From contig JBFLWW010000006.1 in the NCBI GenBank assembly GCA_040757475.1, positions 622-64,621 of the forward strand: a DNA stretch of 64,000 nucleotides, written 5' to 3'. Position 1 is the first letter of the stretch. The number at the start of each line of letters is the position of its first letter. Below are positions 1 through 64,000 of this stretch, in pieces. The notes beneath the pieces were generated by a model. The model was not told where the DNA came from. It did no database searches and was given only the letters and a program-made list of their open reading frames with translations. This stretch comes from Nitrospirota bacterium. Its GTDB lineage: Bacteria; Nitrospirota; Thermodesulfovibrionia; Thermodesulfovibrionales; SM23-35. The position numbers were made by a program, and so were the translations under genes.

Positions 1-156
1 AAGATGGGATTAAGACCAATACTCGACCTCGATTTAAGGCTTGGTGAAGGCACAGGAGCCGCTCTCGCAATGCTCATGATTGAAGCAGGGCTTAAGATTT
101 ACAAGGAGATGGCGACCTTTGGAGAGGCAGGAGTGTCGAAAAAGAATAACCAATAA
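1..156 (+). CDS. cobT: Nicotinate-nucleotide--dimethylbenzimidazole phosphoribosyltransferase CobT, 3' end (partial at window edge)
   Basis: Frame 1 is open from base 1 to TAA at 154-156. It translates to ...[36 protein letters not shown], which looks like a CobT C-terminus. cobS and cobC follow. Confidence 0.75.
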
Positions 157-232
157 CCAAATCACAATAACCAGACATTTTGGAATTTGGTCATTGGAAT
201 TTATTTGGTTATCGGTGCTTGGTCATTGGAAT
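145..232. repeat. Two oppositely oriented heptamer arrays: (AATAACC)n at 145-172 and (TTGGNNN)n at 180-232
   Basis: Left array reads aataacc aataacc aaatcac aataacc. Right array reads ttggaat ttggtca ttggaat ... ttggtta tcggtgc ttggtca ttggaat. ttggtta is the reverse complement of taaccaa. Confidence 0.8.
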
Positions 233-237
233 TTAAT

Positions 238-1026
238 ATGAGACAATTGCTTCTTGCAATTCAGTTTCTTACGATTATACCGATAAGGATGAATATATCG
301 GTTAGCGAGGCTGATATTGCAAGAAGCTCGTCTGCCTTTGTAGTGGTCGGACTTTTTCAGGGCCTATTGCTTATAGCTACAGACTATGTATTCGGTATGG
401 TCTTTCATCCTGACCTTGTTATAGGGATAATCCTTCTTGTGCTTGTCTTATCTAATGGAGGATTTCATCTCGATGGGCTTGCAGACACCTTTGATGCCAT
501 TGCAGCAAGAGAAGATAAGGAGAAAAAACTCTTGATAATGAAGGACGGGACAACAGGACCAATTGGTGTAATAGCGATCGTTTTCTCACTGGCTATAAAA
601 TATCTCGCTTTAAAGAATTTATCACATTTTTTGACCTTTACTTACTATTTATCCCTTTTTCTAATGCCAATATTATCGAAATGGGCAATGGTTATAGCAA
701 TGTTTTATGGTAAACCAGCGAGAGAAAATGGACTTGGAAGGATTTTTATAAACAGAATCGGGTTAAAAGAGATTGCTGTTTCCACCTCGATACTACTTTT
801 GTGGTTAGTATTACCGCTGATACTCTTCAGCCAATATGTATCAAAAAGCCAGTATATTTTTTATACGGTTTTACTGTTAGTGCTATATATATTCAGTCGT
901 GTATGGGTCAATTTCTTCGATAAAAAATTTTGCGGTCTTACTGGAGATACACTCGGTGCAATCAGTGAGATTACTGAAATAATCTTTTTATTAATGGTGA
1001 TTACATGGTCACGACTCTTTATCTAA
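238..1026 (+). CDS. cobS: Adenosylcobinamide-GDP ribazoletransferase (cobalamin synthase)
   Basis: Lies in ORF 187-1026. ATG at 238 gives MRQLLLAIQFLTIIPI... with HLDGLADTFD and a polytopic membrane profile. The upstream part of the ORF is heptamer-repeat DNA. Confidence 0.85.
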   Translation: MRQLLLAIQFLTIIPIRMNISVSEADIARSSSAFVVVGLFQGLLLIATDYVFGMVFHPDLVIGIILLVLVLSNGGFHLDGLADTFDAIAAREDKEKKLLIMKDGTTGPIGVIAIVFSLAIKYLALKNLSHFLTFTYYLSLFLMPILSKWAMVIAMFYGKPARENGLGRIFINRIGLKEIAVSTSILLLWLVLPLILFSQYVSKSQYIFYTVLLLVLYIFSRVWVNFFDKKFCGLTGDTLGAISEITEIIFLLMVITWSRLFI

Positions 1027-1595
1027 TAAGACATGGACAGATCCTCTACCACGACGAGTGGAGATTTACAGGACATCTGGATATTGAAATGGATGAGATA
1101 GGTATCAGCCAGTTATATACAATAGCGGATCATCTATCAAGATATACAATCAGGGCTGTTTACTCAAGCGATTTAAAGCGTTCTTTAAAAGGTGCAGCGA
1201 TAATTGCAAGGAAATTGAATATTAGCTTACTTATTAATCCATCCTTCAGGGAGCTTTCCTTCGGGGAGTGGGAAGGGTTGAAGATAGAAGAGATTTCAGA
1301 AACTATACCTGATGATTTAACCGATTTCAGATTCGGCGGAGGGGAGACGATCAGAGAACTTCAACAACGGGTTATCTCCGCTCTAAAGGGAATCATAACA
1401 AGGCACAAGGGTGAAGGGATAGCGTTAATTGGTCATGGCGGTGTAAATAGAGTCATCTTACTCGATGCCCTCCGCATGGAACTAAAAAACTTTTACAGGA
1501 TAAAGCAGGAGTATGGATGCCTGAATATCATCGAGTATGCAGACGATGGATTTGCATCTGTGAGATTAATAAACGGAGGGCCGAATTTAGAATAA
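1005..1595 (+). CDS. cobC: Alpha-ribazole phosphatase / histidine phosphatase family
   Basis: N-terminal LYLIRHGQ (RHG motif) and later IGHGG. Overlaps the cobS stop and sits in a cob gene context. Confidence 0.75.
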   Translation: MVTTLYLIRHGQILYHDEWRFTGHLDIEMDEIGISQLYTIADHLSRYTIRAVYSSDLKRSLKGAAIIARKLNISLLINPSFRELSFGEWEGLKIEEISETIPDDLTDFRFGGGETIRELQQRVISALKGIITRHKGEGIALIGHGGVNRVILLDALRMELKNFYRIKQEYGCLNIIEYADDGFASVRLINGGPNLE

Positions 1596-1603
1596 GGGGG
1601 TTT

Positions 1604-2371
1604 ATGCCCAGAACATTGATGATACAGGGGACTGGCTCAGGAGTAAGCAAGAGCTTTATTGTTGCGGGTCTCTGCAGGATACTGAGAGACATGGGGATTA
1701 ATGTTGCACCTTTTAAGGCACAGAACATGGCATTGAATTCTTTCATAACAAGAGAGGGCGGTGAGATAGGCCGTGCGCAGGCGCTTCAGGCAGAGGCAGC
1801 AAGGATTGAGCCTTCAGTGGATATGAACCCGATATTACTGAAGGCATCAGGCGAGACAGGCTGTCAGGTGATTATTAATGGCAAAGTCCATTCGAACATG
1901 AAGGCAACGGAGTATTATCTCTTCAAGAAAGAGGCATGGATTGCTGTAACTCAGGCTTATGAAAGGTTATCAAAAAGACATGACCTTATTGTCATTGAGG
2001 GTACAGGAGGCCCTGCAGAGATTAACCTTATGGATGACGAGATAGTTAATATGAGGGTTGCACGCTATGCAGATGCACCTATAATCCTTGCAGGAGACAT
2101 CGATAAAGGAGGGGTCTTCGCATCTTTATATGGGACAATAGAGCTTTTAAAGGATAGTTCAAACAGTTTATGTGATGCTGATTATATCAAGGCATTCATA
2201 ATCAATAAATTTAGAGGAGACATATCTATCCTTAACCCAGGACTTACTATGATACATGAAAAAACAGGTAGGCCTGTTATCGGAGTAATCCCATACCTTG
2301 GTGACCTCGGACTTCATGAAGAAGATGGGATACCTCTTGAAAGACTTAAGGGTTCAAGGGTTCAAAAATAA
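1604..2371 (+). CDS. cobQ: Cobyric acid synthase CobQ/CbiP, N-terminal ATPase-like part (split gene)
   Basis: ATG at 1604 gives MPRTLMIQGTGSGVSKSFIVAGLCRIL..NVAPFKAQNMALNS, a typical CobQ N-terminus. The frame ends at TAA 2369-2371, just after an 8-nt tandem duplication. Confidence 0.8.
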   Translation: MPRTLMIQGTGSGVSKSFIVAGLCRILRDMGINVAPFKAQNMALNSFITREGGEIGRAQALQAEAARIEPSVDMNPILLKASGETGCQVIINGKVHSNMKATEYYLFKKEAWIAVTQAYERLSKRHDLIVIEGTGGPAEINLMDDEIVNMRVARYADAPIILAGDIDKGGVFASLYGTIELLKDSSNSLCDADYIKAFIINKFRGDISILNPGLTMIHEKTGRPVIGVIPYLGDLGLHEEDGIPLERLKGSRVQK

Positions 2372-2379
2372 AGATCGTA

Positions 2380-3135
2380 GTGGTGCAATTGAGATATATT
2401 TCTAACTTCACAGACTTTGACACCTTTATGTATGAGCCTGATGTTGAATTGATTTATTCTCTGCGGGATAGAGATATTGAGAGCGCTGACTTAATCATCA
2501 TTCCTGGCTCTAAGAATACTATGAAAGACCTCCTATTTCTGAGAGAAAATGGTATAGAAGAAACCGTAAAAAGGACAGTAGAAAAGGGAATCTCGCTCAT
2601 AGGCATCTGTGGCGGCTATCAGATGCTCGGGGGAAAGATATATGACCCATTCAATGTAGAAAGCATTCATAAGGAGGTGGAAGGATTTGGGCTTCTTGAT
2701 ATAGAAACAACAATTCAAAATACAAAAATAACATCCCAGGTAGAAGCCCCCGTTATCCCTCACCGTTTTCCGTTTGCCGTCACGGACAACGGACACGAAT
2801 CACGACTAAAGGGCTACGAGATTCATATGGGTGAGACAACAGGCGATATTGGTTTGTTCAGTCTTTCACGCCTCACGCCCTACGATTCACGCCTAACGGT
2901 TATCATGGATGGTTCTGCAAAAGGCAATGTCGGGGGAACTTATATTCATGGAATATTTGATAATGACCGATTCAGACGTAGCCTCATAAATTCTTTACGG
3001 GTTAAAAAAGGATTAAAACCAACAGAAGCAACTGTGGATTATTCAAAATTAAGGGACAATGGTATCAATAGATGGGCAAAGATATTAAAGGAGAGTATAG
3101 ATTTGGCGTTTATAGAAAGACTCATAAGGATTTAA
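2380..3135 (+). CDS. cobQ: Cobyric acid synthase CobQ/CbiP, C-terminal glutamine amidotransferase part (split gene)
   Basis: This frame is open from 2350. It reads ...KIVVVQLRYISNFTDFD, GICGGYQMLG and YIHGIF, matching the type-1 GATase domain of CobQ. Confidence 0.8.
   Translation: MVQLRYISNFTDFDTFMYEPDVELIYSLRDRDIESADLIIIPGSKNTMKDLLFLRENGIEETVKRTVEKGISLIGICGGYQMLGGKIYDPFNVESIHKEVEGFGLLDIETTIQNTKITSQVEAPVIPHRFPFAVTDNGHESRLKGYEIHMGETTGDIGLFSLSRLTPYDSRLTVIMDGSAKGNVGGTYIHGIFDNDRFRRSLINSLRVKKGLKPTEATVDYSKLRDNGINRWAKILKESIDLAFIERLIRI
2761..2809. repeat. Heptamer array inside cobQ
   Basis: caccgtt ttccgtt tgccgtc acggaca acggaca cgaatca cgactaa. The ccgt and acgg halves are complementary. Confidence 0.7.
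2865..2899. repeat. Heptamer array inside cobQ
   Basis: ttcacgc ctcacgc cctacga ttcacgc ctaacgg. Confidence 0.75.
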
Positions 3136-3136
3136 G

Positions 3137-4189
3137 ATGGAGCAGACCACTCAATATTTTTACTCATTACTTACTACTAATTACTCATTACTGGTTCTTG
3201 CCTACTTCCTTGACATCGCTATTGGAGACCCGAAGTGGCTCCCTCATCCTGTAAGGATTATGGGCAGGGCAATAACATCGCTTGAAGATTTCCTAAGATT
3301 TAGTATACAGAGCATAGAGCAAGGAGCCAAGAGCAAAGAAAACTTTGAAAAACTGGCAGGGGTTTTTCTCGTTATGGTTATAATAGGTCTTACTTATGGC
3401 TTATCTTATATTATTGATTCAGCACTTCTTACTTCCCACTTCTCACTTCTCACCTCTTACTTTTCACTCTTAGTGATGGTTTATCTAATATCAACCACAC
3501 TGGCAACGAAAGGGCTTATAGACTCTGCACGCACTGTAATAGAGGCTTTAAAGAGCAGAAATATCGAGGCAGCACGAGAAAATCTCCATCACATTGTGGG
3601 CCGAGACACAGATTCACCTGATGAGAAAGGCGTGCTCAGAGCAACAATAGAAAGCCTTGCTGAGAATGCATCCGATGGAATAATAGCACCGCTTTTTTAT
3701 TTTGCAATTGGAGGTCTACCATTAGCAATGACTTATAAGGCAATAAACACAATGGATTCTATGGTCGGCTATAAAAATGGAAGATACAGGTATTTTGGCT
3801 GGGCAGCAGCAAGGCTCGATGATATCGCCAATTATATCCCTGCAAGGATAACAGGTGTATTGGTTGCTACGGCGTCCTCTATCCTCAACTGGTCACTAAA
3901 AATAATGCTTCGTGATGGCAGAAAACATCCAAGCCCAAACAGTGGTGTGCCTGAGGCTGCGATGGCTTGCGCCCTTGGGATAAGGCTCGGAGGGTCATCG
4001 ACATACGGAGGGATAGTGGTTAATAAACCATATATCGGCATAGATAAGTCAGGAGTCAGCCCTGAATCAAGTTCAGGGCAGGAGTTACTTTTAAGTACTT
4101 CTGAAACAGCCATCTCTGTTGTTAAGCTCACTTCTGTCCTTGGACTTGGGCTTTCAATAATATTTCAGTATGTGAGGATTATGATATGA
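3137..4189 (+). CDS. cbiB: Adenosylcobinamide-phosphate synthase CbiB
   Basis: LDIAIGDPKWLPHPVRIMGRAI and NASDGIIAPLFYFAIGG are CbiB/CobD-family motifs. The protein looks membrane-bound. Confidence 0.85.
   Translation: MEQTTQYFYSLLTTNYSLLVLAYFLDIAIGDPKWLPHPVRIMGRAITSLEDFLRFSIQSIEQGAKSKENFEKLAGVFLVMVIIGLTYGLSYIIDSALLTSHFSLLTSYFSLLVMVYLISTTLATKGLIDSARTVIEALKSRNIEAARENLHHIVGRDTDSPDEKGVLRATIESLAENASDGIIAPLFYFAIGGLPLAMTYKAINTMDSMVGYKNGRYRYFGWAAARLDDIANYIPARITGVLVATASSILNWSLKIMLRDGRKHPSPNSGVPEAAMACALGIRLGGSSTYGGIVVNKPYIGIDKSGVSPESSSGQELLLSTSETAISVVKLTSVLGLGLSIIFQYVRIMI
3157..3191. repeat. Heptamer array at the cbiB 5' end
   Basis: tttttac tcattac ttactac taattac tcattac. Confidence 0.7.
3423..3471. 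repeat. Heptamer array inside cbiB (7 units)
   Basis: cacttct tacttcc cacttct cacttct cacctct tactttt cactctt. Encodes LLTSHFSLLTSYFSLL. Confidence 0.85.
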
Positions 4190-5274
4190 AATTCGAGCAT
4201 GGTGGAAACATCTACAGGCTTGCAGAAGAACTTAAGATACAGGAAAGAAAGATAATAGATTTCAGCGCATCCATAAATCCTCTCGGTGTATCGAAAAAGA
4301 TAAAGGCAGAGATACGGAAACACTTGAAATATCTCCATAACTACCCTGACCCTGAGGCAAAAAGATTAAGGAAGTATCTTGCTCAATACCATGGAATCGA
4401 CCCTGAGACAATTCTCTGTGGAAATGGAAGCACCGAACTCATTTATCTGATAATAAGGGCATTAAAGCCTCGAAAAGTTCTTATACCAGCACCAACATTC
4501 TCAGAATATGAAAGGGCATGCAAAATAAGTAACGAGTTACAAGTTACGAGTTACGAGTTAAAACAAGCAGATAATTTTGATATAAATCCTGACGAGTTTA
4601 TCTCTTCACTCCTCACTCCTCACTCCTCACTGCCATGCGACATGGCCTTTCTCTGTAATCCCAATAATCCAACAGGAAGATTACTCAAAAGAGAGGATGT
4701 CGAAAAGATTGCAGATGCAGCAAAAGAGCTTAAATGTTATCTCATTGTTGATGAAGCTTTTATAGACTTTTGCTCTGGAGATTCAATGATAAACAAAGTC
4801 CAGAATAATCCTTACCTTATTGTCTTAAGGTCTATGACAAAATTTTATGCCATTTCCGGTTTAAGGATTGGATATGGTGTATTCCCTCAGCATCTCATCC
4901 ACAGGCTGAAAGAGTATAAAGAACCATGGACGGTAAACAGCCTTGCACAGAGGGCAGCAGTGGTGGCACTTAAAGACAAGGTGTATAAAAATGAGACATT
5001 TAAATTGATGAGAGAAGAGAAAAGATTTCTTGAAAAGGGTTTTAAGAGATTGGATATAGAATTTTCCCCTTCCGATACTAATTTCTATCTTCTTAAACTG
5101 AGTAATGCAAAAAATGCAAAAGAGGTATATCAGAGACTGAAGAAGAGGGGTATACTTCTAAGGGATTGCTCTAATTTCAGAGGTCTTGGGGATACATTTT
5201 TAAGGGTTGCTGTAAAATCCCATAGGGAAAATACAATTTTATTAAAAGAGCTTACAGCGATACTACAGAGTTGA
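4186..5274 (+). CDS. cobD: L-threonine-O-3-phosphate decarboxylase (class I/II aminotransferase fold)
   Basis: MKFEHGGNIY...IDFSASINPLG, CNPNNPTG and SMTKFYAISGLRIGY. ATGA overlap with cbiB and a cob gene context. Confidence 0.8.
   Translation: MKFEHGGNIYRLAEELKIQERKIIDFSASINPLGVSKKIKAEIRKHLKYLHNYPDPEAKRLRKYLAQYHGIDPETILCGNGSTELIYLIIRALKPRKVLIPAPTFSEYERACKISNELQVTSYELKQADNFDINPDEFISSLLTPHSSLPCDMAFLCNPNNPTGRLLKREDVEKIADAAKELKCYLIVDEAFIDFCSGDSMINKVQNNPYLIVLRSMTKFYAISGLRIGYGVFPQHLIHRLKEYKEPWTVNSLAQRAAVVALKDKVYKNETFKLMREEKRFLEKGFKRLDIEFSPSDTNFYLLKLSNAKNAKEVYQRLKKRGILLRDCSNFRGLGDTFLRVAVKSHRENTILLKELTAILQS
4527..4561. repeat. Heptamer array inside cobD
   Basis: aagtaac gagttac aagttac gagttac gagttaa. 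Confidence 0.85.
4606..4633. repeat. Heptamer array inside cobD
   Basis: tcactcc x3 then tcactgc. Read in three frames it gives SLLTPHSSLP. Confidence 0.85.
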
Positions 5275-5344
5275 AAATGGCAAATGAGATGCAGAATATA
5301 AAGACAAGAGATTATGGGGAGGGAGGTGAGAATAGATTTAGAAT

Positions 5345-5575
5345 TTTACTCTATGCTGGCTGGAAGTCAGGGAAGAGGAGTGAGATGCTCCCGCTGCCCC
5401 GCAGCCGTGAAGGGAACGAAAGCCCATAAAACAGTGAATAGTGATTAGTGAATGGTGTCTTTCTAACAACTAAACACTAAAAACTAACTACTGTTTTAAA
5501 ACCACTGGTGGTTTAAAAATCATTGGGAAGGTGGGTGAGTAGATTGTCCTGAGCCGGAAGACCTATCCAGACCTT
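5345..5575 (+). promoter_or_regulatory. Cobalamin (B12) riboswitch
   Basis: GGGAAgaGGaGTGaGAtgCTCCcGCTGCCCCGCAgCcGTGA, then CCACTGGTGG, GGGAAGGTGG and the B12-box-like GAGCCGGAAGACCT. It lies directly upstream of a TonB-dependent receptor and after the cob genes. Confidence 0.85.
5434..5492. repeat. Heptamer arrays within the riboswitch variable region
   Basis: gtgaata gtgatta gtgaatg gtgtctt ... aacaact aaacact aaaaact aactact. Confidence 0.75.
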
Positions 5576-5658
5576 AGAAGTTCACAAACCAAAAATTCTC
5601 GAGGGAGGAAAAAATGAAAGAAAATTTCAAATTTCAAATTATTAAAAATTATCTGCAT

Positions 5659-5700
5659 TTCATTACTTGTCACCTGTCACTTGTCACTTGTCACCTCTCT
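5659..5700. repeat. Heptamer array in the signal-peptide region of the btuB-like gene
   Basis: ttcatta cttgtca cctgtca cttgtca cttgtca cctctct. Units at 5680-5686 and 5687-5693 are identical. Confidence 0.85.
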
Positions 5701-7498
5701 ATTTGCAGAAGAAAAAATAAAACTGGAAGAGGTAGTCGTTATTGTAACGAGGATAGAAGAGGCGGCTGAGGAGACGACAAGCGATGTTGTAGTAATTAAG
5801 GCTGAAGATATAAAAAAGATGAATATCCAGTTTGTGACAGATGTCTTGAGAAAGATTCCAGAGCTAAATCTTATCCAGAGTGGAGGCGCGGGGAAATTAG
5901 CTACAGCCCTCTTGCGCGGTGGTGATTCAACCCATACCCTTGTGATGATAGATGGAGTAAAGGTCAAAAGCACAACCACAGGCTCATTCGATTTTTCAGG
6001 TATCAATGTGGATGACATTGAAAGGATTGAGATAGTAAAAGGACCACAGAGTACCTTCTATGGTTCAGAGGCAATGGCAGGGGTCATAAATATCATCACA
6101 AAGAAGGAAGAAGGTAAGCCAAAGATAGATGTATCTTTTGAGTCAGGCGCATACGGAATGTATAAACCATCCCTGACAGTGTCAGGTGGGAATAAAAAAT
6201 TAGACTACAGACTCACAGGAACATATTTTTATACCGATGGCATATCAGCCGCAAAGCAAGGCACAGAGAAGGATGGATATAAAAATACCTCTATCTCAGG
6301 AAAATTCGGGTTTAGACCAGTCGAGAGACTGGAGTTAGAACTCTCAGGTAAATATTATTATGACCGTTCTGAGCTGGATTTCGGCACAGATAGGGACGAC
6401 CCAAATTATATTCAACGCGAGAATCATTACATTGTTTCTGGCAAGGGAAAATTTTATCTGATAGATATATGGGAACAGATTTTGACTCTTTCAACAGTTA
6501 AGGACATTCTAAAAGTTAGAGACCCTGATGACACTTTGGGATGGTATAGCTCTGATATCACTACAGGTGTAGACATAATTGATTGGCAACATAATCTTTA
6601 TATTTCAGATAGTTATACATTAACAGCAGGTATGGAGTATAGAAAAGAGAAAGGAGAAAGCATTGAATCGCCTACAGGAGTATTACGGTTTGACAAGTCT
6701 ATAGATAATAAAGCCCTGTATCTCAACAATAAGCTAAAGCTCTTCAAAGAAGATGTTGTATTTAATGCTGGTTTGAGATATGACGACCATGAGACATTCG
6801 GCAGTAAGACAACTTACAGAATTGGAGCAGTATACAATATCAAGCCTGCAGCATTGAGAATCAAAAGCAGTTATGGAACAGGCTTTAGGGCACCAACACT
6901 TAATGAGCTCTTTTATCAGGACCCATGGGGCAGTAGCGGAAATTTAAATTTAAGGCCTGAAAGATGCACTTCATGGGAAGTCGGCGTTGAAAAAGATATC
7001 ATTAAGCTTGCAATAATCAGCCTGACATATTTCAATCAGGACTATAAAGACCTCATTCAATGGGTTGAAGTAGCTCCATGGACATGGCAGCCACAAAATG
7101 TCGTAAAAGCTAAGATAAAGGGTATTGAGGCAACTGCCAGCCTCAAGGTAACAGAGAGTCTTAGCGTAAAAGCAGGCTATACTTACTTAGATACAGAAAA
7201 CAGGGCAACAGGCAGGAGGCTTTTAAGAAGGCCAGAGGATAAGTTTAATATCTCCGCCAGACTTTCGGATAAGAAATACTCCTTCATCGCTGATTATACA
7301 TTTGTAGGAAAGAGAGACGATTCCCAAACAAAACTTGCTTCCTATAGCATGGTTAATCTCAGTGGAAGCTATAATATAACAAAGACCCTGATTCTTTTTG
7401 CGAGGGTTGAGAACCTACTTGATGAAGACTATGAAGAGGCTGGCGGCTATGGAACGCCAGGACTTTCCATCTTTGGAGGTATCAGAATATCTCTTTAA
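5681..7498 (+). CDS. btuB: TonB-dependent outer-membrane receptor, BtuB-like (5' end unresolved)
   Basis: Plug-domain motifs (VVVIVTRIEE.., LLRGGDSTHTLVMIDGV, IEIVKGPQSTFYGSEA) and a C-terminal barrel ending ...GGIRISL. It sits behind a B12 riboswitch. The only ATG with an SD (5614; GGGAGG at 5603-5608) is one nt out of frame. The listed start is a TTG with no signal peptide. Confidence 0.8.
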   Translation: MSLVTSLFAEEKIKLEEVVVIVTRIEEAAEETTSDVVVIKAEDIKKMNIQFVTDVLRKIPELNLIQSGGAGKLATALLRGGDSTHTLVMIDGVKVKSTTTGSFDFSGINVDDIERIEIVKGPQSTFYGSEAMAGVINIITKKEEGKPKIDVSFESGAYGMYKPSLTVSGGNKKLDYRLTGTYFYTDGISAAKQGTEKDGYKNTSISGKFGFRPVERLELELSGKYYYDRSELDFGTDRDDPNYIQRENHYIVSGKGKFYLIDIWEQILTLSTVKDILKVRDPDDTLGWYSSDITTGVDIIDWQHNLYISDSYTLTAGMEYRKEKGESIESPTGVLRFDKSIDNKALYLNNKLKLFKEDVVFNAGLRYDDHETFGSKTTYRIGAVYNIKPAALRIKSSYGTGFRAPTLNELFYQDPWGSSGNLNLRPERCTSWEVGVEKDIIKLAIISLTYFNQDYKDLIQWVEVAPWTWQPQNVVKAKIKGIEATASLKVTESLSVKAGYTYLDTENRATGRRLLRRPEDKFNISARLSDKKYSFIADYTFVGKRDDSQTKLASYSMVNLSGSYNITKTLILFARVENLLDEDYEEAGGYGTPGLSIFGGIRISL

Positions 7499-7522
7499 AA
7501 CTCAATGAGATGATGTCAGCAG

Positions 7523-7552
7523 AGCTGGGGCAATTCATGAATTGCCCCAGCT
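7523..7552. terminator. Perfect palindrome between convergent genes (candidate bidirectional terminator)
   Basis: agctggggcaattc-at-gaattgccccagct, with 14-nt arms. No clear T-tract follows. Confidence 0.45.
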
Positions 7553-7566
7553 TCATGGTCACCACG

Positions 7567-8460
7567 TTATAGAATGCTACTGAATCTTTCTATTGACTTG
7601 ATTATCATATCTCTCGCATCCTTATCAAATAATATTTGTGCATGGTTAAATCCAAAATTGTGGTGTTCATTGCACCAGGGAATCCTTGAGCTCTCTGCTG
7701 ATACCAGACCATCTCCTTTTCCCTTTTTTATTTCTTCAGGATAAAGATTTTTAGGAACCACCTTCTCTAAGACCTCGGGTATAGAGAAATTGTAAAGACT
7801 GAAAAGCGTCGGGTCTGTACCTCCAACTGAGATATAATATACACCATCAAGTGGTCCGTCCTTCAAGGATCTTAAAAAATACGATCCAGGAAGAAGCTCT
7901 TTAAGTGCCTTACTCTTGAGAAAATCAATGACCCGCCTTATTGTAAAGGAAAGCGTGCCTTTATCACCATACGGGAAAAGAGGACCTATTACAGAAACAA
8001 GTGGAAATAAATAATTGGCAATCCTGGCTATAGAACTCCCCTTGTGGGGTGTGGAAATCGTTACAAGACCTCGTATTGACCTATCTTTTCTCAGGAGATA
8101 CTTCCTTCCAATAAGTCCACCTCTGCTATGGCCGATGAGCACAATACCAGCCCTTGTTATCTTATTCGCAATCCTCACAATCTCCTTTAATTCTGAGACA
8201 GCAGAATCTATTGGCCCTGCAGGCCTTTCCTGAGTCCATGTTATTACAGTATAATTTTTAAGCCTGAGGTCTTCGAAGAGGGTCTTCAGTGTTTTCATAG
8301 AAGGTCTTTTCCTAAGAATGGAAGTCAGAGGAAACATTCCTCCGAGAATGCGAGAGTTAGAAGGATTCACCCAGATATTTTTATCCATGCCAAGGCCGTG
8401 TATAAAAATAATAGCAGGTTTGTCAACGCTACCTTCATGGAATTCAATATCAAGATTCAT
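7567..8460 (-). CDS. Alpha/beta-fold hydrolase (lipase/esterase-like)
   Basis: IFIHGLGMD (oxyanion region) and the GHSRGG nucleophile elbow. Confidence 0.65.
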   Translation of the reverse strand: MNLDIEFHEGSVDKPAIIFIHGLGMDKNIWVNPSNSRILGGMFPLTSILRKRPSMKTLKTLFEDLRLKNYTVITWTQERPAGPIDSAVSELKEIVRIANKITRAGIVLIGHSRGGLIGRKYLLRKDRSIRGLVTISTPHKGSSIARIANYLFPLVSVIGPLFPYGDKGTLSFTIRRVIDFLKSKALKELLPGSYFLRSLKDGPLDGVYYISVGGTDPTLFSLYNFSIPEVLEKVVPKNLYPEEIKKGKGDGLVSAESSRIPWCNEHHNFGFNHAQILFDKDARDMIIKSIERFSSIL

Positions 8461-8563
8461 AGCCTATTATATTCTTGTAACCTCCACCATGCAAAATAAT
8501 TTCATGACTGTCTAATTAAGCAAGCCTCAAACTTAGAATTTATAGGTTATCTAAAGTTACAAC

Positions 8564-8593
8564 TTGAAAAAATAACCCTCCATTTTTTATACT
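8564..8593 (+). promoter_or_regulatory. Candidate sigma70-type promoter
   Basis: TTGAAA at 8564-8569, an 18-nt spacer, then TATACT at 8588-8593. About 70 nt upstream of the CGGC gene. Confidence 0.3.
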
Positions 8594-8663
8594 TTATCAG
8601 TTTTTTAGCCCCAGTGTGCCGAAAACTATTTGATTTTAAAAGATATTTTGAAAGGAGGTTTTT

Positions 8664-9032
8664 ATGCCAAAGAAGAGGATAGCAATAATAGCATGTAAAA
8701 ACATCAGAGGCATTAGCTGTGCGGGTGGCTGCCTGAAATGCTTCAAGGCAATGGCAGAAAAGGTAGGGGAGTTTGAGCGATGGAAAGATTACGATATAGA
8801 GGTAATTGGCATGGATGATTGTGGAGGTTGCCCTGGTGTAGTAATACCAAAGGTAAAGCTTATGATGGAGATGTGTAAATTATATGAGAGAAATGTAGAT
8901 GCCATTCACCTGGGAACATGTATAAAAATGGCTACAGGAACAGCAGAGTGCCCGATCGATATTGAGAAGCTTAAAATATTAATCGGAGAGAAGTTCCAGA
9001 AAGAGGTAATCCTGGGGACTCACCTTTATTGA
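8664..9032 (+). CDS. CGGC-domain protein
   Basis: Cys-rich protein (CKNIRGISCAGGCLKC, DDCGGCPG) of small size, consistent with the CGGC family. Strong SD (AAAGGAGG). Confidence 0.6.
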   Translation: MPKKRIAIIACKNIRGISCAGGCLKCFKAMAEKVGEFERWKDYDIEVIGMDDCGGCPGVVIPKVKLMMEMCKLYERNVDAIHLGTCIKMATGTAECPIDIEKLKILIGEKFQKEVILGTHLY

Positions 9033-9033
9033 A

Positions 9034-10290
9034 GTGCACAGATCGATGAACCGGGATTGGGATACAAAAGAAAAATTTATCACAGACATAAATGAATGGA
9101 AAAAGAAATTTCCGGTCATCCATGAATTTGTTGTTAGCGATAACGGCGAGAAAATATCTGCTGTTGTTGAGATAGCAGATAAAAAGGTAGCCCCATGTAT
9201 AAATGGAGTAGCATGGGGAAATACCTTTGAAAAGGCATGGTCACTCAGATTTACCCCTGATAATCATCTGGCATGTTTGGTATTACGAGATTATGAGTGG
9301 ACTGTAGCTATTGATGAAAAGTCATGGGAAGAAAAATTTGATTTTGCATGGGATATGAGGCTAAGCCCTGATGGAAAGAGCATCGCAGTAAATATAAAAA
9401 AGGATGATAGATACGGAGTTTCCTTAAATGGCAGGACATGGGAAAATAAATTTTTTGGTGCAAAGGATGTTGTTATCAGTCCTGATGGAAAGAGGACTGC
9501 ATGCTGTGTAAAGACAAAAAATCCTGGTGCACTGGATATCTTTGGTTTTTCTGAAGGAATTCTCAGCATTGCAGTAGATGGAAAGCCATGGGACAAAAAT
9601 TTTTTAAGCACCACGGGAATTACATTCAGCTCTGATGGCAATAGAGTAGCAGGAGGTGTAAGGTTAGATCGTTCGATATTCACGGTTGCAGTAGATGGAA
9701 ACTTGTGGGGAGAAACCTTTGCCGGTATATGGGAGCCAGTCTTCAGACCCGGAAGTGACGATGTAGTTGCCCCAGTGAAAACAGATAAGGGCTGGACCCT
9801 CGCAATGAATGGGATGCCATTCTGGAACCGGAATTTTAATCAGCTCTGGAATCAGAGATATAGCCCGGATGGACAGAGGATAACAGCTATTGTTGCTACT
9901 GACTTCGGTAAATGGACAGTAGCGGTGGATGGCACTGCATGGAAGAGGACATTCGGTGCAGTCTTCTCTCCGGTATTCAGTCCAGATAGTAAAAGGGTTG
10001 CAGCTATTGTCAAAGAGAACAATAGATGGACAATTGCTGTGGATGGCACTACATGGGAAAAGGATTTTGACATGATATGGGAGCCTGTTTTCAGCCCTGA
10101 TAGTGCTAAAGTGGCAGCTAAGGCTGAAATAAATGGCAGGTTTGTTGTTGTAATTGATGGCAGGATTGGGAGATATAAGTTCGATACACTCTGGAATCCT
10201 GTTTTCAGTCCAGATGGAGAGAAACTATTAATAAGATGTATCGAGGAGGGGAGATATTATCGTCGGGTAGTGCCGATAGATGAAATCTAA
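9034..10290 (+). CDS. Repeat protein, probable beta-propeller (about 9 repeats of ~40 aa, W..F...W.P.FSPDG)
   Basis: The recurring motif ...W(E/G)..F...W.(P/L).(F/S)SPDGK..A is visible along the whole ORF. It resembles PD40/TolB-type or WG-type repeats. No signal peptide. Confidence 0.55.
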   Translation: MHRSMNRDWDTKEKFITDINEWKKKFPVIHEFVVSDNGEKISAVVEIADKKVAPCINGVAWGNTFEKAWSLRFTPDNHLACLVLRDYEWTVAIDEKSWEEKFDFAWDMRLSPDGKSIAVNIKKDDRYGVSLNGRTWENKFFGAKDVVISPDGKRTACCVKTKNPGALDIFGFSEGILSIAVDGKPWDKNFLSTTGITFSSDGNRVAGGVRLDRSIFTVAVDGNLWGETFAGIWEPVFRPGSDDVVAPVKTDKGWTLAMNGMPFWNRNFNQLWNQRYSPDGQRITAIVATDFGKWTVAVDGTAWKRTFGAVFSPVFSPDSKRVAAIVKENNRWTIAVDGTTWEKDFDMIWEPVFSPDSAKVAAKAEINGRFVVVIDGRIGRYKFDTLWNPVFSPDGEKLLIRCIEEGRYYRRVVPIDEI

Positions 10291-10293
10291 ACA

Positions 10294-10971
10294 ATGTATG
10301 AATCCCTGACAGGCTCTTCAGTATATAACTTCGTAAGAGGCCCCCTCATATGGGCCTCATTCATTATCTTTATCGGAGGGAGTCTTTATAGAATAATCTC
10401 TGTTCTCTCTCTGGCAAAGAAGGATAAGATAGTTTATCCCTATATGAGTTTAAAATATAGCCTGCGTTCCATCCTCCACTGGATTATCCCGTTTGCAAGT
10501 ACTAATATGAGAAAACGCTCCACGATAACTACTGTAGCCTTCCTTTTTCATATCTGCCTGATTCTCACACCTGTATTTCTTATTGCACATAATACCCTCT
10601 GGTACGAATCATGGAAGATAAGGTGGTGGACTATATCTGAAGTAATGGCAGACATAATGACACTGACAGTTATATTCTGTTCTCTCTTATTACTTATAAG
10701 AAGAATCACCTCACCTGAGGTCAGGTTTGTTACCTCTACTTCTGACTATATCATGCTTGCGATTGCTACTGTGCCATTTATCACTGGATTTCTGGCACAT
10801 CATCAATTATTTCTTCCATATAAACCTATGGTAATACTTCACATCCTCTCGGGAGAGATTATGCTGATAACTATACCTTTTACACGATTAAGCCATATGT
10901 TCTTTTTCTGGTTAACACGGGCATATATGGGTTCGGACTTTGGCGCTGTTCGGCACTCAAAAGACTGGTGA
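10294..10971 (+). CDS. hmcE: NarI/DsrM/HmcE-like membrane b-type cytochrome subunit
   Basis: 225-aa polytopic membrane protein with conserved His in TM helices. It directly precedes an HdrD/DsrK-like Fe-S protein. Confidence 0.6.
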   Translation: MYESLTGSSVYNFVRGPLIWASFIIFIGGSLYRIISVLSLAKKDKIVYPYMSLKYSLRSILHWIIPFASTNMRKRSTITTVAFLFHICLILTPVFLIAHNTLWYESWKIRWWTISEVMADIMTLTVIFCSLLLLIRRITSPEVRFVTSTSDYIMLAIATVPFITGFLAHHQLFLPYKPMVILHILSGEIMLITIPFTRLSHMFFFWLTRAYMGSDFGAVRHSKDW

Positions 10972-10994
10972 GTTTATTCAATGGAGGATAACCG

Positions 10995-12329
10995 ATGATT
11001 AAGGTTGAAAGAAAAACTGTTATTGACCCAGGTATAGATGAAACAGTAAAAAACCTTAATCCTGAAAAAATAGAGAAGACAATAAAGCAGGTTCTTGAGA
11101 AAGAATCTGCTGCGAGATTGAGGACCTATATACAGACATGTATGCACTGCGGGCTCTGTTCTGAGGCTTGCCATTATTACCTTTCTTATAATAGGGACCC
11201 AAGTTACTCACCAGCAGGTAAGGTCAGGCAGACCTTATGGGAGATATCGAAAAGAAATGGAAGGGTTGATGGAGAATTCATTAAGAGATATGCCCACATA
11301 TCCTATGCTGAATGCAATCTCTGCCGGCGTTGCAGTATGTATTGTCCTTTCGGGATAGATATAGCATATCTGATGTTCCTCGGCCGCCGCATATGTAATC
11401 TGCTCAAAGTAGTACCACGATATCTACAGGATCAGGCCAATAGCCATATGGTTACAGCAAGCCAGGCATGGGTTCCAGAGGATGACTGGATCGATACTGT
11501 CCAGTGGCTTGAGGAAGAGCTCAGACTGGAGATAAAGAATGGCAGGATCCCTCTCGACAGGGAAGGTGCCGAGATCATGTATGCACCCCACAGCCTTGAG
11601 GCAAAATTTAAAACGCACCTTTTAGTCAACTTTGCCAAGATTATGGCAGTAGCCGGAATTGATTGGACAATGCCTTCCACAGAGGGCTGGGATAGCACAA
11701 ACCAGGCCATGCATGCAGGTGACTTTGAGACAATGGGGATAATCGAACGAAAACAATTCGAAGCTGCATTCAGATTAAAGGTGAAAAAGATTGTAACAAG
11801 TGAATGCGGGCATTCATTCAGGGCTGCTGTCTATGAGGGTACAAGGTGGCTTGGCTGGAAAGAACCTCCGATAACATATATCCATCCTGTAGAGCTTTTT
11901 TACGGGCTTATCAAGGAGGGAAGGATAAAGATAGATAAAAAGATTAAGGAGCCAGTTACTATTCAGGAACCATGCAGTATTGTTAGGAATAGAGGTTTAG
12001 GTGACATGCTCCGCTATATTGTAAAAGCAATATGTGAGGACTTTAGAGAGGTCTATCCCCGATACGAGCACAATTACTGCTGTTGCGCTGGTGCAGGGGT
12101 AATTAACTATGGGCCACCATGGAAATTCATAAGGATGGAAGGGGGCCGTGTAAAGATTGAACAACTGAAGGCAACAGGCGCAAAGATTGTGATTGCACCG
12201 TGCCATAGCTGTCATAAAACTATAGAAGAGATGATAGAACATTATAAAGCAGGCATGTATGTTGAGTTCTTCAGTGAGATACTGGTCGAGACAATGAAGA
12301 TACCTGAGGAAATGAGGGTAGTTAAGTAG
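10995..12329 (+). CDS. hmcF: HdrD/DsrK/HmcF-like cytoplasmic Fe-S protein (2x [4Fe-4S] motifs plus CCG domains)
   Basis: CMHCGLCSEACHY and CNLCRRCSMYCPFGIDI. CCG-type motifs EHNYCCCAGAG and PCHSCHK. Confidence 0.7.
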   Translation: MIKVERKTVIDPGIDETVKNLNPEKIEKTIKQVLEKESAARLRTYIQTCMHCGLCSEACHYYLSYNRDPSYSPAGKVRQTLWEISKRNGRVDGEFIKRYAHISYAECNLCRRCSMYCPFGIDIAYLMFLGRRICNLLKVVPRYLQDQANSHMVTASQAWVPEDDWIDTVQWLEEELRLEIKNGRIPLDREGAEIMYAPHSLEAKFKTHLLVNFAKIMAVAGIDWTMPSTEGWDSTNQAMHAGDFETMGIIERKQFEAAFRLKVKKIVTSECGHSFRAAVYEGTRWLGWKEPPITYIHPVELFYGLIKEGRIKIDKKIKEPVTIQEPCSIVRNRGLGDMLRYIVKAICEDFREVYPRYEHNYCCCAGAGVINYGPPWKFIRMEGGRVKIEQLKATGAKIVIAPCHSCHKTIEEMIEHYKAGMYVEFFSEILVETMKIPEEMRVVK

Positions 12330-12407
12330 ATTAGTGATGGGTCTATTAAGTAATGCAATAGGTATGTCATTCCCCGATTAAATCGGGGAATGACAGAATA
12401 TACATAA

Positions 12408-13994
12408 GTGATGAGCAAGAAGTTTTTTAGCTTAATCTTCATAGTAACAGCCATGTACCTTATATCCTTAATCTCCGGGACACAGGATATTTATCCCCTT
12501 GAAGATAAGAAGAAGGCTGGAGGCAAACCCGAGGAGAGGATCATTATTGCTCATACAGAGATATTCGGAAAGTTAGAGCGACCGCAGGTAGTATTTGACC
12601 ATGGTAAACATTCCGATGCCCTTAAAAAAGAGGGTTGTGAGACATGCCACCCTGCTAATAAAGAAGAGGGTTTAATCTTCGAATATCCTTTCAAACAGGT
12701 TATGAAAGATAAGGAATCGATGATGAATCTATATCATGAGAAATGTATTGATTGCCATAAAAAAAGGATAAAGGAAAAAAAGAAGGCAGGGCCCCTCACA
12801 TGTGGAGAGTGTCATAGAAAAGAGCTTGAATCTATAAAGATTAAATATCCAATCTTCGAATTCGACTTTTATTATCATAGAAAGCATGTCAAAAAGCTTA
12901 AAAATGATTGTATCCTATGCCACCATATCTATGATGAAGATGACGAGGAATTAGTCTATGAAGAAGGAACAGAGCAGTCGTGCTATTATTGCCATGAAAC
13001 GAGAAAGAAAAAGGGCCCTTTATTAGAAGTTGAGGCCCGTGTCATAGATAAAAAGGGCCTTACAATAAAAAAGGTCTCTCATCTTAGGTGTCTGAACTGT
13101 CATATAGATCGTAACAAGAGGGGACTGAAGGCAGGCCCTCTTGTCTGTTCAAAATGTCATACTGGAAAATATAAAACAGTAGCTGAGCTTGCAAAGATTA
13201 CCCGACCCGACCGTGAACAGCCTGAAAAAACCCTTATAAACATCGAGGATGCGAGGATGAAGAGGGTTCTTTTTGATCACAAATCTCATGAGAAAAAGAC
13301 AAAGACATGCCGGGGCTGCCACCATGAGACATTGAATGCCTGCAAAAAATGCCACGGTCTCTCAGGGAGTCCTGATGGGAAATGGGTCAATCTCTCGAGT
13401 GCATACCATGATGCACTTTCTGAAAAGAGCTGTACCGGCTGTCATGGAATCAAGAAATCAGAGAAGGGTTGTACAGGATGCCACCACCATTTACAGGAGA
13501 TAGATTATCAGGCAATAGGTGAGAAAAAAGCAATATGTAGTCTGTGCCACAGGGGTAAAAAAGAAGCTCTTGTGGGGAGCCCATCCATTTCTGTCTACGA
13601 GATTTATACACAGAAGATTCACAAAAAGATAAAAATAAAGACCCTCGAAAGGGAATATGAACCGGCTATATTCCCACATCTTAAGGTTATTAAGAAATTA
13701 GTCCAGATCTCTAATGGAAGTAAAATGGCGACCTATTTCCATAGAAATCTGCAGACCATCTGTGAGGGTTGCCATCATAACAGACATCTCGAAGCCGAGG
13801 CTAAAAAGAATACCCCACCATCTTGCAGAAACTGCCACCCTATCTCTTTTGATCCACAGAACATAAACAAGCCAAGGCTACTCGCAGCCTATCATCGCCG
13901 GTGTATAGGTTGCCATGAAAAGATGGAACTCAAACCCATGGAATGTAAAGATTGTCATAAAGAAAAGGCTGTACGCACGGCTAAAGGAGGATGA
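12408..13994 (+). CDS. hmcA: 16-heme high-molecular-weight cytochrome c (HmcA-like)
   Basis: Signal peptide followed by 16 CxxCH motifs counted in the translation (CETCH ... CKDCH). 528 aa. Confidence 0.8.
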   Translation: MMSKKFFSLIFIVTAMYLISLISGTQDIYPLEDKKKAGGKPEERIIIAHTEIFGKLERPQVVFDHGKHSDALKKEGCETCHPANKEEGLIFEYPFKQVMKDKESMMNLYHEKCIDCHKKRIKEKKKAGPLTCGECHRKELESIKIKYPIFEFDFYYHRKHVKKLKNDCILCHHIYDEDDEELVYEEGTEQSCYYCHETRKKKGPLLEVEARVIDKKGLTIKKVSHLRCLNCHIDRNKRGLKAGPLVCSKCHTGKYKTVAELAKITRPDREQPEKTLINIEDARMKRVLFDHKSHEKKTKTCRGCHHETLNACKKCHGLSGSPDGKWVNLSSAYHDALSEKSCTGCHGIKKSEKGCTGCHHHLQEIDYQAIGEKKAICSLCHRGKKEALVGSPSISVYEIYTQKIHKKIKIKTLEREYEPAIFPHLKVIKKLVQISNGSKMATYFHRNLQTICEGCHHNRHLEAEAKKNTPPSCRNCHPISFDPQNINKPRLLAAYHRRCIGCHEKMELKPMECKDCHKEKAVRTAKGG

Positions 13995-13998
13995 TGAA

Positions 13999-14115
13999 AT
14001 GTATATCTTTGATCAAATCTTTAATACAGTGAAGGGCCATGAATACTTAATAGCTGTTTTATCACTTTTTATATTTATATTTTTCTACAAACTCCTCAGC
14101 ACAGAGAAAAAATAA
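13999..14115 (+). CDS. Small single-TM protein (possible HmcD analogue)
   Basis: ATG at 13999, 8 nt after AAGGAGG. The 38-aa product has the hydrophobic stretch LIAVLSLFIFIFFY and lies between the hmcA-like and hmcB-like genes. Confidence 0.4.
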   Translation: MYIFDQIFNTVKGHEYLIAVLSLFIFIFFYKLLSTEKK

Positions 14116-14130
14116 GACACGGAGGTATCC

Positions 14131-15024
14131 ATGGGAATCAGTAGAAGGGAATTCTTAAAAAGGACAGCAGCAATCGCAGGGGCTACCCTGATTGGTAGTA
14201 ACACAGATCTCCTTGCTCGTGAAGGTTCACTCAGTCCTGACCGCTATGGTGTGCTTGTTGATATAACACTCTGTACTGGATGTAGAAGATGCGAGTGGTC
14301 ATGCAACGAATGGAATAAAAATCCGAATCGTCCGATAAAAGAGTTTGAAGATAAATCTATCTTTGAAAAAATAAGAAGGACGGATGCAAATACATTTACA
14401 GTGGTCAATCGCTTTCTTAGCCACAGGGATGGGAAGCCCATCTATGTCAAAAAACAGTGCATGCACTGTGAGGAGCCGGCCTGTGTCTCAGCATGTTTTG
14501 TTAATGCATTTAAAAAGGTGCCGGATGGAGCGGTCATATATAACCCGAGTCTATGTATGGGTTGTCGTTATTGTATGATTGCCTGCCCCTTTGATGTTCC
14601 TGCTTATGAGTATTATGAACCCATTAATCCAAGGGTCAGAAAATGCACATTCTGTTTTGACAAAATCAGTAAAGAAGGAGGTATACCTGCATGTGTCGAG
14701 ATCTGCACTACAGAGGCACTTAGATTCGGAAAAAGAGATGAACTGCTTGATCTTGCCCATAAAAGGATAAGGGATAATCCGCACAGATATGTTGACTATA
14801 TTTATGGAGAGCATGAGGTTGGCGGAACGAGCTGGCTATACCTGTCCTCTGTTCCTTTTGAAGAGATTGGTTTCAGAACAGACCTCGGAAAAACACCAAT
14901 CCCAAAACTGAGTGAGGGCTTTCTCTTTATAGTAAAAATGTTTGAGATAGCTGTTGCCTGGCCACTTGTTTTTGCTGCATTTTATGCCATATCAAAGATG
15001 CAAGATAAAAAGGAGAGGAATTAA
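14131..15024 (+). CDS. hmcB: Tat-exported 4x[4Fe-4S] ferredoxin-like subunit with C-terminal TM anchor (HmcB-like)
   Basis: Twin-arginine signal SRREFLKRTAAIAG. Four Cys clusters (CTGCRRCEWSC, CMHCEEPACVSAC, CMGCRYCMIACP, CTFC...CVEIC). Confidence 0.75.
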   Translation: MGISRREFLKRTAAIAGATLIGSNTDLLAREGSLSPDRYGVLVDITLCTGCRRCEWSCNEWNKNPNRPIKEFEDKSIFEKIRRTDANTFTVVNRFLSHRDGKPIYVKKQCMHCEEPACVSACFVNAFKKVPDGAVIYNPSLCMGCRYCMIACPFDVPAYEYYEPINPRVRKCTFCFDKISKEGGIPACVEICTTEALRFGKRDELLDLAHKRIRDNPHRYVDYIYGEHEVGGTSWLYLSSVPFEEIGFRTDLGKTPIPKLSEGFLFIVKMFEIAVAWPLVFAAFYAISKMQDKKERN

Positions 15025-15025
15025 G

Positions 15026-16219
15026 ATGGAGTGGGTTCGTAATAAGTTATTCCTTGGGATGACCTTCCGCCAATATCTGAGAAGCAGTCTTACTCTGTCC
15101 AACGGTATCGCAGCACTTATTTTGATTATTGCAATCCCGGTAATGGTATACCGGTTCGTTTGTGGCCTCGGTCCTTCAACCAACCTCTCAGATACCAATC
15201 CATGGGGAATCTGGATTGGTGTTGATGTGATGAGTGGGATTGCCCTTGCTGCAGGTGGACTTGTCATAAGTACAGCCTATCATCTTTTCGGGATGAAGGA
15301 ATATCATCATCTTGTCAGGCCTGCTATCCTTACAAGCCTCTTAGGATATATATTTGCAGTATTAGGACTCATTTTCGATCTCGGTCGTTACTATCGTCTT
15401 CCTTATCCATTTGTAATCTCCTATGGTCTGTCATCCATCCTGTTTATGATAGCCTGGCATTTCGCATTATATATTTTAGCTCTACTGATTGAATGGAGCC
15501 CTGCCCTGTTCGAATGGTTGAATCTTAGGAGACTTCGTAAATGGTTTAATAAATTGGCTATATGGGCTACTGTCTTCGGAGTAATCATTGCAGGAGGCCA
15601 TCAGTCTGCACTTGGCGCCTTATTTCTCATCACACCCGGGAAACTCCATCCTCTCTGGCATTCAGAACTCCTGCCTGTGTTTTTCCTTATATCAGCTATT
15701 ATTGCAGGGATTTCAATTGTGATTGTTGAAAGCACGCTTACCCATCGAGTCTTCAAAAGGCAGGTTGAAAATTTTGACCATGCTGAATTTGACAGGCTCA
15801 CGATTGGTCTTGGAAGGGCTGCCTCGGCTGCCCTGTTAACTTATCTCTTTCTAAAATTGCTTGGATTGTCTCACTCTAATAACTGGAGTCTCCTTTCTAC
15901 CCCATATGGTTACTGGTTCTTATTGGAGATACTGGGTTTTGTACTTCTTCCTGCCTTTCTATTTTCCTATGGCGTAAGAAACAAGAATGTTAAAGTTGTA
16001 CGGCGAACAGCCCTTTTAACTGTAATTGGAGTTGTGCTGAACCGTGTTAATATAGCGATAATCGCATTTAACTGGAATGCACCACAGCGGTATTATCCCA
16101 AGTGGACAGAGATGGTTATCAGTATCGGCCTCGTAACCATAGGTGTCCTTGCCTTCCGCTGGATTGTGAACCGAATGGCCATCCTTTATGACCACCCGGA
16201 TTATAAATTACCACACTAA
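15026..16219 (+). CDS. hmcC: NrfD/PsrC-family integral membrane subunit (HmcC-like)
   Basis: ATG at 15026, just after the hmcB-like stop and with an SD (AGGAGAGG). About 10 TM helices. Confidence 0.7.
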   Translation: MEWVRNKLFLGMTFRQYLRSSLTLSNGIAALILIIAIPVMVYRFVCGLGPSTNLSDTNPWGIWIGVDVMSGIALAAGGLVISTAYHLFGMKEYHHLVRPAILTSLLGYIFAVLGLIFDLGRYYRLPYPFVISYGLSSILFMIAWHFALYILALLIEWSPALFEWLNLRRLRKWFNKLAIWATVFGVIIAGGHQSALGALFLITPGKLHPLWHSELLPVFFLISAIIAGISIVIVESTLTHRVFKRQVENFDHAEFDRLTIGLGRAASAALLTYLFLKLLGLSHSNNWSLLSTPYGYWFLLEILGFVLLPAFLFSYGVRNKNVKVVRRTALLTVIGVVLNRVNIAIIAFNWNAPQRYYPKWTEMVISIGLVTIGVLAFRWIVNRMAILYDHPDYKLPH

Positions 16220-16379
16220 ATACCCCTGACCTCTCTTGAGCTTTCAAAAAGCCATAAAACAGATCTTATAAAGAAAAAATGCTTATCAGCAAATTTGGGG
16301 TGTAATTTATTATTAACTATAACTATTAAATAAACTAAATTTTTAATTATATAACATATTGAAAATATTACATTTTCAA

Positions 16380-16409
16380 TTGACAAGCTCCTTCTTTAAT
16401 TTTTAATAT
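16380..16409 (+). promoter_or_regulatory. Candidate sigma70 promoter preceded by a 21-nt palindrome
   Basis: TTGACA at 16380-16385, a 17-18 nt spacer, then TTAATA/TAATAT at 16403-16409. The palindrome TTGAAAAT-attac-ATTTTCAA at 16359-16379 abuts the -35 box. Confidence 0.4.
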
Positions 16410-16455
16410 AAACAAAAAACTTTCCACATTAATCTTAACAGAAAGAGGTGTTTTT

Positions 16456-16752
16456 ATGAGGTTAGGTGTTTTTGTTAGCTATTTTAGATTCAATACAGAT
16501 ACTTATGATAGACTAAGGGCCGAAAAACTGGGCGTTATTTTTGTTCAGAATGGTGTTTATCATGCAACAGTCAAAGAGAATGGTAAGACCTCACCTCTAC
16601 TTGAAAAATCAGCAGATTTTTATGCCCTTAAAGAGGACCTCGAAACAAATGGCTTCAAAAGCTCCGATGTTGATAGCCGTGTTAAGGTAGTTACATTCAA
16701 CGACCTGGTGGATGTGATGTTTAATGACTATGAAAAATTAGTCTGGTTATAG
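16456..16752 (+). CDS. DsrH/TusB-family sulfur-relay protein
   Basis: 98 aa with VIFVQNGVYHA and a DsrH-like size. DsrE/F-like genes follow. Confidence 0.55.
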   Translation: MRLGVFVSYFRFNTDTYDRLRAEKLGVIFVQNGVYHATVKENGKTSPLLEKSADFYALKEDLETNGFKSSDVDSRVKVVTFNDLVDVMFNDYEKLVWL

Positions 16753-16763
16753 GAGGTATAATT

Positions 16764-17126
16764 ATGGGAAAACTTACAATAGGTAGTTTCACTTCTCTTA
16801 TTGGCTCGATGAGTCTTGATTTTGCTGTGAAACTTGCAGAGTCAGCAGTAAATAAAGGATATAAAGTAGATTTCTGGGTTTCTGGTAATGCAACTATGCT
16901 CGGAAAGAAAAATCAGAGCAAGTTTAGAGATTATTCTTACCTCGCCAAGACAGTCCAGGACTTGATAGCCACAGGTAACTTCAGATTTTGTATCTGCGAG
17001 GTATGCGCAAAGGCAAGAGGTATACACAAGGAAGACGCCATGGAAGGTGTGCTTATTCACAGTATGGACTGGTATCTTGCAAGCTGTTTTGACGCAGACA
17101 GGGTTCTGCATATAGGAGGTGAATAA
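16764..17126 (+). CDS. DsrE/TusD-family sulfur-relay protein
   Basis: 120 aa with the Cys-containing motif FCICEVCAKARG, typical of the DsrE active-site region. Confidence 0.6.
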   Translation: MGKLTIGSFTSLIGSMSLDFAVKLAESAVNKGYKVDFWVSGNATMLGKKNQSKFRDYSYLAKTVQDLIATGNFRFCICEVCAKARGIHKEDAMEGVLIHSMDWYLASCFDADRVLHIGGE

Positions 17127-17541
17127 AATGGCAATAAGAAAACTCGCCTTTATAGTTGATAAACTGCCCCATAAGACTGAAACATCACGGCTGGCTTTAA
17201 CCCATGCTATTGCAAGCCAAACCGTAGAAATCTATCTTGAAGATGGTGATAATGTTGAACCCTTCCTCGTATTTATCGGTGATGGGGTTCTAAACTGTGT
17301 AAAGGATCAGAAGGCCATCGATATTTATGGTGTGACAAGTTTAGGGATGCACATACAGAATGCACTACTTGTCGGTCTAAATGTATATGTTTGTAAGGAA
17401 GACCTTGAAAAATTTGGTCTCACAGAAGATTCGATTATCATGGATGCAGCACATTTAGGTGGAGAACTAAAAACACAGATAATTCCATATACTGAGATAG
17501 AAAAGAGAGTCGAGGCGTGCGATCACCTTTTATTCTTCTAA
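17119..17541 (+). CDS. DsrE/DsrF (TusC)-family protein
   Basis: LAFIV..., VFIGDGV and VYVCKEDLEKFGL. An ATG at 17128 is a likely alternative start. Confidence 0.55.
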   Translation: MNKMAIRKLAFIVDKLPHKTETSRLALTHAIASQTVEIYLEDGDNVEPFLVFIGDGVLNCVKDQKAIDIYGVTSLGMHIQNALLVGLNVYVCKEDLEKFGLTEDSIIMDAAHLGGELKTQIIPYTEIEKRVEACDHLLFF

Positions 17542-17595
17542 TTTAAATGTTCTTTCAGGTATAATTATTTACTTTTAAAAAAGAGGCTTAAAACA

Positions 17596-17847
17596 ATGGC
17601 TGATCTGAAATCACAAACACCTACAGAGACACTCGATGTCCTTGGAAGGGTCTGTCCTTATCCGTTGGTACTTACAAAAAAGACGATGGAAAAGCTACCA
17701 AGCGGTGGGATATTAAAAATCCTCTGTGATGCACCTGCATCTGCTGAGGACACAATCCCCAGATACGCTGAAAAGCAGGGTTATAAGTTCGAGTCCGTTA
17801 AACTCGAGGATAAAGGTTACTGGGAGCTTTATATCCAGAAAACCTAG
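17596..17847 (+). CDS. tusA: TusA/SirA-family sulfurtransferase
   Basis: LDVLGRVCPYPLVLTKKTMEKL carries the CPxP active-site motif. 83 aa. Confidence 0.8.
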   Translation: MADLKSQTPTETLDVLGRVCPYPLVLTKKTMEKLPSGGILKILCDAPASAEDTIPRYAEKQGYKFESVKLEDKGYWELYIQKT

Positions 17848-18396
17848 TTTCTCCTTTTCCTCACATCCCTTATAAACCAGATTATAAAGCCTACTGCGAG
17901 GACACCTATTGCTATGTGTGATTCATATTTTTTTATGTCATCGAGGAAGTTCTTAAGTGTTGCGCCGAAGAAATAGCCTCCATAGGTACATATAGTTGCC
18001 CATATCAGACAACTTATAAGTTGGAAGGTAAGGTATTTTTTTACCCATGCGCGAAAGACTGAGGACTGCTGCACTCAGCAGCCTGAATCCATAAAGCCAC
18101 TGACTTATAAATATAGATGCAATGCCATACCTCACCATTAAAGACTCAAGCTTTGCTAAGTTAACCTTTATCAGCTTCTGAGTAAATTTAATGAATGCCT
18201 CTCTCCTGTGGAGGGCAATAAAGAAGAATGTGCCGTGACCTATGTATGAGGCTGTGGTCGAGACAAGCACCACTGCATTCGCATCGAGATACCTGTTATA
18301 AGCAAGAAACCCTGCTGCGATGAGTACACTCTCACCTTCAAAAAATGTAAGTATGAATATGGCAATATAGCCATATCTTGAGACTAAATCTTCCAG
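17844..18396 (-). pseudogene. dedA: DedA-family membrane protein, frameshifted in an A7 homopolymer; probable CTG start
   Basis: ORFs 17953-18273 and 17844-18074 join into one DedA-like sequence (...SRMGKK|YLTFQLISCLIWATICTYGGYFFG) if one A of the run at 18044-18050 is removed. The N-terminus (EDLVSRYGYIAIFILTFFEGE) has only a CTG, at 18396, 4 nt after GGAGG. Confidence 0.6.
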
Positions 18397-18415
18397 AAAC
18401 CCTCCAGCAGGCTAA

Positions 18416-18443
18416 TTTATAGGAGCAAATGTCTTATTGTCAA
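18416..18443 (-). promoter_or_regulatory. Candidate sigma70 promoter for dedA
   Basis: On the minus strand: TTGACA at 18443-18438, a 16-nt spacer, then TATAAA at 18421-18416. Confidence 0.45.
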
Positions 18444-18465
18444 GCATTATACATTAGTATGTTCC

Positions 18466-18510
18466 GTAAAAATCAAAAGCGGACATTTTGTAAAAATCAA
18501 AAGTGGACAT
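18466..18510. repeat. Two 21-nt direct repeats, 24-nt period (transposon-end or iteron-like)
   Basis: gtaaaaatcaaaagCggacat at 18466-18486 and gtaaaaatcaaaagTggacat at 18490-18510. A degenerate third copy lies at 18515-18530. The inverted fragment tgtccat lies at 18544-18550. Confidence 0.75.
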
Positions 18511-18564
18511 CACCGGTAAATCAAAGATGATATTCACATATCTTGTCCATTTCCTTATAGAACA

Positions 18565-19078
18565 TTATTTTTTGTTAGGAATAAGACATACTGTTACCCT
18601 CTGCCCAGAGTACCTGCCCACTTTGTATTGTTTCCCGTTAAAGCTCAGTGTCCCGTCTTTTTGAACAGTCCTCTCATAATGAACTGAAAATACCCAGTCA
18701 AGGGTCTATATCATTTAATGGCCTATTCTTTCCTTTGCCTTCCTCTATAGCTTTATTCCATCTCTTAGAGGGAATCTCCTCTGTCTCCTGATGAACTCTA
18801 CAATCATTATAAAATGCTACAAGTTCATCTAATTCAGCCTGTGCATCTGGTATCCTCTTAATCTTTTTCTTCTCACAGAGATACGGAAGCCTTCTCTGGA
18901 AATAGTCAAACCTTTTCTCTATTTTACCTTTCGCAGCACCTTTGCCTTCTCCTGTGTAGATAAGCCCTACACCTATAGAATTTAATGCCCTCTTAAATTG
19001 AACTTCTGCCCCTGATTCACCGGCTATGTATCTGTAATGTCTACTCTCACGCTCTACAAAACGCCCAGTGGTAATCAT
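18565..19078 (-). pseudogene. DDE (rve-type) transposase remnant, N-terminally truncated and frameshifted
   Basis: ...GKGAAKGKIEKRFDYFQRRL...LVAFYNDCRVHQETEEIP matches an integrase-core C-terminus. A second frame continues WVFSVHYERTVQKDGTLSFNGKQYKVGRYSGQRVTV, like the C-terminal domain of IS21 or Mu-type transposases. No DDE N-terminal part is present. Confidence 0.55.
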
Positions 19079-19330
19079 AGACCTTTCTCGTGAAATGGCA
19101 ACAGGACTATTTTGGAATGATACGATTCAAGCTCTAATAATAAAGCGATTACTTGAAGGATTAACTTATTTAGCAGAAAGTGCATATAAGAAAAACCAAT
19201 TTTTAAACACGCTTGTTATTTTAGACGAAGCACATAGATTGGCACCAAGAGAGAAGATAGAAAATGAGGCTCAGGAGAGTGTTAGAAATTCACTTCTGGA
19301 TGCTGTGAGAACTACAAGAAAATATTGCAT
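19068..19330 (+). pseudogene. Fragment of a HerA/FtsK-like (DUF87-type) ATPase
   Basis: VIIDLSRE...NTLVILDEAHRLAPRE...AVRTTRKY resembles the Walker-B region of HerA-like ATPases. No N-terminal P-loop is present, and similarity is lost after ~19330. Confidence 0.4.
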
Positions 19331-19468
19331 CCAGACAATATGCTTTTATGACTATTGGACCCGTTTCACCTCTTTCATTTGCTGGCACCCCTCTTTTCTT
19401 AACCGTTTATAATACTCCTGAAGAATTTTTGAGAGTAAACCGACTCTTAAGAGGTGGTAGTTAAAAAA

Positions 19469-19610
19469 ATGCTTTGCGCAATTTATACAAGGGTATCAAC
19501 CGATAATCAGGCTGAAGTTGAATTCAATTCCTGTGAGGCTCAGGAAGCAAAAATCAGGTCATTTATTAAGAGCCAAGAAAACATGGAGATTTTCAAAGTC
19601 TATCCTGACG
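19469..19610 (+). pseudogene. N-terminal fragment of a serine recombinase
   Basis: MLCAIYTRVSTDNQAEVEFNSCEAQEAKI...IFKVYPDA is a resolvase/invertase catalytic N-terminus. It is truncated where the opposite-strand GIY-YIG gene begins. Confidence 0.55.
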
Positions 19611-19887
19611 CTGCACGGAGTTCATGGGCTAAAGCTTCTCTTAATGACTCCCTTAGCATCTGTCTAAGCGTAGCTTTGCCTTTTGAGGTCTTAAAATAAT
19701 CCTCTCTTCTACGAGCATCATTTTCTGATAGATGGGCTTCATAATAGATCAGTTTGAAAGGTCAGTGAAATCTTGTGCTCAAAGTTTTTCCCTCATTATG
19801 TTCTTTAAGTCGTCTTTTTAAATCAGAAGTAAACCCAATGTATAATTTGTGATCTTTTTCGCTTAAAAGAACATAGACGTAATGCAT
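19600..19887 (-). pseudogene. GIY-YIG nuclease-family protein with an in-frame TGA
   Basis: MHYVYVLLSEKDHKLYIGFTSDLKRRLKEHNEGKTLSTRFH*PFKLIYYEAHLSENDARRREDYFKTSKGK... The in-frame TGA is at 19762-19764. Confidence 0.6.
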
Positions 19888-20764
19888 CTTATATTATTTA
19901 AAAGACGCCCCAAACTACAATACATTTAAAGCTGTTAAATAGGATTATGTCCTGAACGACTTGCCATGAACTGCGTTGAGTTCATGACTTCGCATTCAGG
20001 ACAATGAACCCTACGTGGTTCATATATATTTTAAATAGAATTTTGCCCTGCACCACATAGGATGCAGGGCAGTAAACCCTACGTGGTTTACTGGCTCCGC
20101 ATTTAATTCGTGTACGAACTGTATTACGATAATTTTACCGAATACAATCCATCAATGTAAGAAAAGGATAAGGAAATGAATCCCACCCACCCCGCAGTTT
20201 CGGTGCTTCCCGATGTCACTACGCTCATTGGGATAAACTCCCTTCAGCGAGCCTATCGGCTGTCTGGAGTTTATCCTGAGTGAAACCGAAGGATTGCCTC
20301 CGCTCCGAGCCTGCTTCCCCTGAAAGATGGTCGCTATCGCTCCATTTTTTATTAAAAACTAAAACTCCATTATCTACTGCTTCAAATCACTTTCACCCTT
20401 TCAGGGTTCAAATCATTTTCTGCTACATGTCTGCCGATAGGCAGAAAAGTAAAGCCTTTTTGTTTCACAAAGCCGTCTTGCCCTTTCAGATCAAAAAACA
20501 TAGCTTTACTTTTTGGCTTTCGTTAAAATCTCCTTGCCTTGATTCTGAAAATAGGAATATAATCTAACAAAACCTTGGAGGTTAAAAATAATCTGTCCCT
20601 TTTTATCTGCTAAAGGCAATCTGTGCATTATTTTGCGCCTCCGGTTACTGCTTTAGACCTGTAAGACTTGAGATGTTCAACGGTTTTGGAATATGCGATA
20701 ATTGTGAGGGCAATACTAATTATCAATAAGAAAAAGGCAATATAGCGAGTCAATCTTTTACCTT

Positions 20765-20929
20765 TTAACCCTTTAACCCTGCTATGAGCAGAAGAATTCC
20801 TGCCACTGCAAAGCAGATAAATCCCACCGCAGGGTTTATAGCTATCCCCCCTATCAGCATAAGAAACACCGATAGCCCGATGAGAACCTTTGGATCCGAC
20901 ACATTCGGGTTTAAGCTTGATTTAGTCAT
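20765..20929 (-). CDS. Hypothetical small membrane protein (54 aa)
   Basis: GGAGGCGGAA precedes the ATG at 20929. Product MTKSSLNPNVSDPKVLIGLSVFLMLIGGIAINPAVGFICFAVAGILLLIAGLKG has two hydrophobic helices. Below the ORF-track length cutoff, with no family support. Confidence 0.3.
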   Translation of the reverse strand: MTKSSLNPNVSDPKVLIGLSVFLMLIGGIAINPAVGFICFAVAGILLLIAGLKG

Positions 20930-21118
20930 TTCCGCCTCCTGTCTTTGTATTCACAGGAGTCAATTTTCTACTTTTTCGTATATATTTCTTATTTGAGGCA
21001 ACGATACACTTTCATATAGATTTTTGATGAGGCAATTCGAATCCACGCGTTTTCTTTCCATATTTGATATAATTGCACCTGAGATATTCTTTAATTAAAA
21101 GAAGGGGGGCTTATAACC

Positions 21119-22171
21119 ATGAATCGAGTATTATTTTTATTCACCATAATATTTTTATATGTCATACCTGTATATGGTGCTGAAAACAATATTGGCAAGA
21201 TTACAGAACTCAGCGGAAATGTCTCGTATAGAGAAAAAAAGGATGTAGCTTACCAGACTGCTAAGAAGGGTGTTGAGTTAAAGAAAGGCTACTGGGTTAA
21301 GACAGGCTCTGATGGATGGGTGGTATTGACATTAGCTGACCAGAGTAAACTCACATCGGCGAATAACACAGAACTCGAGATTACAGAATTTATCATCGGA
21401 AAAAACAAGAAGGCTGGGGTATTTAACATGGCTCAGGGGAAACTCAGAGCATCTGTGGTAAGACTTGCAGGTGAAAAGGTGGATTATAAAGTAAAAAGTC
21501 CAACAGCAGTTGCAGGAATAAAGGGCACTGAGTTTATGATGATGACACAGGGACTTGCCAATGTATTTTTTGGAAATGAAGGAGTAGCTGAAATATCAGG
21601 AGATACCACTACTTCAAAACTATTGAGTGTTGATACAATGGTTCAGAATACAAGGGGATATACGCCAACAGACCCTGTTAAGGTTGAGCCTGACACCCCG
21701 CTATCCACCGCAAAAAAGAACTTCGAGGAGATAACAGCAGCAAAACCTCCAGAAGATTGGGAGCTTTCAAACAATTTACCACACATAATTGCGAGATGGA
21801 ATATAAACTACGGCCACTATCTGGCAGATGCAGGAAGATATGAGGAAGCACTCTATGTATTTCAAATAGCCCTTGACCTTACAAACTTACCAGAGATCAG
21901 GAGTGATGCGAGGCTGGAGAGGGGTACTGTTTACGCAAGGTTTTTGCGTAATCCAGAGGCAGCGCTGGCAGAATACCTGCTCGTGCTCGAGGAGTATCCC
22001 CATGTGCCCCAAAGGGAGACAGCCCTTTATTTTACAGGCATGACCCTTTATGAACTCAGCTTCAAGGAGCAGGCAAAAGAGAAGCTGGTGCGGTACAAAA
22101 AAGAATATCCTGAAGGCAAACATATAAGTAATGTAGAGACAATACTGAGGGTTATTGAGAAAGTAGATTGA
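21119..22171 (+). CDS. Exported FecR-domain protein with C-terminal TPR region
   Basis: Signal peptide ...VIPVYGAENN. The FecR-like core reads GNVSYREKK...KGYWVKTGSDGWVVLTLADQSKLTSANNTELEI. The C-terminus has TPR-like helices. Confidence 0.65.
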   Translation: MNRVLFLFTIIFLYVIPVYGAENNIGKITELSGNVSYREKKDVAYQTAKKGVELKKGYWVKTGSDGWVVLTLADQSKLTSANNTELEITEFIIGKNKKAGVFNMAQGKLRASVVRLAGEKVDYKVKSPTAVAGIKGTEFMMMTQGLANVFFGNEGVAEISGDTTTSKLLSVDTMVQNTRGYTPTDPVKVEPDTPLSTAKKNFEEITAAKPPEDWELSNNLPHIIARWNINYGHYLADAGRYEEALYVFQIALDLTNLPEIRSDARLERGTVYARFLRNPEAALAEYLLVLEEYPHVPQRETALYFTGMTLYELSFKEQAKEKLVRYKKEYPEGKHISNVETILRVIEKVD

Positions 22172-22223
22172 TAAATTTAGAAAAAGAACCGTTGAGCTCT
22201 TGTTAAGGCAGGGAAGGCGAGCG

Positions 22224-24506
22224 ATGAAAGAGAATATCCTTAAATTCTTGATAATTGCAATTTTATTATTTAGCAGCGGCTGTGCAGGTCTCTTCAAGGA
22301 TATCGAAGTCAGTTCACTCATGCAGAAAAAGCGTCACCACGAGGTAATCCAGATCCTACAGCAGGATATCGACCGTAAGGAGGAAATATCGGCATTTCAG
22401 TTATATCTGCTGAGTGGAGCCTACTATGAGATCAGGGACTATGAAAAAATGCTCTCCACGGTAAATTTGATGGAAAAAAAGATCTCTCAGGGAGACACTG
22501 GCTATTTCGGAGCCAACCTGTCAATATTCCCGGGAATTCTTCGCGGCTATGCCTATCTTGATCAGGGGGAATACGACAAAGCAATCAAGACGGCATCCGC
22601 GGCTTATGCTCTCCTGAACCGGGTTGGCGAGTCATCTAATATTTTTTATCGTTCACAGCTTATTGATATCGCAGGTATTCTGGGTGTAGCCTATGCCCAT
22701 CTGAACCAGAATGCAGAGGCGGATCGCTGGATAAAAGTCCTGCATAGCATAGATATTAGCGACACCAATTTGGGTTCTGAAAAATTCATTGCCATTGCTA
22801 GGATTCACGTCGCAAAGAAACAGTATCGCCAGGCACTGTCAGCAGTCCAGAACCCGGAAGCAAAAGTCTCCGGCCTTGTCACAGTTTTCTATGACCAGAC
22901 CTTTGAGGAACTTCCAAAATTCTTCATTTTGACTAAGTGTCTGTATGAAACGGGAAAAATCCATGAGGCCAGAGAGAATTATGACCAGCTCCTGAAACAT
23001 CCCCAAATTAAACAGATAGGAGGACTCCACTGGCCAATCCTTTTAGATAGAGGCAGAATCGCCTGCATGGAAGGCAAGGAAGCAATAGCTGAACAGCTTC
23101 TCAGAGAGGCTGTTGATGTGATTGAGAAGCAACGATCCTCCATAAGGTCGGAGGCTGGGAGGATCGGTTATGTAGGGAATAAACAGGCTATTTATCAGGA
23201 ACTGGTTGCTCTGCTGATTTCCGGAGGCCGTCCGGCAGAAGCCTTTGAATATGTGGAGCGCTCAAAGTCCAGGGCGCTTGTGGATTTACTGGCTTCAAAT
23301 AAAGAGTTTGGTGTTTCAAAAGATAAAGAACAGGTTGTCTCCATGCTAAAAGAGCTTGAAACAATTGAGTCGGAAGGCAAGGTGCTTGATGTCAGCAACC
23401 TCGCCCCTAAAAAGGCAAATCAAAGAAATATCAGAAGCGTTCAAATTAAAGAGAGAATAAAGACCTTAGCGCCTGAACTGACATCTCTTGTTACTGTTTC
23501 CATACCGCCTCCAACAGAAATCCAGTCATATATCGCTGGCGATGAGACACTCATTGAATATTATTATCATGAAGAAGACTTCTATGTGTTTGTGTTAACT
23601 CAAAATATATTAAAAGCTGTAAAACTGGACGGTAAAGATATTTTGAAAGATATAGAGCAACTCAGAAAATTACTGCAAGACCCAAAATCAACTCATTATC
23701 CTGGGCCCTCGCAAAGACTATATCAGAGGCTTATAAAGCCCGTTGAACATCTCATTAATACTCAAAGGCTTATCATTGTGCCTCATGGAATCCTTCACTA
23801 TCTGCCATTTAATGCCTTAAACAGCGGGAGTAATTATCTTATAGACAAATATAGTGTCAGTTATCTGCCGAGTGCAAGCATTATGAAATTTTTAAAACAA
23901 AAGAAAACACAAAAGACATACGGCGCACTGATTTTTGGCAATCCCGACCTCGGTAACCCCAAATATGACCTTAAACATGCCGAAGAAGAGGCAGTTGCAA
24001 TATCAAAGGAACTCTCACAGGCAAAGGTGCTTTTAAAGAAAGAAGCGACAGAGACAGACTTTAAGAAATCTGCAAATCAGTTCAACTACATCCATTTTGC
24101 AACTCACGGCATATTTGAATCCGACTCGCCTTTGAACTCGGGACTCTTTCTTTCAAAGGATGCTGAAAACGATGGATTATTGAGCGTAAACGAACTATAT
24201 TCCCTTAGTCTGAACGCAGACCTTGTTACATTGAGCGCCTGTGAAACAGCACTTGGTAAAATCAATCCAGGAGATGATGTTGTAGGACTCACAAGGGGAT
24301 TTCTCTACGCAGGGGTTAATTCAATTATAGCGAGTCTCTGGAGGGTAGATGATATGGCAACTTCGTATTTAATGACAGGATTTTATTCCAATCTGAAAAA
24401 GACAAATAAGCGTGATGCATTGAGGGAAGCGCAGTTGACCATAAAAAAGCAGTATGAACATCCATACTACTGGGCTGCCTTCCAGTTGACAGGTATGCCT
24501 GATTAA
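22224..24506 (+). CDS. TPR-CHAT domain lipoprotein (caspase-fold protease family)
   Basis: ATG at 22224 gives MKENILKFLIIAILLFSSGC (lipobox). TPR-like N-terminal half. CHAT catalytic motifs YIHFATHG (His) and VTLSACETALG (Cys). Confidence 0.75.
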   Translation: MKENILKFLIIAILLFSSGCAGLFKDIEVSSLMQKKRHHEVIQILQQDIDRKEEISAFQLYLLSGAYYEIRDYEKMLSTVNLMEKKISQGDTGYFGANLSIFPGILRGYAYLDQGEYDKAIKTASAAYALLNRVGESSNIFYRSQLIDIAGILGVAYAHLNQNAEADRWIKVLHSIDISDTNLGSEKFIAIARIHVAKKQYRQALSAVQNPEAKVSGLVTVFYDQTFEELPKFFILTKCLYETGKIHEARENYDQLLKHPQIKQIGGLHWPILLDRGRIACMEGKEAIAEQLLREAVDVIEKQRSSIRSEAGRIGYVGNKQAIYQELVALLISGGRPAEAFEYVERSKSRALVDLLASNKEFGVSKDKEQVVSMLKELETIESEGKVLDVSNLAPKKANQRNIRSVQIKERIKTLAPELTSLVTVSIPPPTEIQSYIAGDETLIEYYYHEEDFYVFVLTQNILKAVKLDGKDILKDIEQLRKLLQDPKSTHYPGPSQRLYQRLIKPVEHLINTQRLIIVPHGILHYLPFNALNSGSNYLIDKYSVSYLPSASIMKFLKQKKTQKTYGALIFGNPDLGNPKYDLKHAEEEAVAISKELSQAKVLLKKEATETDFKKSANQFNYIHFATHGIFESDSPLNSGLFLSKDAENDGLLSVNELYSLSLNADLVTLSACETALGKINPGDDVVGLTRGFLYAGVNSIIASLWRVDDMATSYLMTGFYSNLKKTNKRDALREAQLTIKKQYEHPYYWAAFQLTGMPD

Positions 24507-24529
24507 TTAATGCGAAAAAGGAGGAAGTT

Positions 24530-25381
24530 GTGATAAAAATATTCATTTCATTATTTATAAGCATGTTATTAGCATCAACCCTTTATGCCTCTCAATCCAC
24601 AATCACAGAATCAGAAGGCTATGCCTGCATGGGTGAAGACAAGTCAAGAAAGCAGACTGAGCAGGCTGCCGTGGCTGATGCAAAGAGGAAGGCGATAGAG
24701 TCAGTATCGTCATATATCACAAGCGAAACACAGGTGAAGGACTTTGAACTCCAGAAGGACCTGGTATCCGCCTATGCTAATGCTACAGTGAAAGTCATTC
24801 AAGAACTTGAAAAGGGATGGTATAAAGATACAACAATGGGAGACTGTTATAAGGTAAAGATAAAGGCAGAGGTTATTCCCGATGAAAAGGCAATGGTGAA
24901 AGTCGCAAAATCCAAACAGGTCGCAGATGACCCATCCGCTCCGCTTAATATTCAGGCGTGGACAGATAAAAAGGAATACAGAAGCGGAGAGAAGATAAAG
25001 ATTTATATCAAGGGCAATAAGCCTTTTTATGCCCGTGTGCTTTATAAAGATGTCAAGGGTGAATTGCTCCAATTGCTTCCGAATCCTTACAGAAGCGAAA
25101 ATTATTTTAATGGTGGAGTGATATACGAAATACCCTCTGGAAATGACCGGTTTGAATTAGAGGTCAGTCCACCATTTGGTGAAGAAAATGTAATCGTTTA
25201 TGCAAGTACAACACCTCTTGGTGATATAAACCTTAAAACTCAAGGCAGTGTTTATCAGGTAAGAACACGGTCAGCAGATATTGGTGACAAAATAAGAGGT
25301 GTTAAGATTATAGAGAAAGGAAAAGGCAGTTCAGCCTCTGAGTTTTTTGAAGAGGAGGTAGTTATAAGAACTGAAAAATGA
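24530..25381 (+). CDS. Exported LPP20/FlgT_N-like module plus DUF4384 domain protein
   Basis: GTG start after AAAGGAGGAAG, then a signal peptide. The N-module EGYACMGEDKSRKQTEQAAVADAKRKAIESVSSYI... has five paralogs in this window. The C-terminal part is DUF4384-like (EKIKIYIKGNKPFYARVLYKDVKGELLQLLPN). Confidence 0.6.
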   Translation: MIKIFISLFISMLLASTLYASQSTITESEGYACMGEDKSRKQTEQAAVADAKRKAIESVSSYITSETQVKDFELQKDLVSAYANATVKVIQELEKGWYKDTTMGDCYKVKIKAEVIPDEKAMVKVAKSKQVADDPSAPLNIQAWTDKKEYRSGEKIKIYIKGNKPFYARVLYKDVKGELLQLLPNPYRSENYFNGGVIYEIPSGNDRFELEVSPPFGEENVIVYASTTPLGDINLKTQGSVYQVRTRSADIGDKIRGVKIIEKGKGSSASEFFEEEVVIRTEK

Positions 25382-25448
25382 TTTACGAAGAGATATTTGA
25401 AGAATTTGGAGTAAAAGAGGGTCAAGGTCATTTTAATATAAAATATAC

Positions 25449-27608
25449 ATGAAACCCCGTAGGTTTATCATATTTGCATCTATTGGCATTGTCTCAGCCA
25501 TCCTCACAATCCTTATTTACACCCAGAAGATAGATTTCTTTAATGCCATTGACCTTAAGCTTAAAGATGTCAGGTTCAGGACAAGGGGAGATGTAGAGCC
25601 TGACAAGAGGGTCGTTATTGTTGCCATAGACGAAAAAAGCATAAATGAGCTTGGTAGATGGCCATGGGATAGAAGGGTTATCGCCAAACTGGTGGAGAGT
25701 CTTAAATTATATGGTGCCAGGACCATTGCTTTTGATATTGTTTTCTCTGAAACCTCAAATATTGCATCTGACAAAGTTCTTTCAGATAGCATTAAAAAAA
25801 GTGGAAATGTAGTATCAGGCTACTTTTTCAGGGGAGAAGGTCCGCCTATGGCGGAAGGGGTGGAGCCTCCAGCCGAATCCCTTGTGTTGTTAGAACAATC
25901 GAGGATAAAGGTCCTGAGAACCAAAGGTAATGTAAACAATATTCCTGTTATCGGTTATCCAACGGTTGAGTTAAACATCCCTATAATTGCAGAGGCTGCC
26001 AGTAGTGCTGGTTTTTTCAATATCATTCATGACAATGATGGAATCCTGAGGTCATCCAATCTTTTGATAATCCACAACGGATATGTTTATCCATCACTTG
26101 CCCTTTCTGCCCTCCGGAACTACCTCGGAAGGGAAATAATCCTTGAAATTGCCCCCTATGGTGTTGATAATCTCCTGATAGGGAATTACCGTATACCATC
26201 TGATGAATCAGGAAGGCTCACCCTTAATTACTATGGCAAGGGGGGAACCTTTAAAAACATCCCTGCCACTGATGTAATCCACAAGCGACTGAAACCCGAC
26301 AGCCTGAAGGATTCCCTTGTCTTTATCGGTCCCACTGAGGTTGGACTTTCTGATTTCCGTGCAACCCCTGTTGACCCTGTGCTTCCAGGGGTTGAAGCAC
26401 ATGCAACAGTCGCATCCATTGTGCTACAGAACAGATTCCTCATAAGGGATGGACGTGTAATAGCACTGGAAATTTTCTTTATTATATTCTTCCCACTCAT
26501 ATTAACCACGCTTTTGAGTTTTATACGCAGGACAATAATAGCGCTCTTGTTCTTTCTAATAACAATAGGGTTTTATCTCCTTGCAAACTATATCTCTTTT
26601 AAGGATTATCTCTTAAATACCTCTGTGCTATTTCCACTTGTTTCCATAACAATATCGTATCTGTGTTCAGAGGCATATAGGAATCTTATAGAAGAAAAAC
26701 AGAGCAGGTTTCTCAAAAAGGCATTCACAAGCTATGTCTCCCCAGACCTTGTTAGTGAGATAATAAAAAGCCCTGATACACTCAAGCTTGGAGGTGAGAA
26801 AAGGGAAATAACGGTTTTATTTTCAGATATAAGGGGCTTCACCTCTGTTTCTGAAAGTCTTACACCAGAGTCCCTTGTTTTACTCCTGAACCAGTATCTG
26901 GGACCAATGACCAATATAGTCCTAAAACACAGGGGAACCCTCGACAAATACATCGGGGATGCCATAATGGCAATATATAATGCACCATTAAAGATTGAAG
27001 ACCACGCAGTGCGTGCCTGTGAAACTGCTGTGGAGATGGTGGATAAACTAAAAGAGATTAATAATACCTTCAGAGAAAAGGACTTCCCAGAAATCGACAT
27101 CGGCATTGGTATGAACACAGGAGATGCAATTATTGGCAATATGGGGACAGATATCAGGTTTGATTATACTGCAATTGGCGACACTGTCAATCTTGCCTCA
27201 AGGCTTGAAGGCTTGAATAAGATTTATGAGACCCACATAATCGTGAGTGAGTTTACAATTAAGCACCTGAAGGACATGGAGACACGGAGACACGGGAATT
27301 CACCGATTCACCGATTCACCGATTCACGTTTCAGGGAGCTCGACCTCATAAAAGTGAAGGGTAAGGATAAGCCGGTTACCATCTATGAGCTTTCCATTAC
27401 TATGGATAAGGCATTAATAAAAAAGTTCGAGGAGGCATTGGGTCTCTACAGGAAACAGTGGTTTAAAGATGCACAGGAGATATTTGCCCATCTTTCTGCT
27501 GAATACGGCGATAAGACTTCAGAAATTTTTGCCGAACGGTGTGCTGAGTTTATGGATAATCCGCCCGGTGCTGACTGGGATGGGGTTTATATAGCAAAGG
27601 CAAAGTGA
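25449..27608 (+). CDS. CHASE2 sensor domain - class III adenylate/guanylate cyclase
   Basis: N-terminal TM, then a CHASE2-like region (VVIVAIDEKSINELGRWPWDR) and a TM cluster. The cyclase core reads EKREITVLFSDIRGFTSVSE...KYIGDAIMAIYNAP...TAIGDTVNLASRLE. Confidence 0.8.
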   Translation: MKPRRFIIFASIGIVSAILTILIYTQKIDFFNAIDLKLKDVRFRTRGDVEPDKRVVIVAIDEKSINELGRWPWDRRVIAKLVESLKLYGARTIAFDIVFSETSNIASDKVLSDSIKKSGNVVSGYFFRGEGPPMAEGVEPPAESLVLLEQSRIKVLRTKGNVNNIPVIGYPTVELNIPIIAEAASSAGFFNIIHDNDGILRSSNLLIIHNGYVYPSLALSALRNYLGREIILEIAPYGVDNLLIGNYRIPSDESGRLTLNYYGKGGTFKNIPATDVIHKRLKPDSLKDSLVFIGPTEVGLSDFRATPVDPVLPGVEAHATVASIVLQNRFLIRDGRVIALEIFFIIFFPLILTTLLSFIRRTIIALLFFLITIGFYLLANYISFKDYLLNTSVLFPLVSITISYLCSEAYRNLIEEKQSRFLKKAFTSYVSPDLVSEIIKSPDTLKLGGEKREITVLFSDIRGFTSVSESLTPESLVLLLNQYLGPMTNIVLKHRGTLDKYIGDAIMAIYNAPLKIEDHAVRACETAVEMVDKLKEINNTFREKDFPEIDIGIGMNTGDAIIGNMGTDIRFDYTAIGDTVNLASRLEGLNKIYETHIIVSEFTIKHLKDMETRRHGNSPIHRFTDSRFRELDLIKVKGKDKPVTIYELSITMDKALIKKFEEALGLYRKQWFKDAQEIFAHLSAEYGDKTSEIFAERCAEFMDNPPGADWDGVYIAKAK
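27275..27330. repeat. Octamer array inside the cyclase gene
   Basis: catggaga cacggaga cacgggaa ttcaccga ttcaccga ttcaccga ttcacgtt. Confidence 0.8.
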
Positions 27609-27616
27609 TAAACTTC

Positions 27617-27871
27617 ACCCTGTTATTGCAATAATCTATATGCCTGAAATTCCTGTTATGGCTAAAATACAATGTTCGCCCCGTTAGATGTTTACTATCT
27701 AACGGGGTTCGAACTCAATCAGACATTTATTCGCAGATGTCACTAAAGGACGTAGATAGAATATCAACGTCCTAAAAGTGAAGTCCTGCTATAATGAACA
27801 AAACTGACATAAATGCCTGATATACCTATATTTAGCCTGTATGATCAAATAAATTTATGCAATAACAGGGT
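27617..27871. repeat. ~255-bp intergenic element bounded by 14-bp inverted repeats (MITE-like), with internal hairpins
   Basis: ACCCTGTTATTGCA at 27617-27630 and its exact reverse complement at 27858-27871. An internal hairpin gttcgCCCCGTTAGAT...ATCTAACGGGGttcgaac lies at 27675-27716. Confidence 0.55.
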
Positions 27872-29092
27872 TCAGATATACTTATCGGTCATCTTAAGCC
27901 TTAATGCCATTTCTTTTAACAGGGAAAGGACAATCCTTGGGTTTTCCCTGAGTATGGTTTCGAAATTATCCTGAGAAATGATTACAAGTTGTGTATCAGG
28001 TTCTGCTACAGTGGCCGTAGCCGTCCTTGGGGCGTTCAGAAGCATTGACATCTCTCCGAAATATTCGCCCTGTTTCATGACTCTTAGAATCTGCTCATTC
28101 TTGCTCAGGGTGACCGAGCCAGAAAGGATGAAGAACATATCCCTTCCCCTGTCTCCCTCTCTAAAAATTATTTCCTCCAAATCATAGCTTTTCCCAAACT
28201 TTTTCATAAGCTTTCTATGCACCTTATCTGATATGGATGTATTAAAGAAAACCTTCTTTAATAACAGGGTGTCCTTCCTTCTTACATTTGCCATAACCTC
28301 TGTCCCAAAAAGAATCACGGAGAAGGAATAATAAACCCACACAAAGAGCACAAAGATTGCCTTTAAAGAACCAAAGGCAAAGCCATAGTGGGGGTTGAAT
28401 GTAAGGAAAAGGGAAAATATAGGTCTCATAATGGACCAAAGGATGGCAATAATCAAGGAGCCAGCTAAAAGATAGCTAAATCTCAATTTTACAGGGGAAA
28501 AGGCAAGATGAAAAAAGGACACAAATACTGTTGTTATAACCAACGGGACAACAATGTTAATAATATCAAGAAAAAGGGGTAGTTTTTTAAAAAATGTGCT
28601 AATAATCATGGAATAAAAGATTTCACTTGCCACAAGAAATACAAATAGAATCAGTATGACCAGCACTGCCAGTGCATCAAGAAGTTTTGCTTTGAGAAAG
28701 GGTATTTCCTCATCTGCCTTGAATATCCTGAAAAATGCACTCCTGAGGGCACCCGCAAGGGGCGTAATTAACCAGAAAAGGGCAATAATACTTAAAACTC
28801 CCCATACACCTTTATGCTGTGAGAGGGAATAAACTTCTTTAGTAATTATCCCGCTAAATTTGGGAAATAGCTGTGAGGTAAGGCTCTCAATTCCTTTAGT
28901 GGCAGCCTCCGATGATATTATATAATTGCCAAGGAGATATACTACAAGCAGTAGTAACGGAATAAGGGCAAAGAAGCCATAGTAGGCAAGGGCTGCTAAT
29001 TTTTCAAAGTTATTGTTCTTTTGAAATGACTTTAAAGACTCTCTGAGTATAAGGAGAGAATCACCTATTTTTTCTCTAAATCCTTTAAGCAT
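27872..29092 (-). CDS. YihY/BrkB-family membrane protein fused to a C-terminal cyclic-nucleotide-binding domain
   Basis: The polytopic N-terminal ~280 aa are YihY-like. The C-terminus FREGDRGRDMFFILSGSV...GEYFGEMSMLLNAPRTATATV is a canonical cNMP-binding motif. Confidence 0.7.
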   Translation of the reverse strand: MLKGFREKIGDSLLILRESLKSFQKNNNFEKLAALAYYGFFALIPLLLLVVYLLGNYIISSEAATKGIESLTSQLFPKFSGIITKEVYSLSQHKGVWGVLSIIALFWLITPLAGALRSAFFRIFKADEEIPFLKAKLLDALAVLVILILFVFLVASEIFYSMIISTFFKKLPLFLDIINIVVPLVITTVFVSFFHLAFSPVKLRFSYLLAGSLIIAILWSIMRPIFSLFLTFNPHYGFAFGSLKAIFVLFVWVYYSFSVILFGTEVMANVRRKDTLLLKKVFFNTSISDKVHRKLMKKFGKSYDLEEIIFREGDRGRDMFFILSGSVTLSKNEQILRVMKQGEYFGEMSMLLNAPRTATATVAEPDTQLVIISQDNFETILRENPRIVLSLLKEMALRLKMTDKYI

Positions 29093-30042
29093 TTCTCTAT
29101 CATTATAGTAGCATCCTTAATACCCTGTTTATCCTCTGCCCCCTCACTTACTGAAAGCGCCCTTTTAAAATATTTCAACGCATCTTCCAGCTCACCCTGC
29201 TTAAAAAGAACATTTCCAATCCCTATTAAATCTATAGCTACCTTCCTGCTTAATCCCAATGACTTATCTGTGGCGAGGGCATCTCTATATGATTTCATTG
29301 CCTCTTCATATTCACCCCTCATTGCCTTTGCCCCTGCAAGGAGCCTGAGGGAATTTGCTATTTCCTCTCTGTCCTCGCAGGCTTTGTTTAACATAAGTCC
29401 TTTGTTGCCAAAGGTTATGGCAGAAGAGGGATCTCCTCTTAAAAGGGCAATCCTACCCTTGAGGTTATAAATCTTTCCTTCCATTGAGCATCTATCATTT
29501 TGACAGAAAGATAATGCTCTATCTACCCATTGAGATGCATACTCATAATTAACATCATCCAGATAAAGCATTGCCTTTATGAAGGCAGCCTCAGATAATA
29601 GTGAATGGTGAATGGTGAATGGTGAATAGTTAAAAAGCTCGTCAATGTGTTTATGTGCTTTATCGCCCTCTCCGAGTTTACGATAGACAATCGCCATATT
29701 AATAAGGTTTATTGCAATACCATCGCTATTTTCAATGGAACGATTAATCATTAGGGCTTCACTATAGAGGTGCAAGGCCTTTTTGTAATCGCCCTTTTTA
29801 AAGGCGGACCCGGCCTTTTGATTAAATTCAATAGCCCTAAGATGTGTATCTGATAATTTCGGAGGCATATGTCCACAGGCAACAGTAAAGAGTAAACAAT
29901 AGACAGTAAGCAGTAAAAGACTGAAGTTGAGAGGTTGAGAAGTTGAGAAATTGAGAAGTCCTATCTTCTTATTCTTATCTTCACACCTTCTTATCTTCTC
30001 ATTTTCTGACTTCTGATTACTTGCTATCATAGCTGTCCACAT
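29065..30042 (-). CDS. TPR-repeat lipoprotein
   Basis: Lipobox LLFTVAC, then several TPR-like repeats (AL.LY.EAL...). The N-terminal ~45 aa are encoded by micro-repeat arrays. Overlaps both neighbouring genes. Confidence 0.65.
   Translation of the reverse strand: MWTAMIASNQKSENEKIRRCEDKNKKIGLLNFSTSQPLNFSLLLLTVYCLLFTVACGHMPPKLSDTHLRAIEFNQKAGSAFKKGDYKKALHLYSEALMINRSIENSDGIAINLINMAIVYRKLGEGDKAHKHIDELFNYSPFTIHHSLLSEAAFIKAMLYLDDVNYEYASQWVDRALSFCQNDRCSMEGKIYNLKGRIALLRGDPSSAITFGNKGLMLNKACEDREEIANSLRLLAGAKAMRGEYEEAMKSYRDALATDKSLGLSRKVAIDLIGIGNVLFKQGELEDALKYFKRALSVSEGAEDKQGIKDATIMIEKCLKDLEKK
29594..29628. repeat. Heptamer array inside the TPR lipoprotein gene
   Basis: gataata gtgaatg gtgaatg gtgaatg gtgaata. 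Confidence 0.85.
29883..30021. repeat. Three consecutive micro-repeat arrays (7-, 8- and 7-nt units)
   Basis: cagtaaa gagtaaa caataga cagtaag cagtaaa; then gttgagag gttgagaa gttgagaa attgagaa; then ttcttat tcttatc ttcacac cttctta tcttctc attttct gacttct gattact. Confidence 0.8.
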
Positions 30043-30979
30043 TTAATGTCTTTTCCTCAGACGCTTTTATATATGAGCGTATGGGCCATATCTTCTTCAC
30101 TGAATCAACAACCTCCTTTGTGCTATCAGCTACATCGCCTGCTTTTTCAACAATGGATGGAACCTGTGGCGCAGACCTCTCTACTGCTTTTTTGATCTCT
30201 TCTGTCGTCGTTTCGATATTCTTCAGACTCTTATTTGCTATTTCCACCATATGAGGAATGTCTCTGTCAATTTTCTTTATTACATTGTCTACAGTGGTAA
30301 TTGTCTGTTTTGTTGAATCGAGGAGAAAATCTATTTTTGTAACAGTCACGTTCATATTCTTCTCTGCATCCTGAAGCAGGGTGTCAAGATGCTGTCTTGT
30401 AGTGGATACATCTTCTGATAGCTCTCTGAGATTCTTCAGGGTCTGTTTAATGTCACCTTGTGGGTCATTGACATAATGGATTATCTGTTTTATATCTGTA
30501 AGGACAGGTTTAATTTCATCTTTTAACTCTTCAGCCATCTCGCTGAGCCCCTTTGCCCTTTCAAAGGCAATTATACCATCTTCTGGAACCTGCCTTGCAT
30601 CCGCTGAGCCAGGTGTTATCTCTATAATACTATCGCCTATCACTCCTTCCTTTATCAGTCTTGCCTTTGAGTCTGTCTTTATCCATTTCATGTATTTAGT
30701 ATTTATGGATAACTCTACCTTTACCCTTGCGATGTCATCCAGTGATAACCCCTCAACCTTGCCTATCTTAAATCCACTGAGTTTTATTGCCATGCCCTCG
30801 TTTATACCCTGCCCACTATCAGCTATAAAATATATCCTCGTTTTAGGGGTAAATACATCATGTTGTATTCCTATAAAGGCAATCACCGTAAAAACGCCGA
30901 TAATTGCTATGATGATAAATAGCCCTATCTTCTTTTCAATACCTATAAATCTTTGATCCGTCTCTTCCAATATCCTCAT
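30017..30979 (-). CDS. mlaD: MlaD/MCE-domain protein with a long C-terminal helical region
   Basis: N-terminal TM followed by an MCE-like core (GMAIKLSGFKIGKVEGLSL). Sits in an operon with mlaE-like and mlaF-like genes. Confidence 0.7.
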   Translation of the reverse strand: MRILEETDQRFIGIEKKIGLFIIIAIIGVFTVIAFIGIQHDVFTPKTRIYFIADSGQGINEGMAIKLSGFKIGKVEGLSLDDIARVKVELSINTKYMKWIKTDSKARLIKEGVIGDSIIEITPGSADARQVPEDGIIAFERAKGLSEMAEELKDEIKPVLTDIKQIIHYVNDPQGDIKQTLKNLRELSEDVSTTRQHLDTLLQDAEKNMNVTVTKIDFLLDSTKQTITTVDNVIKKIDRDIPHMVEIANKSLKNIETTTEEIKKAVERSAPQVPSIVEKAGDVADSTKEVVDSVKKIWPIRSYIKASEEKTLNVDSYDSK

Positions 30980-31001
30980 AAATAAACCCCCATCCCCTAA
31001 C

Positions 31002-31649
31002 TTAATTACTCAATCTTAGTATCTGATCTGCCTTTACACTGTCTATGGATAGTGCATTTGAGCTTATATAGATAGATGTCCTACCCGGCTTTTCTAAATG
31101 AAATTTTTCAGTCAATTTTGTTAACCTCTCTAACATCTCAGGATTTAACCCTTCAAATATAGAGTCATATATTATCAAATCAGGCTCTATGAGCATTGCC
31201 CTTACAAGCCCAATCAATCTTTTTTCATAAACTGGTAATGGTCCGGGGAGCCTCCCCATTAATTCCTTGAGATAAGAGGGATCCATCCCCATCTCTTTAA
31301 ATATTTCAATAACCCTTTCCTCAACATCCCTTGGTCTCTTTCCCATGTGATGCCATACAGAAAGTATAATGTTCTCCCAGACCTTCAGGTTGCTGATTAT
31401 CCCACCATACTCCAGAACCACACCAATTCTCTTAAGGACTTTAATATACTCCTTTTCAGGGATAGAATATATGTCCTTGCCCAATAGAAAAACCCTGCCA
31501 CTTATTGGCCTCCTGATCCCCAAAATCGTATTCAATAATATTGTCTTTTCATCGTCTGAGCTTGTAATAATCTTACATGCAGAACCTCCTTTTATCTCAA
31601 AGGACACTGAACTAAAATACCTCGTAGTAATATTTTCAAGCCGTATCAT
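31002..31649 (-). CDS. MlaF-like ABC nucleotide-binding protein with degenerate catalytic motifs
   Basis: ABC-ATPase layout, but Walker A reads TSSDDEKT, the signature reads LPVYE, Walker B reads LIIYDS, and the H-loop His is absent (IYISSN). Confidence 0.6.
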   Translation of the reverse strand: MIRLENITTRYFSSVSFEIKGGSACKIITSSDDEKTILLNTILGIRRPISGRVFLLGKDIYSIPEKEYIKVLKRIGVVLEYGGIISNLKVWENIILSVWHHMGKRPRDVEERVIEIFKEMGMDPSYLKELMGRLPGPLPVYEKRLIGLVRAMLIEPDLIIYDSIFEGLNPEMLERLTKLTEKFHLEKPGRTSIYISSNALSIDSVKADQILRLSN

Positions 31650-32425
31650 ATAAATGATATAACAGTAATCATACCATCAAATATAAAAACTAAAAACAGG
31701 CTCTGCATAACTGCCCTCGTCGCTGCCTGTGGTATTTCCGTTATAGACGACTGCACACTAAATCCCTGATAGCAGGAGACCGTTGAAATCAGTAATCCAA
31801 ATACAAGGCTTTTAAACAGAGAGACCACTACCTCAAAAAGGCTCAGGGCTGAAAATATACCCTTGAGATGTTGAAAAAACGGGATATCTATGAATACAGA
31901 TGTGAATGCCAGTCCGCCGGCAATGGCCATTATCTGAAAATAAAATGTGAGTATAAATACAGATACCGTGATTCCCACTATTCTTGGAACAATAAGGTAA
32001 TCTATCGGGTCAATACCCATGATTCTAAGGCTATCTACCTCTCTATTTACCTTCATCGAACCGAGCTCTGCCGCTATGGCAGTGCCACTCCTCGCTATGA
32101 CTATTATGGCTGCAAATAAAGGGCCGAGCTCCCTTACCACCGTCCATATCAGTATCCTTCCTGTAAGCACAGCATTTAAACCAACAATATTCGCTACCTG
32201 GGTAATAATAACGATTCCTATGAGTGTTCCGATTATGGCTATTTTGCTCAATGCCTCTATGCCTGTAAAATATATTTGTCTGTAGAGAACTGAACGAATT
32301 GGGGCTATGTGGAGCACCGGAATATTTTTTATGGAATAGCATAATAATTCATAGTAGCCCCTTGAATATCTAATGGCATCAATGATATTCCTTCCAATTT
32401 TCTGGATATTGATAATCTGTATCAT
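31646..32425 (-). CDS. mlaE: MlaE-family ABC permease
   Basis: 259-aa polytopic protein with ...GPLFAAIIVIARSGTAIAAELGSMKVNREVDSLRIMGIDP..., as in the MlaE/YrbE family. Confidence 0.8.
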   Translation of the reverse strand: MIQIINIQKIGRNIIDAIRYSRGYYELLCYSIKNIPVLHIAPIRSVLYRQIYFTGIEALSKIAIIGTLIGIVIITQVANIVGLNAVLTGRILIWTVVRELGPLFAAIIVIARSGTAIAAELGSMKVNREVDSLRIMGIDPIDYLIVPRIVGITVSVFILTFYFQIMAIAGGLAFTSVFIDIPFFQHLKGIFSALSLFEVVVSLFKSLVFGLLISTVSCYQGFSVQSSITEIPQAATRAVMQSLFLVFIFDGMITVISFI

Positions 32426-32576
32426 AAGTAAATTCTATCATAATCAGATAATTTTGAATGGGCAATGAATCCGATAATTTTTAATATTCAAGGATTTTTT
32501 GGAATTTGATAGAATAATTTGATAGAGTAAGAATAAAATGTAACTCAGAATACAATATATTGGGTTGGATTCTGAA

Positions 32577-33278
32577 ATGGGAAAAGATACCAACAGGGCG
32601 TTGATAGAAGGATTCCTTAAAGAACTCCCTATTTTTAAACACCTATCAGAGAAGCACTTAAAACAGCTCTCGGGGGATTTCATTGTTTGTCAGGTAAAGA
32701 AGGGAGAGACCATATTTTATCAGTCAGACGATAGTACCGACCTTTACATAGTTCTTGAGGGTGCAGTGAGGGCATCCCTTTTGAACCAAGATGGACAGGA
32801 ACTAATACTTGCAACCTTTCACAAGGGTGACTTCTTTGGTGAGATGAGCCTCCTTGATGGCAAGCCGAGGTCTGCCACGATGATAGTGGTGGAGGATTCA
32901 ACACTCGGTATACTAAAACGGGATAGATTTCTCCTCGCAGCCAAAAATGACCCGACGATTACCATTGACCTGCTCTCGGCCCTAGTGCGGAGACTGAGGA
33001 TGACAGATGAGATGGTGGAGTCCCTCGCTTTCCTCGATGTGAGCCAGAGGCTCGTAAAACTGCTATTACAGATTGCAAAGACAGAAGGCGAAAAGGATAA
33101 AAACGGGTTTTTCAGGATAAAAAAGCTTACCCATAGAGAACTGGCAGCACACACAGGGGCATCAAGAGAGGCGATATCCAAGGCACTAAAGGTTCTCGCC
33201 TTTAGAGATATTATAAAAGTGGAAGAGGGTTGCTTTTTGATTTCTTCAGATGCAGAGAGGATAAAGGGGCTTATGTGA
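32577..33278 (+). CDS. Crp/Fnr-family transcription regulator (cNMP-binding domain plus HTH)
   Basis: GDFFGEMSLLDGKPRSATMIV is the cNMP domain. HRELAAHTGASREAISKALKVL is the HTH. The track ORF starts at TTG 32565; the ATG is at 32577. Confidence 0.8.
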   Translation: MGKDTNRALIEGFLKELPIFKHLSEKHLKQLSGDFIVCQVKKGETIFYQSDDSTDLYIVLEGAVRASLLNQDGQELILATFHKGDFFGEMSLLDGKPRSATMIVVEDSTLGILKRDRFLLAAKNDPTITIDLLSALVRRLRMTDEMVESLAFLDVSQRLVKLLLQIAKTEGEKDKNGFFRIKKLTHRELAAHTGASREAISKALKVLAFRDIIKVEEGCFLISSDAERIKGLM

Positions 33279-33372
33279 GTTTTCACTTGACAGGTGATAC
33301 TATTAATGCTATTAAATTAAAAGATATGAAAATTCTGGTAGGGCATCAAAAAATCAGAAAGGAGGAATGTAC

Positions 33373-34128
33373 ATGAAAGTCCTTAAGGGTTGGGGCATGG
33401 CATTTTTATTATCTTTTATCTTAATTCCTCAAGTCGCCTCAGCAACAGGGCTTGAGGCAGCTATTGGCTTATGGAATCAGGACCCTCAGGGTGATATAGC
33501 ATATAAAGGGGCAGCCCTGAGCCTTGAGAATGATATGAAATATAGCGAAAAAACGAGGTTTTTTGGCAGGGCAAAGATTGACATGCCGCTTATTATCCCA
33601 AACATTTACCTTATGGCAACACCTATGAAGTTTGATGGGACTGGAAGCAAGGATGTCAATTTCACCTTCGGAGATAAGACCTTTACATGAAACGTCGATT
33701 TTACCTCGGAGCTCAAGGTCAATCACTATGATATAGCATTCTATTATGGTTTGCCTTTTGTAAAAACAGCCACTTTGGGGAAACTAAATGTAGATGCAGG
33801 ATTAAATTTGAGGATTACAGACCTGAAGGCTGAAATTACACAAGCATCCACATATGAATCTAAAAGTTTTACGCTACCTCTGCCAATGGTCTACCTGAGT
33901 GCACAGGTAAAACTAATAGATAAATTATCCCTTGAGGCGGAAATTCGTGGTATAGCATATAGCTCCAACCACTACTATGATTTAATCGGAAGGGCTAAAT
34001 ACAAGGTTTTTGGTCCGGCCTTTCTCGGCGCAGGTTACAGATATGAAGATATAAAAATTGACTACAAGGATGTTAAGGCAAATGTCAGGTTTGGGGGACC
34101 CTTTGCAGAAGTGGGGGTTGAGTTCTAA
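33373..34128 (+). CDS. Outer-membrane beta-barrel protein interrupted by one in-frame TGA (33688-33690)
   Basis: ORFs 33367-33690 and 33751-34128 share one frame, and the 60 nt between them contain no further stop. Signal peptide ...QVASATG. Alternating beta-strand pattern with a terminal ...AEVGVEF (C-terminal Phe). Confidence 0.55.
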
Positions 34129-34130
34129 AA

Positions 34131-35309
34131 ATGCAAAGGATAGCACTTTTACCTTTCTTTGTGGTCCTTTCTCTTATCTGTTTTGTGACTCCTTTTACAA
34201 CAGAAGGGGCTGGACCCAAGTGTGTTGATTCAGAAGGAGAGGCTGTTATTGTTGGCAGTGATGTCCCTTCTGCAAAGACCGAGGCAGTTGCAAGGGCAAA
34301 ATGGTCAGCCATTGAACAGACGGTGGGTGTGGAGGTAAAGGCACAAAGTATAGTTCAGAACATGGCACTTGTTGATGATGCTGTAAGCAAACAAATCAGA
34401 GGTATTGTTACGGGATACAGGATATTAAGGGAAGAAAGCAAAAAAGATACCATCTGGGTGAAGATAAACGCTTGTGTTGAGCCAACAAAGGCGAGGGAAG
34501 CGGTATCAACCCTCGCCCTTAATAATTCAATAGCTATACTTATCCCTGCAAGGAAACCAAAGGTCATAAGTGAGTATGAAAGTAAACATGAAAGCTATGT
34601 TCAGACAACTGATGAATATGAAGAGACCAATATCCTGTCAGAGTCATTGATAGGTAAACTCACAGAGCAGGGCTATCAGGTAGTGGATGTTGCCCCAACC
34701 CATACAATGGACGCTGCTGATATTGAAAAGGCGCTGAAATCAGGGAATTACATGACCCTGAGGTCATTAATGTATAAGTTTCTCTCAAATGTTCTTCTCA
34801 TAGGCAAGATTGACTACACCATTTCCACAAGGAAGGGACAGGACATAGGATACGGTATCTCCATGCCCTTTAATAGTGTTACGGTGAGACTGACATATCG
34901 TATTGTTACCCGGGATAACACAGGTAAAATGGTTATACTTGCGGCCGGAACAGAAGAAGGCAAAGGACTGGCAATGAATGTGGAGGATGCGACTGCAAAA
35001 GGGATGAAGGAATTAGCAGAAAAACTGACACCTGTAATCCTTGATAAAATGGGAAAATACATACAGGGCATCGCAAAGAAGGTTCAGGTCAGGGTGGATG
35101 GCATCACTGATATAAATACAAATTTTGAGGTCAAGGAAGCACTCCAGAATATCGCATGGGTAACTAATGTAGAAGAAAAAGGACTGGGGGAGTTTGTAGT
35201 CAGCTATCCTGAAAATACCATTTATTTAGCAAATAGCATAAGCCAAAAAGGCAATTTTCAAGTAGTGAACTTCCTACCTTATTTAATAACAGTGAAGTAT
35301 CAAAGATAA
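34131..35309 (+). CDS. Exported FlgT-like / LPP20-module protein
   Basis: Signal peptide followed by EGEAVIVGSDVPSAKTEAVARAKWSAIEQTVGVEVKAQSIVQN...GYRILRE, paralogous to 24530, 40023, 41129, 50629 and 51466. At 392 aa it is similar in size to FlgT. Confidence 0.5.
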   Translation: MQRIALLPFFVVLSLICFVTPFTTEGAGPKCVDSEGEAVIVGSDVPSAKTEAVARAKWSAIEQTVGVEVKAQSIVQNMALVDDAVSKQIRGIVTGYRILREESKKDTIWVKINACVEPTKAREAVSTLALNNSIAILIPARKPKVISEYESKHESYVQTTDEYEETNILSESLIGKLTEQGYQVVDVAPTHTMDAADIEKALKSGNYMTLRSLMYKFLSNVLLIGKIDYTISTRKGQDIGYGISMPFNSVTVRLTYRIVTRDNTGKMVILAAGTEEGKGLAMNVEDATAKGMKELAEKLTPVILDKMGKYIQGIAKKVQVRVDGITDINTNFEVKEALQNIAWVTNVEEKGLGEFVVSYPENTIYLANSISQKGNFQVVNFLPYLITVKYQR

Positions 35310-35319
35310 GGAAGGAAGC

Positions 35320-36363
35320 ATGTTAAGAAAGAAGATTATTGTATTTGCAGTAGTTTCTTTGGCAGTAGTTGCCTGTGCACCGCCGGCTATTAAAACAACA
35401 GCCCTTGTTCCAGCCAAATTTCATGAGGCAGCAAAATTAAAGGAAGTAGCGGTATTGCCCTTTGACGGGCCTGGTGGAAGGGAATTTGCTATTGAAATTG
35501 AAGGAGTTATTGCAAATATTAATATCGGTGACAAACAGTATTTCACTTTAGTTGACAGAACAACCCTTGAAAGAGTGATTAGCGAGATGAAGCTCTCACA
35601 GAGCGCCCTTGTTGACCCAGCTACTGCTGCTAAAGTGGGAAAACTTGTTGGCACAAAGGGTATCTATACAGGGGCAATAATAACAGCTAATACCTCTGAT
35701 GGGCATTTTACCGAAACAAGAAGGGAGTGTGCTGAGTGGAAGAAAATAGAAGGGAAAAGGAAGTGGTATCAGGCAAAAGAGGAATGTGTTAAATGGAAGG
35801 AATATACAGTGCCATGCATAAAGAGGGATGCAATTTTTTCCTTTACTTCCAAACTGATTGAGGTAGAGACGGGCAAAATCGTCTATGCTAATACCATTTC
35901 AGGGACAGCGAGTTCATCTGCCTGTCAGGATAGGGGGACACCTCTGAGCAGTTATGACCTCATACAACAGGCAAAGCAATCAGCAAGGGCAGTATTCAGA
36001 AATGATATTGCTCCCTATTATGTTACCATTGAGATTAAACTGATGGATTCAACAGACGGTATCACCTCAGAAGAGGCAGAGAAGAAATTTGAGCAAGGGA
36101 TTGATTTTGCAAAAAATAACAGGTTTGATAGGGCCTGTGAGTTATGGGGAGAGGCAAGAATCCTTTCACCAGATTCTACATCCATCCTTTATAATCTTGG
36201 GATATGTTCTGAAATAACAGGCGAACTTGAGCAGGCACTGGATTTATATAAAAAGGCAGACAGATCGCTTGGCAAACCCGATGATAGAATAACAGCAGCG
36301 CTTGGAAGGGTTTCAGAGGCGATACAGAAGCAGGAGAGGCTTAAAGAGCAACTTGTTAAGTAA
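35320..36363 (+). CDS. Lipoprotein: CsgG/LpoB-like module plus C-terminal TPR
   Basis: Lipobox LAVVAC. The module reads VAVLPFDGPGG...FTLVDRTTLERVISEMKLSQSALVD..AAKVGKLVGTKGIYTGAI. The C-terminus is TPR-like. Confidence 0.55.
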   Translation: MLRKKIIVFAVVSLAVVACAPPAIKTTALVPAKFHEAAKLKEVAVLPFDGPGGREFAIEIEGVIANINIGDKQYFTLVDRTTLERVISEMKLSQSALVDPATAAKVGKLVGTKGIYTGAIITANTSDGHFTETRRECAEWKKIEGKRKWYQAKEECVKWKEYTVPCIKRDAIFSFTSKLIEVETGKIVYANTISGTASSSACQDRGTPLSSYDLIQQAKQSARAVFRNDIAPYYVTIEIKLMDSTDGITSEEAEKKFEQGIDFAKNNRFDRACELWGEARILSPDSTSILYNLGICSEITGELEQALDLYKKADRSLGKPDDRITAALGRVSEAIQKQERLKEQLVK

Positions 36364-36393
36364 GTATAAAGGTATCAGAGATGAGGATAAAGG

Positions 36394-37152
36394 TTGAAGG
36401 ATGAAATTATGGAAATAATAAAGCATCAGCAGCATGATATAACCAATATCCTTAAAAAACTGAGAGATTATCTGCTTCATGACGCTGTAGGAAATAAGAT
36501 TGCTAAAATAGTCCTATTCGGCAGCCATGCAAAAGGATATGCAACACCAAATTCTGATATGGACATTATGATTTTTACTGCTGATGGCAAAGATACGGAG
36601 AAGAGACTCCTTGATAAGATTTATGATTTTATGATTGAACATAATACACCTTTAGAGATAGTTGTTTCTGATGTTAGTGACCTCTATCTATCTAAAGACT
36701 ACTTTACATATAATATTATCCATTATGGGGTGGAGGTATATTCCATGGAGAAGTCAGAATTAAAAAAGCACATGATAAGAGACCTGCATAATCTCGCAGA
36801 GGAATATCTTGAATCAGCAGAGGATGTTTTAGAGAAAGGTCGTATGCGACTTGCCATAGATGCTGGTTATAACTCTGCTGAACTTTCTGCAAAGGCACTT
36901 ATACTTCTAAAAGAAGATGACCTACCTGGAAGTCACGGGGGTATAGTAAGCTTGTTTGGGCAGTTATTTATAAAGACAGAGGAGATAAATAAAGATGTGG
37001 GCAGGACATTAAATATGGCGCTGGAATTAAGAAATAAGGCAAGATATAAACCAAATGTCAGTTTTAGTAAAGATGATACAGATTTAGTATTAAATCTTGC
37101 CAGGACTTTCTTGAAAATCGTATCTAATAAAATTGAGGATAAAACTGGGTAA
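36394..37152 (+). CDS. Nucleotidyltransferase (MNT)-HEPN fusion protein, cytoplasmic
   Basis: KIVLFGSHAKGYATPNSDMDIMIF is a pol-beta-type NTase motif. The helical C-terminal half is HEPN-like (..ALELRNKARY..). No signal peptide. Confidence 0.6.
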   Translation: MKDEIMEIIKHQQHDITNILKKLRDYLLHDAVGNKIAKIVLFGSHAKGYATPNSDMDIMIFTADGKDTEKRLLDKIYDFMIEHNTPLEIVVSDVSDLYLSKDYFTYNIIHYGVEVYSMEKSELKKHMIRDLHNLAEEYLESAEDVLEKGRMRLAIDAGYNSAELSAKALILLKEDDLPGSHGGIVSLFGQLFIKTEEINKDVGRTLNMALELRNKARYKPNVSFSKDDTDLVLNLARTFLKIVSNKIEDKTG

Positions 37153-37218
37153 AGGGGCCTTAAAACTATTATAAACCTTTTCAGTCGCAACGACTGAGAA
37201 TTATAGGGGGTTAGAAAG

Positions 37219-38412
37219 ATGTTTACTTATCAACCGTGTCTTAAAAAGATTTTAGTAGCATTTCTTTTGCCATTAATGTTAGTTGCATGTCTCCCAAAAC
37301 AGATTACAAAGATTGACCCCACTGCTTTTTATGTTGATACTGAACCAATAATGGAAATTCCTATAGTTTGTAAATTAGCTTATGAAAAAGCGATACCAAA
37401 GGTTGCTATTGTAAATTTTACCAATAATACCACCTTTGATTATGCAAAGATGGTTCAGGAGAGTGTTCAGGGCGCAGGGCAGAGGACAACAACTGGAGGC
37501 GCAGGAGCTGGAGTAGGTCCTGGGGTAGCAGGAATTGTTTGGGGGGAAAAAGAGAAAGCACAATTTCAGAAGGATTCCCACAAGATAGAGCGTGAAGTCA
37601 ATGCAAAACTCTCTGAGAGTATAGAGGCAGGTGTAACAGATGAAATTATTAATATTGGTGGTGTGAAGGTGTTTACAAGGTCAGAGATGGAGAAAATTCT
37701 CAGGGAGCACAAATTTCAGATGTCAGGGCTCGTTGATAACAATACCCTTATAAAATTCGGGAAACTTGCAGGTGTGAAGTATATAGTCACAGGCTCTGTT
37801 GATAATGTTAATCTCAAGTGGGTGTCTCTTGAGTCCCTACGGGGCGGACTATCTCAATATCTTGGGATAATTGGCACGGCGCTAGCAGCTGGAGCAGAGA
37901 CCCAGGAAGGCTGGAACATAGAGACAGAAACCACTATAAGAATACTTGATGTAGAGACAGGTGAAATAGGCTTTTCAAAAAAGATAGCAGGTAAAGAAAT
38001 AATTGGTAAAATTCCATATCCTAACTATGATGCCCTTATTGGTGGGATAAAAAAGGCGTCATCAAAAGGACTCTCGGATGCAAGACCTGAGCTTTCAAAA
38101 TACTTCTCTGTAAGGGGATATATTTTACAAACAAGGACGAGTCCAGATGGCAAAGAGAGAATTGCTATTATAAATCTTGGGCAGAGGCAGGGAATGAAAA
38201 AAGGATATAGGTTAATAATATATACCTTTCAGGAAATAAGAGACCCATTTACTGGGAAATCTGATTGTGATAAAGTAAAACTCCCTGTTGAGGCAGAGGT
38301 AACTGACCAGATACAGGAGGATAAGGCATGGATTTCAATAAGTGGTGATATTAATCAGATTCGTCGTGTTCGTGCAGGAGCTTTAGTAGAGAGGGCACAA
38401 ATAGAGGAATGA
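37219..38412 (+). CDS. Lipoprotein with a CsgG/LpoB-like module (Gly-rich insert)
   Basis: Lipobox LMLVAC. KVAIVNFTNNT... then VFTRSEMEKILREHKFQMSGLVDNNTLIKFGKLAGVKYIVTGSV. Contains the insert GGAGAGVGPGVAG. Confidence 0.55.
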   Translation: MFTYQPCLKKILVAFLLPLMLVACLPKQITKIDPTAFYVDTEPIMEIPIVCKLAYEKAIPKVAIVNFTNNTTFDYAKMVQESVQGAGQRTTTGGAGAGVGPGVAGIVWGEKEKAQFQKDSHKIEREVNAKLSESIEAGVTDEIINIGGVKVFTRSEMEKILREHKFQMSGLVDNNTLIKFGKLAGVKYIVTGSVDNVNLKWVSLESLRGGLSQYLGIIGTALAAGAETQEGWNIETETTIRILDVETGEIGFSKKIAGKEIIGKIPYPNYDALIGGIKKASSKGLSDARPELSKYFSVRGYILQTRTSPDGKERIAIINLGQRQGMKKGYRLIIYTFQEIRDPFTGKSDCDKVKLPVEAEVTDQIQEDKAWISISGDINQIRRVRAGALVERAQIEE

Positions 38413-38461
38413 TGTTTTTGAGAATTTTTGGTTTTTAATCCAAACGTGAAAATTACCTTTA

Positions 38462-38524
38462 CCCCGTTAGAAATAAGGGGTAAAATATATAGCGAGAATT
38501 TTAGAAATACTTTTTCTAACGGGG
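38462..38524. repeat. Hairpin element sharing the CCCCGTTAGA / TCTAACGGGG arms
   Basis: CCCCGTTAGAAA at 38462-38473 pairs with TTTCTAACGGGG at 38513-38524. The same arm sequence occurs at 27675-27716. Confidence 0.6.
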
Positions 38525-38604
38525 TTTACATACAGAAGTAATGGTAGCAAACTTTGATGTAGTTAAGACATGTGTCCTTAACAAAAACTCAAGGAGGTGG
38601 GAAT

Positions 38605-39816
38605 ATGAGCAAGAAGGTATTAATACTTTTTTTGGGTCTTTTAGTGGTAATTGTCTCTGGTTGTGCAAAAAAAGAGGTTGTAAGATGCGTTACTCCCGAG
38701 GATAATCCTCAGCACCACTATTTAATGGGTATGAACGCCCTGGAGCAAGGCAAGTTGGATGTAGCAAAAGAAAAGTTTGAAAGAGCAATAACCTGTGATA
38801 AGAGTTTTTCTCCTGCATACGGAGGGCTTGCTATAGTCTCTGCTTACAAGGCGAAGATGCAAACAGACACGGCGTTTAGTAATGTAGAAAGAAAACGAGC
38901 AATTGAGTATGTAAAGGAAGGCGGTAAAAAGGCAAAGACAGAAGAAGATAAGTTTGACCATTATCTATCAATCATGAGGGTTAACACCGTTATGGATGGT
39001 GAAGACTGGCTTGAGAAGACGGTAGAGGCATATAATCTGGCGAAAGACCTTACAGTTGATGAAAAGAAACTGATTTATTATCAGGGAACAGAGGCGCTGG
39101 AATATTTCATGGGTCTTGCTTATCAGGAAGCACTGGAGTTCCAGAAGGCAAGGGATAGTTTTGCAGATGTCCTTAATGCAAAGAGGGAAGGAAAATGGCA
39201 TGAGAGGGCTGATAGGGCCTGGAAGAAAACAGACAAGATTGTCTGTGCAATGGCAGGAATCACAGTGGGAGATGTTGGCAAAAAGATAGCCATAAAAGAT
39301 ACAATTACCCGTGGTGATTTGGCAGCCTTACTTATTGATGAATTAAAGATTGATAAGCTCTTTGCAGGACGTATTCCGGTTGAATCCCAAGTTGAAAAGA
39401 TGAAGGCAGAGTTCACACCGGCAGATATACTCAACCATCAATTTAAAGAAGAGGTTCTCATCGTTATGAAGTGGAAAGTTAGAGGACTTGAACCGAAATA
39501 CGACGAGACTACAAAGGCATATCTTTTCAAGCCTACGGATGTTGTAAAAAGAGGTGAGATGGCATTCATTCTTGAAGATGTTTTGATTAAGTTCACAGGG
39601 GATGAAAAGATAGCTACTGCATACTTCGGGCATGAAAAGTCGCCTTTTCCGGATGTAAGACCAACATCACCTTTCTATAATGCGGTTATGAATATGACAT
39701 CGAGAGGAATTATGGAGGGAGAGCTCTCGGGTGAATTCAGGATAGACGCACCTGTTGACGGCGCAGAGGCACTTCTTGCTATGAGGGTACTAAAGCAGAG
39801 GATGAATATCTACTGA
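38605..39816 (+). CDS. Lipoprotein: TPR region plus three SLH-like repeats
   Basis: ATG at 38605 after AAGGAGG. Lipobox VIVSGC. C-terminal SLH-like segments read ..ITRGDLAALLIDEL.., ..VVKRGEMAFILEDVL.. and FPDVRPTSPFYNAVMNMTSRGIMEGELSGEFRIDAPVDGAEALLAM. Confidence 0.55.
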   Translation: MSKKVLILFLGLLVVIVSGCAKKEVVRCVTPEDNPQHHYLMGMNALEQGKLDVAKEKFERAITCDKSFSPAYGGLAIVSAYKAKMQTDTAFSNVERKRAIEYVKEGGKKAKTEEDKFDHYLSIMRVNTVMDGEDWLEKTVEAYNLAKDLTVDEKKLIYYQGTEALEYFMGLAYQEALEFQKARDSFADVLNAKREGKWHERADRAWKKTDKIVCAMAGITVGDVGKKIAIKDTITRGDLAALLIDELKIDKLFAGRIPVESQVEKMKAEFTPADILNHQFKEEVLIVMKWKVRGLEPKYDETTKAYLFKPTDVVKRGEMAFILEDVLIKFTGDEKIATAYFGHEKSPFPDVRPTSPFYNAVMNMTSRGIMEGELSGEFRIDAPVDGAEALLAMRVLKQRMNIY

Positions 39817-40022
39817 GGGGTTCGTGAAGGAACTGTAAAGCATTTAGTAAAAAGGTCACCTTAGAGTTGATTTATGATGTAGTAGATGAAAGGACAAGAG
39901 GGCTTAAAGAGGAAATTAAATCTATCAATTCGCGGTTAGAGCAGATTCATACACGACTGAACCAGATTATGCACATGCTTGCTAGGCTTCGTGAATAAAA
40001 TTTTTTCGAAAGGGAGGACAAT

Positions 40023-40946
40023 ATGAGAAAAAAATTATTTATCACAACAATAGCTTTATTGATTGGATTAGCTGTCTATGTAAATGCACAACAGCTGATG
40101 CAGCCACCATCACCCATCGATGAGAGATTTGAAAAGGCAAATCAGTGGCTTAATCAGAACAATCTATCAGTTACAACAAGTCCTGAGCAGGCATTTATAA
40201 ATGACTATATCCTTGTAGCAGCAGAAGGACTTCCTTCTGCACTATCAAAAACCCCTGGCCAGAAAAGATTAACTGCTGAAAGGGCTGCCACAGCACTTGC
40301 ATATCGTCAACTTGCAGAATTTCTTGATGGAGTGGCTGTTTGTGGAGACACATTGGTCAGGGATGCAGAACTTCAGTATGATGTTGTGAGAACCGCAGTT
40401 GCAGGATTTGTAAAGGGTGTGCAGGTAGTCTATAAAGAATATAATGAGAAGGAAGAATCTGCCCTTGTTCTGGTTAAAGTTGGAATGACAGGCCCTCAAA
40501 GCCTTGGAAAACTTATGTATGAAAAGATTTTGGGAGATCCAAATATCAAAAAGGCTGTTGTTGAGCCAAAACCTGTATATAAGCCAAAACCAGTCACTCT
40601 CGAAGAAACATACGATGGTCTTATCATTGATGCTACTGAGCAGAATTTCAGGCCTGCCCTTATAAACAGAATCTTTACACCAAAGGGTGAGGTTCTATAT
40701 GACCCATCCAAGGTAAGCCAGAAGGTACTCGTTGAGCAGGGATGCGGTGAATACACAAACAGCGTTGATAAGGCAAGGGCAGCACTCGAAACGAGGGGAG
40801 TAAAAAATTCTCTGATAGTAAAGGCTTCTGGTACTGTAACCCCCTCTGACATTCAGGTATCTGATGATGACGCTGTTAAGATTTTTTCAGCAAATCAGAA
40901 AACAGGATTTCTTGCAGGTGCAAAGGTAGCATTTGTGTTGAAATAG
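40023..40946 (+). CDS. Exported LPP20-like protein
   Basis: Signal peptide ..VYVNAQQ, then YILVAAEGLPS...GQKRLTAERAATALAYRQLAEFLDGVAV..., an LPP20/FlgP-type module. Confidence 0.5.
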   Translation: MRKKLFITTIALLIGLAVYVNAQQLMQPPSPIDERFEKANQWLNQNNLSVTTSPEQAFINDYILVAAEGLPSALSKTPGQKRLTAERAATALAYRQLAEFLDGVAVCGDTLVRDAELQYDVVRTAVAGFVKGVQVVYKEYNEKEESALVLVKVGMTGPQSLGKLMYEKILGDPNIKKAVVEPKPVYKPKPVTLEETYDGLIIDATEQNFRPALINRIFTPKGEVLYDPSKVSQKVLVEQGCGEYTNSVDKARAALETRGVKNSLIVKASGTVTPSDIQVSDDDAVKIFSANQKTGFLAGAKVAFVLK

Positions 40947-40982
40947 TAAACCCCTCACCTTTACAAAAGTGAAGGGGTTTAC
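40946..40982 (+). terminator. Stem-loop starting at the stop codon (terminator- or REP-like)
   Basis: gtaaacccctcac-N10-gtgaaggggtttac forms 13 bp with one bulge. No T-tract follows. Confidence 0.35.
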
Positions 40983-41128
40983 ACCAGTAGCATTGGGGCA
41001 TTACCCTTATGGTGGGGATTTTACAGACCTCAGAGGTGAGCCTTCAACCACGGGGAAAGAGATGTGCTGCTGGTGGTAAGCTTAAAATCCCTGTGCTAAA
41101 ATAAAGCAGTAGGTAAGAAGAGTATTTT

Positions 41129-42343
41129 ATGGGCAGAGCCAACACAATTCTTTTAAGACTCCTCACCCTTATTATTTCAATACTGACCATTGGCTTTCTC
41201 TTCGCAGGTCTTTTGTATGCCAGCACAGAGGAGCGGATTGAGGTAGAAGGACATGCAGCCATAGTTGCAGGTAAAAAAGATTTAGCAAGGGATAAGGCTA
41301 TCAATGATGCCTTTCGCAGGGCTGTAGAACAGGTGGTTGGAGTTATGGTTGAGGCTGAGACCTTGGTCAAAAATCTTGAGCTTTTGACAGACAGGATTTA
41401 CTCTCAAACCACTGGATATATCAAAAACTACAAAATCATCGAAGAAAGGATTGAAGGCGATGTCATGAAGGTAAGGATTGAGGCAGTAGTCGCAATAAGC
41501 AGTCTCGAAAAAGAGCTTGATGCTATTGGCATACTTATGAAGAGGGTCGAAAAACCGAGAATCCTTTTGCTCATCTCCGAACAGAATATTACTCATGACA
41601 GGCCATCATACTGGTGGGGCAGTGGCGACACTATCAGCATTGGCGTTGTGGAGAACACCCTCCTTACAAAGTTTATGGAAAAGGGTTTTAACTTTGTGGA
41701 CCGTCAGGTCATACTTCAAAGCATAAAGGATGACCCTTCTATTGCTCACAATATTAGCGATAGTTTAAGCAATGAGATGGCATTGAAACTTGCCTCAGAA
41801 GGTGAAGCAGAGGTTGTAATCATAGGTCAGGCGGTTGCAAAGGCAGGCCCTGTGCTTTTGGAAACAACCATGCGTTCATGTCAGGCAAACATCTCTACAA
41901 GGGTACTAAACGCAGACAATGGCGAGATACTTGCATCTTTTACTGCTAATGCAGTAGTAGCTCATGTTGATCCTATCACAGGTGGCACAGAGGCATTAAA
42001 AAAGGCATCTAATGACATGGCTGACAGGCTAATTTCACAAGTAATCGCAAAATGGCAGAAACAGGTTGGCGGGGCACGCACAATAAGGCTCATTATATCA
42101 GGGTTGGATTTTGATAAGGTGATAGATTTTAGGGAATTCCTCAGGGATCATGTCCGTGGCATAGTTGACATATATGAACGGAGTTTTAAGGATGATATTG
42201 CAAAACTTGATATAGAGGCAAAAAGCAGTGCAAAGGAGATAGCAGAGGAGCTAAGTAACAAAGGGTTTAATAATGGTGTAATAGAGGTAACATCATTTAC
42301 AGGCAATGTCATCAAGATAAGGTTTATATTGAGTAAACAGTAA
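41129..42343 (+). CDS. Exported FlgT-like / LPP20-module protein
   Basis: Signal or anchor helix, then EGHAAIVAGKKDLARDKAINDAFRRAVEQVVGVMVEAETLVKN..GYIKNYKIIEE. 404 aa. Confidence 0.5.
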   Translation: MGRANTILLRLLTLIISILTIGFLFAGLLYASTEERIEVEGHAAIVAGKKDLARDKAINDAFRRAVEQVVGVMVEAETLVKNLELLTDRIYSQTTGYIKNYKIIEERIEGDVMKVRIEAVVAISSLEKELDAIGILMKRVEKPRILLLISEQNITHDRPSYWWGSGDTISIGVVENTLLTKFMEKGFNFVDRQVILQSIKDDPSIAHNISDSLSNEMALKLASEGEAEVVIIGQAVAKAGPVLLETTMRSCQANISTRVLNADNGEILASFTANAVVAHVDPITGGTEALKKASNDMADRLISQVIAKWQKQVGGARTIRLIISGLDFDKVIDFREFLRDHVRGIVDIYERSFKDDIAKLDIEAKSSAKEIAEELSNKGFNNGVIEVTSFTGNVIKIRFILSKQ

Positions 42344-42359
42344 GATGGAGGTGTTAAAG

Positions 42360-44348
42360 ATGAGAAATGGGTTTATGATCTTATTTATCATTTTTGTACT
42401 ATCCATTTGGGGTTGTGCAACACCGGGAAAGGAAAGTTTTAACTTAGGTCAGGACCTTGCCAGGCAGAGCAGATGGGAAGAAGCAAAAGCGATGTTTGAG
42501 GATGCCCTTGCAAAAGAACCTAAAAACACTGAGTATTTAGAGGCCTTAAAGAAGACAAAAGAAGCCCTTTCAGCAAAACATATGGAAAAGGCGAGGTCAA
42601 TTCTTGCCCAAACACCCATTACCTACGATAAGGCAAGGTCTGCTTATCAAGAGGCTGAGAAGGCATTGAACCTTGTGCCAAAAAGCAAGGATGCCGAGAG
42701 CCTTGTAGCAAAGGTTAAGGCTGAACTGGATAGTATCTCTAAAAGGGCTGAGGTCTTGTATTCAGAGGCTACAAAGGCAATCGAGAAAAATGAATGGGCT
42801 GGTGGTGTAAAGAAATTAAGGGAGATTAATAACTTTTACCCGACCTATCTTGATGCGACTCTAAAACTCAGGCAGGCTGAGGCCGCTGGTATTCCTTATT
42901 ATTTAAATGAGGCAGAGAAATTTAAAGAAGATGAGGACTGGGAAAAAGTAATAGAGACCCTTTTGTTTGCACAGGAAATATCACCTGACAGTGCCGAAAT
43001 AATAGCAGGATTAAAAGATGCAAGGGCAAGGCACAATCCTGATTATTATCTTGCCAGGGCAGAAGAGCATGCTACAAAGAACGACTGGGATAAAGCTATT
43101 GGATTTGCACAGAGGACACTTAATTTAGGCCCAGCAGACAACATTATACAGAGGATTGCCACGATAAGACAGCAGGCAGGATTGTATTATATCAATCAGT
43201 GCAGGCAGGACCTCTCAGAAAAGAGGCTCTATACCGCATATGCAGATGCAACCAAGGCATTGAATTATGACCCATCTATTAAGAACGAGCAGGCTGCAGC
43301 AAAGGTTATAAATCAGCTACTGAGTTCTATGGAGAAGAAGGCAGCATCTTATGAAATCAATGGACAGTTGGGGAATGCCTTAGTATGGTATGAAAAGATA
43401 ATCAGCATTAATCAGGACTATCCGGATATCTTTTTCAAAATACAGACTACTAAAGACACAATCACGGAAAGGGTAGTGAGAAAGATTGCGATCATGGACT
43501 TCATTTCACCTTCTGGTAACCCTGATGCAGGCAGGAAAGTGACAGACAGTTTATTATCATATGTAACGACTCATGCCAGCAGTGATGTGAAGATACTGGC
43601 AAGAGATGTCCTTGGTGCCATCTTAAAAGAGATAGAATTGGGGCAGGCAGGGCTTTATGATATCGAGAGTGCCAAAAAGGCAGGAAAACTGAAAGGTACA
43701 GATGTATTTATCTTTGGAAGTGTCTTGGATTTCAATGTGGAGAGGAATGTTTCAGAAGGACATAAAGTGGAAAATGTTGTTGTAGGCAAGAAGTCTATCC
43801 CGAATCCTGCCTATCAGATGTGGCTTTTTTCCATCAAGGGAAAACCCTCTGAAGAGGAAATGAGGAATGCCCCTCCAGCCACTATAGAGGAAGAGATCAG
43901 AGAGACTGTCAGGTATAGGGTTGGCACTGAGAAGAAAAGGGCTACAGTGGGTGTCTCATTCAGGGTTATTGATGTAGAAGAAGGCGAGGTTATTATTACA
44001 AAGACCATAAAGAAGTCGAATGAGGTGAAGGATGACTATTCGGAGGGTGTTGCATTTGCAAATATCAAGTTTGACCCTCTGGAAATCCCTTCTGATGCTG
44101 AGGTTATAGATAAGGTAACAGAGGATGTAACTTCAGAGTTAGGCTACGAGGTGCTGTCCCGTTTCCAGAATCTTCAGATCCAATATTTTAATGCCGCAGA
44201 GAGACTTAAAAAGAAAAGGGAATATGAAAGGGCAATCGAAAAATATATTGATGCAATACATATCGAGGAGGCTAAAAACATATCAGGCCCCCTTTCGGAA
44301 AACGCCAGAAAGGAGATAGAGCATCTCCTCAAACAGATTGCATCATAG
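42360..44348 (+). CDS. Lipoprotein: long TPR region plus C-terminal CsgG/LpoB-like module
   Basis: ATG at 42360, 8 nt after GGAGG. Lipobox SIWGC. The module reads KIAIMDFISPSGNPDAG...KILARDVLGAILKEIELGQAGLYD..AKKAGKLKGTDVFIFGSV. Confidence 0.55.
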   Translation: MRNGFMILFIIFVLSIWGCATPGKESFNLGQDLARQSRWEEAKAMFEDALAKEPKNTEYLEALKKTKEALSAKHMEKARSILAQTPITYDKARSAYQEAEKALNLVPKSKDAESLVAKVKAELDSISKRAEVLYSEATKAIEKNEWAGGVKKLREINNFYPTYLDATLKLRQAEAAGIPYYLNEAEKFKEDEDWEKVIETLLFAQEISPDSAEIIAGLKDARARHNPDYYLARAEEHATKNDWDKAIGFAQRTLNLGPADNIIQRIATIRQQAGLYYINQCRQDLSEKRLYTAYADATKALNYDPSIKNEQAAAKVINQLLSSMEKKAASYEINGQLGNALVWYEKIISINQDYPDIFFKIQTTKDTITERVVRKIAIMDFISPSGNPDAGRKVTDSLLSYVTTHASSDVKILARDVLGAILKEIELGQAGLYDIESAKKAGKLKGTDVFIFGSVLDFNVERNVSEGHKVENVVVGKKSIPNPAYQMWLFSIKGKPSEEEMRNAPPATIEEEIRETVRYRVGTEKKRATVGVSFRVIDVEEGEVIITKTIKKSNEVKDDYSEGVAFANIKFDPLEIPSDAEVIDKVTEDVTSELGYEVLSRFQNLQIQYFNAAERLKKKREYERAIEKYIDAIHIEEAKNISGPLSENARKEIEHLLKQIAS

Positions 44349-44353
44349 AAAAG

Positions 44354-52364: not shown

Positions 52365-54035
52365 ATGAAAAAATTAACTTTATTCCTCATTGGGTATTTT
52401 TTATGTGGTGGACTTTTCTGGAATTTTGCCCATGCCAGAACCGTCATCCTTGAAGGCAGGCTTGACAGCAGAATTGCTGTAACCCAGCAGATGGGCTTCA
52501 CAGTAAAGAAGCCTTTGAACAAATTCACTTTCAGATTTGCCCTTCCTGCAACATTCACAAATAAGGTCGTCTCTCAAAATGTACAGGGGCTTAATATCAG
52601 ATTTGAGCCTGAGCCGTTAAAGGTTGATGATGAGGCTGACTCATTCGGCAACCATTTTAAGGTTGTTTCATGGGACAACATTAATAAGGATATTCGGGTA
52701 AACATAGTCTTTGAAACACGAATAAAATCCGAGCTGTCAGTAATGGAAAGCAAGACGCCTTTTCCATTGAAATCAATTCCACAATTAGATATGGTTTATC
52801 TTAAGCCTACAAAGATGGTGCAAAGTGATAGCACTGAGATAATATCCATATCTAAGGAATTAACCCGCAATGCATCCACAGAATATGAGGCTGTTACTGC
52901 CATATTGAATTATGTTGCAGATAATGTTAAATACATATATAATCCGCCGCAGTATGACGCCCTGTACACATTGAAAACAAAATCAGGCAACTGTCAGAAC
53001 TTTGCACACATCAGCATGGCACTTTTAAGGTCCGTAGGAATACCCGCAAGAATTGTTGGTGGTATAAGTCTAAAGCAATCATGGAAAATTCCCCTGGACA
53101 ACAATAACTACCTTGTCCAGAGCATAGGACAGGGCGGACATGCATGGATGGAAATATATTTTCCTGACCTTGGGTGGTTGTCGTACGACCCTCAACAATC
53201 AAAACAGTTTACATCCTCAAGGCATATTAAACAAACTCACGGACTTGACTCCAGCGACATAAACGACTCATGGAGAGCATCTCCTTATCTGCCCGAGTAC
53301 AATGAAAATATTGATGCAAGGTTCATGGAAGATGCAATATCTTTACTGCCAAAATTCTCTGATGCAGCGCCGCGCTCTTACCTCTTCAGCAATAATCTCA
53401 TCGCAAAGGCTGAGGTCAAACACGTAGCTGAAGAGAAACCGAAGCCTCCTGAAGAAACACAAAAACCGCCGCCTCCGCCAGATGTAAAACCAGCACCTCC
53501 AAAGGATAAGGATACAGAGCTTGGTAATATGGATTTCCCTAACCTTGTTGATGTCTATCAGGTTGTCGGCGACAGGGGGGTAAAAATATTGGATAAGGAG
53601 ACTGCCGAGTATGTAACTTCCAAATATATCTATGCACAGGCGTTTGAAATTGACGAAAGGCTACTGATTAATAAAATCTCTCTGGCAATGAGGAAATTTG
53701 GAGGAGACGGCACGGTTTATATTGACCTTGTATCCGACGACAACACAAGACCAAGTCTTAAAGGGGAAAGGTCATTGCCTGTATTTCTGGAAAATATCAA
53801 AAAAGGGCGCGGCTATTACTGGGTAGATTTTACTTTTCCAGATGAAGTAGTTTTAGAAAAAGGCAGATATTGGATTGTCCTCAGACATTCTGGAGAGGTA
53901 ATAATGAACTGGTTTTATATCCCCGGAAATCCCTATGGTGATAGCGATGACACACGCTCTACATTAAAGGGCTACAAATGGGAGGACATACAAAATTTTG
54001 ATTTTGTATTTAAGGTAAAGGCAGAAAGGCTGTAA
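52365..54035 (+). CDS. Exported transglutaminase-like (Cys-His-Asp) protein with a Pro-rich linker and an unknown C-terminal domain
   Basis: Signal peptide. GNCQNFAHISMALLRSVGIPARIVGG supplies the Cys, and GGHAWMEIYFPDLGWLSYDP the His and Asp. The linker reads EEKPKPPEETQKPPPPPDVKPAPPKD. Confidence 0.7.
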   Translation: MKKLTLFLIGYFLCGGLFWNFAHARTVILEGRLDSRIAVTQQMGFTVKKPLNKFTFRFALPATFTNKVVSQNVQGLNIRFEPEPLKVDDEADSFGNHFKVVSWDNINKDIRVNIVFETRIKSELSVMESKTPFPLKSIPQLDMVYLKPTKMVQSDSTEIISISKELTRNASTEYEAVTAILNYVADNVKYIYNPPQYDALYTLKTKSGNCQNFAHISMALLRSVGIPARIVGGISLKQSWKIPLDNNNYLVQSIGQGGHAWMEIYFPDLGWLSYDPQQSKQFTSSRHIKQTHGLDSSDINDSWRASPYLPEYNENIDARFMEDAISLLPKFSDAAPRSYLFSNNLIAKAEVKHVAEEKPKPPEETQKPPPPPDVKPAPPKDKDTELGNMDFPNLVDVYQVVGDRGVKILDKETAEYVTSKYIYAQAFEIDERLLINKISLAMRKFGGDGTVYIDLVSDDNTRPSLKGERSLPVFLENIKKGRGYYWVDFTFPDEVVLEKGRYWIVLRHSGEVIMNWFYIPGNPYGDSDDTRSTLKGYKWEDIQNFDFVFKVKAERL

Positions 54036-54333
54036 TTTGAAAATATTTTCTATTACTGTTCTACTGTTGTTAAGAGTGAACATATATAGGTGCCTGAAAA
54101 AATTTTAGAGCAACACCTTTATCAGTCATGTTGCTTTTAATGTTTAGTGGGTTTATGTAATACATTTTTTACAATATCAAGACATTGGGAAGTATTTTCA
54201 TGTCCTGCCTTTTCAAAATAAGTTACTGTCCTTCGCATTTTAGTAGCCCTCCTTTTTTATTGCATCTTTATTATTCAATCAGTTTTGAAAATTCAGATTT
54301 TTCTTTTTTAGGCGGGCAGACGGAAAAGATTCA

Positions 54334-54360
54334 GGGGGAAATTGCGGAGCAATTTCCCCC
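54334..54360 (-). terminator. 12-bp perfect stem-loop downstream of tRNA-Asn
   Basis: GGGGGAAATTGC-gga-GCAATTTCCCCC. On the minus strand it is followed by tgaatcttttcc. Confidence 0.5.
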
Positions 54361-54396
54361 TCGCACTCCCAATTTATTAGTTTGTAGTATAAAGAC

Positions 54397-54472
54397 TGGC
54401 TCCTGGGAAGGGATTCGAACCCCCGACCAAGTGGTTAACAGCCACCCGCTCTGCCAGCTGAGCTACCCAGGA
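54397..54472 (-). tRNA. tRNA-Asn (anticodon GTT), CCA encoded
   Basis: The minus strand folds manually into a cloverleaf. Acceptor TCCTGGG/CCCAGGA, D arm GCTC..GAGC, anticodon stem GGTGG/CCACT with loop CT-GTT-AA, T arm GGGGG-TTCGAAT-CCCTT. 76 nt. Confidence 0.9.
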
Positions 54473-54528
54473 ATAAGCTTTTTATATCAGAAAATTTGAA
54501 ACTTTGTCAATTAAGGTAAAAATAGATT

Positions 54529-55704
54529 TTATGTTCTGTATTCTGCATTCACTCTGATATACTCTTCAGTCAGATCACAGGTAAAGACCTTAGCAGATGC
54601 TCTACCGAGGTGAAGGTCAATAATTATCTTAATGTCTTTTCCTTTTAAGACTTCATTTGCCTCTTTATCTTTTCCTGTGGTTATACCTTTATTGACGATT
54701 TTTACTTTCCCGAAATAAATATCTATTTTTTTTTCTTTAATCTCAATACCTGAATATCCGAGTGCTGCCATAATACGACCCCAGTTGGCATCATTTCCAT
54801 AGATAGCTGTCTTTACAAGGTTTGATTTAGCCACAGCAAATGCAGCCCTTTCAGCATCAGCCTCACTCCTCGCACCTTTTACCTCTATCTCTATAAACTT
54901 AGTCGCTCCCTCGCCATCCTTAACAATTAATCTTGATAACTCATCTGTGACTTCATACAGGGCCTTTTTGAATGTTGTGTATGATTCTGATTTATCTGTA
55001 ATCTGGGGGTTTCCGAGCATACCGTTTGCCATTATCAGGGTAGTATCATTGGTTGACATATCACCATCAATGGTAATTCTATTAAATGATTTATTTACCA
55101 CATCCTTCAGTGCCTTATCTAATGTCTTCTGTTCAACTTTTATATCTGTCATTATAAAGCAGAGCATTGTAGCCATATTAGGACATATCATTCCTGCACC
55201 CTTGCAGATGCCAATCATGGTGCCTGTTTTATTGCCGATTTTTACCTTTTTCTTTACAATCTTTGGAAATGTATCAGTTGTCATTATCGCTGTTGCAACA
55301 TCCTCTATAGTTGACCTGCCAAGATTATCTATCAGTTCAGTAATCTTTGGTCTTACTCGCTCCATAGGCATGGGTGCACCTATGACACCTGTTGAACAGA
55401 CATAAACAAGAGAGGGTTTTATATTGAGAGCATTAGCAACAAGTTTTGTTATCTCAACAGCATCTTTTATACCTTTCTCACCTGTGCACGCATTTGCATT
55501 TCCACTGTTTACTATTATCGCCTGCCCTCTACCTGATCTTATCTTCTTAATGCCAAGCTTTACAGGTGCTGCTTTTATTTTATTGGTTGTGAATGTGCCG
55601 GCAATATTTGTGACGACCTTAGAATAAATGAGGGCAAGGTCTTTACGCCCGGGTTTTTTGATTGCAGCCTCTACAGTAGAAAAGAGAAATCCTTCGGGAA
55701 TCAT
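54529..55704 (-). CDS. argJ: Bifunctional ornithine acetyltransferase / N-acetylglutamate synthase
   Basis: MIPEGFLFS..., TTDTFPK and ATMLCFIMTD (autoprocessing-site region). The track ORF extends to GTG 55722; the ATG at 55704 is preferred. Confidence 0.85.
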   Translation of the reverse strand: MIPEGFLFSTVEAAIKKPGRKDLALIYSKVVTNIAGTFTTNKIKAAPVKLGIKKIRSGRGQAIIVNSGNANACTGEKGIKDAVEITKLVANALNIKPSLVYVCSTGVIGAPMPMERVRPKITELIDNLGRSTIEDVATAIMTTDTFPKIVKKKVKIGNKTGTMIGICKGAGMICPNMATMLCFIMTDIKVEQKTLDKALKDVVNKSFNRITIDGDMSTNDTTLIMANGMLGNPQITDKSESYTTFKKALYEVTDELSRLIVKDGEGATKFIEIEVKGARSEADAERAAFAVAKSNLVKTAIYGNDANWGRIMAALGYSGIEIKEKKIDIYFGKVKIVNKGITTGKDKEANEVLKGKDIKIIIDLHLGRASAKVFTCDLTEEYIRVNAEYRT

Positions 55705-55742
55705 TACTGTCTTACTCGTCACTCATCACTTATCACTGCTTA
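55701..55742. repeat. Heptamer array filling the argC-argJ junction
   Basis: tcattac tgtctta ctcgtca ctcatca cttatca ctgctta. Confidence 0.8.
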
Positions 55743-56786
55743 CGGGAACATTGCTATTGTATCGAGGGCTGTTTTTTCATCAAAGCCCATCATGATATTC
55801 ATGTTATGTATTGCCTGTCCTGATCCGCCTTTCATGAGGTTATCTATTGCAGTGACAATGATGAGGGTATTTGTTCTCATATTTACGGTCAGCCCAACCT
55901 CACACATGTTTGTCCCCCGCACATTTTTAACATTAGGTGACCTCCCCTCATCAAGAACCTGTACAAATGGCTCTTTGGAGTATGACTTTTTATAGACCTC
56001 TATAATCTTTTCCATACTGATATTTTTTGCAAGCCGAAGCCGTGCATATATGGTTGTAAGTATCCCCCTGTCGAGCGGTGCAAGGTGTGGTGTAAAATTA
56101 ATTTTTATATCCTTTCCTGCTATAGCAGAAAGCTCTTGTTCAATCTCAGGTGTGTGCCTGTGTGATGCGACTGCATATGCCTTGAACCCCTCATTCACCT
56201 CGCAATATGAAAATGTAATATCTGACTTCCTCCCCGCACCACTTGTGCCTGATTTTGAGTCTATAACAATTGAGCTAACATCAATGAATTCATTTTTTAT
56301 TGCAGGATATAATCCGAGGATTGCACCTGTTGGGTAGCATCCAGGGTTGGCAATGAGATTTGCCTCTGCAATTTTTTTTCTGTAGAGCTCCGGGAGACCG
56401 TAAACAGCCTTTTTCAGGGTTGTTTGAAATTTATGTGGCACCTTATACCATTCTTCATATATCTTTGTATCTCTGAGCCTGTAATCAGCAGAGAGGTCAA
56501 TAACCTTTTTCCCATGTTTAAAAAGAAAGTCTACTGCCTCTTGTGACCTTCCATGTGGGAGGGCCATGAAAAAGAGGTCTGCCTTATCGAGGATATCTCC
56601 AACTTTTAACTGTTCATATGTGAGGTTCGAGTGTCTGTAAAGATAGGGGAAAAGGTCGCTTACATATTTCCCTGCGGATTTTTCTGATGTGACCGCTGTA
56701 ACTGTAACTTCAGGGTGATTTAAAAGAAGGCGAAGTAATTCACCTCCTGTATATCCACTACCACCACATATGGCAACACGAATCAT
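55740..56786 (-). CDS. argC: N-acetyl-gamma-glutamyl-phosphate reductase
   Basis: MIRVAICGGSGYTGGELLRLLLNHPEV and NPGCYPT (active-site Cys). Confidence 0.9.
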   Translation of the reverse strand: MIRVAICGGSGYTGGELLRLLLNHPEVTVTAVTSEKSAGKYVSDLFPYLYRHSNLTYEQLKVGDILDKADLFFMALPHGRSQEAVDFLFKHGKKVIDLSADYRLRDTKIYEEWYKVPHKFQTTLKKAVYGLPELYRKKIAEANLIANPGCYPTGAILGLYPAIKNEFIDVSSIVIDSKSGTSGAGRKSDITFSYCEVNEGFKAYAVASHRHTPEIEQELSAIAGKDIKINFTPHLAPLDRGILTTIYARLRLAKNISMEKIIEVYKKSYSKEPFVQVLDEGRSPNVKNVRGTNMCEVGLTVNMRTNTLIIVTAIDNLMKGGSGQAIHNMNIMMGFDEKTALDTIAMFP

Positions 56787-56880
56787 AGTGACGAGTCACA
56801 AGTTACGAGTAACGAGAAGTTTAAAAGTATGAGGTCTTCAGTTTTTAACTTGTCACTTGTCACTTGTTACTCGTTACTAT
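56787..56880. repeat. Two oppositely oriented heptamer arrays between rpsI and argC
   Basis: Left arm: agtgacg agtcaca agttacg agtaacg. Right arm: cttgtca cttgtca cttgtta ctcgtta. The arms are partly complementary (for example acgagtaac with gttactcgt). Confidence 0.8.
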
Positions 56881-56882
56881 TT

Positions 56883-57275
56883 TTATCTCTTGGAGAACTG
56901 GAATCTCTTCCTTGCACCTTTAAGGCCGTATTTCTTTCTCTCTTTCTCCCTCGGGTCTCTTGTGAGAAAGCCTTCCCTCTTAAGCCTTAATCTGAGGTCG
57001 TTGTCCATACGTACAAGCGCCCTTGATATACCATGTCTTATTGCACCTGCCTGGCCTGTAAGACCACCTCCCTCAACCTTTGCAGTGATATTATATTTCC
57101 CTGTTACACCAGCAAGCTCGATTGGTTGACGGATGATCATCCTTAATGTTTCCCTCGGAAAATAGCTATCAACAGGTTTGTCATTGACTATTATCTGACC
57201 TTTTCCATGTGAGATACTAACCCTTGCTATCGAGGTTTTTCTCCTGCCGGTTGCATTATATTGAATCTCAGCCAT
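56883..57275 (-). CDS. rpsI: 30S ribosomal protein S9
   Basis: ...[14 protein letters not shown]...[19 protein letters not shown]...[26 protein letters not shown]. Confidence 0.95.
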
Positions 57276-57707
57276 CTAAAACTCCTGTAAGATTTCTGGT
57301 TTCTGTGCTTTATGGGGGTGTTCAGACCCCCTGTATACCTTGAGCTTCTTAAACATTGCCCTGCCGAGCCTGTTTTTTGGAAGCATTCCCCATACTGCAT
57401 CCTTGACCATCTTTTCAGGTTTTTTTTCAAGAAGCTCTTTTGCGGTCTGGGTTTTTAGACCACTTATATAGCCTGAATGGTGGTAATACACCTTGTCTGT
57501 AAGCTTTCTGCCTGTAAGTCTTATCTTATCTGCATTCACGACAATAACAAAATCGCCTGTATCTATATTGGGAGTAAATACTGGCTTGTTCTTACCGCGC
57601 AGGTACACTGCTACTTTACTTGCAAGCCTTCCAAGTACAGCATCCTTTGCATCAATAAGATACCACTTACGTTCAACAGCACCTTTTTTGGCAAACTGGG
57701 TTTTCAT
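57276..57707 (-). CDS. rplM: 50S ribosomal protein L13
   Basis: [35 protein letters not shown]... Adjacent to rpsI. Confidence 0.95.
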
Positions 57708-57767
57708 CCCTTCACCTTTTTATTGAAATTAAGTATTGGATAAGATAATAGAATTATTAAAGAATTG

Positions 57768-59879
57768 TCAACATTCAGCAGCAGACAGTTTTGAAAAGTC
57801 TGCAATGGATGAAGCTGCCCTCCAGATCTCTTTGAGTAATGCCAGTCTGTTTTGCCTCATCTCTTCCCGCTTATCCATCACAAGGACATGGTCAAAAAAA
57901 TGGTTAATTGGCTCTGTCAATGAAGAAAGGGTATTGATTGCATCATAATACTTCCCGTCTTTAAGAAGAGCTGCGACATTGGATTTAACTGAGTCGAGTT
58001 TTTCTTTGAGTCTCTTCTCAGGTTCTTCTATCAGGAGCTCGGCTTTTAATTCAGGAATTACTATCTCTGGAATTATATTATTTACACGCTTTATTGCAAG
58101 TAGAAAGTTATTATATCCTCTGTCCTTTTTGAATTTCTGTATACCATCGAGCCTTCCCCTTATCTCTTTTAATGGCACATAGCCTGAGAGTGAAAGGACT
58201 GATTGGATTAGATCGGATGCATAACCATCTGCTGAAAATACGGATTCAAATCTCTGTCCAAAAAACTGCATTATATTTTTCTCTGCATCTGCTGAGCCAT
58301 TTATATGTGAGAGATTATTGAGTGCTTTATCTACGAGTTCTTTTAATGTAATGCTATAACCCCTGTTTAATATTATCGCTATGACTCCGAGTGCCTGTCG
58401 CCTCAGGGCAAAAGGGTCTTCAGAGCCTGTAGGTGTAAGCCCTATAGAAAAGAATGAAGCTATGTTGTCTATCTTATCAGCTATGCTGAGAATCGCTCCA
58501 ACTTCTGTCTGTGGAAGTCTTCCACCCGAATGTGCTGGCAGATACTGCTCTCTTATTGCTTCTGCAATTTTGCTGTTTTCTCTGTCACGAAGAACATAGT
58601 ATTTCCCCATGATTCCCTGCAGCTCAGGAAATTCCCTGACGATGCCTGTTATAAGGTCTGTTTTTGAAAGCCATGCAGCACGAATGAGCTTATCTTTTGC
58701 TGAAGGCAGAAGCCTATTCGCAAGAAATCCTGCAATAGAGACTATCCGTTCTGTTTTTTCATAGAGATTCCCGAGCCTGTCATGGAATGTAACCTTCCTG
58801 AGCTCCTCTATCCTTTCAGAGAGCGGTTTTTTTCTGTCATCCACAAAATAGAACCTCGCATCTTCAAACCTTGCCTTTATGACTCGTTCGGCACCAATCT
58901 TCATTGTCTCTGCATTTTCTTCCCTTGTATTGCTGATAATGATAAAATGGTTAATTAGTTTGCCCTCTCCGTCTTCTATAGCAAAGCATTTCTGATACTC
59001 TTTCATGACAGTAATGAGTAGTTCTTTCGGCAGCTCCAGATACTCTTCTGAAAAACTGCATAGCACAGGGACAGGATATTCAACAAGAAAATTGACCGTC
59101 TCTATTAGTTCCTCGTCTTCTATGGGTCTTCCGCCTGCTACATCAGAGAGCTTTCTGATACCTTCAAGGATTATCTTCCTTCTTTCTTCCTGGTCAAGTA
59201 TTACATAGTTATTTTTGAGAAGATTTATGTAAGCTGATATCTCCTTTACCTGGAATGGAGCAGGAGAGAGAAAACGATGTCCTCTTGTTGTATTAGCGCT
59301 CGTTATTCCATCAATCTCAAAATGGATAACATCCTTATCAAACATGGCTAATACCCAGTGTATCGGCCTGGCAAACCTTATGCTTCCGTTTCCCCATCTC
59401 ATGGTTTTCGGAAAGTTTATGGAAAGAATGACTTTCTTTAATATTTCTGGTAGAAGGTCCTTTACAGTCATTCCTTTCTCTTCAAACACTGCAACAACAT
59501 ATTCGCCTTTGTCCCTTCTCTTTACAATAAGACCCTCTACATTTATCCCATGAGAGTTTGCAAACCCTATTGCTGCCATTGTCGGATTACCTTTGTTATC
59601 AAAGGCCACTTTTTTTGCAGGGCCGAATATCTCCCTTACGCGATCAGCCTGCACCTCTGGTAATCCAGTAATGAAAAGCGAGAGCCTTCTCGGTGTTGCA
59701 TAAACCTTTATCTCTGAAAAATCAATACGGGTTTCTTTTAAGATTGTGGCGGTATTTTCTTTTAAGCTCTGGATTGCTCGTGGCAGAAACCTTGCTGGTA
59801 TTTCTTCTGTGCCAATCTCAAGCAAAAGTGAGGAGTGAGAAGTGACAAGTGAGGAGTTATCCCTAACTTTCTGATTCAT
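57768..59879 (-). CDS. glyS: Glycine--tRNA ligase beta subunit
   Basis: [14 protein letters not shown].. and 703 aa. ATGA overlap with the glyQ stop. The N-terminal ~17 aa are repeat-encoded. Confidence 0.9.
59826..59860. repeat. Heptamer array in the glyS 5' end
   Basis: aagtgag gagtgag aagtgac aagtgag gagttat. Confidence 0.8.
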
Positions 59880-60793
59880 ATCTCTCTTTCATCCTTTGAA
59901 CTTTTAACTTTCAACTTTTCACTTTTAACTTTTAAGAGTGGGAATCCCATCTCTTCCCGCTGTTTGTAATATGCCTCTGCACAGAGCTTTGCAAGATTTC
60001 TTACACGTGCAATATACCCTGTCCTTTCTGTGACAGAAAGGGCGCCTCTCGCATCGAGCAGGTTAAAGATGTGTGAGCACTTTAAACAGAATTCATAAGA
60101 TGGAAGTACAAGACCGAGTTTATTGAGTCTGAGCGACTCTTTTTCGTATGCCTCAAACTGTCTTATAAGGAGTCCTGCATCGGCATAATCAAAATTATAC
60201 TTTGAGAATTCTACTTCACTGATATGATGTATTTCCCCATATTTTATACCCTTACACCATTTAAGGTTAAATACATTATCCACCTCTTGCAGATACATAG
60301 CAATCCGTTCGAGTCCATATGTTAGTTCAAGTGACACTGGCTTGAGGTTAATGCCTCCAACCTGCTGAAAATAGGTGAACTGGGTTATCTCCATCCCGTC
60401 GAGCCATACCTCCCATCCGAGACCCCATGCACCGAGTGTGGGGGATTCCCAATCATCCTCTACAAATCTGATATCATGTTTGAGCAGGTCTATACCTAAA
60501 TAAGAAAGGCTTTCGAGATAGACTGCCTGACTATCTGACGGAGATGGTTTCAGAATGACCTGGTACTGATAGTAGTACTGAAGCCTGTTTGGATTTTCTC
60601 CATACCTTCCATCAGTTGGCCTTCTTGAAGGTTCTACATATGCGGTTTTCCATGGTTCTGGCCCCAGAACCCTGAAGAATGTAGCAGGATGGAATGTCCC
60701 TGCACCTACCTCCATGTCGTATGGTTGAAGGAGGACACAGCCTTTTTTTGACCAGAACTGATTAAGTTTTAAAATCAAATCCTGAAAATACAC
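59876..60793 (-). CDS. glyQ: Glycine--tRNA ligase alpha subunit
   Basis: [39 protein letters not shown] at 60793 with an upstream GGAG is the likely start. The track ORF extension to 60862 is heptamer-repeat DNA. Confidence 0.9.
59898..59939. repeat. Heptamer array in the glyQ 3' end
   Basis: gaacttt taacttt caacttt tcacttt taacttt taagagt. Encodes the tail [13 protein letters not shown]. Confidence 0.8.
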
Positions 60794-60803
60794 AACAGAC
60801 TCC

Positions 60804-60873
60804 GTTAACCAAATAATAACCAATAACCAATTACAATAACCAAATAATAACCAATAATTCAATAATTCATTAC
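60804..60873. repeat. (AATAACC)n-type heptamer array in the glyQ / oxidoreductase divergent intergenic region
   Basis: gttaacc aaat aataacc aataacc aattac aataacc aaat aataacc aataatt caataat tcattac. Same unit as at 145-172. Confidence 0.8.
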
Positions 60874-60910
60874 GAGGATAGTGCTCCCAAATATGTTATA
60901 ATCATTGTTG

Positions 60911-61987
60911 ATGAAAGAAAAGCTCTTTTTGAAGGGCAATGAAGTGATTGCAGAGGCTGCAATAAATGCAGGGTGCCGCTTCTATGCAGGATACCCAATA
61001 ACACCCCAGAATGAGATCCCTGAATACATGTCTCATCGTATGGAAGAGGTTGGAGGGGTATTTATACAGGCTGAAAGTGAACTCGCTGCAATAAATATGG
61101 TCTATGGCGCATCTGCTGCGGGTGCAAGGGCCATGACCTCATCAAGCAGTCCAGGAATAAGCCTGAAACAGGAGGGAATATCATACCTTGCAGGGGCAGA
61201 ACTTCCTGCTGTCATAGTCAACATACAGAGAGGTGGACCTGGCCTCGGAAATATATCTGGTAGCCAGGCAGACTATTTCCAGGCAGTGAAGGGTGGAGGA
61301 CACGGAGATTATAAACTACTTGTATATGCGCCTTACAACCTTCAGGAGATGTGGGATCTCACGATGCTCGCCTTTGATAAGGCAGACGAGTACAGAAATC
61401 CTGTGATTATACTCGGAGACGGGGTAATCGGCCAGATGATGGAACCTTTCTTTCCTACGCCATATGTGAAGCCAGACCTTCCTGAAAAGGACTGGTCACT
61501 CACTGGATGCAAAGGCCGTGAGCCGAGAGTTATAAAGTCTTTATACATGGGTGAAGGGGAACTGGAAAGAAGAAACCAAATATTTCAGGAAAAGTATCTC
61601 AAGATGAAAGAGATAGAGACCAGATGTGAAACCGTTGGTGTAGATGATGCTGAACTTATTATTGTTGCCTTTGGAATCGCTGCGAGGATTGCCTTGTCTT
61701 CTGTAAGAAGGCTGAGGCGCGAGGGACTTAAAGTCGGGCTCTTCAGACCCATCACCCTCTTTCCATTTCCAGAAAAGAAACTCTCTGTGCTTGCTGAAGA
61801 AAGCAGGCGGTTTATTACAATAGAGATGAATGCAGGTCAGATGGTAGAGGATGTGAGACTGGCGCTTAATGGGAAATCAGAGGTATCGTTTTACGGAAGG
61901 CCAGGTGGGGCTATCTTTACTCCAGAAGAGATATACGAAAAGATAAAAACAGTCTATTTGAGGCTGTCAAATTCTCTCTTAAAGTGA
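60911..61987 (+). CDS. 2-oxoacid:ferredoxin oxidoreductase alpha subunit (KorA/VorB-type)
   Basis: GNEVIAEAAINAGCRFYAGYPITPQNEI, QAESELAAINMVYGASAAGARAMTSSSSPG and RGGPGLGN. No beta subunit lies adjacent. Confidence 0.75.
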   Translation: MKEKLFLKGNEVIAEAAINAGCRFYAGYPITPQNEIPEYMSHRMEEVGGVFIQAESELAAINMVYGASAAGARAMTSSSSPGISLKQEGISYLAGAELPAVIVNIQRGGPGLGNISGSQADYFQAVKGGGHGDYKLLVYAPYNLQEMWDLTMLAFDKADEYRNPVIILGDGVIGQMMEPFFPTPYVKPDLPEKDWSLTGCKGREPRVIKSLYMGEGELERRNQIFQEKYLKMKEIETRCETVGVDDAELIIVAFGIAARIALSSVRRLRREGLKVGLFRPITLFPFPEKKLSVLAEESRRFITIEMNAGQMVEDVRLALNGKSEVSFYGRPGGAIFTPEEIYEKIKTVYLRLSNSLLK

Positions 61988-62496
61988 CTTAATGTCAGGT
62001 CATCGTAGATGCAGAATTCAACCGTCTGAAGTGGGCTCTCTTTATTCTCCTTCAAAAACCTTACGCCTTCACCCACGAGTATCTTTGCACATCTATCTTT
62101 TGGAAAACCAAAGATACCTGAGCTTATGGCAGGAATGGAGATACTACTTAGCCCTTTTTCTGATGCGAGTCGGAGACTGCTCAGGACTGCATTCTTGAGT
62201 TTATCATCCTCATCTCCTTCACCCATCCTCGGCCCGACTGCATGGATGACGAATTTTGCAGGCAACTTGCCTGCACCTGTAATAACAGCAGTGCCGACGG
62301 GTGTAAACCCAATCTTATTACTTTCTTCCTGTATGACCTGTCCGCCTTTTCTTACAATAGCACCTGCAACTCCACCACCATGCTGAAGGTGAGAATTGGC
62401 TGCATTTACTATTGCATCCACATCTCTTTCTGTCAAATCCCCCTGGACAAGCCTTATGGTTTTTCCATTGATATTCTTTTCAGAGATAACCTTCAT
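61954..62496 (-). CDS. Macro-domain protein (ADP-ribose binding / O-acetyl-ADP-ribose deacetylase family)
   Basis: ATG at 62496 after an AAGGGGG-type SD. IRLVQGDLTERDVDAIVNAANSHLQHGGGVAGAI, IHAVGP and ISIPAISSGIFGFP. Confidence 0.8.
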   Translation of the reverse strand: MKVISEKNINGKTIRLVQGDLTERDVDAIVNAANSHLQHGGGVAGAIVRKGGQVIQEESNKIGFTPVGTAVITGAGKLPAKFVIHAVGPRMGEGDEDDKLKNAVLSSLRLASEKGLSSISIPAISSGIFGFPKDRCAKILVGEGVRFLKENKESPLQTVEFCIYDDLTLSHFKREFDSLK

Positions 62497-62632
62497 AAAA
62501 CTACCCCCTTTTCTTAAATATGATAAAATAAATATAAACAATTGGAGGGGATAAATACCAGCACTTTACGGAAACCTCTCAGGACTCAAGGCCAGACACC
62601 TTAACTCGCTTGAGAGGATTTATCGGAGGAAG

Positions 62633-64000
62633 ATGCACCGTGAGGTGGTCACCCCCGAACTCGCAAGATACCTCGCAGGACTCTCTTCTGAAATAAGCCG
62701 CCAGATAGGCATACTTATTGACAGGGATGGTGCTATTACCCATGTAATCGTTGGCAATGCAAAGGGGATACTCATCCCTGAGCTTGAGGATTATCCTGTA
62801 GGTAGGAAGGCTTTAAGGGGACTCAGACTTGTGCATACCCACCTAAAGGAAGAGCCCCTTGATCAGGATGACCTTACAGACCTTGCCTTATTAAGGCTTG
62901 ACCTGATCGCTGTTGTAGGTACAAAAGATGGATTGCCCGGGAACATCTATGTAGCGCATCTAATGCCGCAGAGCTCAGAAAAAGCGATAGAGGTTTTACC
63001 TTCAAAAGATTTTCATAGTTTTAAACTGGATTTCAATACCTTTATAGAATCTCTCGAAGAAGAGATAGAAAGGGCGATGGTCTTTGACCAGAGAGATGAG
63101 AGAGAAAGGGCGATATTAGTAAGTGTCTCGACAAGGCCAAAATATGAACAGGAGGACTCTATGGAAGAGCTGAAGGAGCTTGCCCGGTCAAGTGATGTCC
63201 TTGTCCTTGATGCTGTTATCCAGAGGCCAAAGGAGATTAACCCAAAATATCTGATGGGTGAGGGCAAACTCAGAGAGCTCATTATAAATGCTATGAACAG
63301 AGGTGCAACACTCCTTATATTTGATCAGGACCTGAGCCCTTCACAGATAAAGTCAATAGGCGAACACACAGAACTCAAGGTAATAGACCGATCACAGCTC
63401 ATACTCGATATATTTGCAAGACGGGCACATAGTAGAGATGGTAAGGTGCAGGTTGAGCTTGCACAGCTCAAATACAGGCTACCGAGGCTTACTGGAAAAG
63501 GGACGGCTATGTCCCGTTTGATGGGTGGAATCGGCGGAAGGGGCCCTGGAGAGATGAAGCTCGAGGTGGACAGAAGACGGGTGCATGACAGGATAAACAT
63601 TCTCGAAAAAGAACTGAAATCCCTCAGTGAGGCAAGGCGACAGAGGAGGCATAGACGGCTACAGAAGGGTATCCCGATTGTCTCGATTATCGGATATACC
63701 AATGCTGGAAAATCAACACTGCTTAATGCCCTTACAAAAAGCTGTATATTTGTCGAGGATAAGATGTTTGCAACCCTCGACACTGCAAGTAGGCGACTGA
63801 GGTTTCCACGGGAAAGAGAGGTTATTGTTACAGATACTGTTGGCTTCATAAGAGACCTTCCAAAGGACTTAATGGCAGCCTTCAGGGCAACGCTTGAAGA
63901 GCTCGAGGATGCCGATTTATTACTGCACCTTGTTGATGCATCAAACCCGCGTTTTGAACAGCATATAGAATCTGTTGAGAATATACTCGAGGAACTTCAT
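62633..64000 (+). CDS. hflX: GTPase HflX (partial; runs off the window) with an N-terminal extension
   Basis: This frame is open from 62555 to the window end and is missing from the ORF track because no stop is reached. QLILDIFARRAHSRDGKVQVELAQLKYRLPRL..., GYTNAGKSTLLNAL (G1) and DTVGF (G3). The first canonical start is ATG 62633. Confidence 0.85.
   Translation, partial: MHREVVTPELARYLAGLSSEISRQIGILIDRDGAITHVIVGNAKGILIPELEDYPVGRKALRGLRLVHTHLKEEPLDQDDLTDLALLRLDLIAVVGTKDGLPGNIYVAHLMPQSSEKAIEVLPSKDFHSFKLDFNTFIESLEEEIERAMVFDQRDERERAILVSVSTRPKYEQEDSMEELKELARSSDVLVLDAVIQRPKEINPKYLMGEGKLRELIINAMNRGATLLIFDQDLSPSQIKSIGEHTELKVIDRSQLILDIFARRAHSRDGKVQVELAQLKYRLPRLTGKGTAMSRLMGGIGGRGPGEMKLEVDRRRVHDRINILEKELKSLSEARRQRRHRRLQKGIPIVSIIGYTNAGKSTLLNALTKSCIFVEDKMFATLDTASRRLRFPREREVIVTDTVGFIRDLPKDLMAAFRATLEELEDADLLLHLVDASNPRFEQHIESVENILEELH

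Follow-up and report, generated by a model that had tools for sequence, protein, structure and literature searches.

The window, meaning the whole stretch of 64,000 nucleotides that was analysed, belongs to a 1.74 Mb Thermodesulfovibrionales MAG of an uncultured Nitrospirota (53 contigs) and carries cobalamin genes, a cobalamin riboswitch and, further downstream, genes such as argJ and glyQ, in and between which short tandem arrays of 7- or 8-nt units are found (Table 1). The TonB-dependent receptor gene is under B12-riboswitch control. All 18 arrays listed in a preliminary description of the sequence proved real upon tandem repeats finder (TRF) analysis and sequence inspection. Specifically, for 16 of the 18 starts TRF placed an array at the stated position or a few bases away (145, 2866, 3160, 3423, 4528, 4602, 5433, 5668, 27273/27298, 29597, 29881, 55714, 56848, 59826, 59894 and 60806), while the remaining two (180 and 2761) fell below its threshold and were recognized by eye as degenerate arms pairing with their neighbours. 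The locations proposed for the arrays were verified as well, i.e. inside conserved enzymes (CobQ, CobD and an aminotransferase), in the signal peptide of the TonB receptor, at gene ends, and in the riboswitch, where a 67-nt insert separates model positions 107 and 108 of the Rfam RF00174 match (5344-5585). Because the Pfam CobS match begins at residue 24 of the ORF starting at 187, the 145-235 element probably lies mostly upstream of the real cobS start; likewise, the glyQ match begins at residue 26, so that the arrays at its 5′ end probably belong to the leader or the N-terminus.

Table 1. Tandem arrays and array-bearing elements in the window (× denotes copy number).
Feature	Position	Strand	Context
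AATAACC ×4.1 array	145-173 (element 145-235)		TRF; junction before cobS
Degenerate GGTTAT/TTGGTCA-type partner arm	180-235		Sequence; follows AATAACC array
8-nt array AAGGGTTC ×2.2	2348-2365	+	At break between cobQ ORFs 1517-2371 and 2380-3135
Small CCGTTTN/ACGGACA hairpin	2761-2805	+	Inside CobQ amidotransferase domain; fold 2755-2810, z = -2.3
TCACGCC ×4.7 array	2866-2898	+	Inside CobQ amidotransferase domain; TRF
TTACTCA ×4.7 array	3160-3192	+	CobD N-terminus
AGAGCAA ×4.4 array	3309-3339	+	CobD loop
CACTTCT ×6.6 array	3423-3468	+	Codes hydrophobic CobD segment LLTSHFSLLTSYFSLL
GAGTTAC-type array	4528-4560	+	Class I/II aminotransferase; read as KISNELQVTSYEL
TCCTCAC array	4602-4631	+	Class I/II aminotransferase; read as SSLLTPHSSLP
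Hairpin: AGTGAAT ×3.6, loop, CTAAAAA/ACTAAAC ×3.6	5428-5498	+	Inserted in cobalamin riboswitch
TonB-dependent receptor signal-peptide region	5614-5700	+	AAATTTC ×2.7 (5622-5640) and TGTCACC ×4.1 (5668-5696)
8-nt array CTTTAACC ×3.2	20755-20780		Intergenic; TRF
8-nt arrays GACACGGA ×2.9, ATTCACCG ×3.8	27273-27327	+	Near CHASE2/cyclase protein C-terminus
AATGGTG ×4.4	29597-29630	-	In or before TPR protein ORF; TRF
AACAGTA-type array	29881-29917	-	In or before TPR protein ORF; TRF
8-nt inverted pair GAAGTTGA ×4.6 / TATCTTCT ×6	29923-30018	-	In or before TPR protein ORF
GATGAAG ×3.9 array	36380-36405		Gene junction; TRF
ACTCATC ×3.4 array	55714-55737		argJ start; TRF
Type-C element, complete copy	56786-56880		AGTRACRAG arm, 34-nt loop GTTTAAAAGT...AGTTTTTAAC, TYGTCAC arm
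AAGTGAG ×4.6 and CTTTTAA ×6.0 arrays	59826-59935	-	Junction of ORF 57768-59879 and glyQ (59876-60862)
AATAACC-type arrays	60806-60869		glyQ 5′ end; TRF

Genome-wide, arrays of at least 3.5 copies were counted, with a third-order Markov copy as the reference, and assigned to genes with a crude ORF map. This revealed 459 period-7 arrays (3 in the Markov copy) and 65 period-8 arrays (1 expected), while counts for periods 4, 5 and 10 were close to expectation, so that the excess is specific to periods 7 and 8. Perfect heptamer repeats of three, four and five copies occurred 55, 50 and 10 times, with none expected. Arms typically hold about 4.4 tandem units, mostly of 7 nt and in fewer cases of 8 nt, and 149 distinct units were found. 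Inside ORFs, arrays of 30-32 nt (one unit plus three) were the most common, whereas intergenic arrays were broadly distributed in length. A literature search yielded no description of heptamer arrays of this kind in Nitrospirota.

Alignment of the sense-strand units of the 198 arrays inside ORFs yielded NNN-T(85%)-C(77%)-A(93%)-C/A, with TCA present in 121 of these units as opposed to 31 of 198 random stop-free heptamers. The consensus NNNT(C/T/A)AC proposed earlier was thereby upheld, in the form NNN-T(C/T/A)A-N. Since 7 equals 1 modulo 3, successive copies of a unit run through all three frames, as had been pointed out and was verified in translation (e.g. the TCCTCAC array in Table 1). By the same arithmetic, changes of one or two units can break or restore a reading frame.

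The dynamics of the arrays were examined against a congener (G001), of which 200 kb was aligned at 88% identity. No fewer than 65 of the 78 orthologous array-bearing intervals differed in length. Among coding intervals, 25 of 34 (74%) differed, the rate in 3000 control intervals being 1.0%. Of these 25 differences, 24 were divisible by three, and exact 21-nt steps were seen between genomes. Moreover, the same site in two species often held a different unit family; elsewhere, a further palindrome sat inside the loop. Within the window, the TTACTCA site of CobD is shorter by exactly 21 nt in G001 (three units, seven amino acids), the neighbouring AGAGCAA site is occupied there by CATCACT in five copies with a length difference of 6 nt, the two aminotransferase sites differ by +84 and +24 nt in G001, which has a GC-rich palindrome there, and the riboswitch hairpin is one unit longer in G001 (7 or 8 nt, depending on the alignment). 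G001 shares the TCACGCC array at unchanged length, and the CACTTCT array is kept with point changes in both G001 and G030, marking it as an old, retained array. Some arrays are thus conserved across genera and old, and not all are dynamic.

Two such changes coincide with broken reading frames. At the cobQ site, G001 carries four copies of the 8-nt unit in one intact ORF; here, 16 nt fewer (two units) cause a frameshift with a stop at 2369-2371, and Pfam assigns the ATPase and GATase_3 halves to separate ORFs. Similarly, the B12 receptor of G001 is in frame from its ATG across both signal-peptide arrays, and here 12 + 2 = 14 nt (about two units) are missing at and just after the AAATTTC array, which leaves the ATG at 5614 in a different frame from that of the receptor ORF (5681-7498). 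This might in turn indicate that the arrays are contingency loci, switching genes on and off by unit number, as would suit a unit length that is no multiple of three and the fact that outer-membrane receptor genes are classic cases of phase variation. We nevertheless deem this very unlikely, because most of the affected genes examined have housekeeping roles (CobD, ArgJ, GlyQ, the MurC/MurB junction and the MrdA/RodA junction), and because the arrays are short (about four copies) and mostly imperfect. Furthermore, 20 candidate sites in the genome lie one or two units from an ORF fusion, but the 12 whose flanking ORFs were inspected proved to be ordinary neighbours, leaving cobQ as the only confirmed split gene.

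That the arrays are an artefact of assembly or binning is hardly credible, even though the genome is a MAG of short contigs. Indeed, arrays of about 30 nt are shorter than the usual read length for such assemblies, they keep reading frames open, and they recur at orthologous sites of independently assembled relatives and in complete single-contig genomes (G024).

About half of the arrays are paired in inverted orientation as the arms of hairpins, an organisation missed by the preliminary description. Among 120 adjacent array pairs, 90 had units complementary at five or more of the seven positions (17% for random pairs), and 49% of arrays paired with their own flanks (16% in controls), the flank-pairing test detecting no partner arm for roughly the other half. 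The arms are polar, the 5′ arm being purine- or A-rich and the 3′ arm pyrimidine- or T-rich; the purine-rich arm was the 5′ one in 80 of the 90 complementary pairs, a bias spread over 75 distinct types of unit pair. Within the window, DNA folds were obtained for the type-C element (-19 kcal/mol, z = -4.3; none of 200 shuffles folded as well), the riboswitch hairpin (-10.5 kcal/mol, z = -3.2) and the paired arms of the 145-235 element (fold 140-235, -11.5 kcal/mol, z = -1.7). The 8-nt arms at 29923-30018 were mutually paired in the fold, the arrays at 27273-27327 paired only weakly (z = -0.9), and the aminotransferase pair (4528-4631) folded weakly.

Such hairpins could serve the host as terminators, mRNA stabilisers or RNase III sites, or their units as binding arrays for a nucleoid, cold-shock or regulatory protein, and host functions have been proposed for Geobacter and Beggiatoa repeats (PMC2700814, PMC4679880). 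The arm polarity does resemble that of bidirectional terminators, a GTNAC core is conserved and repeated at 7-bp intervals, and co-directional junctions are richer in arrays than divergent ones (1.28 versus 0.43 per kb of intergenic DNA). In three relatives, moreover, heptamer arms forming a similar stem bracket PF05635 (23S-IVS-protein) genes. A host function is nonetheless unlikely in our view: 40% of the arrays lie inside ORFs, including those of housekeeping enzymes, the content and length of a site are not conserved even between congeners, close relatives lack arrays entirely, and in 58 of 78 pairs the better fold is that of the antisense strand, not that of the sense transcript.

Several elements are dispersed as families. 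The type-C element occurs in 13 copies in this genome, with a loop about 90% identical between copies and flanks that are unrelated, and copies including the loop are also present in G001, G030, G023 and G003. An AT-rich family with GGAATTC-like loops counts at least 12 copies, and the dominant family reads (GAGTWAC)n-loop-(TYGTCAC)n, each unit holding the palindromic core GTNAC. The arm words of this dominant family, which are also those of the type-C element, were retrieved in 27 metagenome contigs with GC contents from 40% to 67%; one examined contig was Roseiflexaceae-like Chloroflexota, and another Azobacteroides- or Dysgonomonadaceae-like Bacteroidota. The conserved non-repeat loops of these dispersed multi-copy elements point to more than local slippage. 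The 13 aligned type-C copies displayed neither a duplicated nor a conserved target site, and no cleavage motif at their ends. Within this genome no autonomous partner was identified; arrays flank neither of its two Y1/HUH transposase-like genes, and PF05635 genes are absent. All five sampled relatives devoid of both Y1 transposase and 23S-IVS-protein genes are also devoid of arrays, a phyletic pattern consistent with arrays being carried along with a genome's load of mobile elements, the presence or absence of Y1 genes by itself yielding only p = 0.05.

Alternatively, nothing moves, and the arrays are a purely mutational by-product of a replication or repair machinery prone to 7-nt slippage in this lineage, which would amplify heptamers where they stand, with hairpins arising through template switching. 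A polymerase-footprint idea for 7-nt slippage has been put forward (Mrazek et al. 2007), and a bacterial heptamer excess is already known (PMC4692102, PMC4679880). Local amplification or contraction is suggested by the TTACTCA array, with 1.4 copies in the congener and 4.7 here, by the more than 10-fold enrichment of two-copy duplications in intergenic DNA, and by the multitude of different units, given which many arrays may still be local slippage products. The 2-4 nt by which typical arrays exceed whole units would also fit short-homology slippage, this excess not being shown as a direct repeat. As a general account it is improbable, since it leaves unexplained one 34-nt non-repeat loop common to 13 loci, AT-rich arm words in other-phylum genomes of 64% GC, and the strong unit consensus and arm polarity, while MutS and MutL are intact both here and in the congener.

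With regard to known systems, the earlier likening to the STRR heptamers of heterocystous cyanobacteria is apt, as both comprise 7-nt tandem units in short arrays throughout the genome, with several unit types per genome. What we take to be STRR2, TTGGTCA (equivalent to AATGACC/GGTCATT), is by rotation or complement the unit of eight arrays here, and ACTGGGG, presumably the complement of STRR1, is found on the Chloroflexota contig next to the GAGTAAC/TCGTCAC family. The STRR unit sequences are reportedly those of Mazel and co-workers from 1990. Descriptions of STRR place them in cyanobacteria and mostly between genes, in contrast to the in-gene arrays of this Nitrospirota genome, which further differ by the diversity of their units, their frequent inverted pairing and the dispersal of conserved-loop elements as units. 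Like the elements here, Rickettsia palindromic elements (RPE) are small selfish palindromes that lie in frame in protein genes, where they are translated as extra loops, but they form families of 100-150 bp without tandem-unit arms, and we know of no report of 7-nt periodicity or unit-number dynamics in them. REP/REPIN sequences with their RAYT (Y1/HUH) transposases share with the elements the short imperfect palindromes, often in inverted pairs, the lack of target duplication, the high copy number and the vertical persistence at sites. REPs flank their RAYT gene. They are tagged by GTAG or CGTC and lie outside genes (PMC3733652); our elements, in contrast, occur inside genes, show no such tag and leave the two Y1 genes unflanked.

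A closer precedent than STRR is found in Geobacter metallireducens, where four-copy heptanucleotide elements lie within and between genes and further classes are built of 3-5 tandem repeats of 7-9 nt, octamers included, paired on opposite strands (Aklujkar et al. 2009, PMC2700814). The architecture is thus the same as here, with inverted pairs and arms of about four units, but the units differ (GGACCGG, GTTGCTYN, TCTCCGTS and MTYCTGA), copies number in the tens rather than the hundreds, and that study gave neither turnover nor cross-phylum data. The Geobacter elements were read as putative regulatory RNA or IHF/HU binding sites (PMC2700814). The TAACTGA repeats of Beggiatoaceae, some Cyanobacteria and Bacteroidetes, in hundreds of sets of 2-6 copies, are patchy across phyla, suggesting horizontal spread, and have been discussed in terms of a stop-codon logic of orientation and a 5′-UTR regulatory role (MacGregor 2015, PMC4679880). 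Their unit (complement TTATCAG) obeys the NNN-TCA-N rule, but that system has a single dominant unit and is nearly all intergenic, with 169 direct sets versus one indirect. The preliminary interpretation thus stood as to STRR likeness, consensus, frames and locations, but was incomplete on hairpins, dispersed families, precedents and cross-phylum spread.

Taken together, we consider it fairly probable that the arrays are selfish dispersed hairpin repeats, whose arms are changed by unit slippage or conversion and filtered by reading frame and stop codons. Whole elements are copied to new loci, as the 13 aligned type-C copies with no visible target duplication illustrate, and would lodge mainly at gene junctions and at sites already holding an element. 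Arms would then gain or lose units or be replaced from other copies, presumably by slippage or gene conversion, which would account for the very fast turnover seen directly between congeners and for concerted change of all units of an array. Inside genes, only in-frame and stop-free versions would survive selection, leading to length changes in multiples of 3, often 21 nt, and to a sense strand that carries TCA instead of TGA, while a unit change would occasionally break a gene, as with the split cobQ and the out-of-frame B12 receptor. The arrays are best read as arms, or solo arm remnants, of a large mixed population of small hairpin-forming elements, and the repeats as an extreme in-gene variant of STRR-like repeats. 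We regard these elements as selfish or neutral DNA, and not as a coding or regulatory system of the host.

The window (contig C6:622–64621) belongs to a genome of 1.74 Mb in 53 contigs (41% GC, rated 96% complete) that one conserved protein assigns to the Nitrospirota/Thermodesulfovibrionales MAGs, the nearest public relatives, including MAG223 and Yes46-09, standing at 95% identity. This genome was found to be exceptionally rich in short tandem repeats. TRF gave 625 period-7 rows genome-wide, of which 459 reached 3.5 copies or more; a third-order Markov version of the same genome yielded 3. Period-8 arrays numbered 65 where 1 was expected, while periods 4, 5 and 10 remained at expectation. 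Perfect heptamer repeats, none of which were expected, occurred 55 times in three copies, 50 times in four and 10 times in five. This genome-wide check against random expectation confirmed the heptamer excess, which is real and well past chance. Of the 18 array starts listed for the window in the preliminary description, TRF recovered 16; the remaining two, at 180 and 2761, are degenerate arms that can be seen in the sequence and that pair with neighbouring arms upon folding. In all there are about 570 arrays of 7–8-nt units, which we estimate from counts and median length to make up ~1% of the DNA; the heptamer arrays are built from 149 distinct units and have a median copy number of 4.4.

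Heptamer arrays of at least three copies were placed on a crude map of non-overlapping ORFs with uncertain starts (Table). Because this map leaves only ~8% of the genome as intergenic DNA, gene junctions are several-fold enriched in arrays, and despite this enrichment 40% of arrays are translated. Aligned in a common register, the sense-strand units of internal arrays read NNN-T(85%)-C(77%)-A(93%)-C/A, and intergenic units fit this pattern too, with TTA and TAA occurring in addition, so that the consensus NNNT(C/T/A)AC originally proposed from the window holds. TCA was present in 121 of the 198 units of ORF-internal arrays versus 31 of 198 random stop-free heptamers. The sense-strand bias arises because all three frames are used in reading through a heptamer array, and the complementary TGA strand therefore cannot code. 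At operon junctions (MrdA/RodA, MurC/MurB, PrfA/PrmC, AroK/AroB and FabF/Rnc), arrays supply the C-terminal residues of one protein together with the N-terminal residues of the following one, and a difference of 1–2 units separates such junctions from a false gene fusion in automated annotation. A stretch of ~18 kb with co-directional genes for exported proteins and lipoproteins (window 37000–55000) holds no heptamer arrays of at least three copies where the genome average predicts ~5, the nearest array being at 36380, and might represent recently acquired DNA.

Locations and densities of heptamer arrays and associated elements. Window positions are given unless a contig or DNA stretch (L-number) is named; array counts refer to 498 arrays on the crude ORF map; densities count heptamer arrays with 3.5 or more copies, per 100 kb of DNA sampled (17–244 kb from each relative)
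Feature	Location	Value
Clear hairpin	5428-5498	z = -3.2
Clear hairpin (type-C copy)	56786-56880	z = -4.3
Next-best hairpins	2755-2810; 140-235	
Next-best hairpin, 8-nt pair	29923-30018	
Solo arrays without partner arm upon folding (examples)	2866; 3160; 3309; 3423; 29597; 55714; 60806	
Arrays internal to ORFs		198/498
Arrays in first 30 codons of longest ORF		76/498
Arrays straddling ORF end		75/498
Arrays near C-terminus		14/498
Intergenic arrays		135/498
Operon-junction arrays (among others)	G000 contigs C1:113072-113165; C2:61234-61278; C11:38002-38019	
GC-rich palindrome sites in congener G001	L119 19006-19156; L138 4219-4360; L066 8552-8724	
PF05635 genes within inverted heptamer arrays (G030, G007, G014)	L228 1389-1853; L235 1426-1871; L237 1104-1550	
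Density, G030		59.6
Density, G001		29.1
Density, genome carrying the window		26.3
Density, G007		24
Density, G013, G014, G016, G024, G023, G003		6-11
Density, six further genomes		1-3
Density, nine genomes		0

Many of the arrays form the arms of hairpins. Among 120 pairs of arrays at most 40 nt apart, 90 (75%) have units that are complementary at no fewer than 5 of 7 positions, versus 17% of random pairs, and 49% of all arrays paired mostly with adjacent sequence in folding analysis, versus 16% when their flanks were replaced by random genome DNA. In 80 of the 90 complementary pairs the purine-rich arm (66% vs 34% purines) was the 5′ arm, and this holds across 75 unit-pair types and in coding and non-coding DNA alike. 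Since the polarity of a palindrome is the same whichever strand is read, arm polarity is a true structural rule. Selection at the RNA level for a hairpin on the sense strand could be rejected, because under RNA parameters the antisense strand folded better than the sense strand in 58 of 78 pairs. The antisense advantage, which averages 5 kcal/mol, probably stems from stop-codon avoidance, by which the sense strand's GTGA arm is mutated.

Several of these hairpins belong to dispersed families. A recurrent in-ORF construct of the main family consists of four GAGTWAC units, an A-rich loop and four TYGTCAC units, and is translated as VTSNELRVTSKEKDLSLVTRHSSL, with TAA held out of frame through A/T alternation. 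The type-C element, a subfamily in which the 34-nt loop GTTTAAAAGTCTNAAGTCTTYAGTTTTTAAC is enclosed by an AGTRACRAG and a TYGTCAC arm, occurs in 13 copies at unrelated loci of the genome with loops that are ~90% identical, and an AT-rich family of (AAAATTC)n, a GGAATTC-like loop and (AATTTTG)n numbers no fewer than 12 copies, most of them located at gene junctions. Copies including the type-C loop were also found in the congener G001 and in the related genomes G030, G003 and G023 (the latter full length, at 76% identity). Because loops are common to unrelated loci, whole elements, and not units alone, have been copied between loci. Pure local slippage can account neither for these shared loops nor for the occurrence of AT-rich units where the genome has 64% GC. 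The termini of the 13 aligned type-C copies (AGTNAC at the start, GTNACT at the end) match the terminal inverted repeats of MITEs, whereas the target-site duplication that MITEs leave was not visible at these copies, and an autonomous partner with the same ends was not found in the genome.

Comparison with G001 (200 kb aligned at 88% identity, taking intervals with an array in either genome) revealed length turnover that was limited to array sites. Length differed in 65 of 78 orthologous array-holding intervals; for coding intervals this was 25 of 34, versus 31 of 3000 (1.0%) control 90-nt intervals, and 24 of these 25 coding differences were multiples of 3. In the simple cases, steps were 7 nt in non-coding DNA and exactly 21 nt (three units) in coding DNA, as in the N-terminus of CobD. 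Some sites carry different unit families in the two genomes, sometimes at equal total length: an (AGTCAGA)5...(CTCGTCA)4 pair corresponds to an 8-nt pair at the same site, and at another site all four units have changed between TCGTCAC and TCCGAAC. Clean presence or absence was seen as well, with a 120-nt insert here opposite an empty G001 site and 45–87 nt extra in G001, all in frame. Such inserts match RPE-like palindromic elements, which are translated as in-frame parts of conserved proteins and are lacking from the orthologues. Some arrays are nevertheless old, such as the CACTTCT array in CobD that is common to both genomes and to G030. G001 also harbours a second family, a GC-rich palindrome CCCTCCCCCTCGAGGGGGAGGG (translated PPTHPSPSRGEGEGGG) that lies in frame at heptamer hairpin sites or inside their loops, and a 9-mer of which occurs at ~53/Mb in G001 versus 5/Mb in the genome studied here.

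Unit changes have also broken reading frames at two genes in the window, and both apparent lesions strike cobalamin genes. In cobQ, G001 carries four 8-nt units within one ORF, whereas the genome studied here carries two, and the resulting 16-nt shortfall splits the gene in two ORFs encoding the ATPase and the GATase (window 1517–3135), the second with a GTG start 9 nt after the stop. The split may mark a pseudogene, an enzyme made of two polypeptides or a variant within the population. The second gene encodes a TonB-dependent receptor (btuB-like) located behind a cobalamin riboswitch, which in G001 is read from its ATG through two arrays encoding the signal peptide. Here 14 nt, or about two units, are missing at and just after the first array (window 5614–5700), so that ATG 5614 and its strong GGAGG site no longer share a frame with the receptor ORF, which keeps the signal-peptide-like KKISNFKLLKIICISLLVTCHLSLVTSLFA|EE and has no canonical start. 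Such frame switching by unit number resembles that of contingency loci, and phase variation may indeed apply to the receptor gene. It does not suit the bulk of arrays, however, since contingency loci concentrate in surface or variable genes, whereas most arrays here are located in housekeeping genes. A genome-wide screen yielded 20 sites where a change of 1–2 units would join neighbouring ORFs, but the 12 site pairs inspected were ordinary adjacent genes (e.g. MrdA/RodA, MurC/MurB, PrfA/PrmC and AroK/AroB) and cobQ, checked separately, was the only confirmed split gene, so that true gene breaks appear to be rare.

Array density varied widely among relatives (Table), with ~8 arrays per 100 kb in the complete genome G024. 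Absent per-site conservation and relatives free of arrays are both hard to square with a host function. Beyond these relatives, exact three-unit words of both main-family arms were matched by 27 metagenome contigs with a GC content of 40% to 67%, in which heptamer arrays occur at 83 per 100 kb, and the same arm words recur across phyla. One contig (40% GC) appears, from the name of its best IspG protein match, to come from an Azobacteroides- or Dysgonomonadaceae-like Bacteroidota, and the best GatA protein match of contig L171 (WNFV01008432.1; 64% GC, 13 period-7 TRF rows in 12 kb) likewise points to a Roseiflexaceae- or Kouleothrix-like Chloroflexota. On L171, heptamer arrays lie within a 1094-aa MutS (7621–10905), and ACTGGGG x5 is paired with CCCAATC x4.4 at 1766–1838; we take the ACTGGGG unit to be the complement of cyanobacterial STRR1. 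The arm-pattern matches are in JGI metagenomes, but neither these metagenomes nor viral contigs gave an exact match to the type-C loop, and a phage vector was rejected on the latter ground.

Three further candidates for cause or partner were considered. Loss of mismatch repair bears no simple relation to the arrays: MutS1 and MutL are intact in the genome studied here and in the array-rich G001, yet undetectable in G030, which has the highest density, and in G014, which has a moderate one (genomes 93% and 97% complete). A Y1/HUH (IS200/RAYT-like) transposase as mobiliser is a weak lead only. At least one Y1 gene was present in 10 of 10 array-rich genomes and none of the six genomes without one exceeded 3 arrays per 100 kb, but nine genomes combine a Y1 gene with few arrays (Fisher p = 0.05). 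Moreover, whereas a cognate RAYT is flanked by its REP/REPIN repeats, no arrays flank the two Y1_Tnp genes of this genome (contigs C33 and C27). Finally, inverted heptamer arms enclose small genes for PF05635, the 23S rRNA intervening-sequence protein, in all three relatives inspected, but this gene is absent from the genome studied here, and it was rejected as the partner. The PF05635 protein is related to Avd proteins of diversity-generating retroelements and is, to our knowledge, not a known transposase.

With the STRR heptanucleotide repeats of heterocystous cyanobacteria, to which the preliminary description likened them, the arrays share the vast over-representation of tandem heptamers (459 vs 3 expected) and whole-unit copy-number changes between related genomes, as seen against G001. 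STRR are predominantly intergenic, however, whereas here 198 of 498 arrays lie in ORFs and another 76 in the first 30 codons, although intergenic DNA is still several-fold enriched. An in-place origin with only the unit common to loci is also contradicted by the 34-nt non-repeat loop at 13 loci and in four other genomes. REP/REPIN elements are extragenic, in contrast to the many intragenic copies here, and a REP-like terminal tag or common flank was not found in the 13 aligned type-C copies. The closest architecture is that of Geobacter metallireducens, which has four-heptamer elements both inside genes and between them, as well as paired 7–9-nt arrays on opposite strands (PMC2700814). The arrays here likewise have ~3–5 units per site (median 4.4 copies), lie within and between genes and form pairs (75% of 120 complementary), whereas the Geobacter consensus units differ as judged by eye. 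In Beggiatoaceae, cyanobacteria and Bacteroidetes, TAACTGA arrays are direct repeats situated almost always between genes (PMC4679880), and heptameric over-representation and the polymerase-footprint idea have been summarised (PMC4692102, PMC4679880). The literature searched contained no description of such repeats for either Nitrospirota or Chloroflexota.

From these data we infer that the elements are selfish. Their arms would change through slippage or conversion, sites with an existing hairpin may attract new ones, and, as 7 = 1 mod 3, an inserted element could return to frame when one or two units are gained or lost. A much bolder reading, which we consider improbable, would have STRR, Beggiatoa TAACTGA arrays, Geobacter elements, in-gene hairpins and rRNA intervening sequences be of one kind: a cross-phylum class of mobile hairpins with heptamer-periodic stems, the long forms carrying the PF05635 four-helix-bundle gene and the short forms gene-less, that would spread via a single-stranded or RNA hairpin intermediate.

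Bacterial heptamer repeats have been noted since 1990 and their over-representation was shown in 2007, but their origin is without explanation. The genome described here is an extreme case that makes this question testable through the unit rule (a T-C/T/A-A core and, for the main family, a GTNAC core), the fixed arm polarity, the dispersed copies with a conserved loop, the presence of one family in three phyla (40–67% GC) and the site-specific hyper-turnover between congeners. In practice, arrays disturb gene calling in MAGs by affecting starts and ends and by causing false fusions. For the organism, they mean that loops encoded by repeats are tolerated in essential enzymes and are swapped there continually, leading to protein length variation and occasionally to gene inactivation, as in the two cobalamin genes here.

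What the first reader, a model, noticed from the sequence alone, without database searches (positions are those of the whole stretch)
21119..27608. Exported FecR, TPR-CHAT lipoprotein, DUF4384 protein and CHASE2 adenylate cyclase in one operon-like block, with local cNMP receivers
Four co-directional genes are separated by short gaps.

The FecR-domain protein, the CHAT protease (intact His and Cys motifs, lipobox) and the DUF4384 protein are all predicted to be outside the cytoplasm. That is where the CHASE2 sensor domain of the cyclase would sit.

Two cNMP-binding proteins lie within 6 kb. One is a YihY-family membrane fusion (27872-29092). The other is a Crp-family regulator (32577-33278), placed immediately upstream of the OMP gene and the lipoprotein super-cluster.

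Inference: a periplasmic event involving the CHAT/FecR pair may be sensed via CHASE2 and converted to cAMP/cGMP. The nucleotide may then drive Crp-dependent expression and the Mla-like/YihY membrane machinery. From memory, FecR/CHAT/CHASE2 adjacency recurs in other genomes; this is not verified here. Its function is not established.
Basis: partly seen in the sequence, partly recalled or inferred. Interest (0 to 1): 0.7.

Follow-up and report, generated by a model that had tools for sequence, protein, structure and literature searches.

The report
Envelope-sensing cAMP module with periplasmic protease
A Nitrospirota bacterium pairs a membrane adenylate cyclase that has an outward-facing CHASE2 sensor with a secreted FecR-like partner, a pairing seen in many bacteria. 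In this lineage a secreted caspase-like protease and a DUF4384 protein sit between the two genes, which suggests, but does not prove, that cleavage of proteins outside the cytoplasm feeds into cAMP signalling.

Summary
Four co-directional genes (21119-27608) encode an exported FecR-domain/TPR protein, a TPR-CHAT lipoprotein with an intact His/Cys dyad, an exported FlgT_N-like+DUF4384 protein, and a CHASE2 class III cyclase. The cyclase keeps all six catalytic residues, with the Lys/Thr pair typical of adenylate cyclases.

The widely conserved core is only the FecR + CHASE2-cyclase pair:
- 33 of 80 species-level cyclase loci from many phyla carry a FecR-domain ORF.
- All 7 Nitrospirota relatives do.
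- Three papers already report this pairing.

CHAT is the optional part:
- It is absent from all 80 distant cyclase loci.
- Its orthologues stand alone in Syntrophales and Thermodesulfobacteriota.
- In close Nitrospirota relatives the same slot holds other exported caspase-like proteases (WD40-C14, TPR-CHAT), always together with the DUF4384 orthologue.

The cAMP-receiver and Mla-like neighbours are conserved within Thermodesulfovibrionales. In Thermodesulfovibrio sp. TK110, orthologues of ten window genes scattered over 21-54 kb form one tight string.

No E. coli-type CRP sites were found.

Verdict: a lineage-specific variant of a known but mechanistically unsolved sensor module. The proteolytic-input model is plausible but inferred. 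Interest is moderate.

The parts
21065..21109 (+). Promoter-like extended -10 (TGATATAAT, 21065-21073) and RBS (AGAAGGGGGG, 21100-21109) ahead of the first gene
   Evidence: Read directly from the sequence. The consensus scan did not list it because the -35 is poor.
21119..22171 (+). Exported FecR-domain protein with a C-terminal TPR-like region. It has a signal peptide but no anti-sigma domain and no TM anchor. The conserved Gly136-Thr137 corresponds to the FecR self-cleavage site.
   Evidence: Pfam; single N-terminal hydrophobic segment. GT is present in every aligned CHASE2-linked FecR protein whose sequence covers that position, and it aligns to E. coli FecR G181-T182. Cleavage at that site in E. 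coli is reported in PMC12036975.
22224..24506 (+). TPR-CHAT lipoprotein, a clan CD caspase-like protease, with lipobox FSSGC and catalytic H628/C673. An alternative TTG start lies at 22200.
   Evidence: Pfam CHAT 255 bits; lipobox survey; dyad conservation; gene caller start at the ATG.
24530..25381 (+). Exported two-domain protein: FlgT_N-like N-domain (about residues 24-116) plus DUF4384 (149-229). Cys33 and Cys106 are invariant.
   Evidence: Pfam; paralogues in the window with FlgT_N hits; family alignment; AF2 N-domain pLDDT 65-91.
25449..27608 (+). Receptor adenylate cyclase: TM, periplasmic CHASE2, three TMs, class IIIb catalytic domain (D460, K500, D504, T574, N581, R585), and a conserved 75-aa C-terminal tail.
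27872..29092 (-). BrkB/YihY-family membrane protein fused to a cNMP-binding domain (YFGEMSMLLNAPRTA); a candidate local cAMP receiver.
   Evidence: The same neighbour is seen in L091 and L092.
29065..32425 (-). Four-gene Mla-like set: TPR lipoprotein (29065-30042), MlaD/MCE (30017-30979), divergent ABC ATPase (31002-31649), MlaE permease (31646-32425).
   Evidence: Pfam. Co-located with the cyclase and/or CHAT in L089-L094.
32577..33278 (+). Crp-family regulator with an intact cNMP phosphate-binding cassette (FFGEMSLLDGKPRSA) and HTH_Crp_2.
   Evidence: Orthologue next to the Mla-like set in L090, L091, L093 and L094.
34131..44348 (+). Envelope lipoprotein cluster: FlgT_N-like, CsgG/LpoB-like (three copies), a TPR+SLH protein, with an inserted NTase-HEPN gene.
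   Evidence: Pfam. Partly conserved after Crp in L090.
46844..54035 (+). Second half of the same system: GNA1162-like+NosD+TPR lipoprotein (46844-49204), ankyrin+caspase C14 lipoprotein (49276-50574), FlgT_N+DUF4384 paralogue (50629-51444), FlgT_N-like (51466-52317), transglutaminase-core protein (52365-54035).
   Evidence: Pfam. The GNA1162 and transglutaminase genes are 65% and 62% identical to genes lying in one string with FecR and the cyclase in Thermodesulfovibrio sp. TK110.

Best explanation
**Core.** The core is a two-part envelope sensor found in many phyla. A secreted FecR-domain protein works with the periplasmic CHASE2 domain of a membrane class IIIb adenylate cyclase. The cAMP made in the cytoplasm is read by local receivers, here a Crp-family regulator and a BrkB/YihY membrane protein with a cNMP-binding domain.

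**Wider unit.** In Thermodesulfovibrionales this sensor belongs to a larger envelope gene set: an Mla-like MCE transporter with a TPR lipoprotein, CsgG/FlgT_N/GNA1162-type lipoproteins, and a transglutaminase-core protein.

**Lineage-specific add-ons.** The two middle genes are add-ons on the same side of the membrane as the sensor.
- The FlgT_N+DUF4384 protein is the conserved third partner.
- The TPR-CHAT lipoprotein is one of several interchangeable exported caspase-like proteases found beside it.

**Most likely mechanism (inferred).** An envelope or extracellular protein cue activates the protease. The protease cleaves the DUF4384 protein and/or the FecR-domain protein, which keeps the Gly-Thr self-cleavage motif used in FecR regulated proteolysis. 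That changes what CHASE2 sees and so changes cAMP output.

**Shown:** gene content, export signals, catalytic residues, and patterns of conservation.
**Inferred:** FecR-CHASE2 contact, proteolysis as the input, and the Crp regulon.
For: **The cyclase is competent and adenine-type.**
- D460/D504, K500/T574 and N581/R585 are present. They align to Spirulina CyaC, P. aeruginosa CyaB, and the engineered adenylate-cyclase variant of Synechocystis Cya2, which carries Lys where wild-type Cya2 carries Glu.

**FecR-CHASE2 coupling.**
- 33/80 species-level cyclase loci carry a FecR-domain ORF. Thirteen are immediately upstream on the same strand, several with overlapping or nearly abutting genes.
- 7/7 Nitrospirota relatives carry it, including a remnant cut by an IS element in L091.
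- Published cases exist in Burkholderia, S. meliloti and Campylobacterota.

**Protease and DUF4384.**
- All four loci whose cyclase is closest to the window's (window; L091, cyclase identity not measured; L094 70%; L087 69%) have FecR + DUF4384 + a clan CD protease + the cyclase in one co-directional block. The proteases are not orthologous to one another.
- The window has a second adjacent caspase + DUF4384 pair at 49276-51444.
- All these proteases have signal peptides or lipoboxes.
- DUF4384 is reported as often fused to protease domains. It also forms the C-terminal domain of some Csx30 proteins, and Csx30 is the substrate of the TPR-CHAT protease Csx29.
- A CHAT-like + CHASE2 fusion exists in Nostoc punctiforme pNPUN01. 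Orthocaspase-CHASE2 fusions are reported.

**FecR cleavage motif.**
- The GT motif aligns to the E. coli FecR G181-T182 cleavage site.

**Receivers and the wider unit.**
- Both cNMP domains have an intact phosphate-binding cassette.
- In Thermodesulfovibrio sp. TK110, a divergent Crp gene is followed by GNA1162/NosD, DUF4384, transglutaminase, MlaE, ABC, MlaD, TPR, FecR and the cyclase in one tight string. All ten have orthologues in the window.

**Precedent for a protein signal.**
- The only studied CHASE2 cyclases, in S. meliloti, respond to a protein signal through an outer-membrane protein.
Against: - The protease is dispensable for the core. L088 has FecR overlapping the cyclase with nothing between; L089 has only a ~900-bp gap holding one unannotated 57-aa minus-strand ORF.
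- TK110 has no CHAT in its string.
- CHAT, C14 and DUF4384 are found in 0/80 distant cyclase loci.
- CHAT-lipoprotein orthologues stand alone in L002-L005.
- In L090 the 81% CHAT orthologue sits by the Mla-like set, with the cyclase more than 9 kb away.
- In the Nostoc fusion the CHAT domain has no signal peptide, so the topology differs.
- No CRP-type sites were found in the proposed promoters.
- No protein-protein contact, substrate or cAMP measurement exists.
- Models of CHASE2 and DUF4384 were too poor to use.
Confidence: 0.55

Rival explanations
1. Neighbours, not partners. FecR and the CHASE2 cyclase form the sensor on their own. The CHAT lipoprotein and the DUF4384 protein belong to the adjacent envelope lipoprotein/protease machinery (CsgG/FlgT_N/GNA1162/transglutaminase cluster). 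They would be structural or maturation factors, or Crp-regulated outputs, and landed between the sensor genes through local rearrangement without feeding signal into CHASE2.
For: - CHAT orthologues stand alone in other phyla.
- No CHAT, C14 or DUF4384 in 80 distant cyclase loci.
- L088 and L089 lack both within the flanks searched.
- In L090 CHAT keeps the Mla/Crp/FlgT_N neighbourhood but not the cyclase.
- In TK110 the DUF4384 orthologue sits between GNA1162/NosD and the transglutaminase, five genes from FecR.
- The DUF4384 N-domain is paralogous to lipoproteins of the downstream cluster.
- Gene order in this region is visibly shuffled between relatives.
Against: - Four loci place a clan CD protease and DUF4384 inside the FecR...cyclase block using non-orthologous proteases. 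That is hard to explain by drift alone.
- CHAT-CHASE2 and caspase-CHASE2 fusions exist elsewhere.
- On 6.5-kb and 8.2-kb metagenome contigs, DUF4384 and cyclase homologues appear to co-occur.
Confidence: 0.3
2. An anti-phage or abortive-infection system of the Pycsar type. A cyclase makes a cyclic nucleotide that activates a membrane effector carrying a cNMP-binding domain (BrkB-cNMP), with a caspase-like protease as a second effector.
For: - The cyclase domain hits PADLOC PycC models (best E 1.7e-27).
- The cNMP domains hit the nucleotide-binding part of Pycsar effector models.
- The cyclase and a cNMP-TM protein are adjacent.
- Toxin-antitoxin-type genes are scattered in the region (NTase-HEPN at 36394-37152; HicAB in L094).
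Against: - The hits reflect generic class III cyclase and cNMP-domain homology.
- The substrate residues are the purine type, Lys/Thr.
- The cyclase is a membrane receptor with an extracytoplasmic sensor, conserved at 50-100% identity with stable neighbours across a lineage, rather than patchy.
- BrkB-cNMP is convergent to the cyclase, not in the same operon, and it travels with the Mla-like set.
- The protease is exported, not cytosolic.
Confidence: 0.03
3. A classical Fec-type cell-surface signalling system. FecR would act as an anti-sigma factor relaying a TonB-dependent receptor signal to an ECF sigma factor, with the cyclase incidental.
For: FecR domain with a conserved GT self-cleavage motif. 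A TonB-dependent receptor exists in the window at 5681-7498.
Against: - The protein has a cleavable signal peptide and lacks both the cytoplasmic anti-sigma domain and a TM anchor.
- No ECF sigma gene was found among the annotated neighbours.
- The TonB receptor is 14 kb away, directly behind a cobalamin riboswitch.
- The conserved partner across phyla is the CHASE2 protein.
Confidence: 0.02

Closest known systems
Sinorhizobium meliloti CyaD1/CyaD2/CyaK - Clr cascade, with smc02177 (FecR domain) and smc02178 next to cyaD1 and clr
   Same: CHASE2 receptor adenylate cyclases, a FecR-domain exported protein encoded alongside, and a Crp-family cAMP regulator close by. The signal there is a protein (plant uL2) sensed through an outer-membrane protein.
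   Different: No CHAT, caspase or DUF4384 genes are described there. smc02177 is a Clr target and was not needed for signal perception. No Mla-like or BrkB-cNMP neighbours are described. The biology is a plant symbiosis.
Campylobacterota cAMP cluster: CHASE2 cyclase + phosphodiesterase + FecR-domain protein + TPR protein (PMC9239204)
   Same: CHASE2 adenylate cyclase clustered with FecR-domain and TPR proteins. The authors likewise infer one pathway from clustering. In the window, the FecR domain and the TPR-like region are in one polypeptide.
   Different: No phosphodiesterase in the window block. GAF+HD phosphodiesterases are, however, common in the 80 distant loci (20 loci). No protease or DUF4384.
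Burkholderia BiofilmReg operon: response regulator - LysM/FecR protein - CHASE2 histidine kinase - DUF4136 (PMC5192318)
   Same: An exported FecR-domain protein encoded immediately before a CHASE2 membrane sensor.
   Different: The output is a histidine kinase, not a cyclase. The FecR protein carries LysM. No protease.
E. coli FecR / Pseudomonas FoxR anti-sigma factors (cell-surface signalling)
   Same: The same Pfam domain and the same Gly-Thr motif at the aligned position where FecR self-cleaves. Signalling there proceeds by regulated proteolysis of the periplasmic part.
   Different: No anti-sigma domain, no membrane anchor, and no FecI or FecA partners. Self-cleavage is untested here.
Type III-E CRISPR Craspase: TPR-CHAT protease Csx29 and its substrate Csx30
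   Same: A TPR-CHAT protease paired with a separate protein. Some Csx30 proteins carry a DUF4384 C-terminal domain, and Csx30 controls a sigma factor in an anti-sigma-like way.
   Different: Craspase is cytosolic and RNA-guided. Here both proteins are exported, there is no Cas7-11, and no PDB sequence match to the CHAT protein was found.
Cyanobacterial CHAT/orthocaspase-CHASE2 proteins (for example Nostoc punctiforme pNPUN01 NPUN_RS34180, with DUF928 and TPR-CHAT neighbours)
   Same: A caspase-like domain and CHASE2 are linked, there in a single polypeptide.
   Different: The protease domain is N-terminal with no signal peptide, so it is presumably the cytoplasmic output. There is no cyclase and no FecR.

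Membership tests
Class III nucleotidyl cyclase, adenylate cyclase subclass IIIb | Guanylate_cyc (PF00211) domain above the gathering score | tested here: met
   88.3 bits against a cut-off of 21.9, residues 451-643. Best PDB sequence matches are bacterial class III cyclases.
Class III nucleotidyl cyclase, adenylate cyclase subclass IIIb | Two metal-binding Asp plus transition-state Asn and Arg | tested here: met
   D460, D504, N581 and R585 are present and invariant or nearly so in 18 homologues.
Class III nucleotidyl cyclase, adenylate cyclase subclass IIIb | Substrate-specifying Lys plus Asp/Thr (adenine), rather than Glu plus Cys/Gly/Ser (guanine) | tested here: met
   K500 aligns with the Lys of CyaC, and with the Lys that converts guanylate cyclase Cya2 (Glu in 2w01) to an adenylate cyclase in 6fht. 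T574 aligns with the CyaC Thr. Residue roles in CyaC come from established literature, recalled.
Class III nucleotidyl cyclase, adenylate cyclase subclass IIIb | Makes cAMP | not testable with these tools
   Needs an enzyme assay.
CHASE2 receptor proteins | CHASE2 (PF05226) domain flanked by one N-terminal TM and three TMs before a cytoplasmic output | tested here: met
   213 bits. Hydropathy segments at 6-24, 341-359, 362-380 and 388-406.
FecR-CHASE2 sensor pair (Burkholderia, S. meliloti, Campylobacterota) | An exported FecR-domain protein encoded co-directionally beside the CHASE2 protein | tested here: met
   Same block, with two genes in between. Directly adjacent or overlapping in L088, L093, L006 and L008 and in 13/80 distant loci.
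Fec-type anti-sigma factor (cell-surface signalling) | FecR periplasmic domain with a Gly-Thr self-cleavage motif | tested here: met
   PF04773 at 37.7 bits. G136-T137 aligns to E. coli G181-T182. Cleavage itself is untested.
Fec-type anti-sigma factor (cell-surface signalling) | N-terminal cytoplasmic anti-sigma domain and a membrane anchor | tested here: not met
   Only a signal peptide precedes the domain, and there is no other hydrophobic segment.
Fec-type anti-sigma factor (cell-surface signalling) | Adjacent ECF sigma factor and TonB-dependent transducer | tested here: not met
   No such genes among the neighbours scanned from 21 to 54 kb. The only TonB receptor is at 5681-7498, behind a cobalamin riboswitch.
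CHAT proteases (clan CD, PF12770) | CHAT domain with a catalytic His and Cys | tested here: met
   255.5 bits. H628 in ATHG and C673 in SACET are at least 97% conserved in 120 sequences.
CHAT proteases (clan CD, PF12770) | Proteolytic activity and a known substrate | not testable with these tools
   Needs biochemistry.
Type III-E Craspase (Csx29) | Association with Cas7-11/gRAMP and cytosolic location | tested here: not met
   The neighbours are FecR, DUF4384 and the cyclase. The protein is a lipoprotein. No PDB sequence match.
Pycsar anti-phage system | A soluble pyrimidine cyclase in one operon with a cNMP-binding effector | tested here: not met
   PycC model hits cover only the generic catalytic domain. 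The substrate residues are purine-type. The cyclase is a CHASE2 membrane receptor, and BrkB-cNMP is on the opposite strand.
Mla phospholipid transport system | MlaE permease, MlaF ATPase and MlaD MCE protein | tested here: inconclusive
   MlaE 204 bits, MlaD 52 bits, ABC_tran 42.8 bits (above the 25-bit cut-off but a weak match for an MlaF-type ATPase). MlaB, MlaC and MlaA were not looked for, and a TPR lipoprotein is the fourth gene. So it is Mla-like, not shown to be Mla.
Crp/Fnr regulators that bind cAMP | cNMP-binding domain with a phosphate-binding cassette (FGE...R[ST]A) and a Crp-type HTH | tested here: met
   PF00027 84.7 bits and HTH_Crp_2 37.2 bits. FFGEMSLLDGKPRSA. The ligand and DNA site are untested, and no TGTGA-N6-TCACA site was found nearby.

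The most novel reading that the evidence does not exclude
This would be a bacterial 'protease-activated receptor' acting outside the cytoplasm. Exported caspase-like proteases (CHAT, WD40-C14) cleave a dedicated DUF4384 adaptor and/or the self-cleaving FecR-domain co-receptor bound to CHASE2, and that cleavage is the signal that switches adenylate cyclase on or off. It would supply the long-missing input mechanism for CHASE2 sensors. It would also extend the Csx29-Csx30 logic (a CHAT protease cutting a DUF4384-bearing regulator) from CRISPR defence to envelope signalling.
Probability: 0.15. Interest if true: 0.8.

Novelty: new variant of a known kind. Interest (0 to 1): 0.5.

Why it matters
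CHASE2 is a widespread sensor domain found on cyclases, kinases and diguanylate cyclases. In the papers read here its ligand was described as unknown in 2016. The only characterised cyclases, in S. meliloti, respond to a protein signal through an outer-membrane protein by an undescribed mechanism.

This work does three things.
- It puts a number on the FecR partnership: about 40% of diverse cyclase loci.
- It shows that the partner keeps the FecR self-cleavage motif.
- It shows that one lineage repeatedly inserts exported caspase-like proteases plus a very conserved DUF4384 protein into the pair.

Together these give a concrete, testable idea: proteolysis as the input.

Thermodesulfovibrio sp. 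TK110, which by its strain-style name and 1.9-Mb contig may be a cultured isolate, carries the system as one compact string. Exported CHAT and caspase proteases in the periplasm are themselves little studied.

If the add-ons turn out to be mere neighbours, the finding reduces to one more instance of a known gene pair.

Tried and rejected
- **Metagenome scan.** That scan was wasted.
- **CHASE2 structure.** The AlphaFold2 model of the CHASE2 domain, built from 14 sequences, had mean pLDDT 55.9 and was not used for fold search.
- **DUF4384 structure.** The AlphaFold2 model of the DUF4384 protein had mean pLDDT 58.2. Only the N-domain was confident. Foldseek against the PDB gave no match at E <= 0.001, only generic Ig-like sandwiches.
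- **PDB sequence searches.** Searches with the CHAT and FecR proteins gave nothing useful.
- **CRP sites.** The consensus search found 38 matches against 31.8 expected, and none in the proposed promoters.
- **Intergenic footprinting.** Aligning the mlaE-crp intergenic regions of five loci showed conserved blocks but no clear palindrome.
- **Rfam.** No regulatory RNA was found near the block.
- **Contig-length matching.** Matching contig lengths across hit lists was used only as a weak lower bound, because cluster representatives differ.
- **Gene calling.** The first gene-call-based FecR count (30/80) missed cases such as L006. It was replaced by an ORF-based count of 33/80.
- **Rejected readings.** The Pycsar/defence reading and the classical Fec anti-sigma reading were both considered and rejected (see rivals).

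Full report
**1. What is in the sequence**

The four ORFs exist as described and all lie on the + strand.

| Coordinates | Length | Content |
|---|---|---|
| 21119-22171 | 350 aa | FecR domain at residues 60-141, weak C-terminal TPR |
| 22224-24506 (a TTG at 22200 is possible) | 760 aa | TPR + CHAT |
| 24530-25381 | 283 aa | DUF4384 |
| 25449-27608 | 719 aa | CHASE2 + Guanylate_cyc |

- The gaps between the genes are 52 nt (28 nt with the TTG start), 23 nt and 67 nt.
- An extended -10 element (TGATATAAT, 21065-21073) and a strong RBS precede the first gene.
- No convincing + strand terminator separates the genes.
- The same block, with identical neighbours, occurs on an independent public contig.
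- The cyclase and the DUF4384 protein are 100% identical to proteins of a Nitrospirota MAG. The CHAT protein is 85% identical to one from a Thermodesulfovibrionales MAG.
- The flanks carry Dsr-type genes typical of a sulfate reducer.

**2. Location and competence of the parts**

- FecR and DUF4384 each have one N-terminal hydrophobic segment and nothing else.
- The DUF4384 family has two invariant cysteines, C33 and C106, which fits an exported protein.
- The CHAT protein has the lipobox FSSGC. Of 114 full-length homologues, 87 have a PROSITE-type lipobox in the first 60 residues. Most of the others printed begin with a hydrophobic, signal-peptide-like segment without the Cys, and a few have long or truncated N-termini. 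This is therefore largely an exported CHAT family.
- The CHAT dyad, H628 and C673, is at least 97% conserved in 120 sequences.
- The cyclase has the classic CHASE2 topology: TM 6-24, CHASE2 outside, three TMs at 341-406, and the catalytic domain inside.
- Its closest solved relatives by sequence are Synechocystis Cya2, P. aeruginosa CyaB and Spirulina CyaC.
- In those alignments D460 and D504 (metal), N581 and R585 (transition state), and K500 with T574 (substrate) are all present. They are invariant or nearly so in 18 homologues.
- K500 matches the Lys of CyaC. It also matches the Lys that replaces Glu in the adenylate-cyclase version of Cya2 (6fht against 2w01). The enzyme is therefore predicted to be an adenylate cyclase of subclass IIIb.
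- Both nearby cNMP domains carry a canonical phosphate-binding cassette: Crp has FFGEMSLLDGKPRSA and BrkB-cNMP has YFGEMSMLLNAPRTA.

**3. Which adjacencies are conserved**

*(a) Distant relatives.*
- A profile of the cyclase retrieved 80 loci, one per species, with cyclases 31-51% identical to the window's. They come from Desulfuromonadota, Acidobacteriota, Myxococcota, Burkholderiales, Bacteroidota, Spirochaetota and others.
- An iterated FecR profile finds a FecR-domain ORF in 33 of the 80. Thirteen lie immediately upstream on the same strand, often within 15-100 nt.
- Other recurrent neighbours:

| Neighbour | Loci |
|---|---|
| GAF+HD phosphodiesterases | 20 |
| GAF-MshEN-T2SSE ATPases | 13 |
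| cNMP-binding proteins | 10 |
| CHASE2 Ser/Thr kinases | 8 |
| FHA proteins | 6 |

- CHAT, caspase C14 and DUF4384 were found in none of the 80. This used several seeds that do detect one another across families.

*(b) The CHAT lipoprotein.*
- It has hundreds of full-length homologues at 50% identity or more.
- Three that were looked up, in Syntrophales and Thermodesulfobacteriota, stand alone among unrelated genes.

*(c) Nitrospirota relatives.*

| Locus | Identity to window | Arrangement |
|---|---|---|
| L091 | CHAT 85% | FecR remnant cut by an IS element - CHAT - DUF4384 - cyclase, then BrkB-cNMP, TPR, MlaD, ABC, MlaE and Crp, as in the window |
| L094 | cyclase 70% | tRNA-Thr - FecR - HicAB - a non-orthologous TPR-CHAT - DUF4384 - WD40+caspase C14 - cyclase; the Mla-like set and Crp lie 6 kb on |
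| L087 | cyclase 69% | tRNA-Thr - FecR - DUF4384 - WD40+C14 - cyclase - TPR-CHAT - PDZ/WD40/C14 |
| L088 | cyclase 65% | FecR overlapping the cyclase, nothing else |
| L089 | cyclase 60% | FecR - a ~900-bp gap holding one unannotated 57-aa minus-strand ORF - cyclase; the Mla-like set lies 5 kb on |
| L093, Thermodesulfovibrio sp. TK110 | cyclase 53% | Divergent Crp, then GNA1162/NosD/TPR - DUF4384 - transglutaminase core - MlaE - ABC - MlaD - TPR - FecR - cyclase in one tight co-directional string |
| L090 | CHAT 81% | Serpin - WD40 proteins - DUF4919 - CHAT, next to the Mla-like set, Crp, FlgT_N and CsgG; the cyclase is elsewhere on the contig |
| L092 | CHAT 59% | Cyclase, then 8 kb, then WD40-C14 - DUF4919 - CHAT - TPR-CHAT - WD40, then BrkB-cNMP and TPR |

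- All these proteases begin with signal peptides or lipoboxes.
- Every annotated gene of the TK110 string has its best match in the window:
  - FecR 62%.
  - DUF4384 60%, to the copy inside the block.
  - GNA1162/NosD 65%, to 46844-49204.
  - Transglutaminase 62%, to 52365-54035.
  - Crp 60%.
  - MlaE 46%.

*What this means.*
- Window genes from 21 to 54 kb behave as one functional neighbourhood.
- FecR + cyclase is its invariant sensor.
- DUF4384 is the next most faithful member: it is present in 5 of 7 cyclase-anchored loci.
- The caspase-like protease is a slot filled by different families.
- The window holds a second adjacent pair of this kind, ankyrin-C14 at 49276-50574 followed by FlgT_N+DUF4384 at 50629-51444.

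**4. Links from the literature and from other phyla**

- No paper in the library holds CHASE2, CHAT and FecR together.
- FecR with CHASE2 has been noted three times:
  - the Burkholderia BiofilmReg operon;
  - the S. meliloti cyaD1-clr-smc02177 region;
  - a Campylobacterota cyclase-phosphodiesterase-FecR-TPR cluster.
- The S. meliloti CHASE2 cyclases respond to a plant protein through an outer-membrane protein. smc02177 was not needed for perception.
- E. coli FecR self-cleaves between G181 and T182. That GTEF motif aligns with G136-T137 of the window protein. The GT is present in every aligned CHASE2-linked FecR protein whose sequence covers that position.
- DUF4384 is described as often fused to protease domains. 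It is also one of the C-terminal domain types of Csx30, the substrate of the TPR-CHAT protease Csx29.
- Orthocaspase-CHASE2 fusions are reported in cyanobacteria.
- I found a CHAT-like + CHASE2 fusion flanked by TPR-CHAT and DUF928 genes on Nostoc punctiforme pNPUN01. It has no signal peptide.
- Two other plasmid CHAT hits had unrelated contexts.

**5. Interpretation**

The best-supported reading is a FecR/CHASE2 adenylate-cyclase sensor that signals to local cAMP receivers. It is embedded in a Thermodesulfovibrionales envelope gene set, with DUF4384 and an exported caspase-like protease as lineage-specific periplasmic accessories.

A proteolytic input, in which the protease cuts DUF4384 and/or FecR, is favoured by:
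- the repeated non-orthologous filling of the protease slot;
- the Csx29-Csx30 precedent;
- the FecR cleavage motif;
- the protein nature of the only known CHASE2 signal.

It remains inference. The protease is dispensable in some relatives and absent outside this lineage.

The main rival is that the two middle genes belong to the neighbouring lipoprotein machinery and do not feed the sensor.

Two other readings are rejected.
- A Pycsar-like defence reading: the PADLOC hits are generic, the substrate residues are purine-type, the cyclase is a membrane receptor, and the context is conserved across the lineage.
- A classical Fec anti-sigma reading: there is no anti-sigma domain, no sigma factor and no transducer.

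No CRP-type site was found, so the Crp regulon is open.

**6. Verdict**

- This is a new variant of a known but unsolved sensor pair. The triad as recalled is not general.
- Interest is moderate (0.5). It offers a concrete, testable route into how CHASE2 senses its signal, but nothing here is shown functionally.

Noticed in passing
window 46844-54035: A second caspase-like + DUF4384 pair: an ankyrin-C14 lipoprotein at 49276-50574, then FlgT_N+DUF4384 at 50629-51444. It is flanked by a GNA1162-like/NosD/TPR lipoprotein and a transglutaminase-core protein. Orthologues of these two flanking genes sit in one string with FecR and the cyclase in Thermodesulfovibrio sp. TK110.
   Followed up: yes
window 27381-27608 (cyclase residues 644-719): The cyclase has a conserved C-terminal tail of about 75 residues beyond the catalytic domain. 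F672, A675, D688, R697, C698, W710 and K719 are invariant in 18 homologues. It has no Pfam match and its role is unknown.
   Followed up: no
window 36394-37152: A nucleotidyltransferase + HEPN fusion gene (toxin-antitoxin-like; hits PADLOC candidate family PDC-S09) is inserted inside the CsgG/FlgT_N lipoprotein cluster.
   Followed up: partly
window 5344-7498: A cobalamin riboswitch (Rfam, 44.9 bits) lies directly upstream of a TonB-dependent receptor gene. It is unrelated to the FecR-domain protein of the finding.
   Followed up: partly
window 10995-17541: A DsrMKJOP-like respiratory module (Fer4/CCG, multihaem cytochrome c3, Fer4_11, NrfD) and two DsrE-like genes. This fits a sulfate- or sulfur-respiring Thermodesulfovibrionales host.
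   Followed up: no
window 20600-20929 (- strand): Two small hydrophobic ORFs (about 45-54 aa, each with a predicted TM helix) lie divergent from the FecR gene. One was called as a gene on the public contig. Function unknown.
   Followed up: no
window 32505-32526: A direct repeat, TTTGATAGA, occurs twice 13 nt apart in the mlaE-crp divergent intergenic region. Nearby blocks (AAATTYTATCATAATCA and a T-rich stretch ending TTTGATA) are conserved in L090, L091 and L094. These are candidate regulator sites, not palindromic.
   Followed up: partly
L006-L085 (80 distant cyclase loci): CHASE2 cyclases often sit next to a GAF-MshEN-T2SSE (type IV pilus/T2SS-type) ATPase (13 loci) and a GAF+HD_5 phosphodiesterase (20 loci). 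This hints at cAMP control of a secretion or pilus ATPase in other phyla.
   Followed up: partly
L096 (Nostoc punctiforme pNPUN01) 6962-15992: TPR-CHAT, an IS4 transposase, a CHAT-like+CHASE2 fusion protein (805 aa), DUF928 and another TPR-CHAT lie in a row. This is a cyanobacterial CHAT-CHASE2 module with a different topology.
   Followed up: partly
L087 3988-4061 and L094 1379-1452: A tRNA-Thr(CGT) gene lies directly upstream of the FecR gene in two relatives but not in the window. L094 also has a HicAB pair inserted after FecR. In L091 an IS256-type transposase truncates FecR. The locus is a hotspot for insertions.
   Followed up: partly
L090 3069-8972 and L092 5649-8967: A serpin gene and large exported WD40(+caspase) proteins, plus a DUF4919 protein, precede the CHAT lipoprotein orthologue. 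This suggests a periplasmic protease/inhibitor network in these Nitrospirota.
   Followed up: no
L008 8886-13894; L017 and L026 downstream of the cyclase: Outside Nitrospirota, a Deltaproteobacteria MAG has FecR - cyclase - transglutaminase orthologue (E 5.5e-151). Two loci have MlaE-ABC-MlaD directly after the cyclase. The Mla-like and transglutaminase links are therefore not confined to one phylum.
   Followed up: partly
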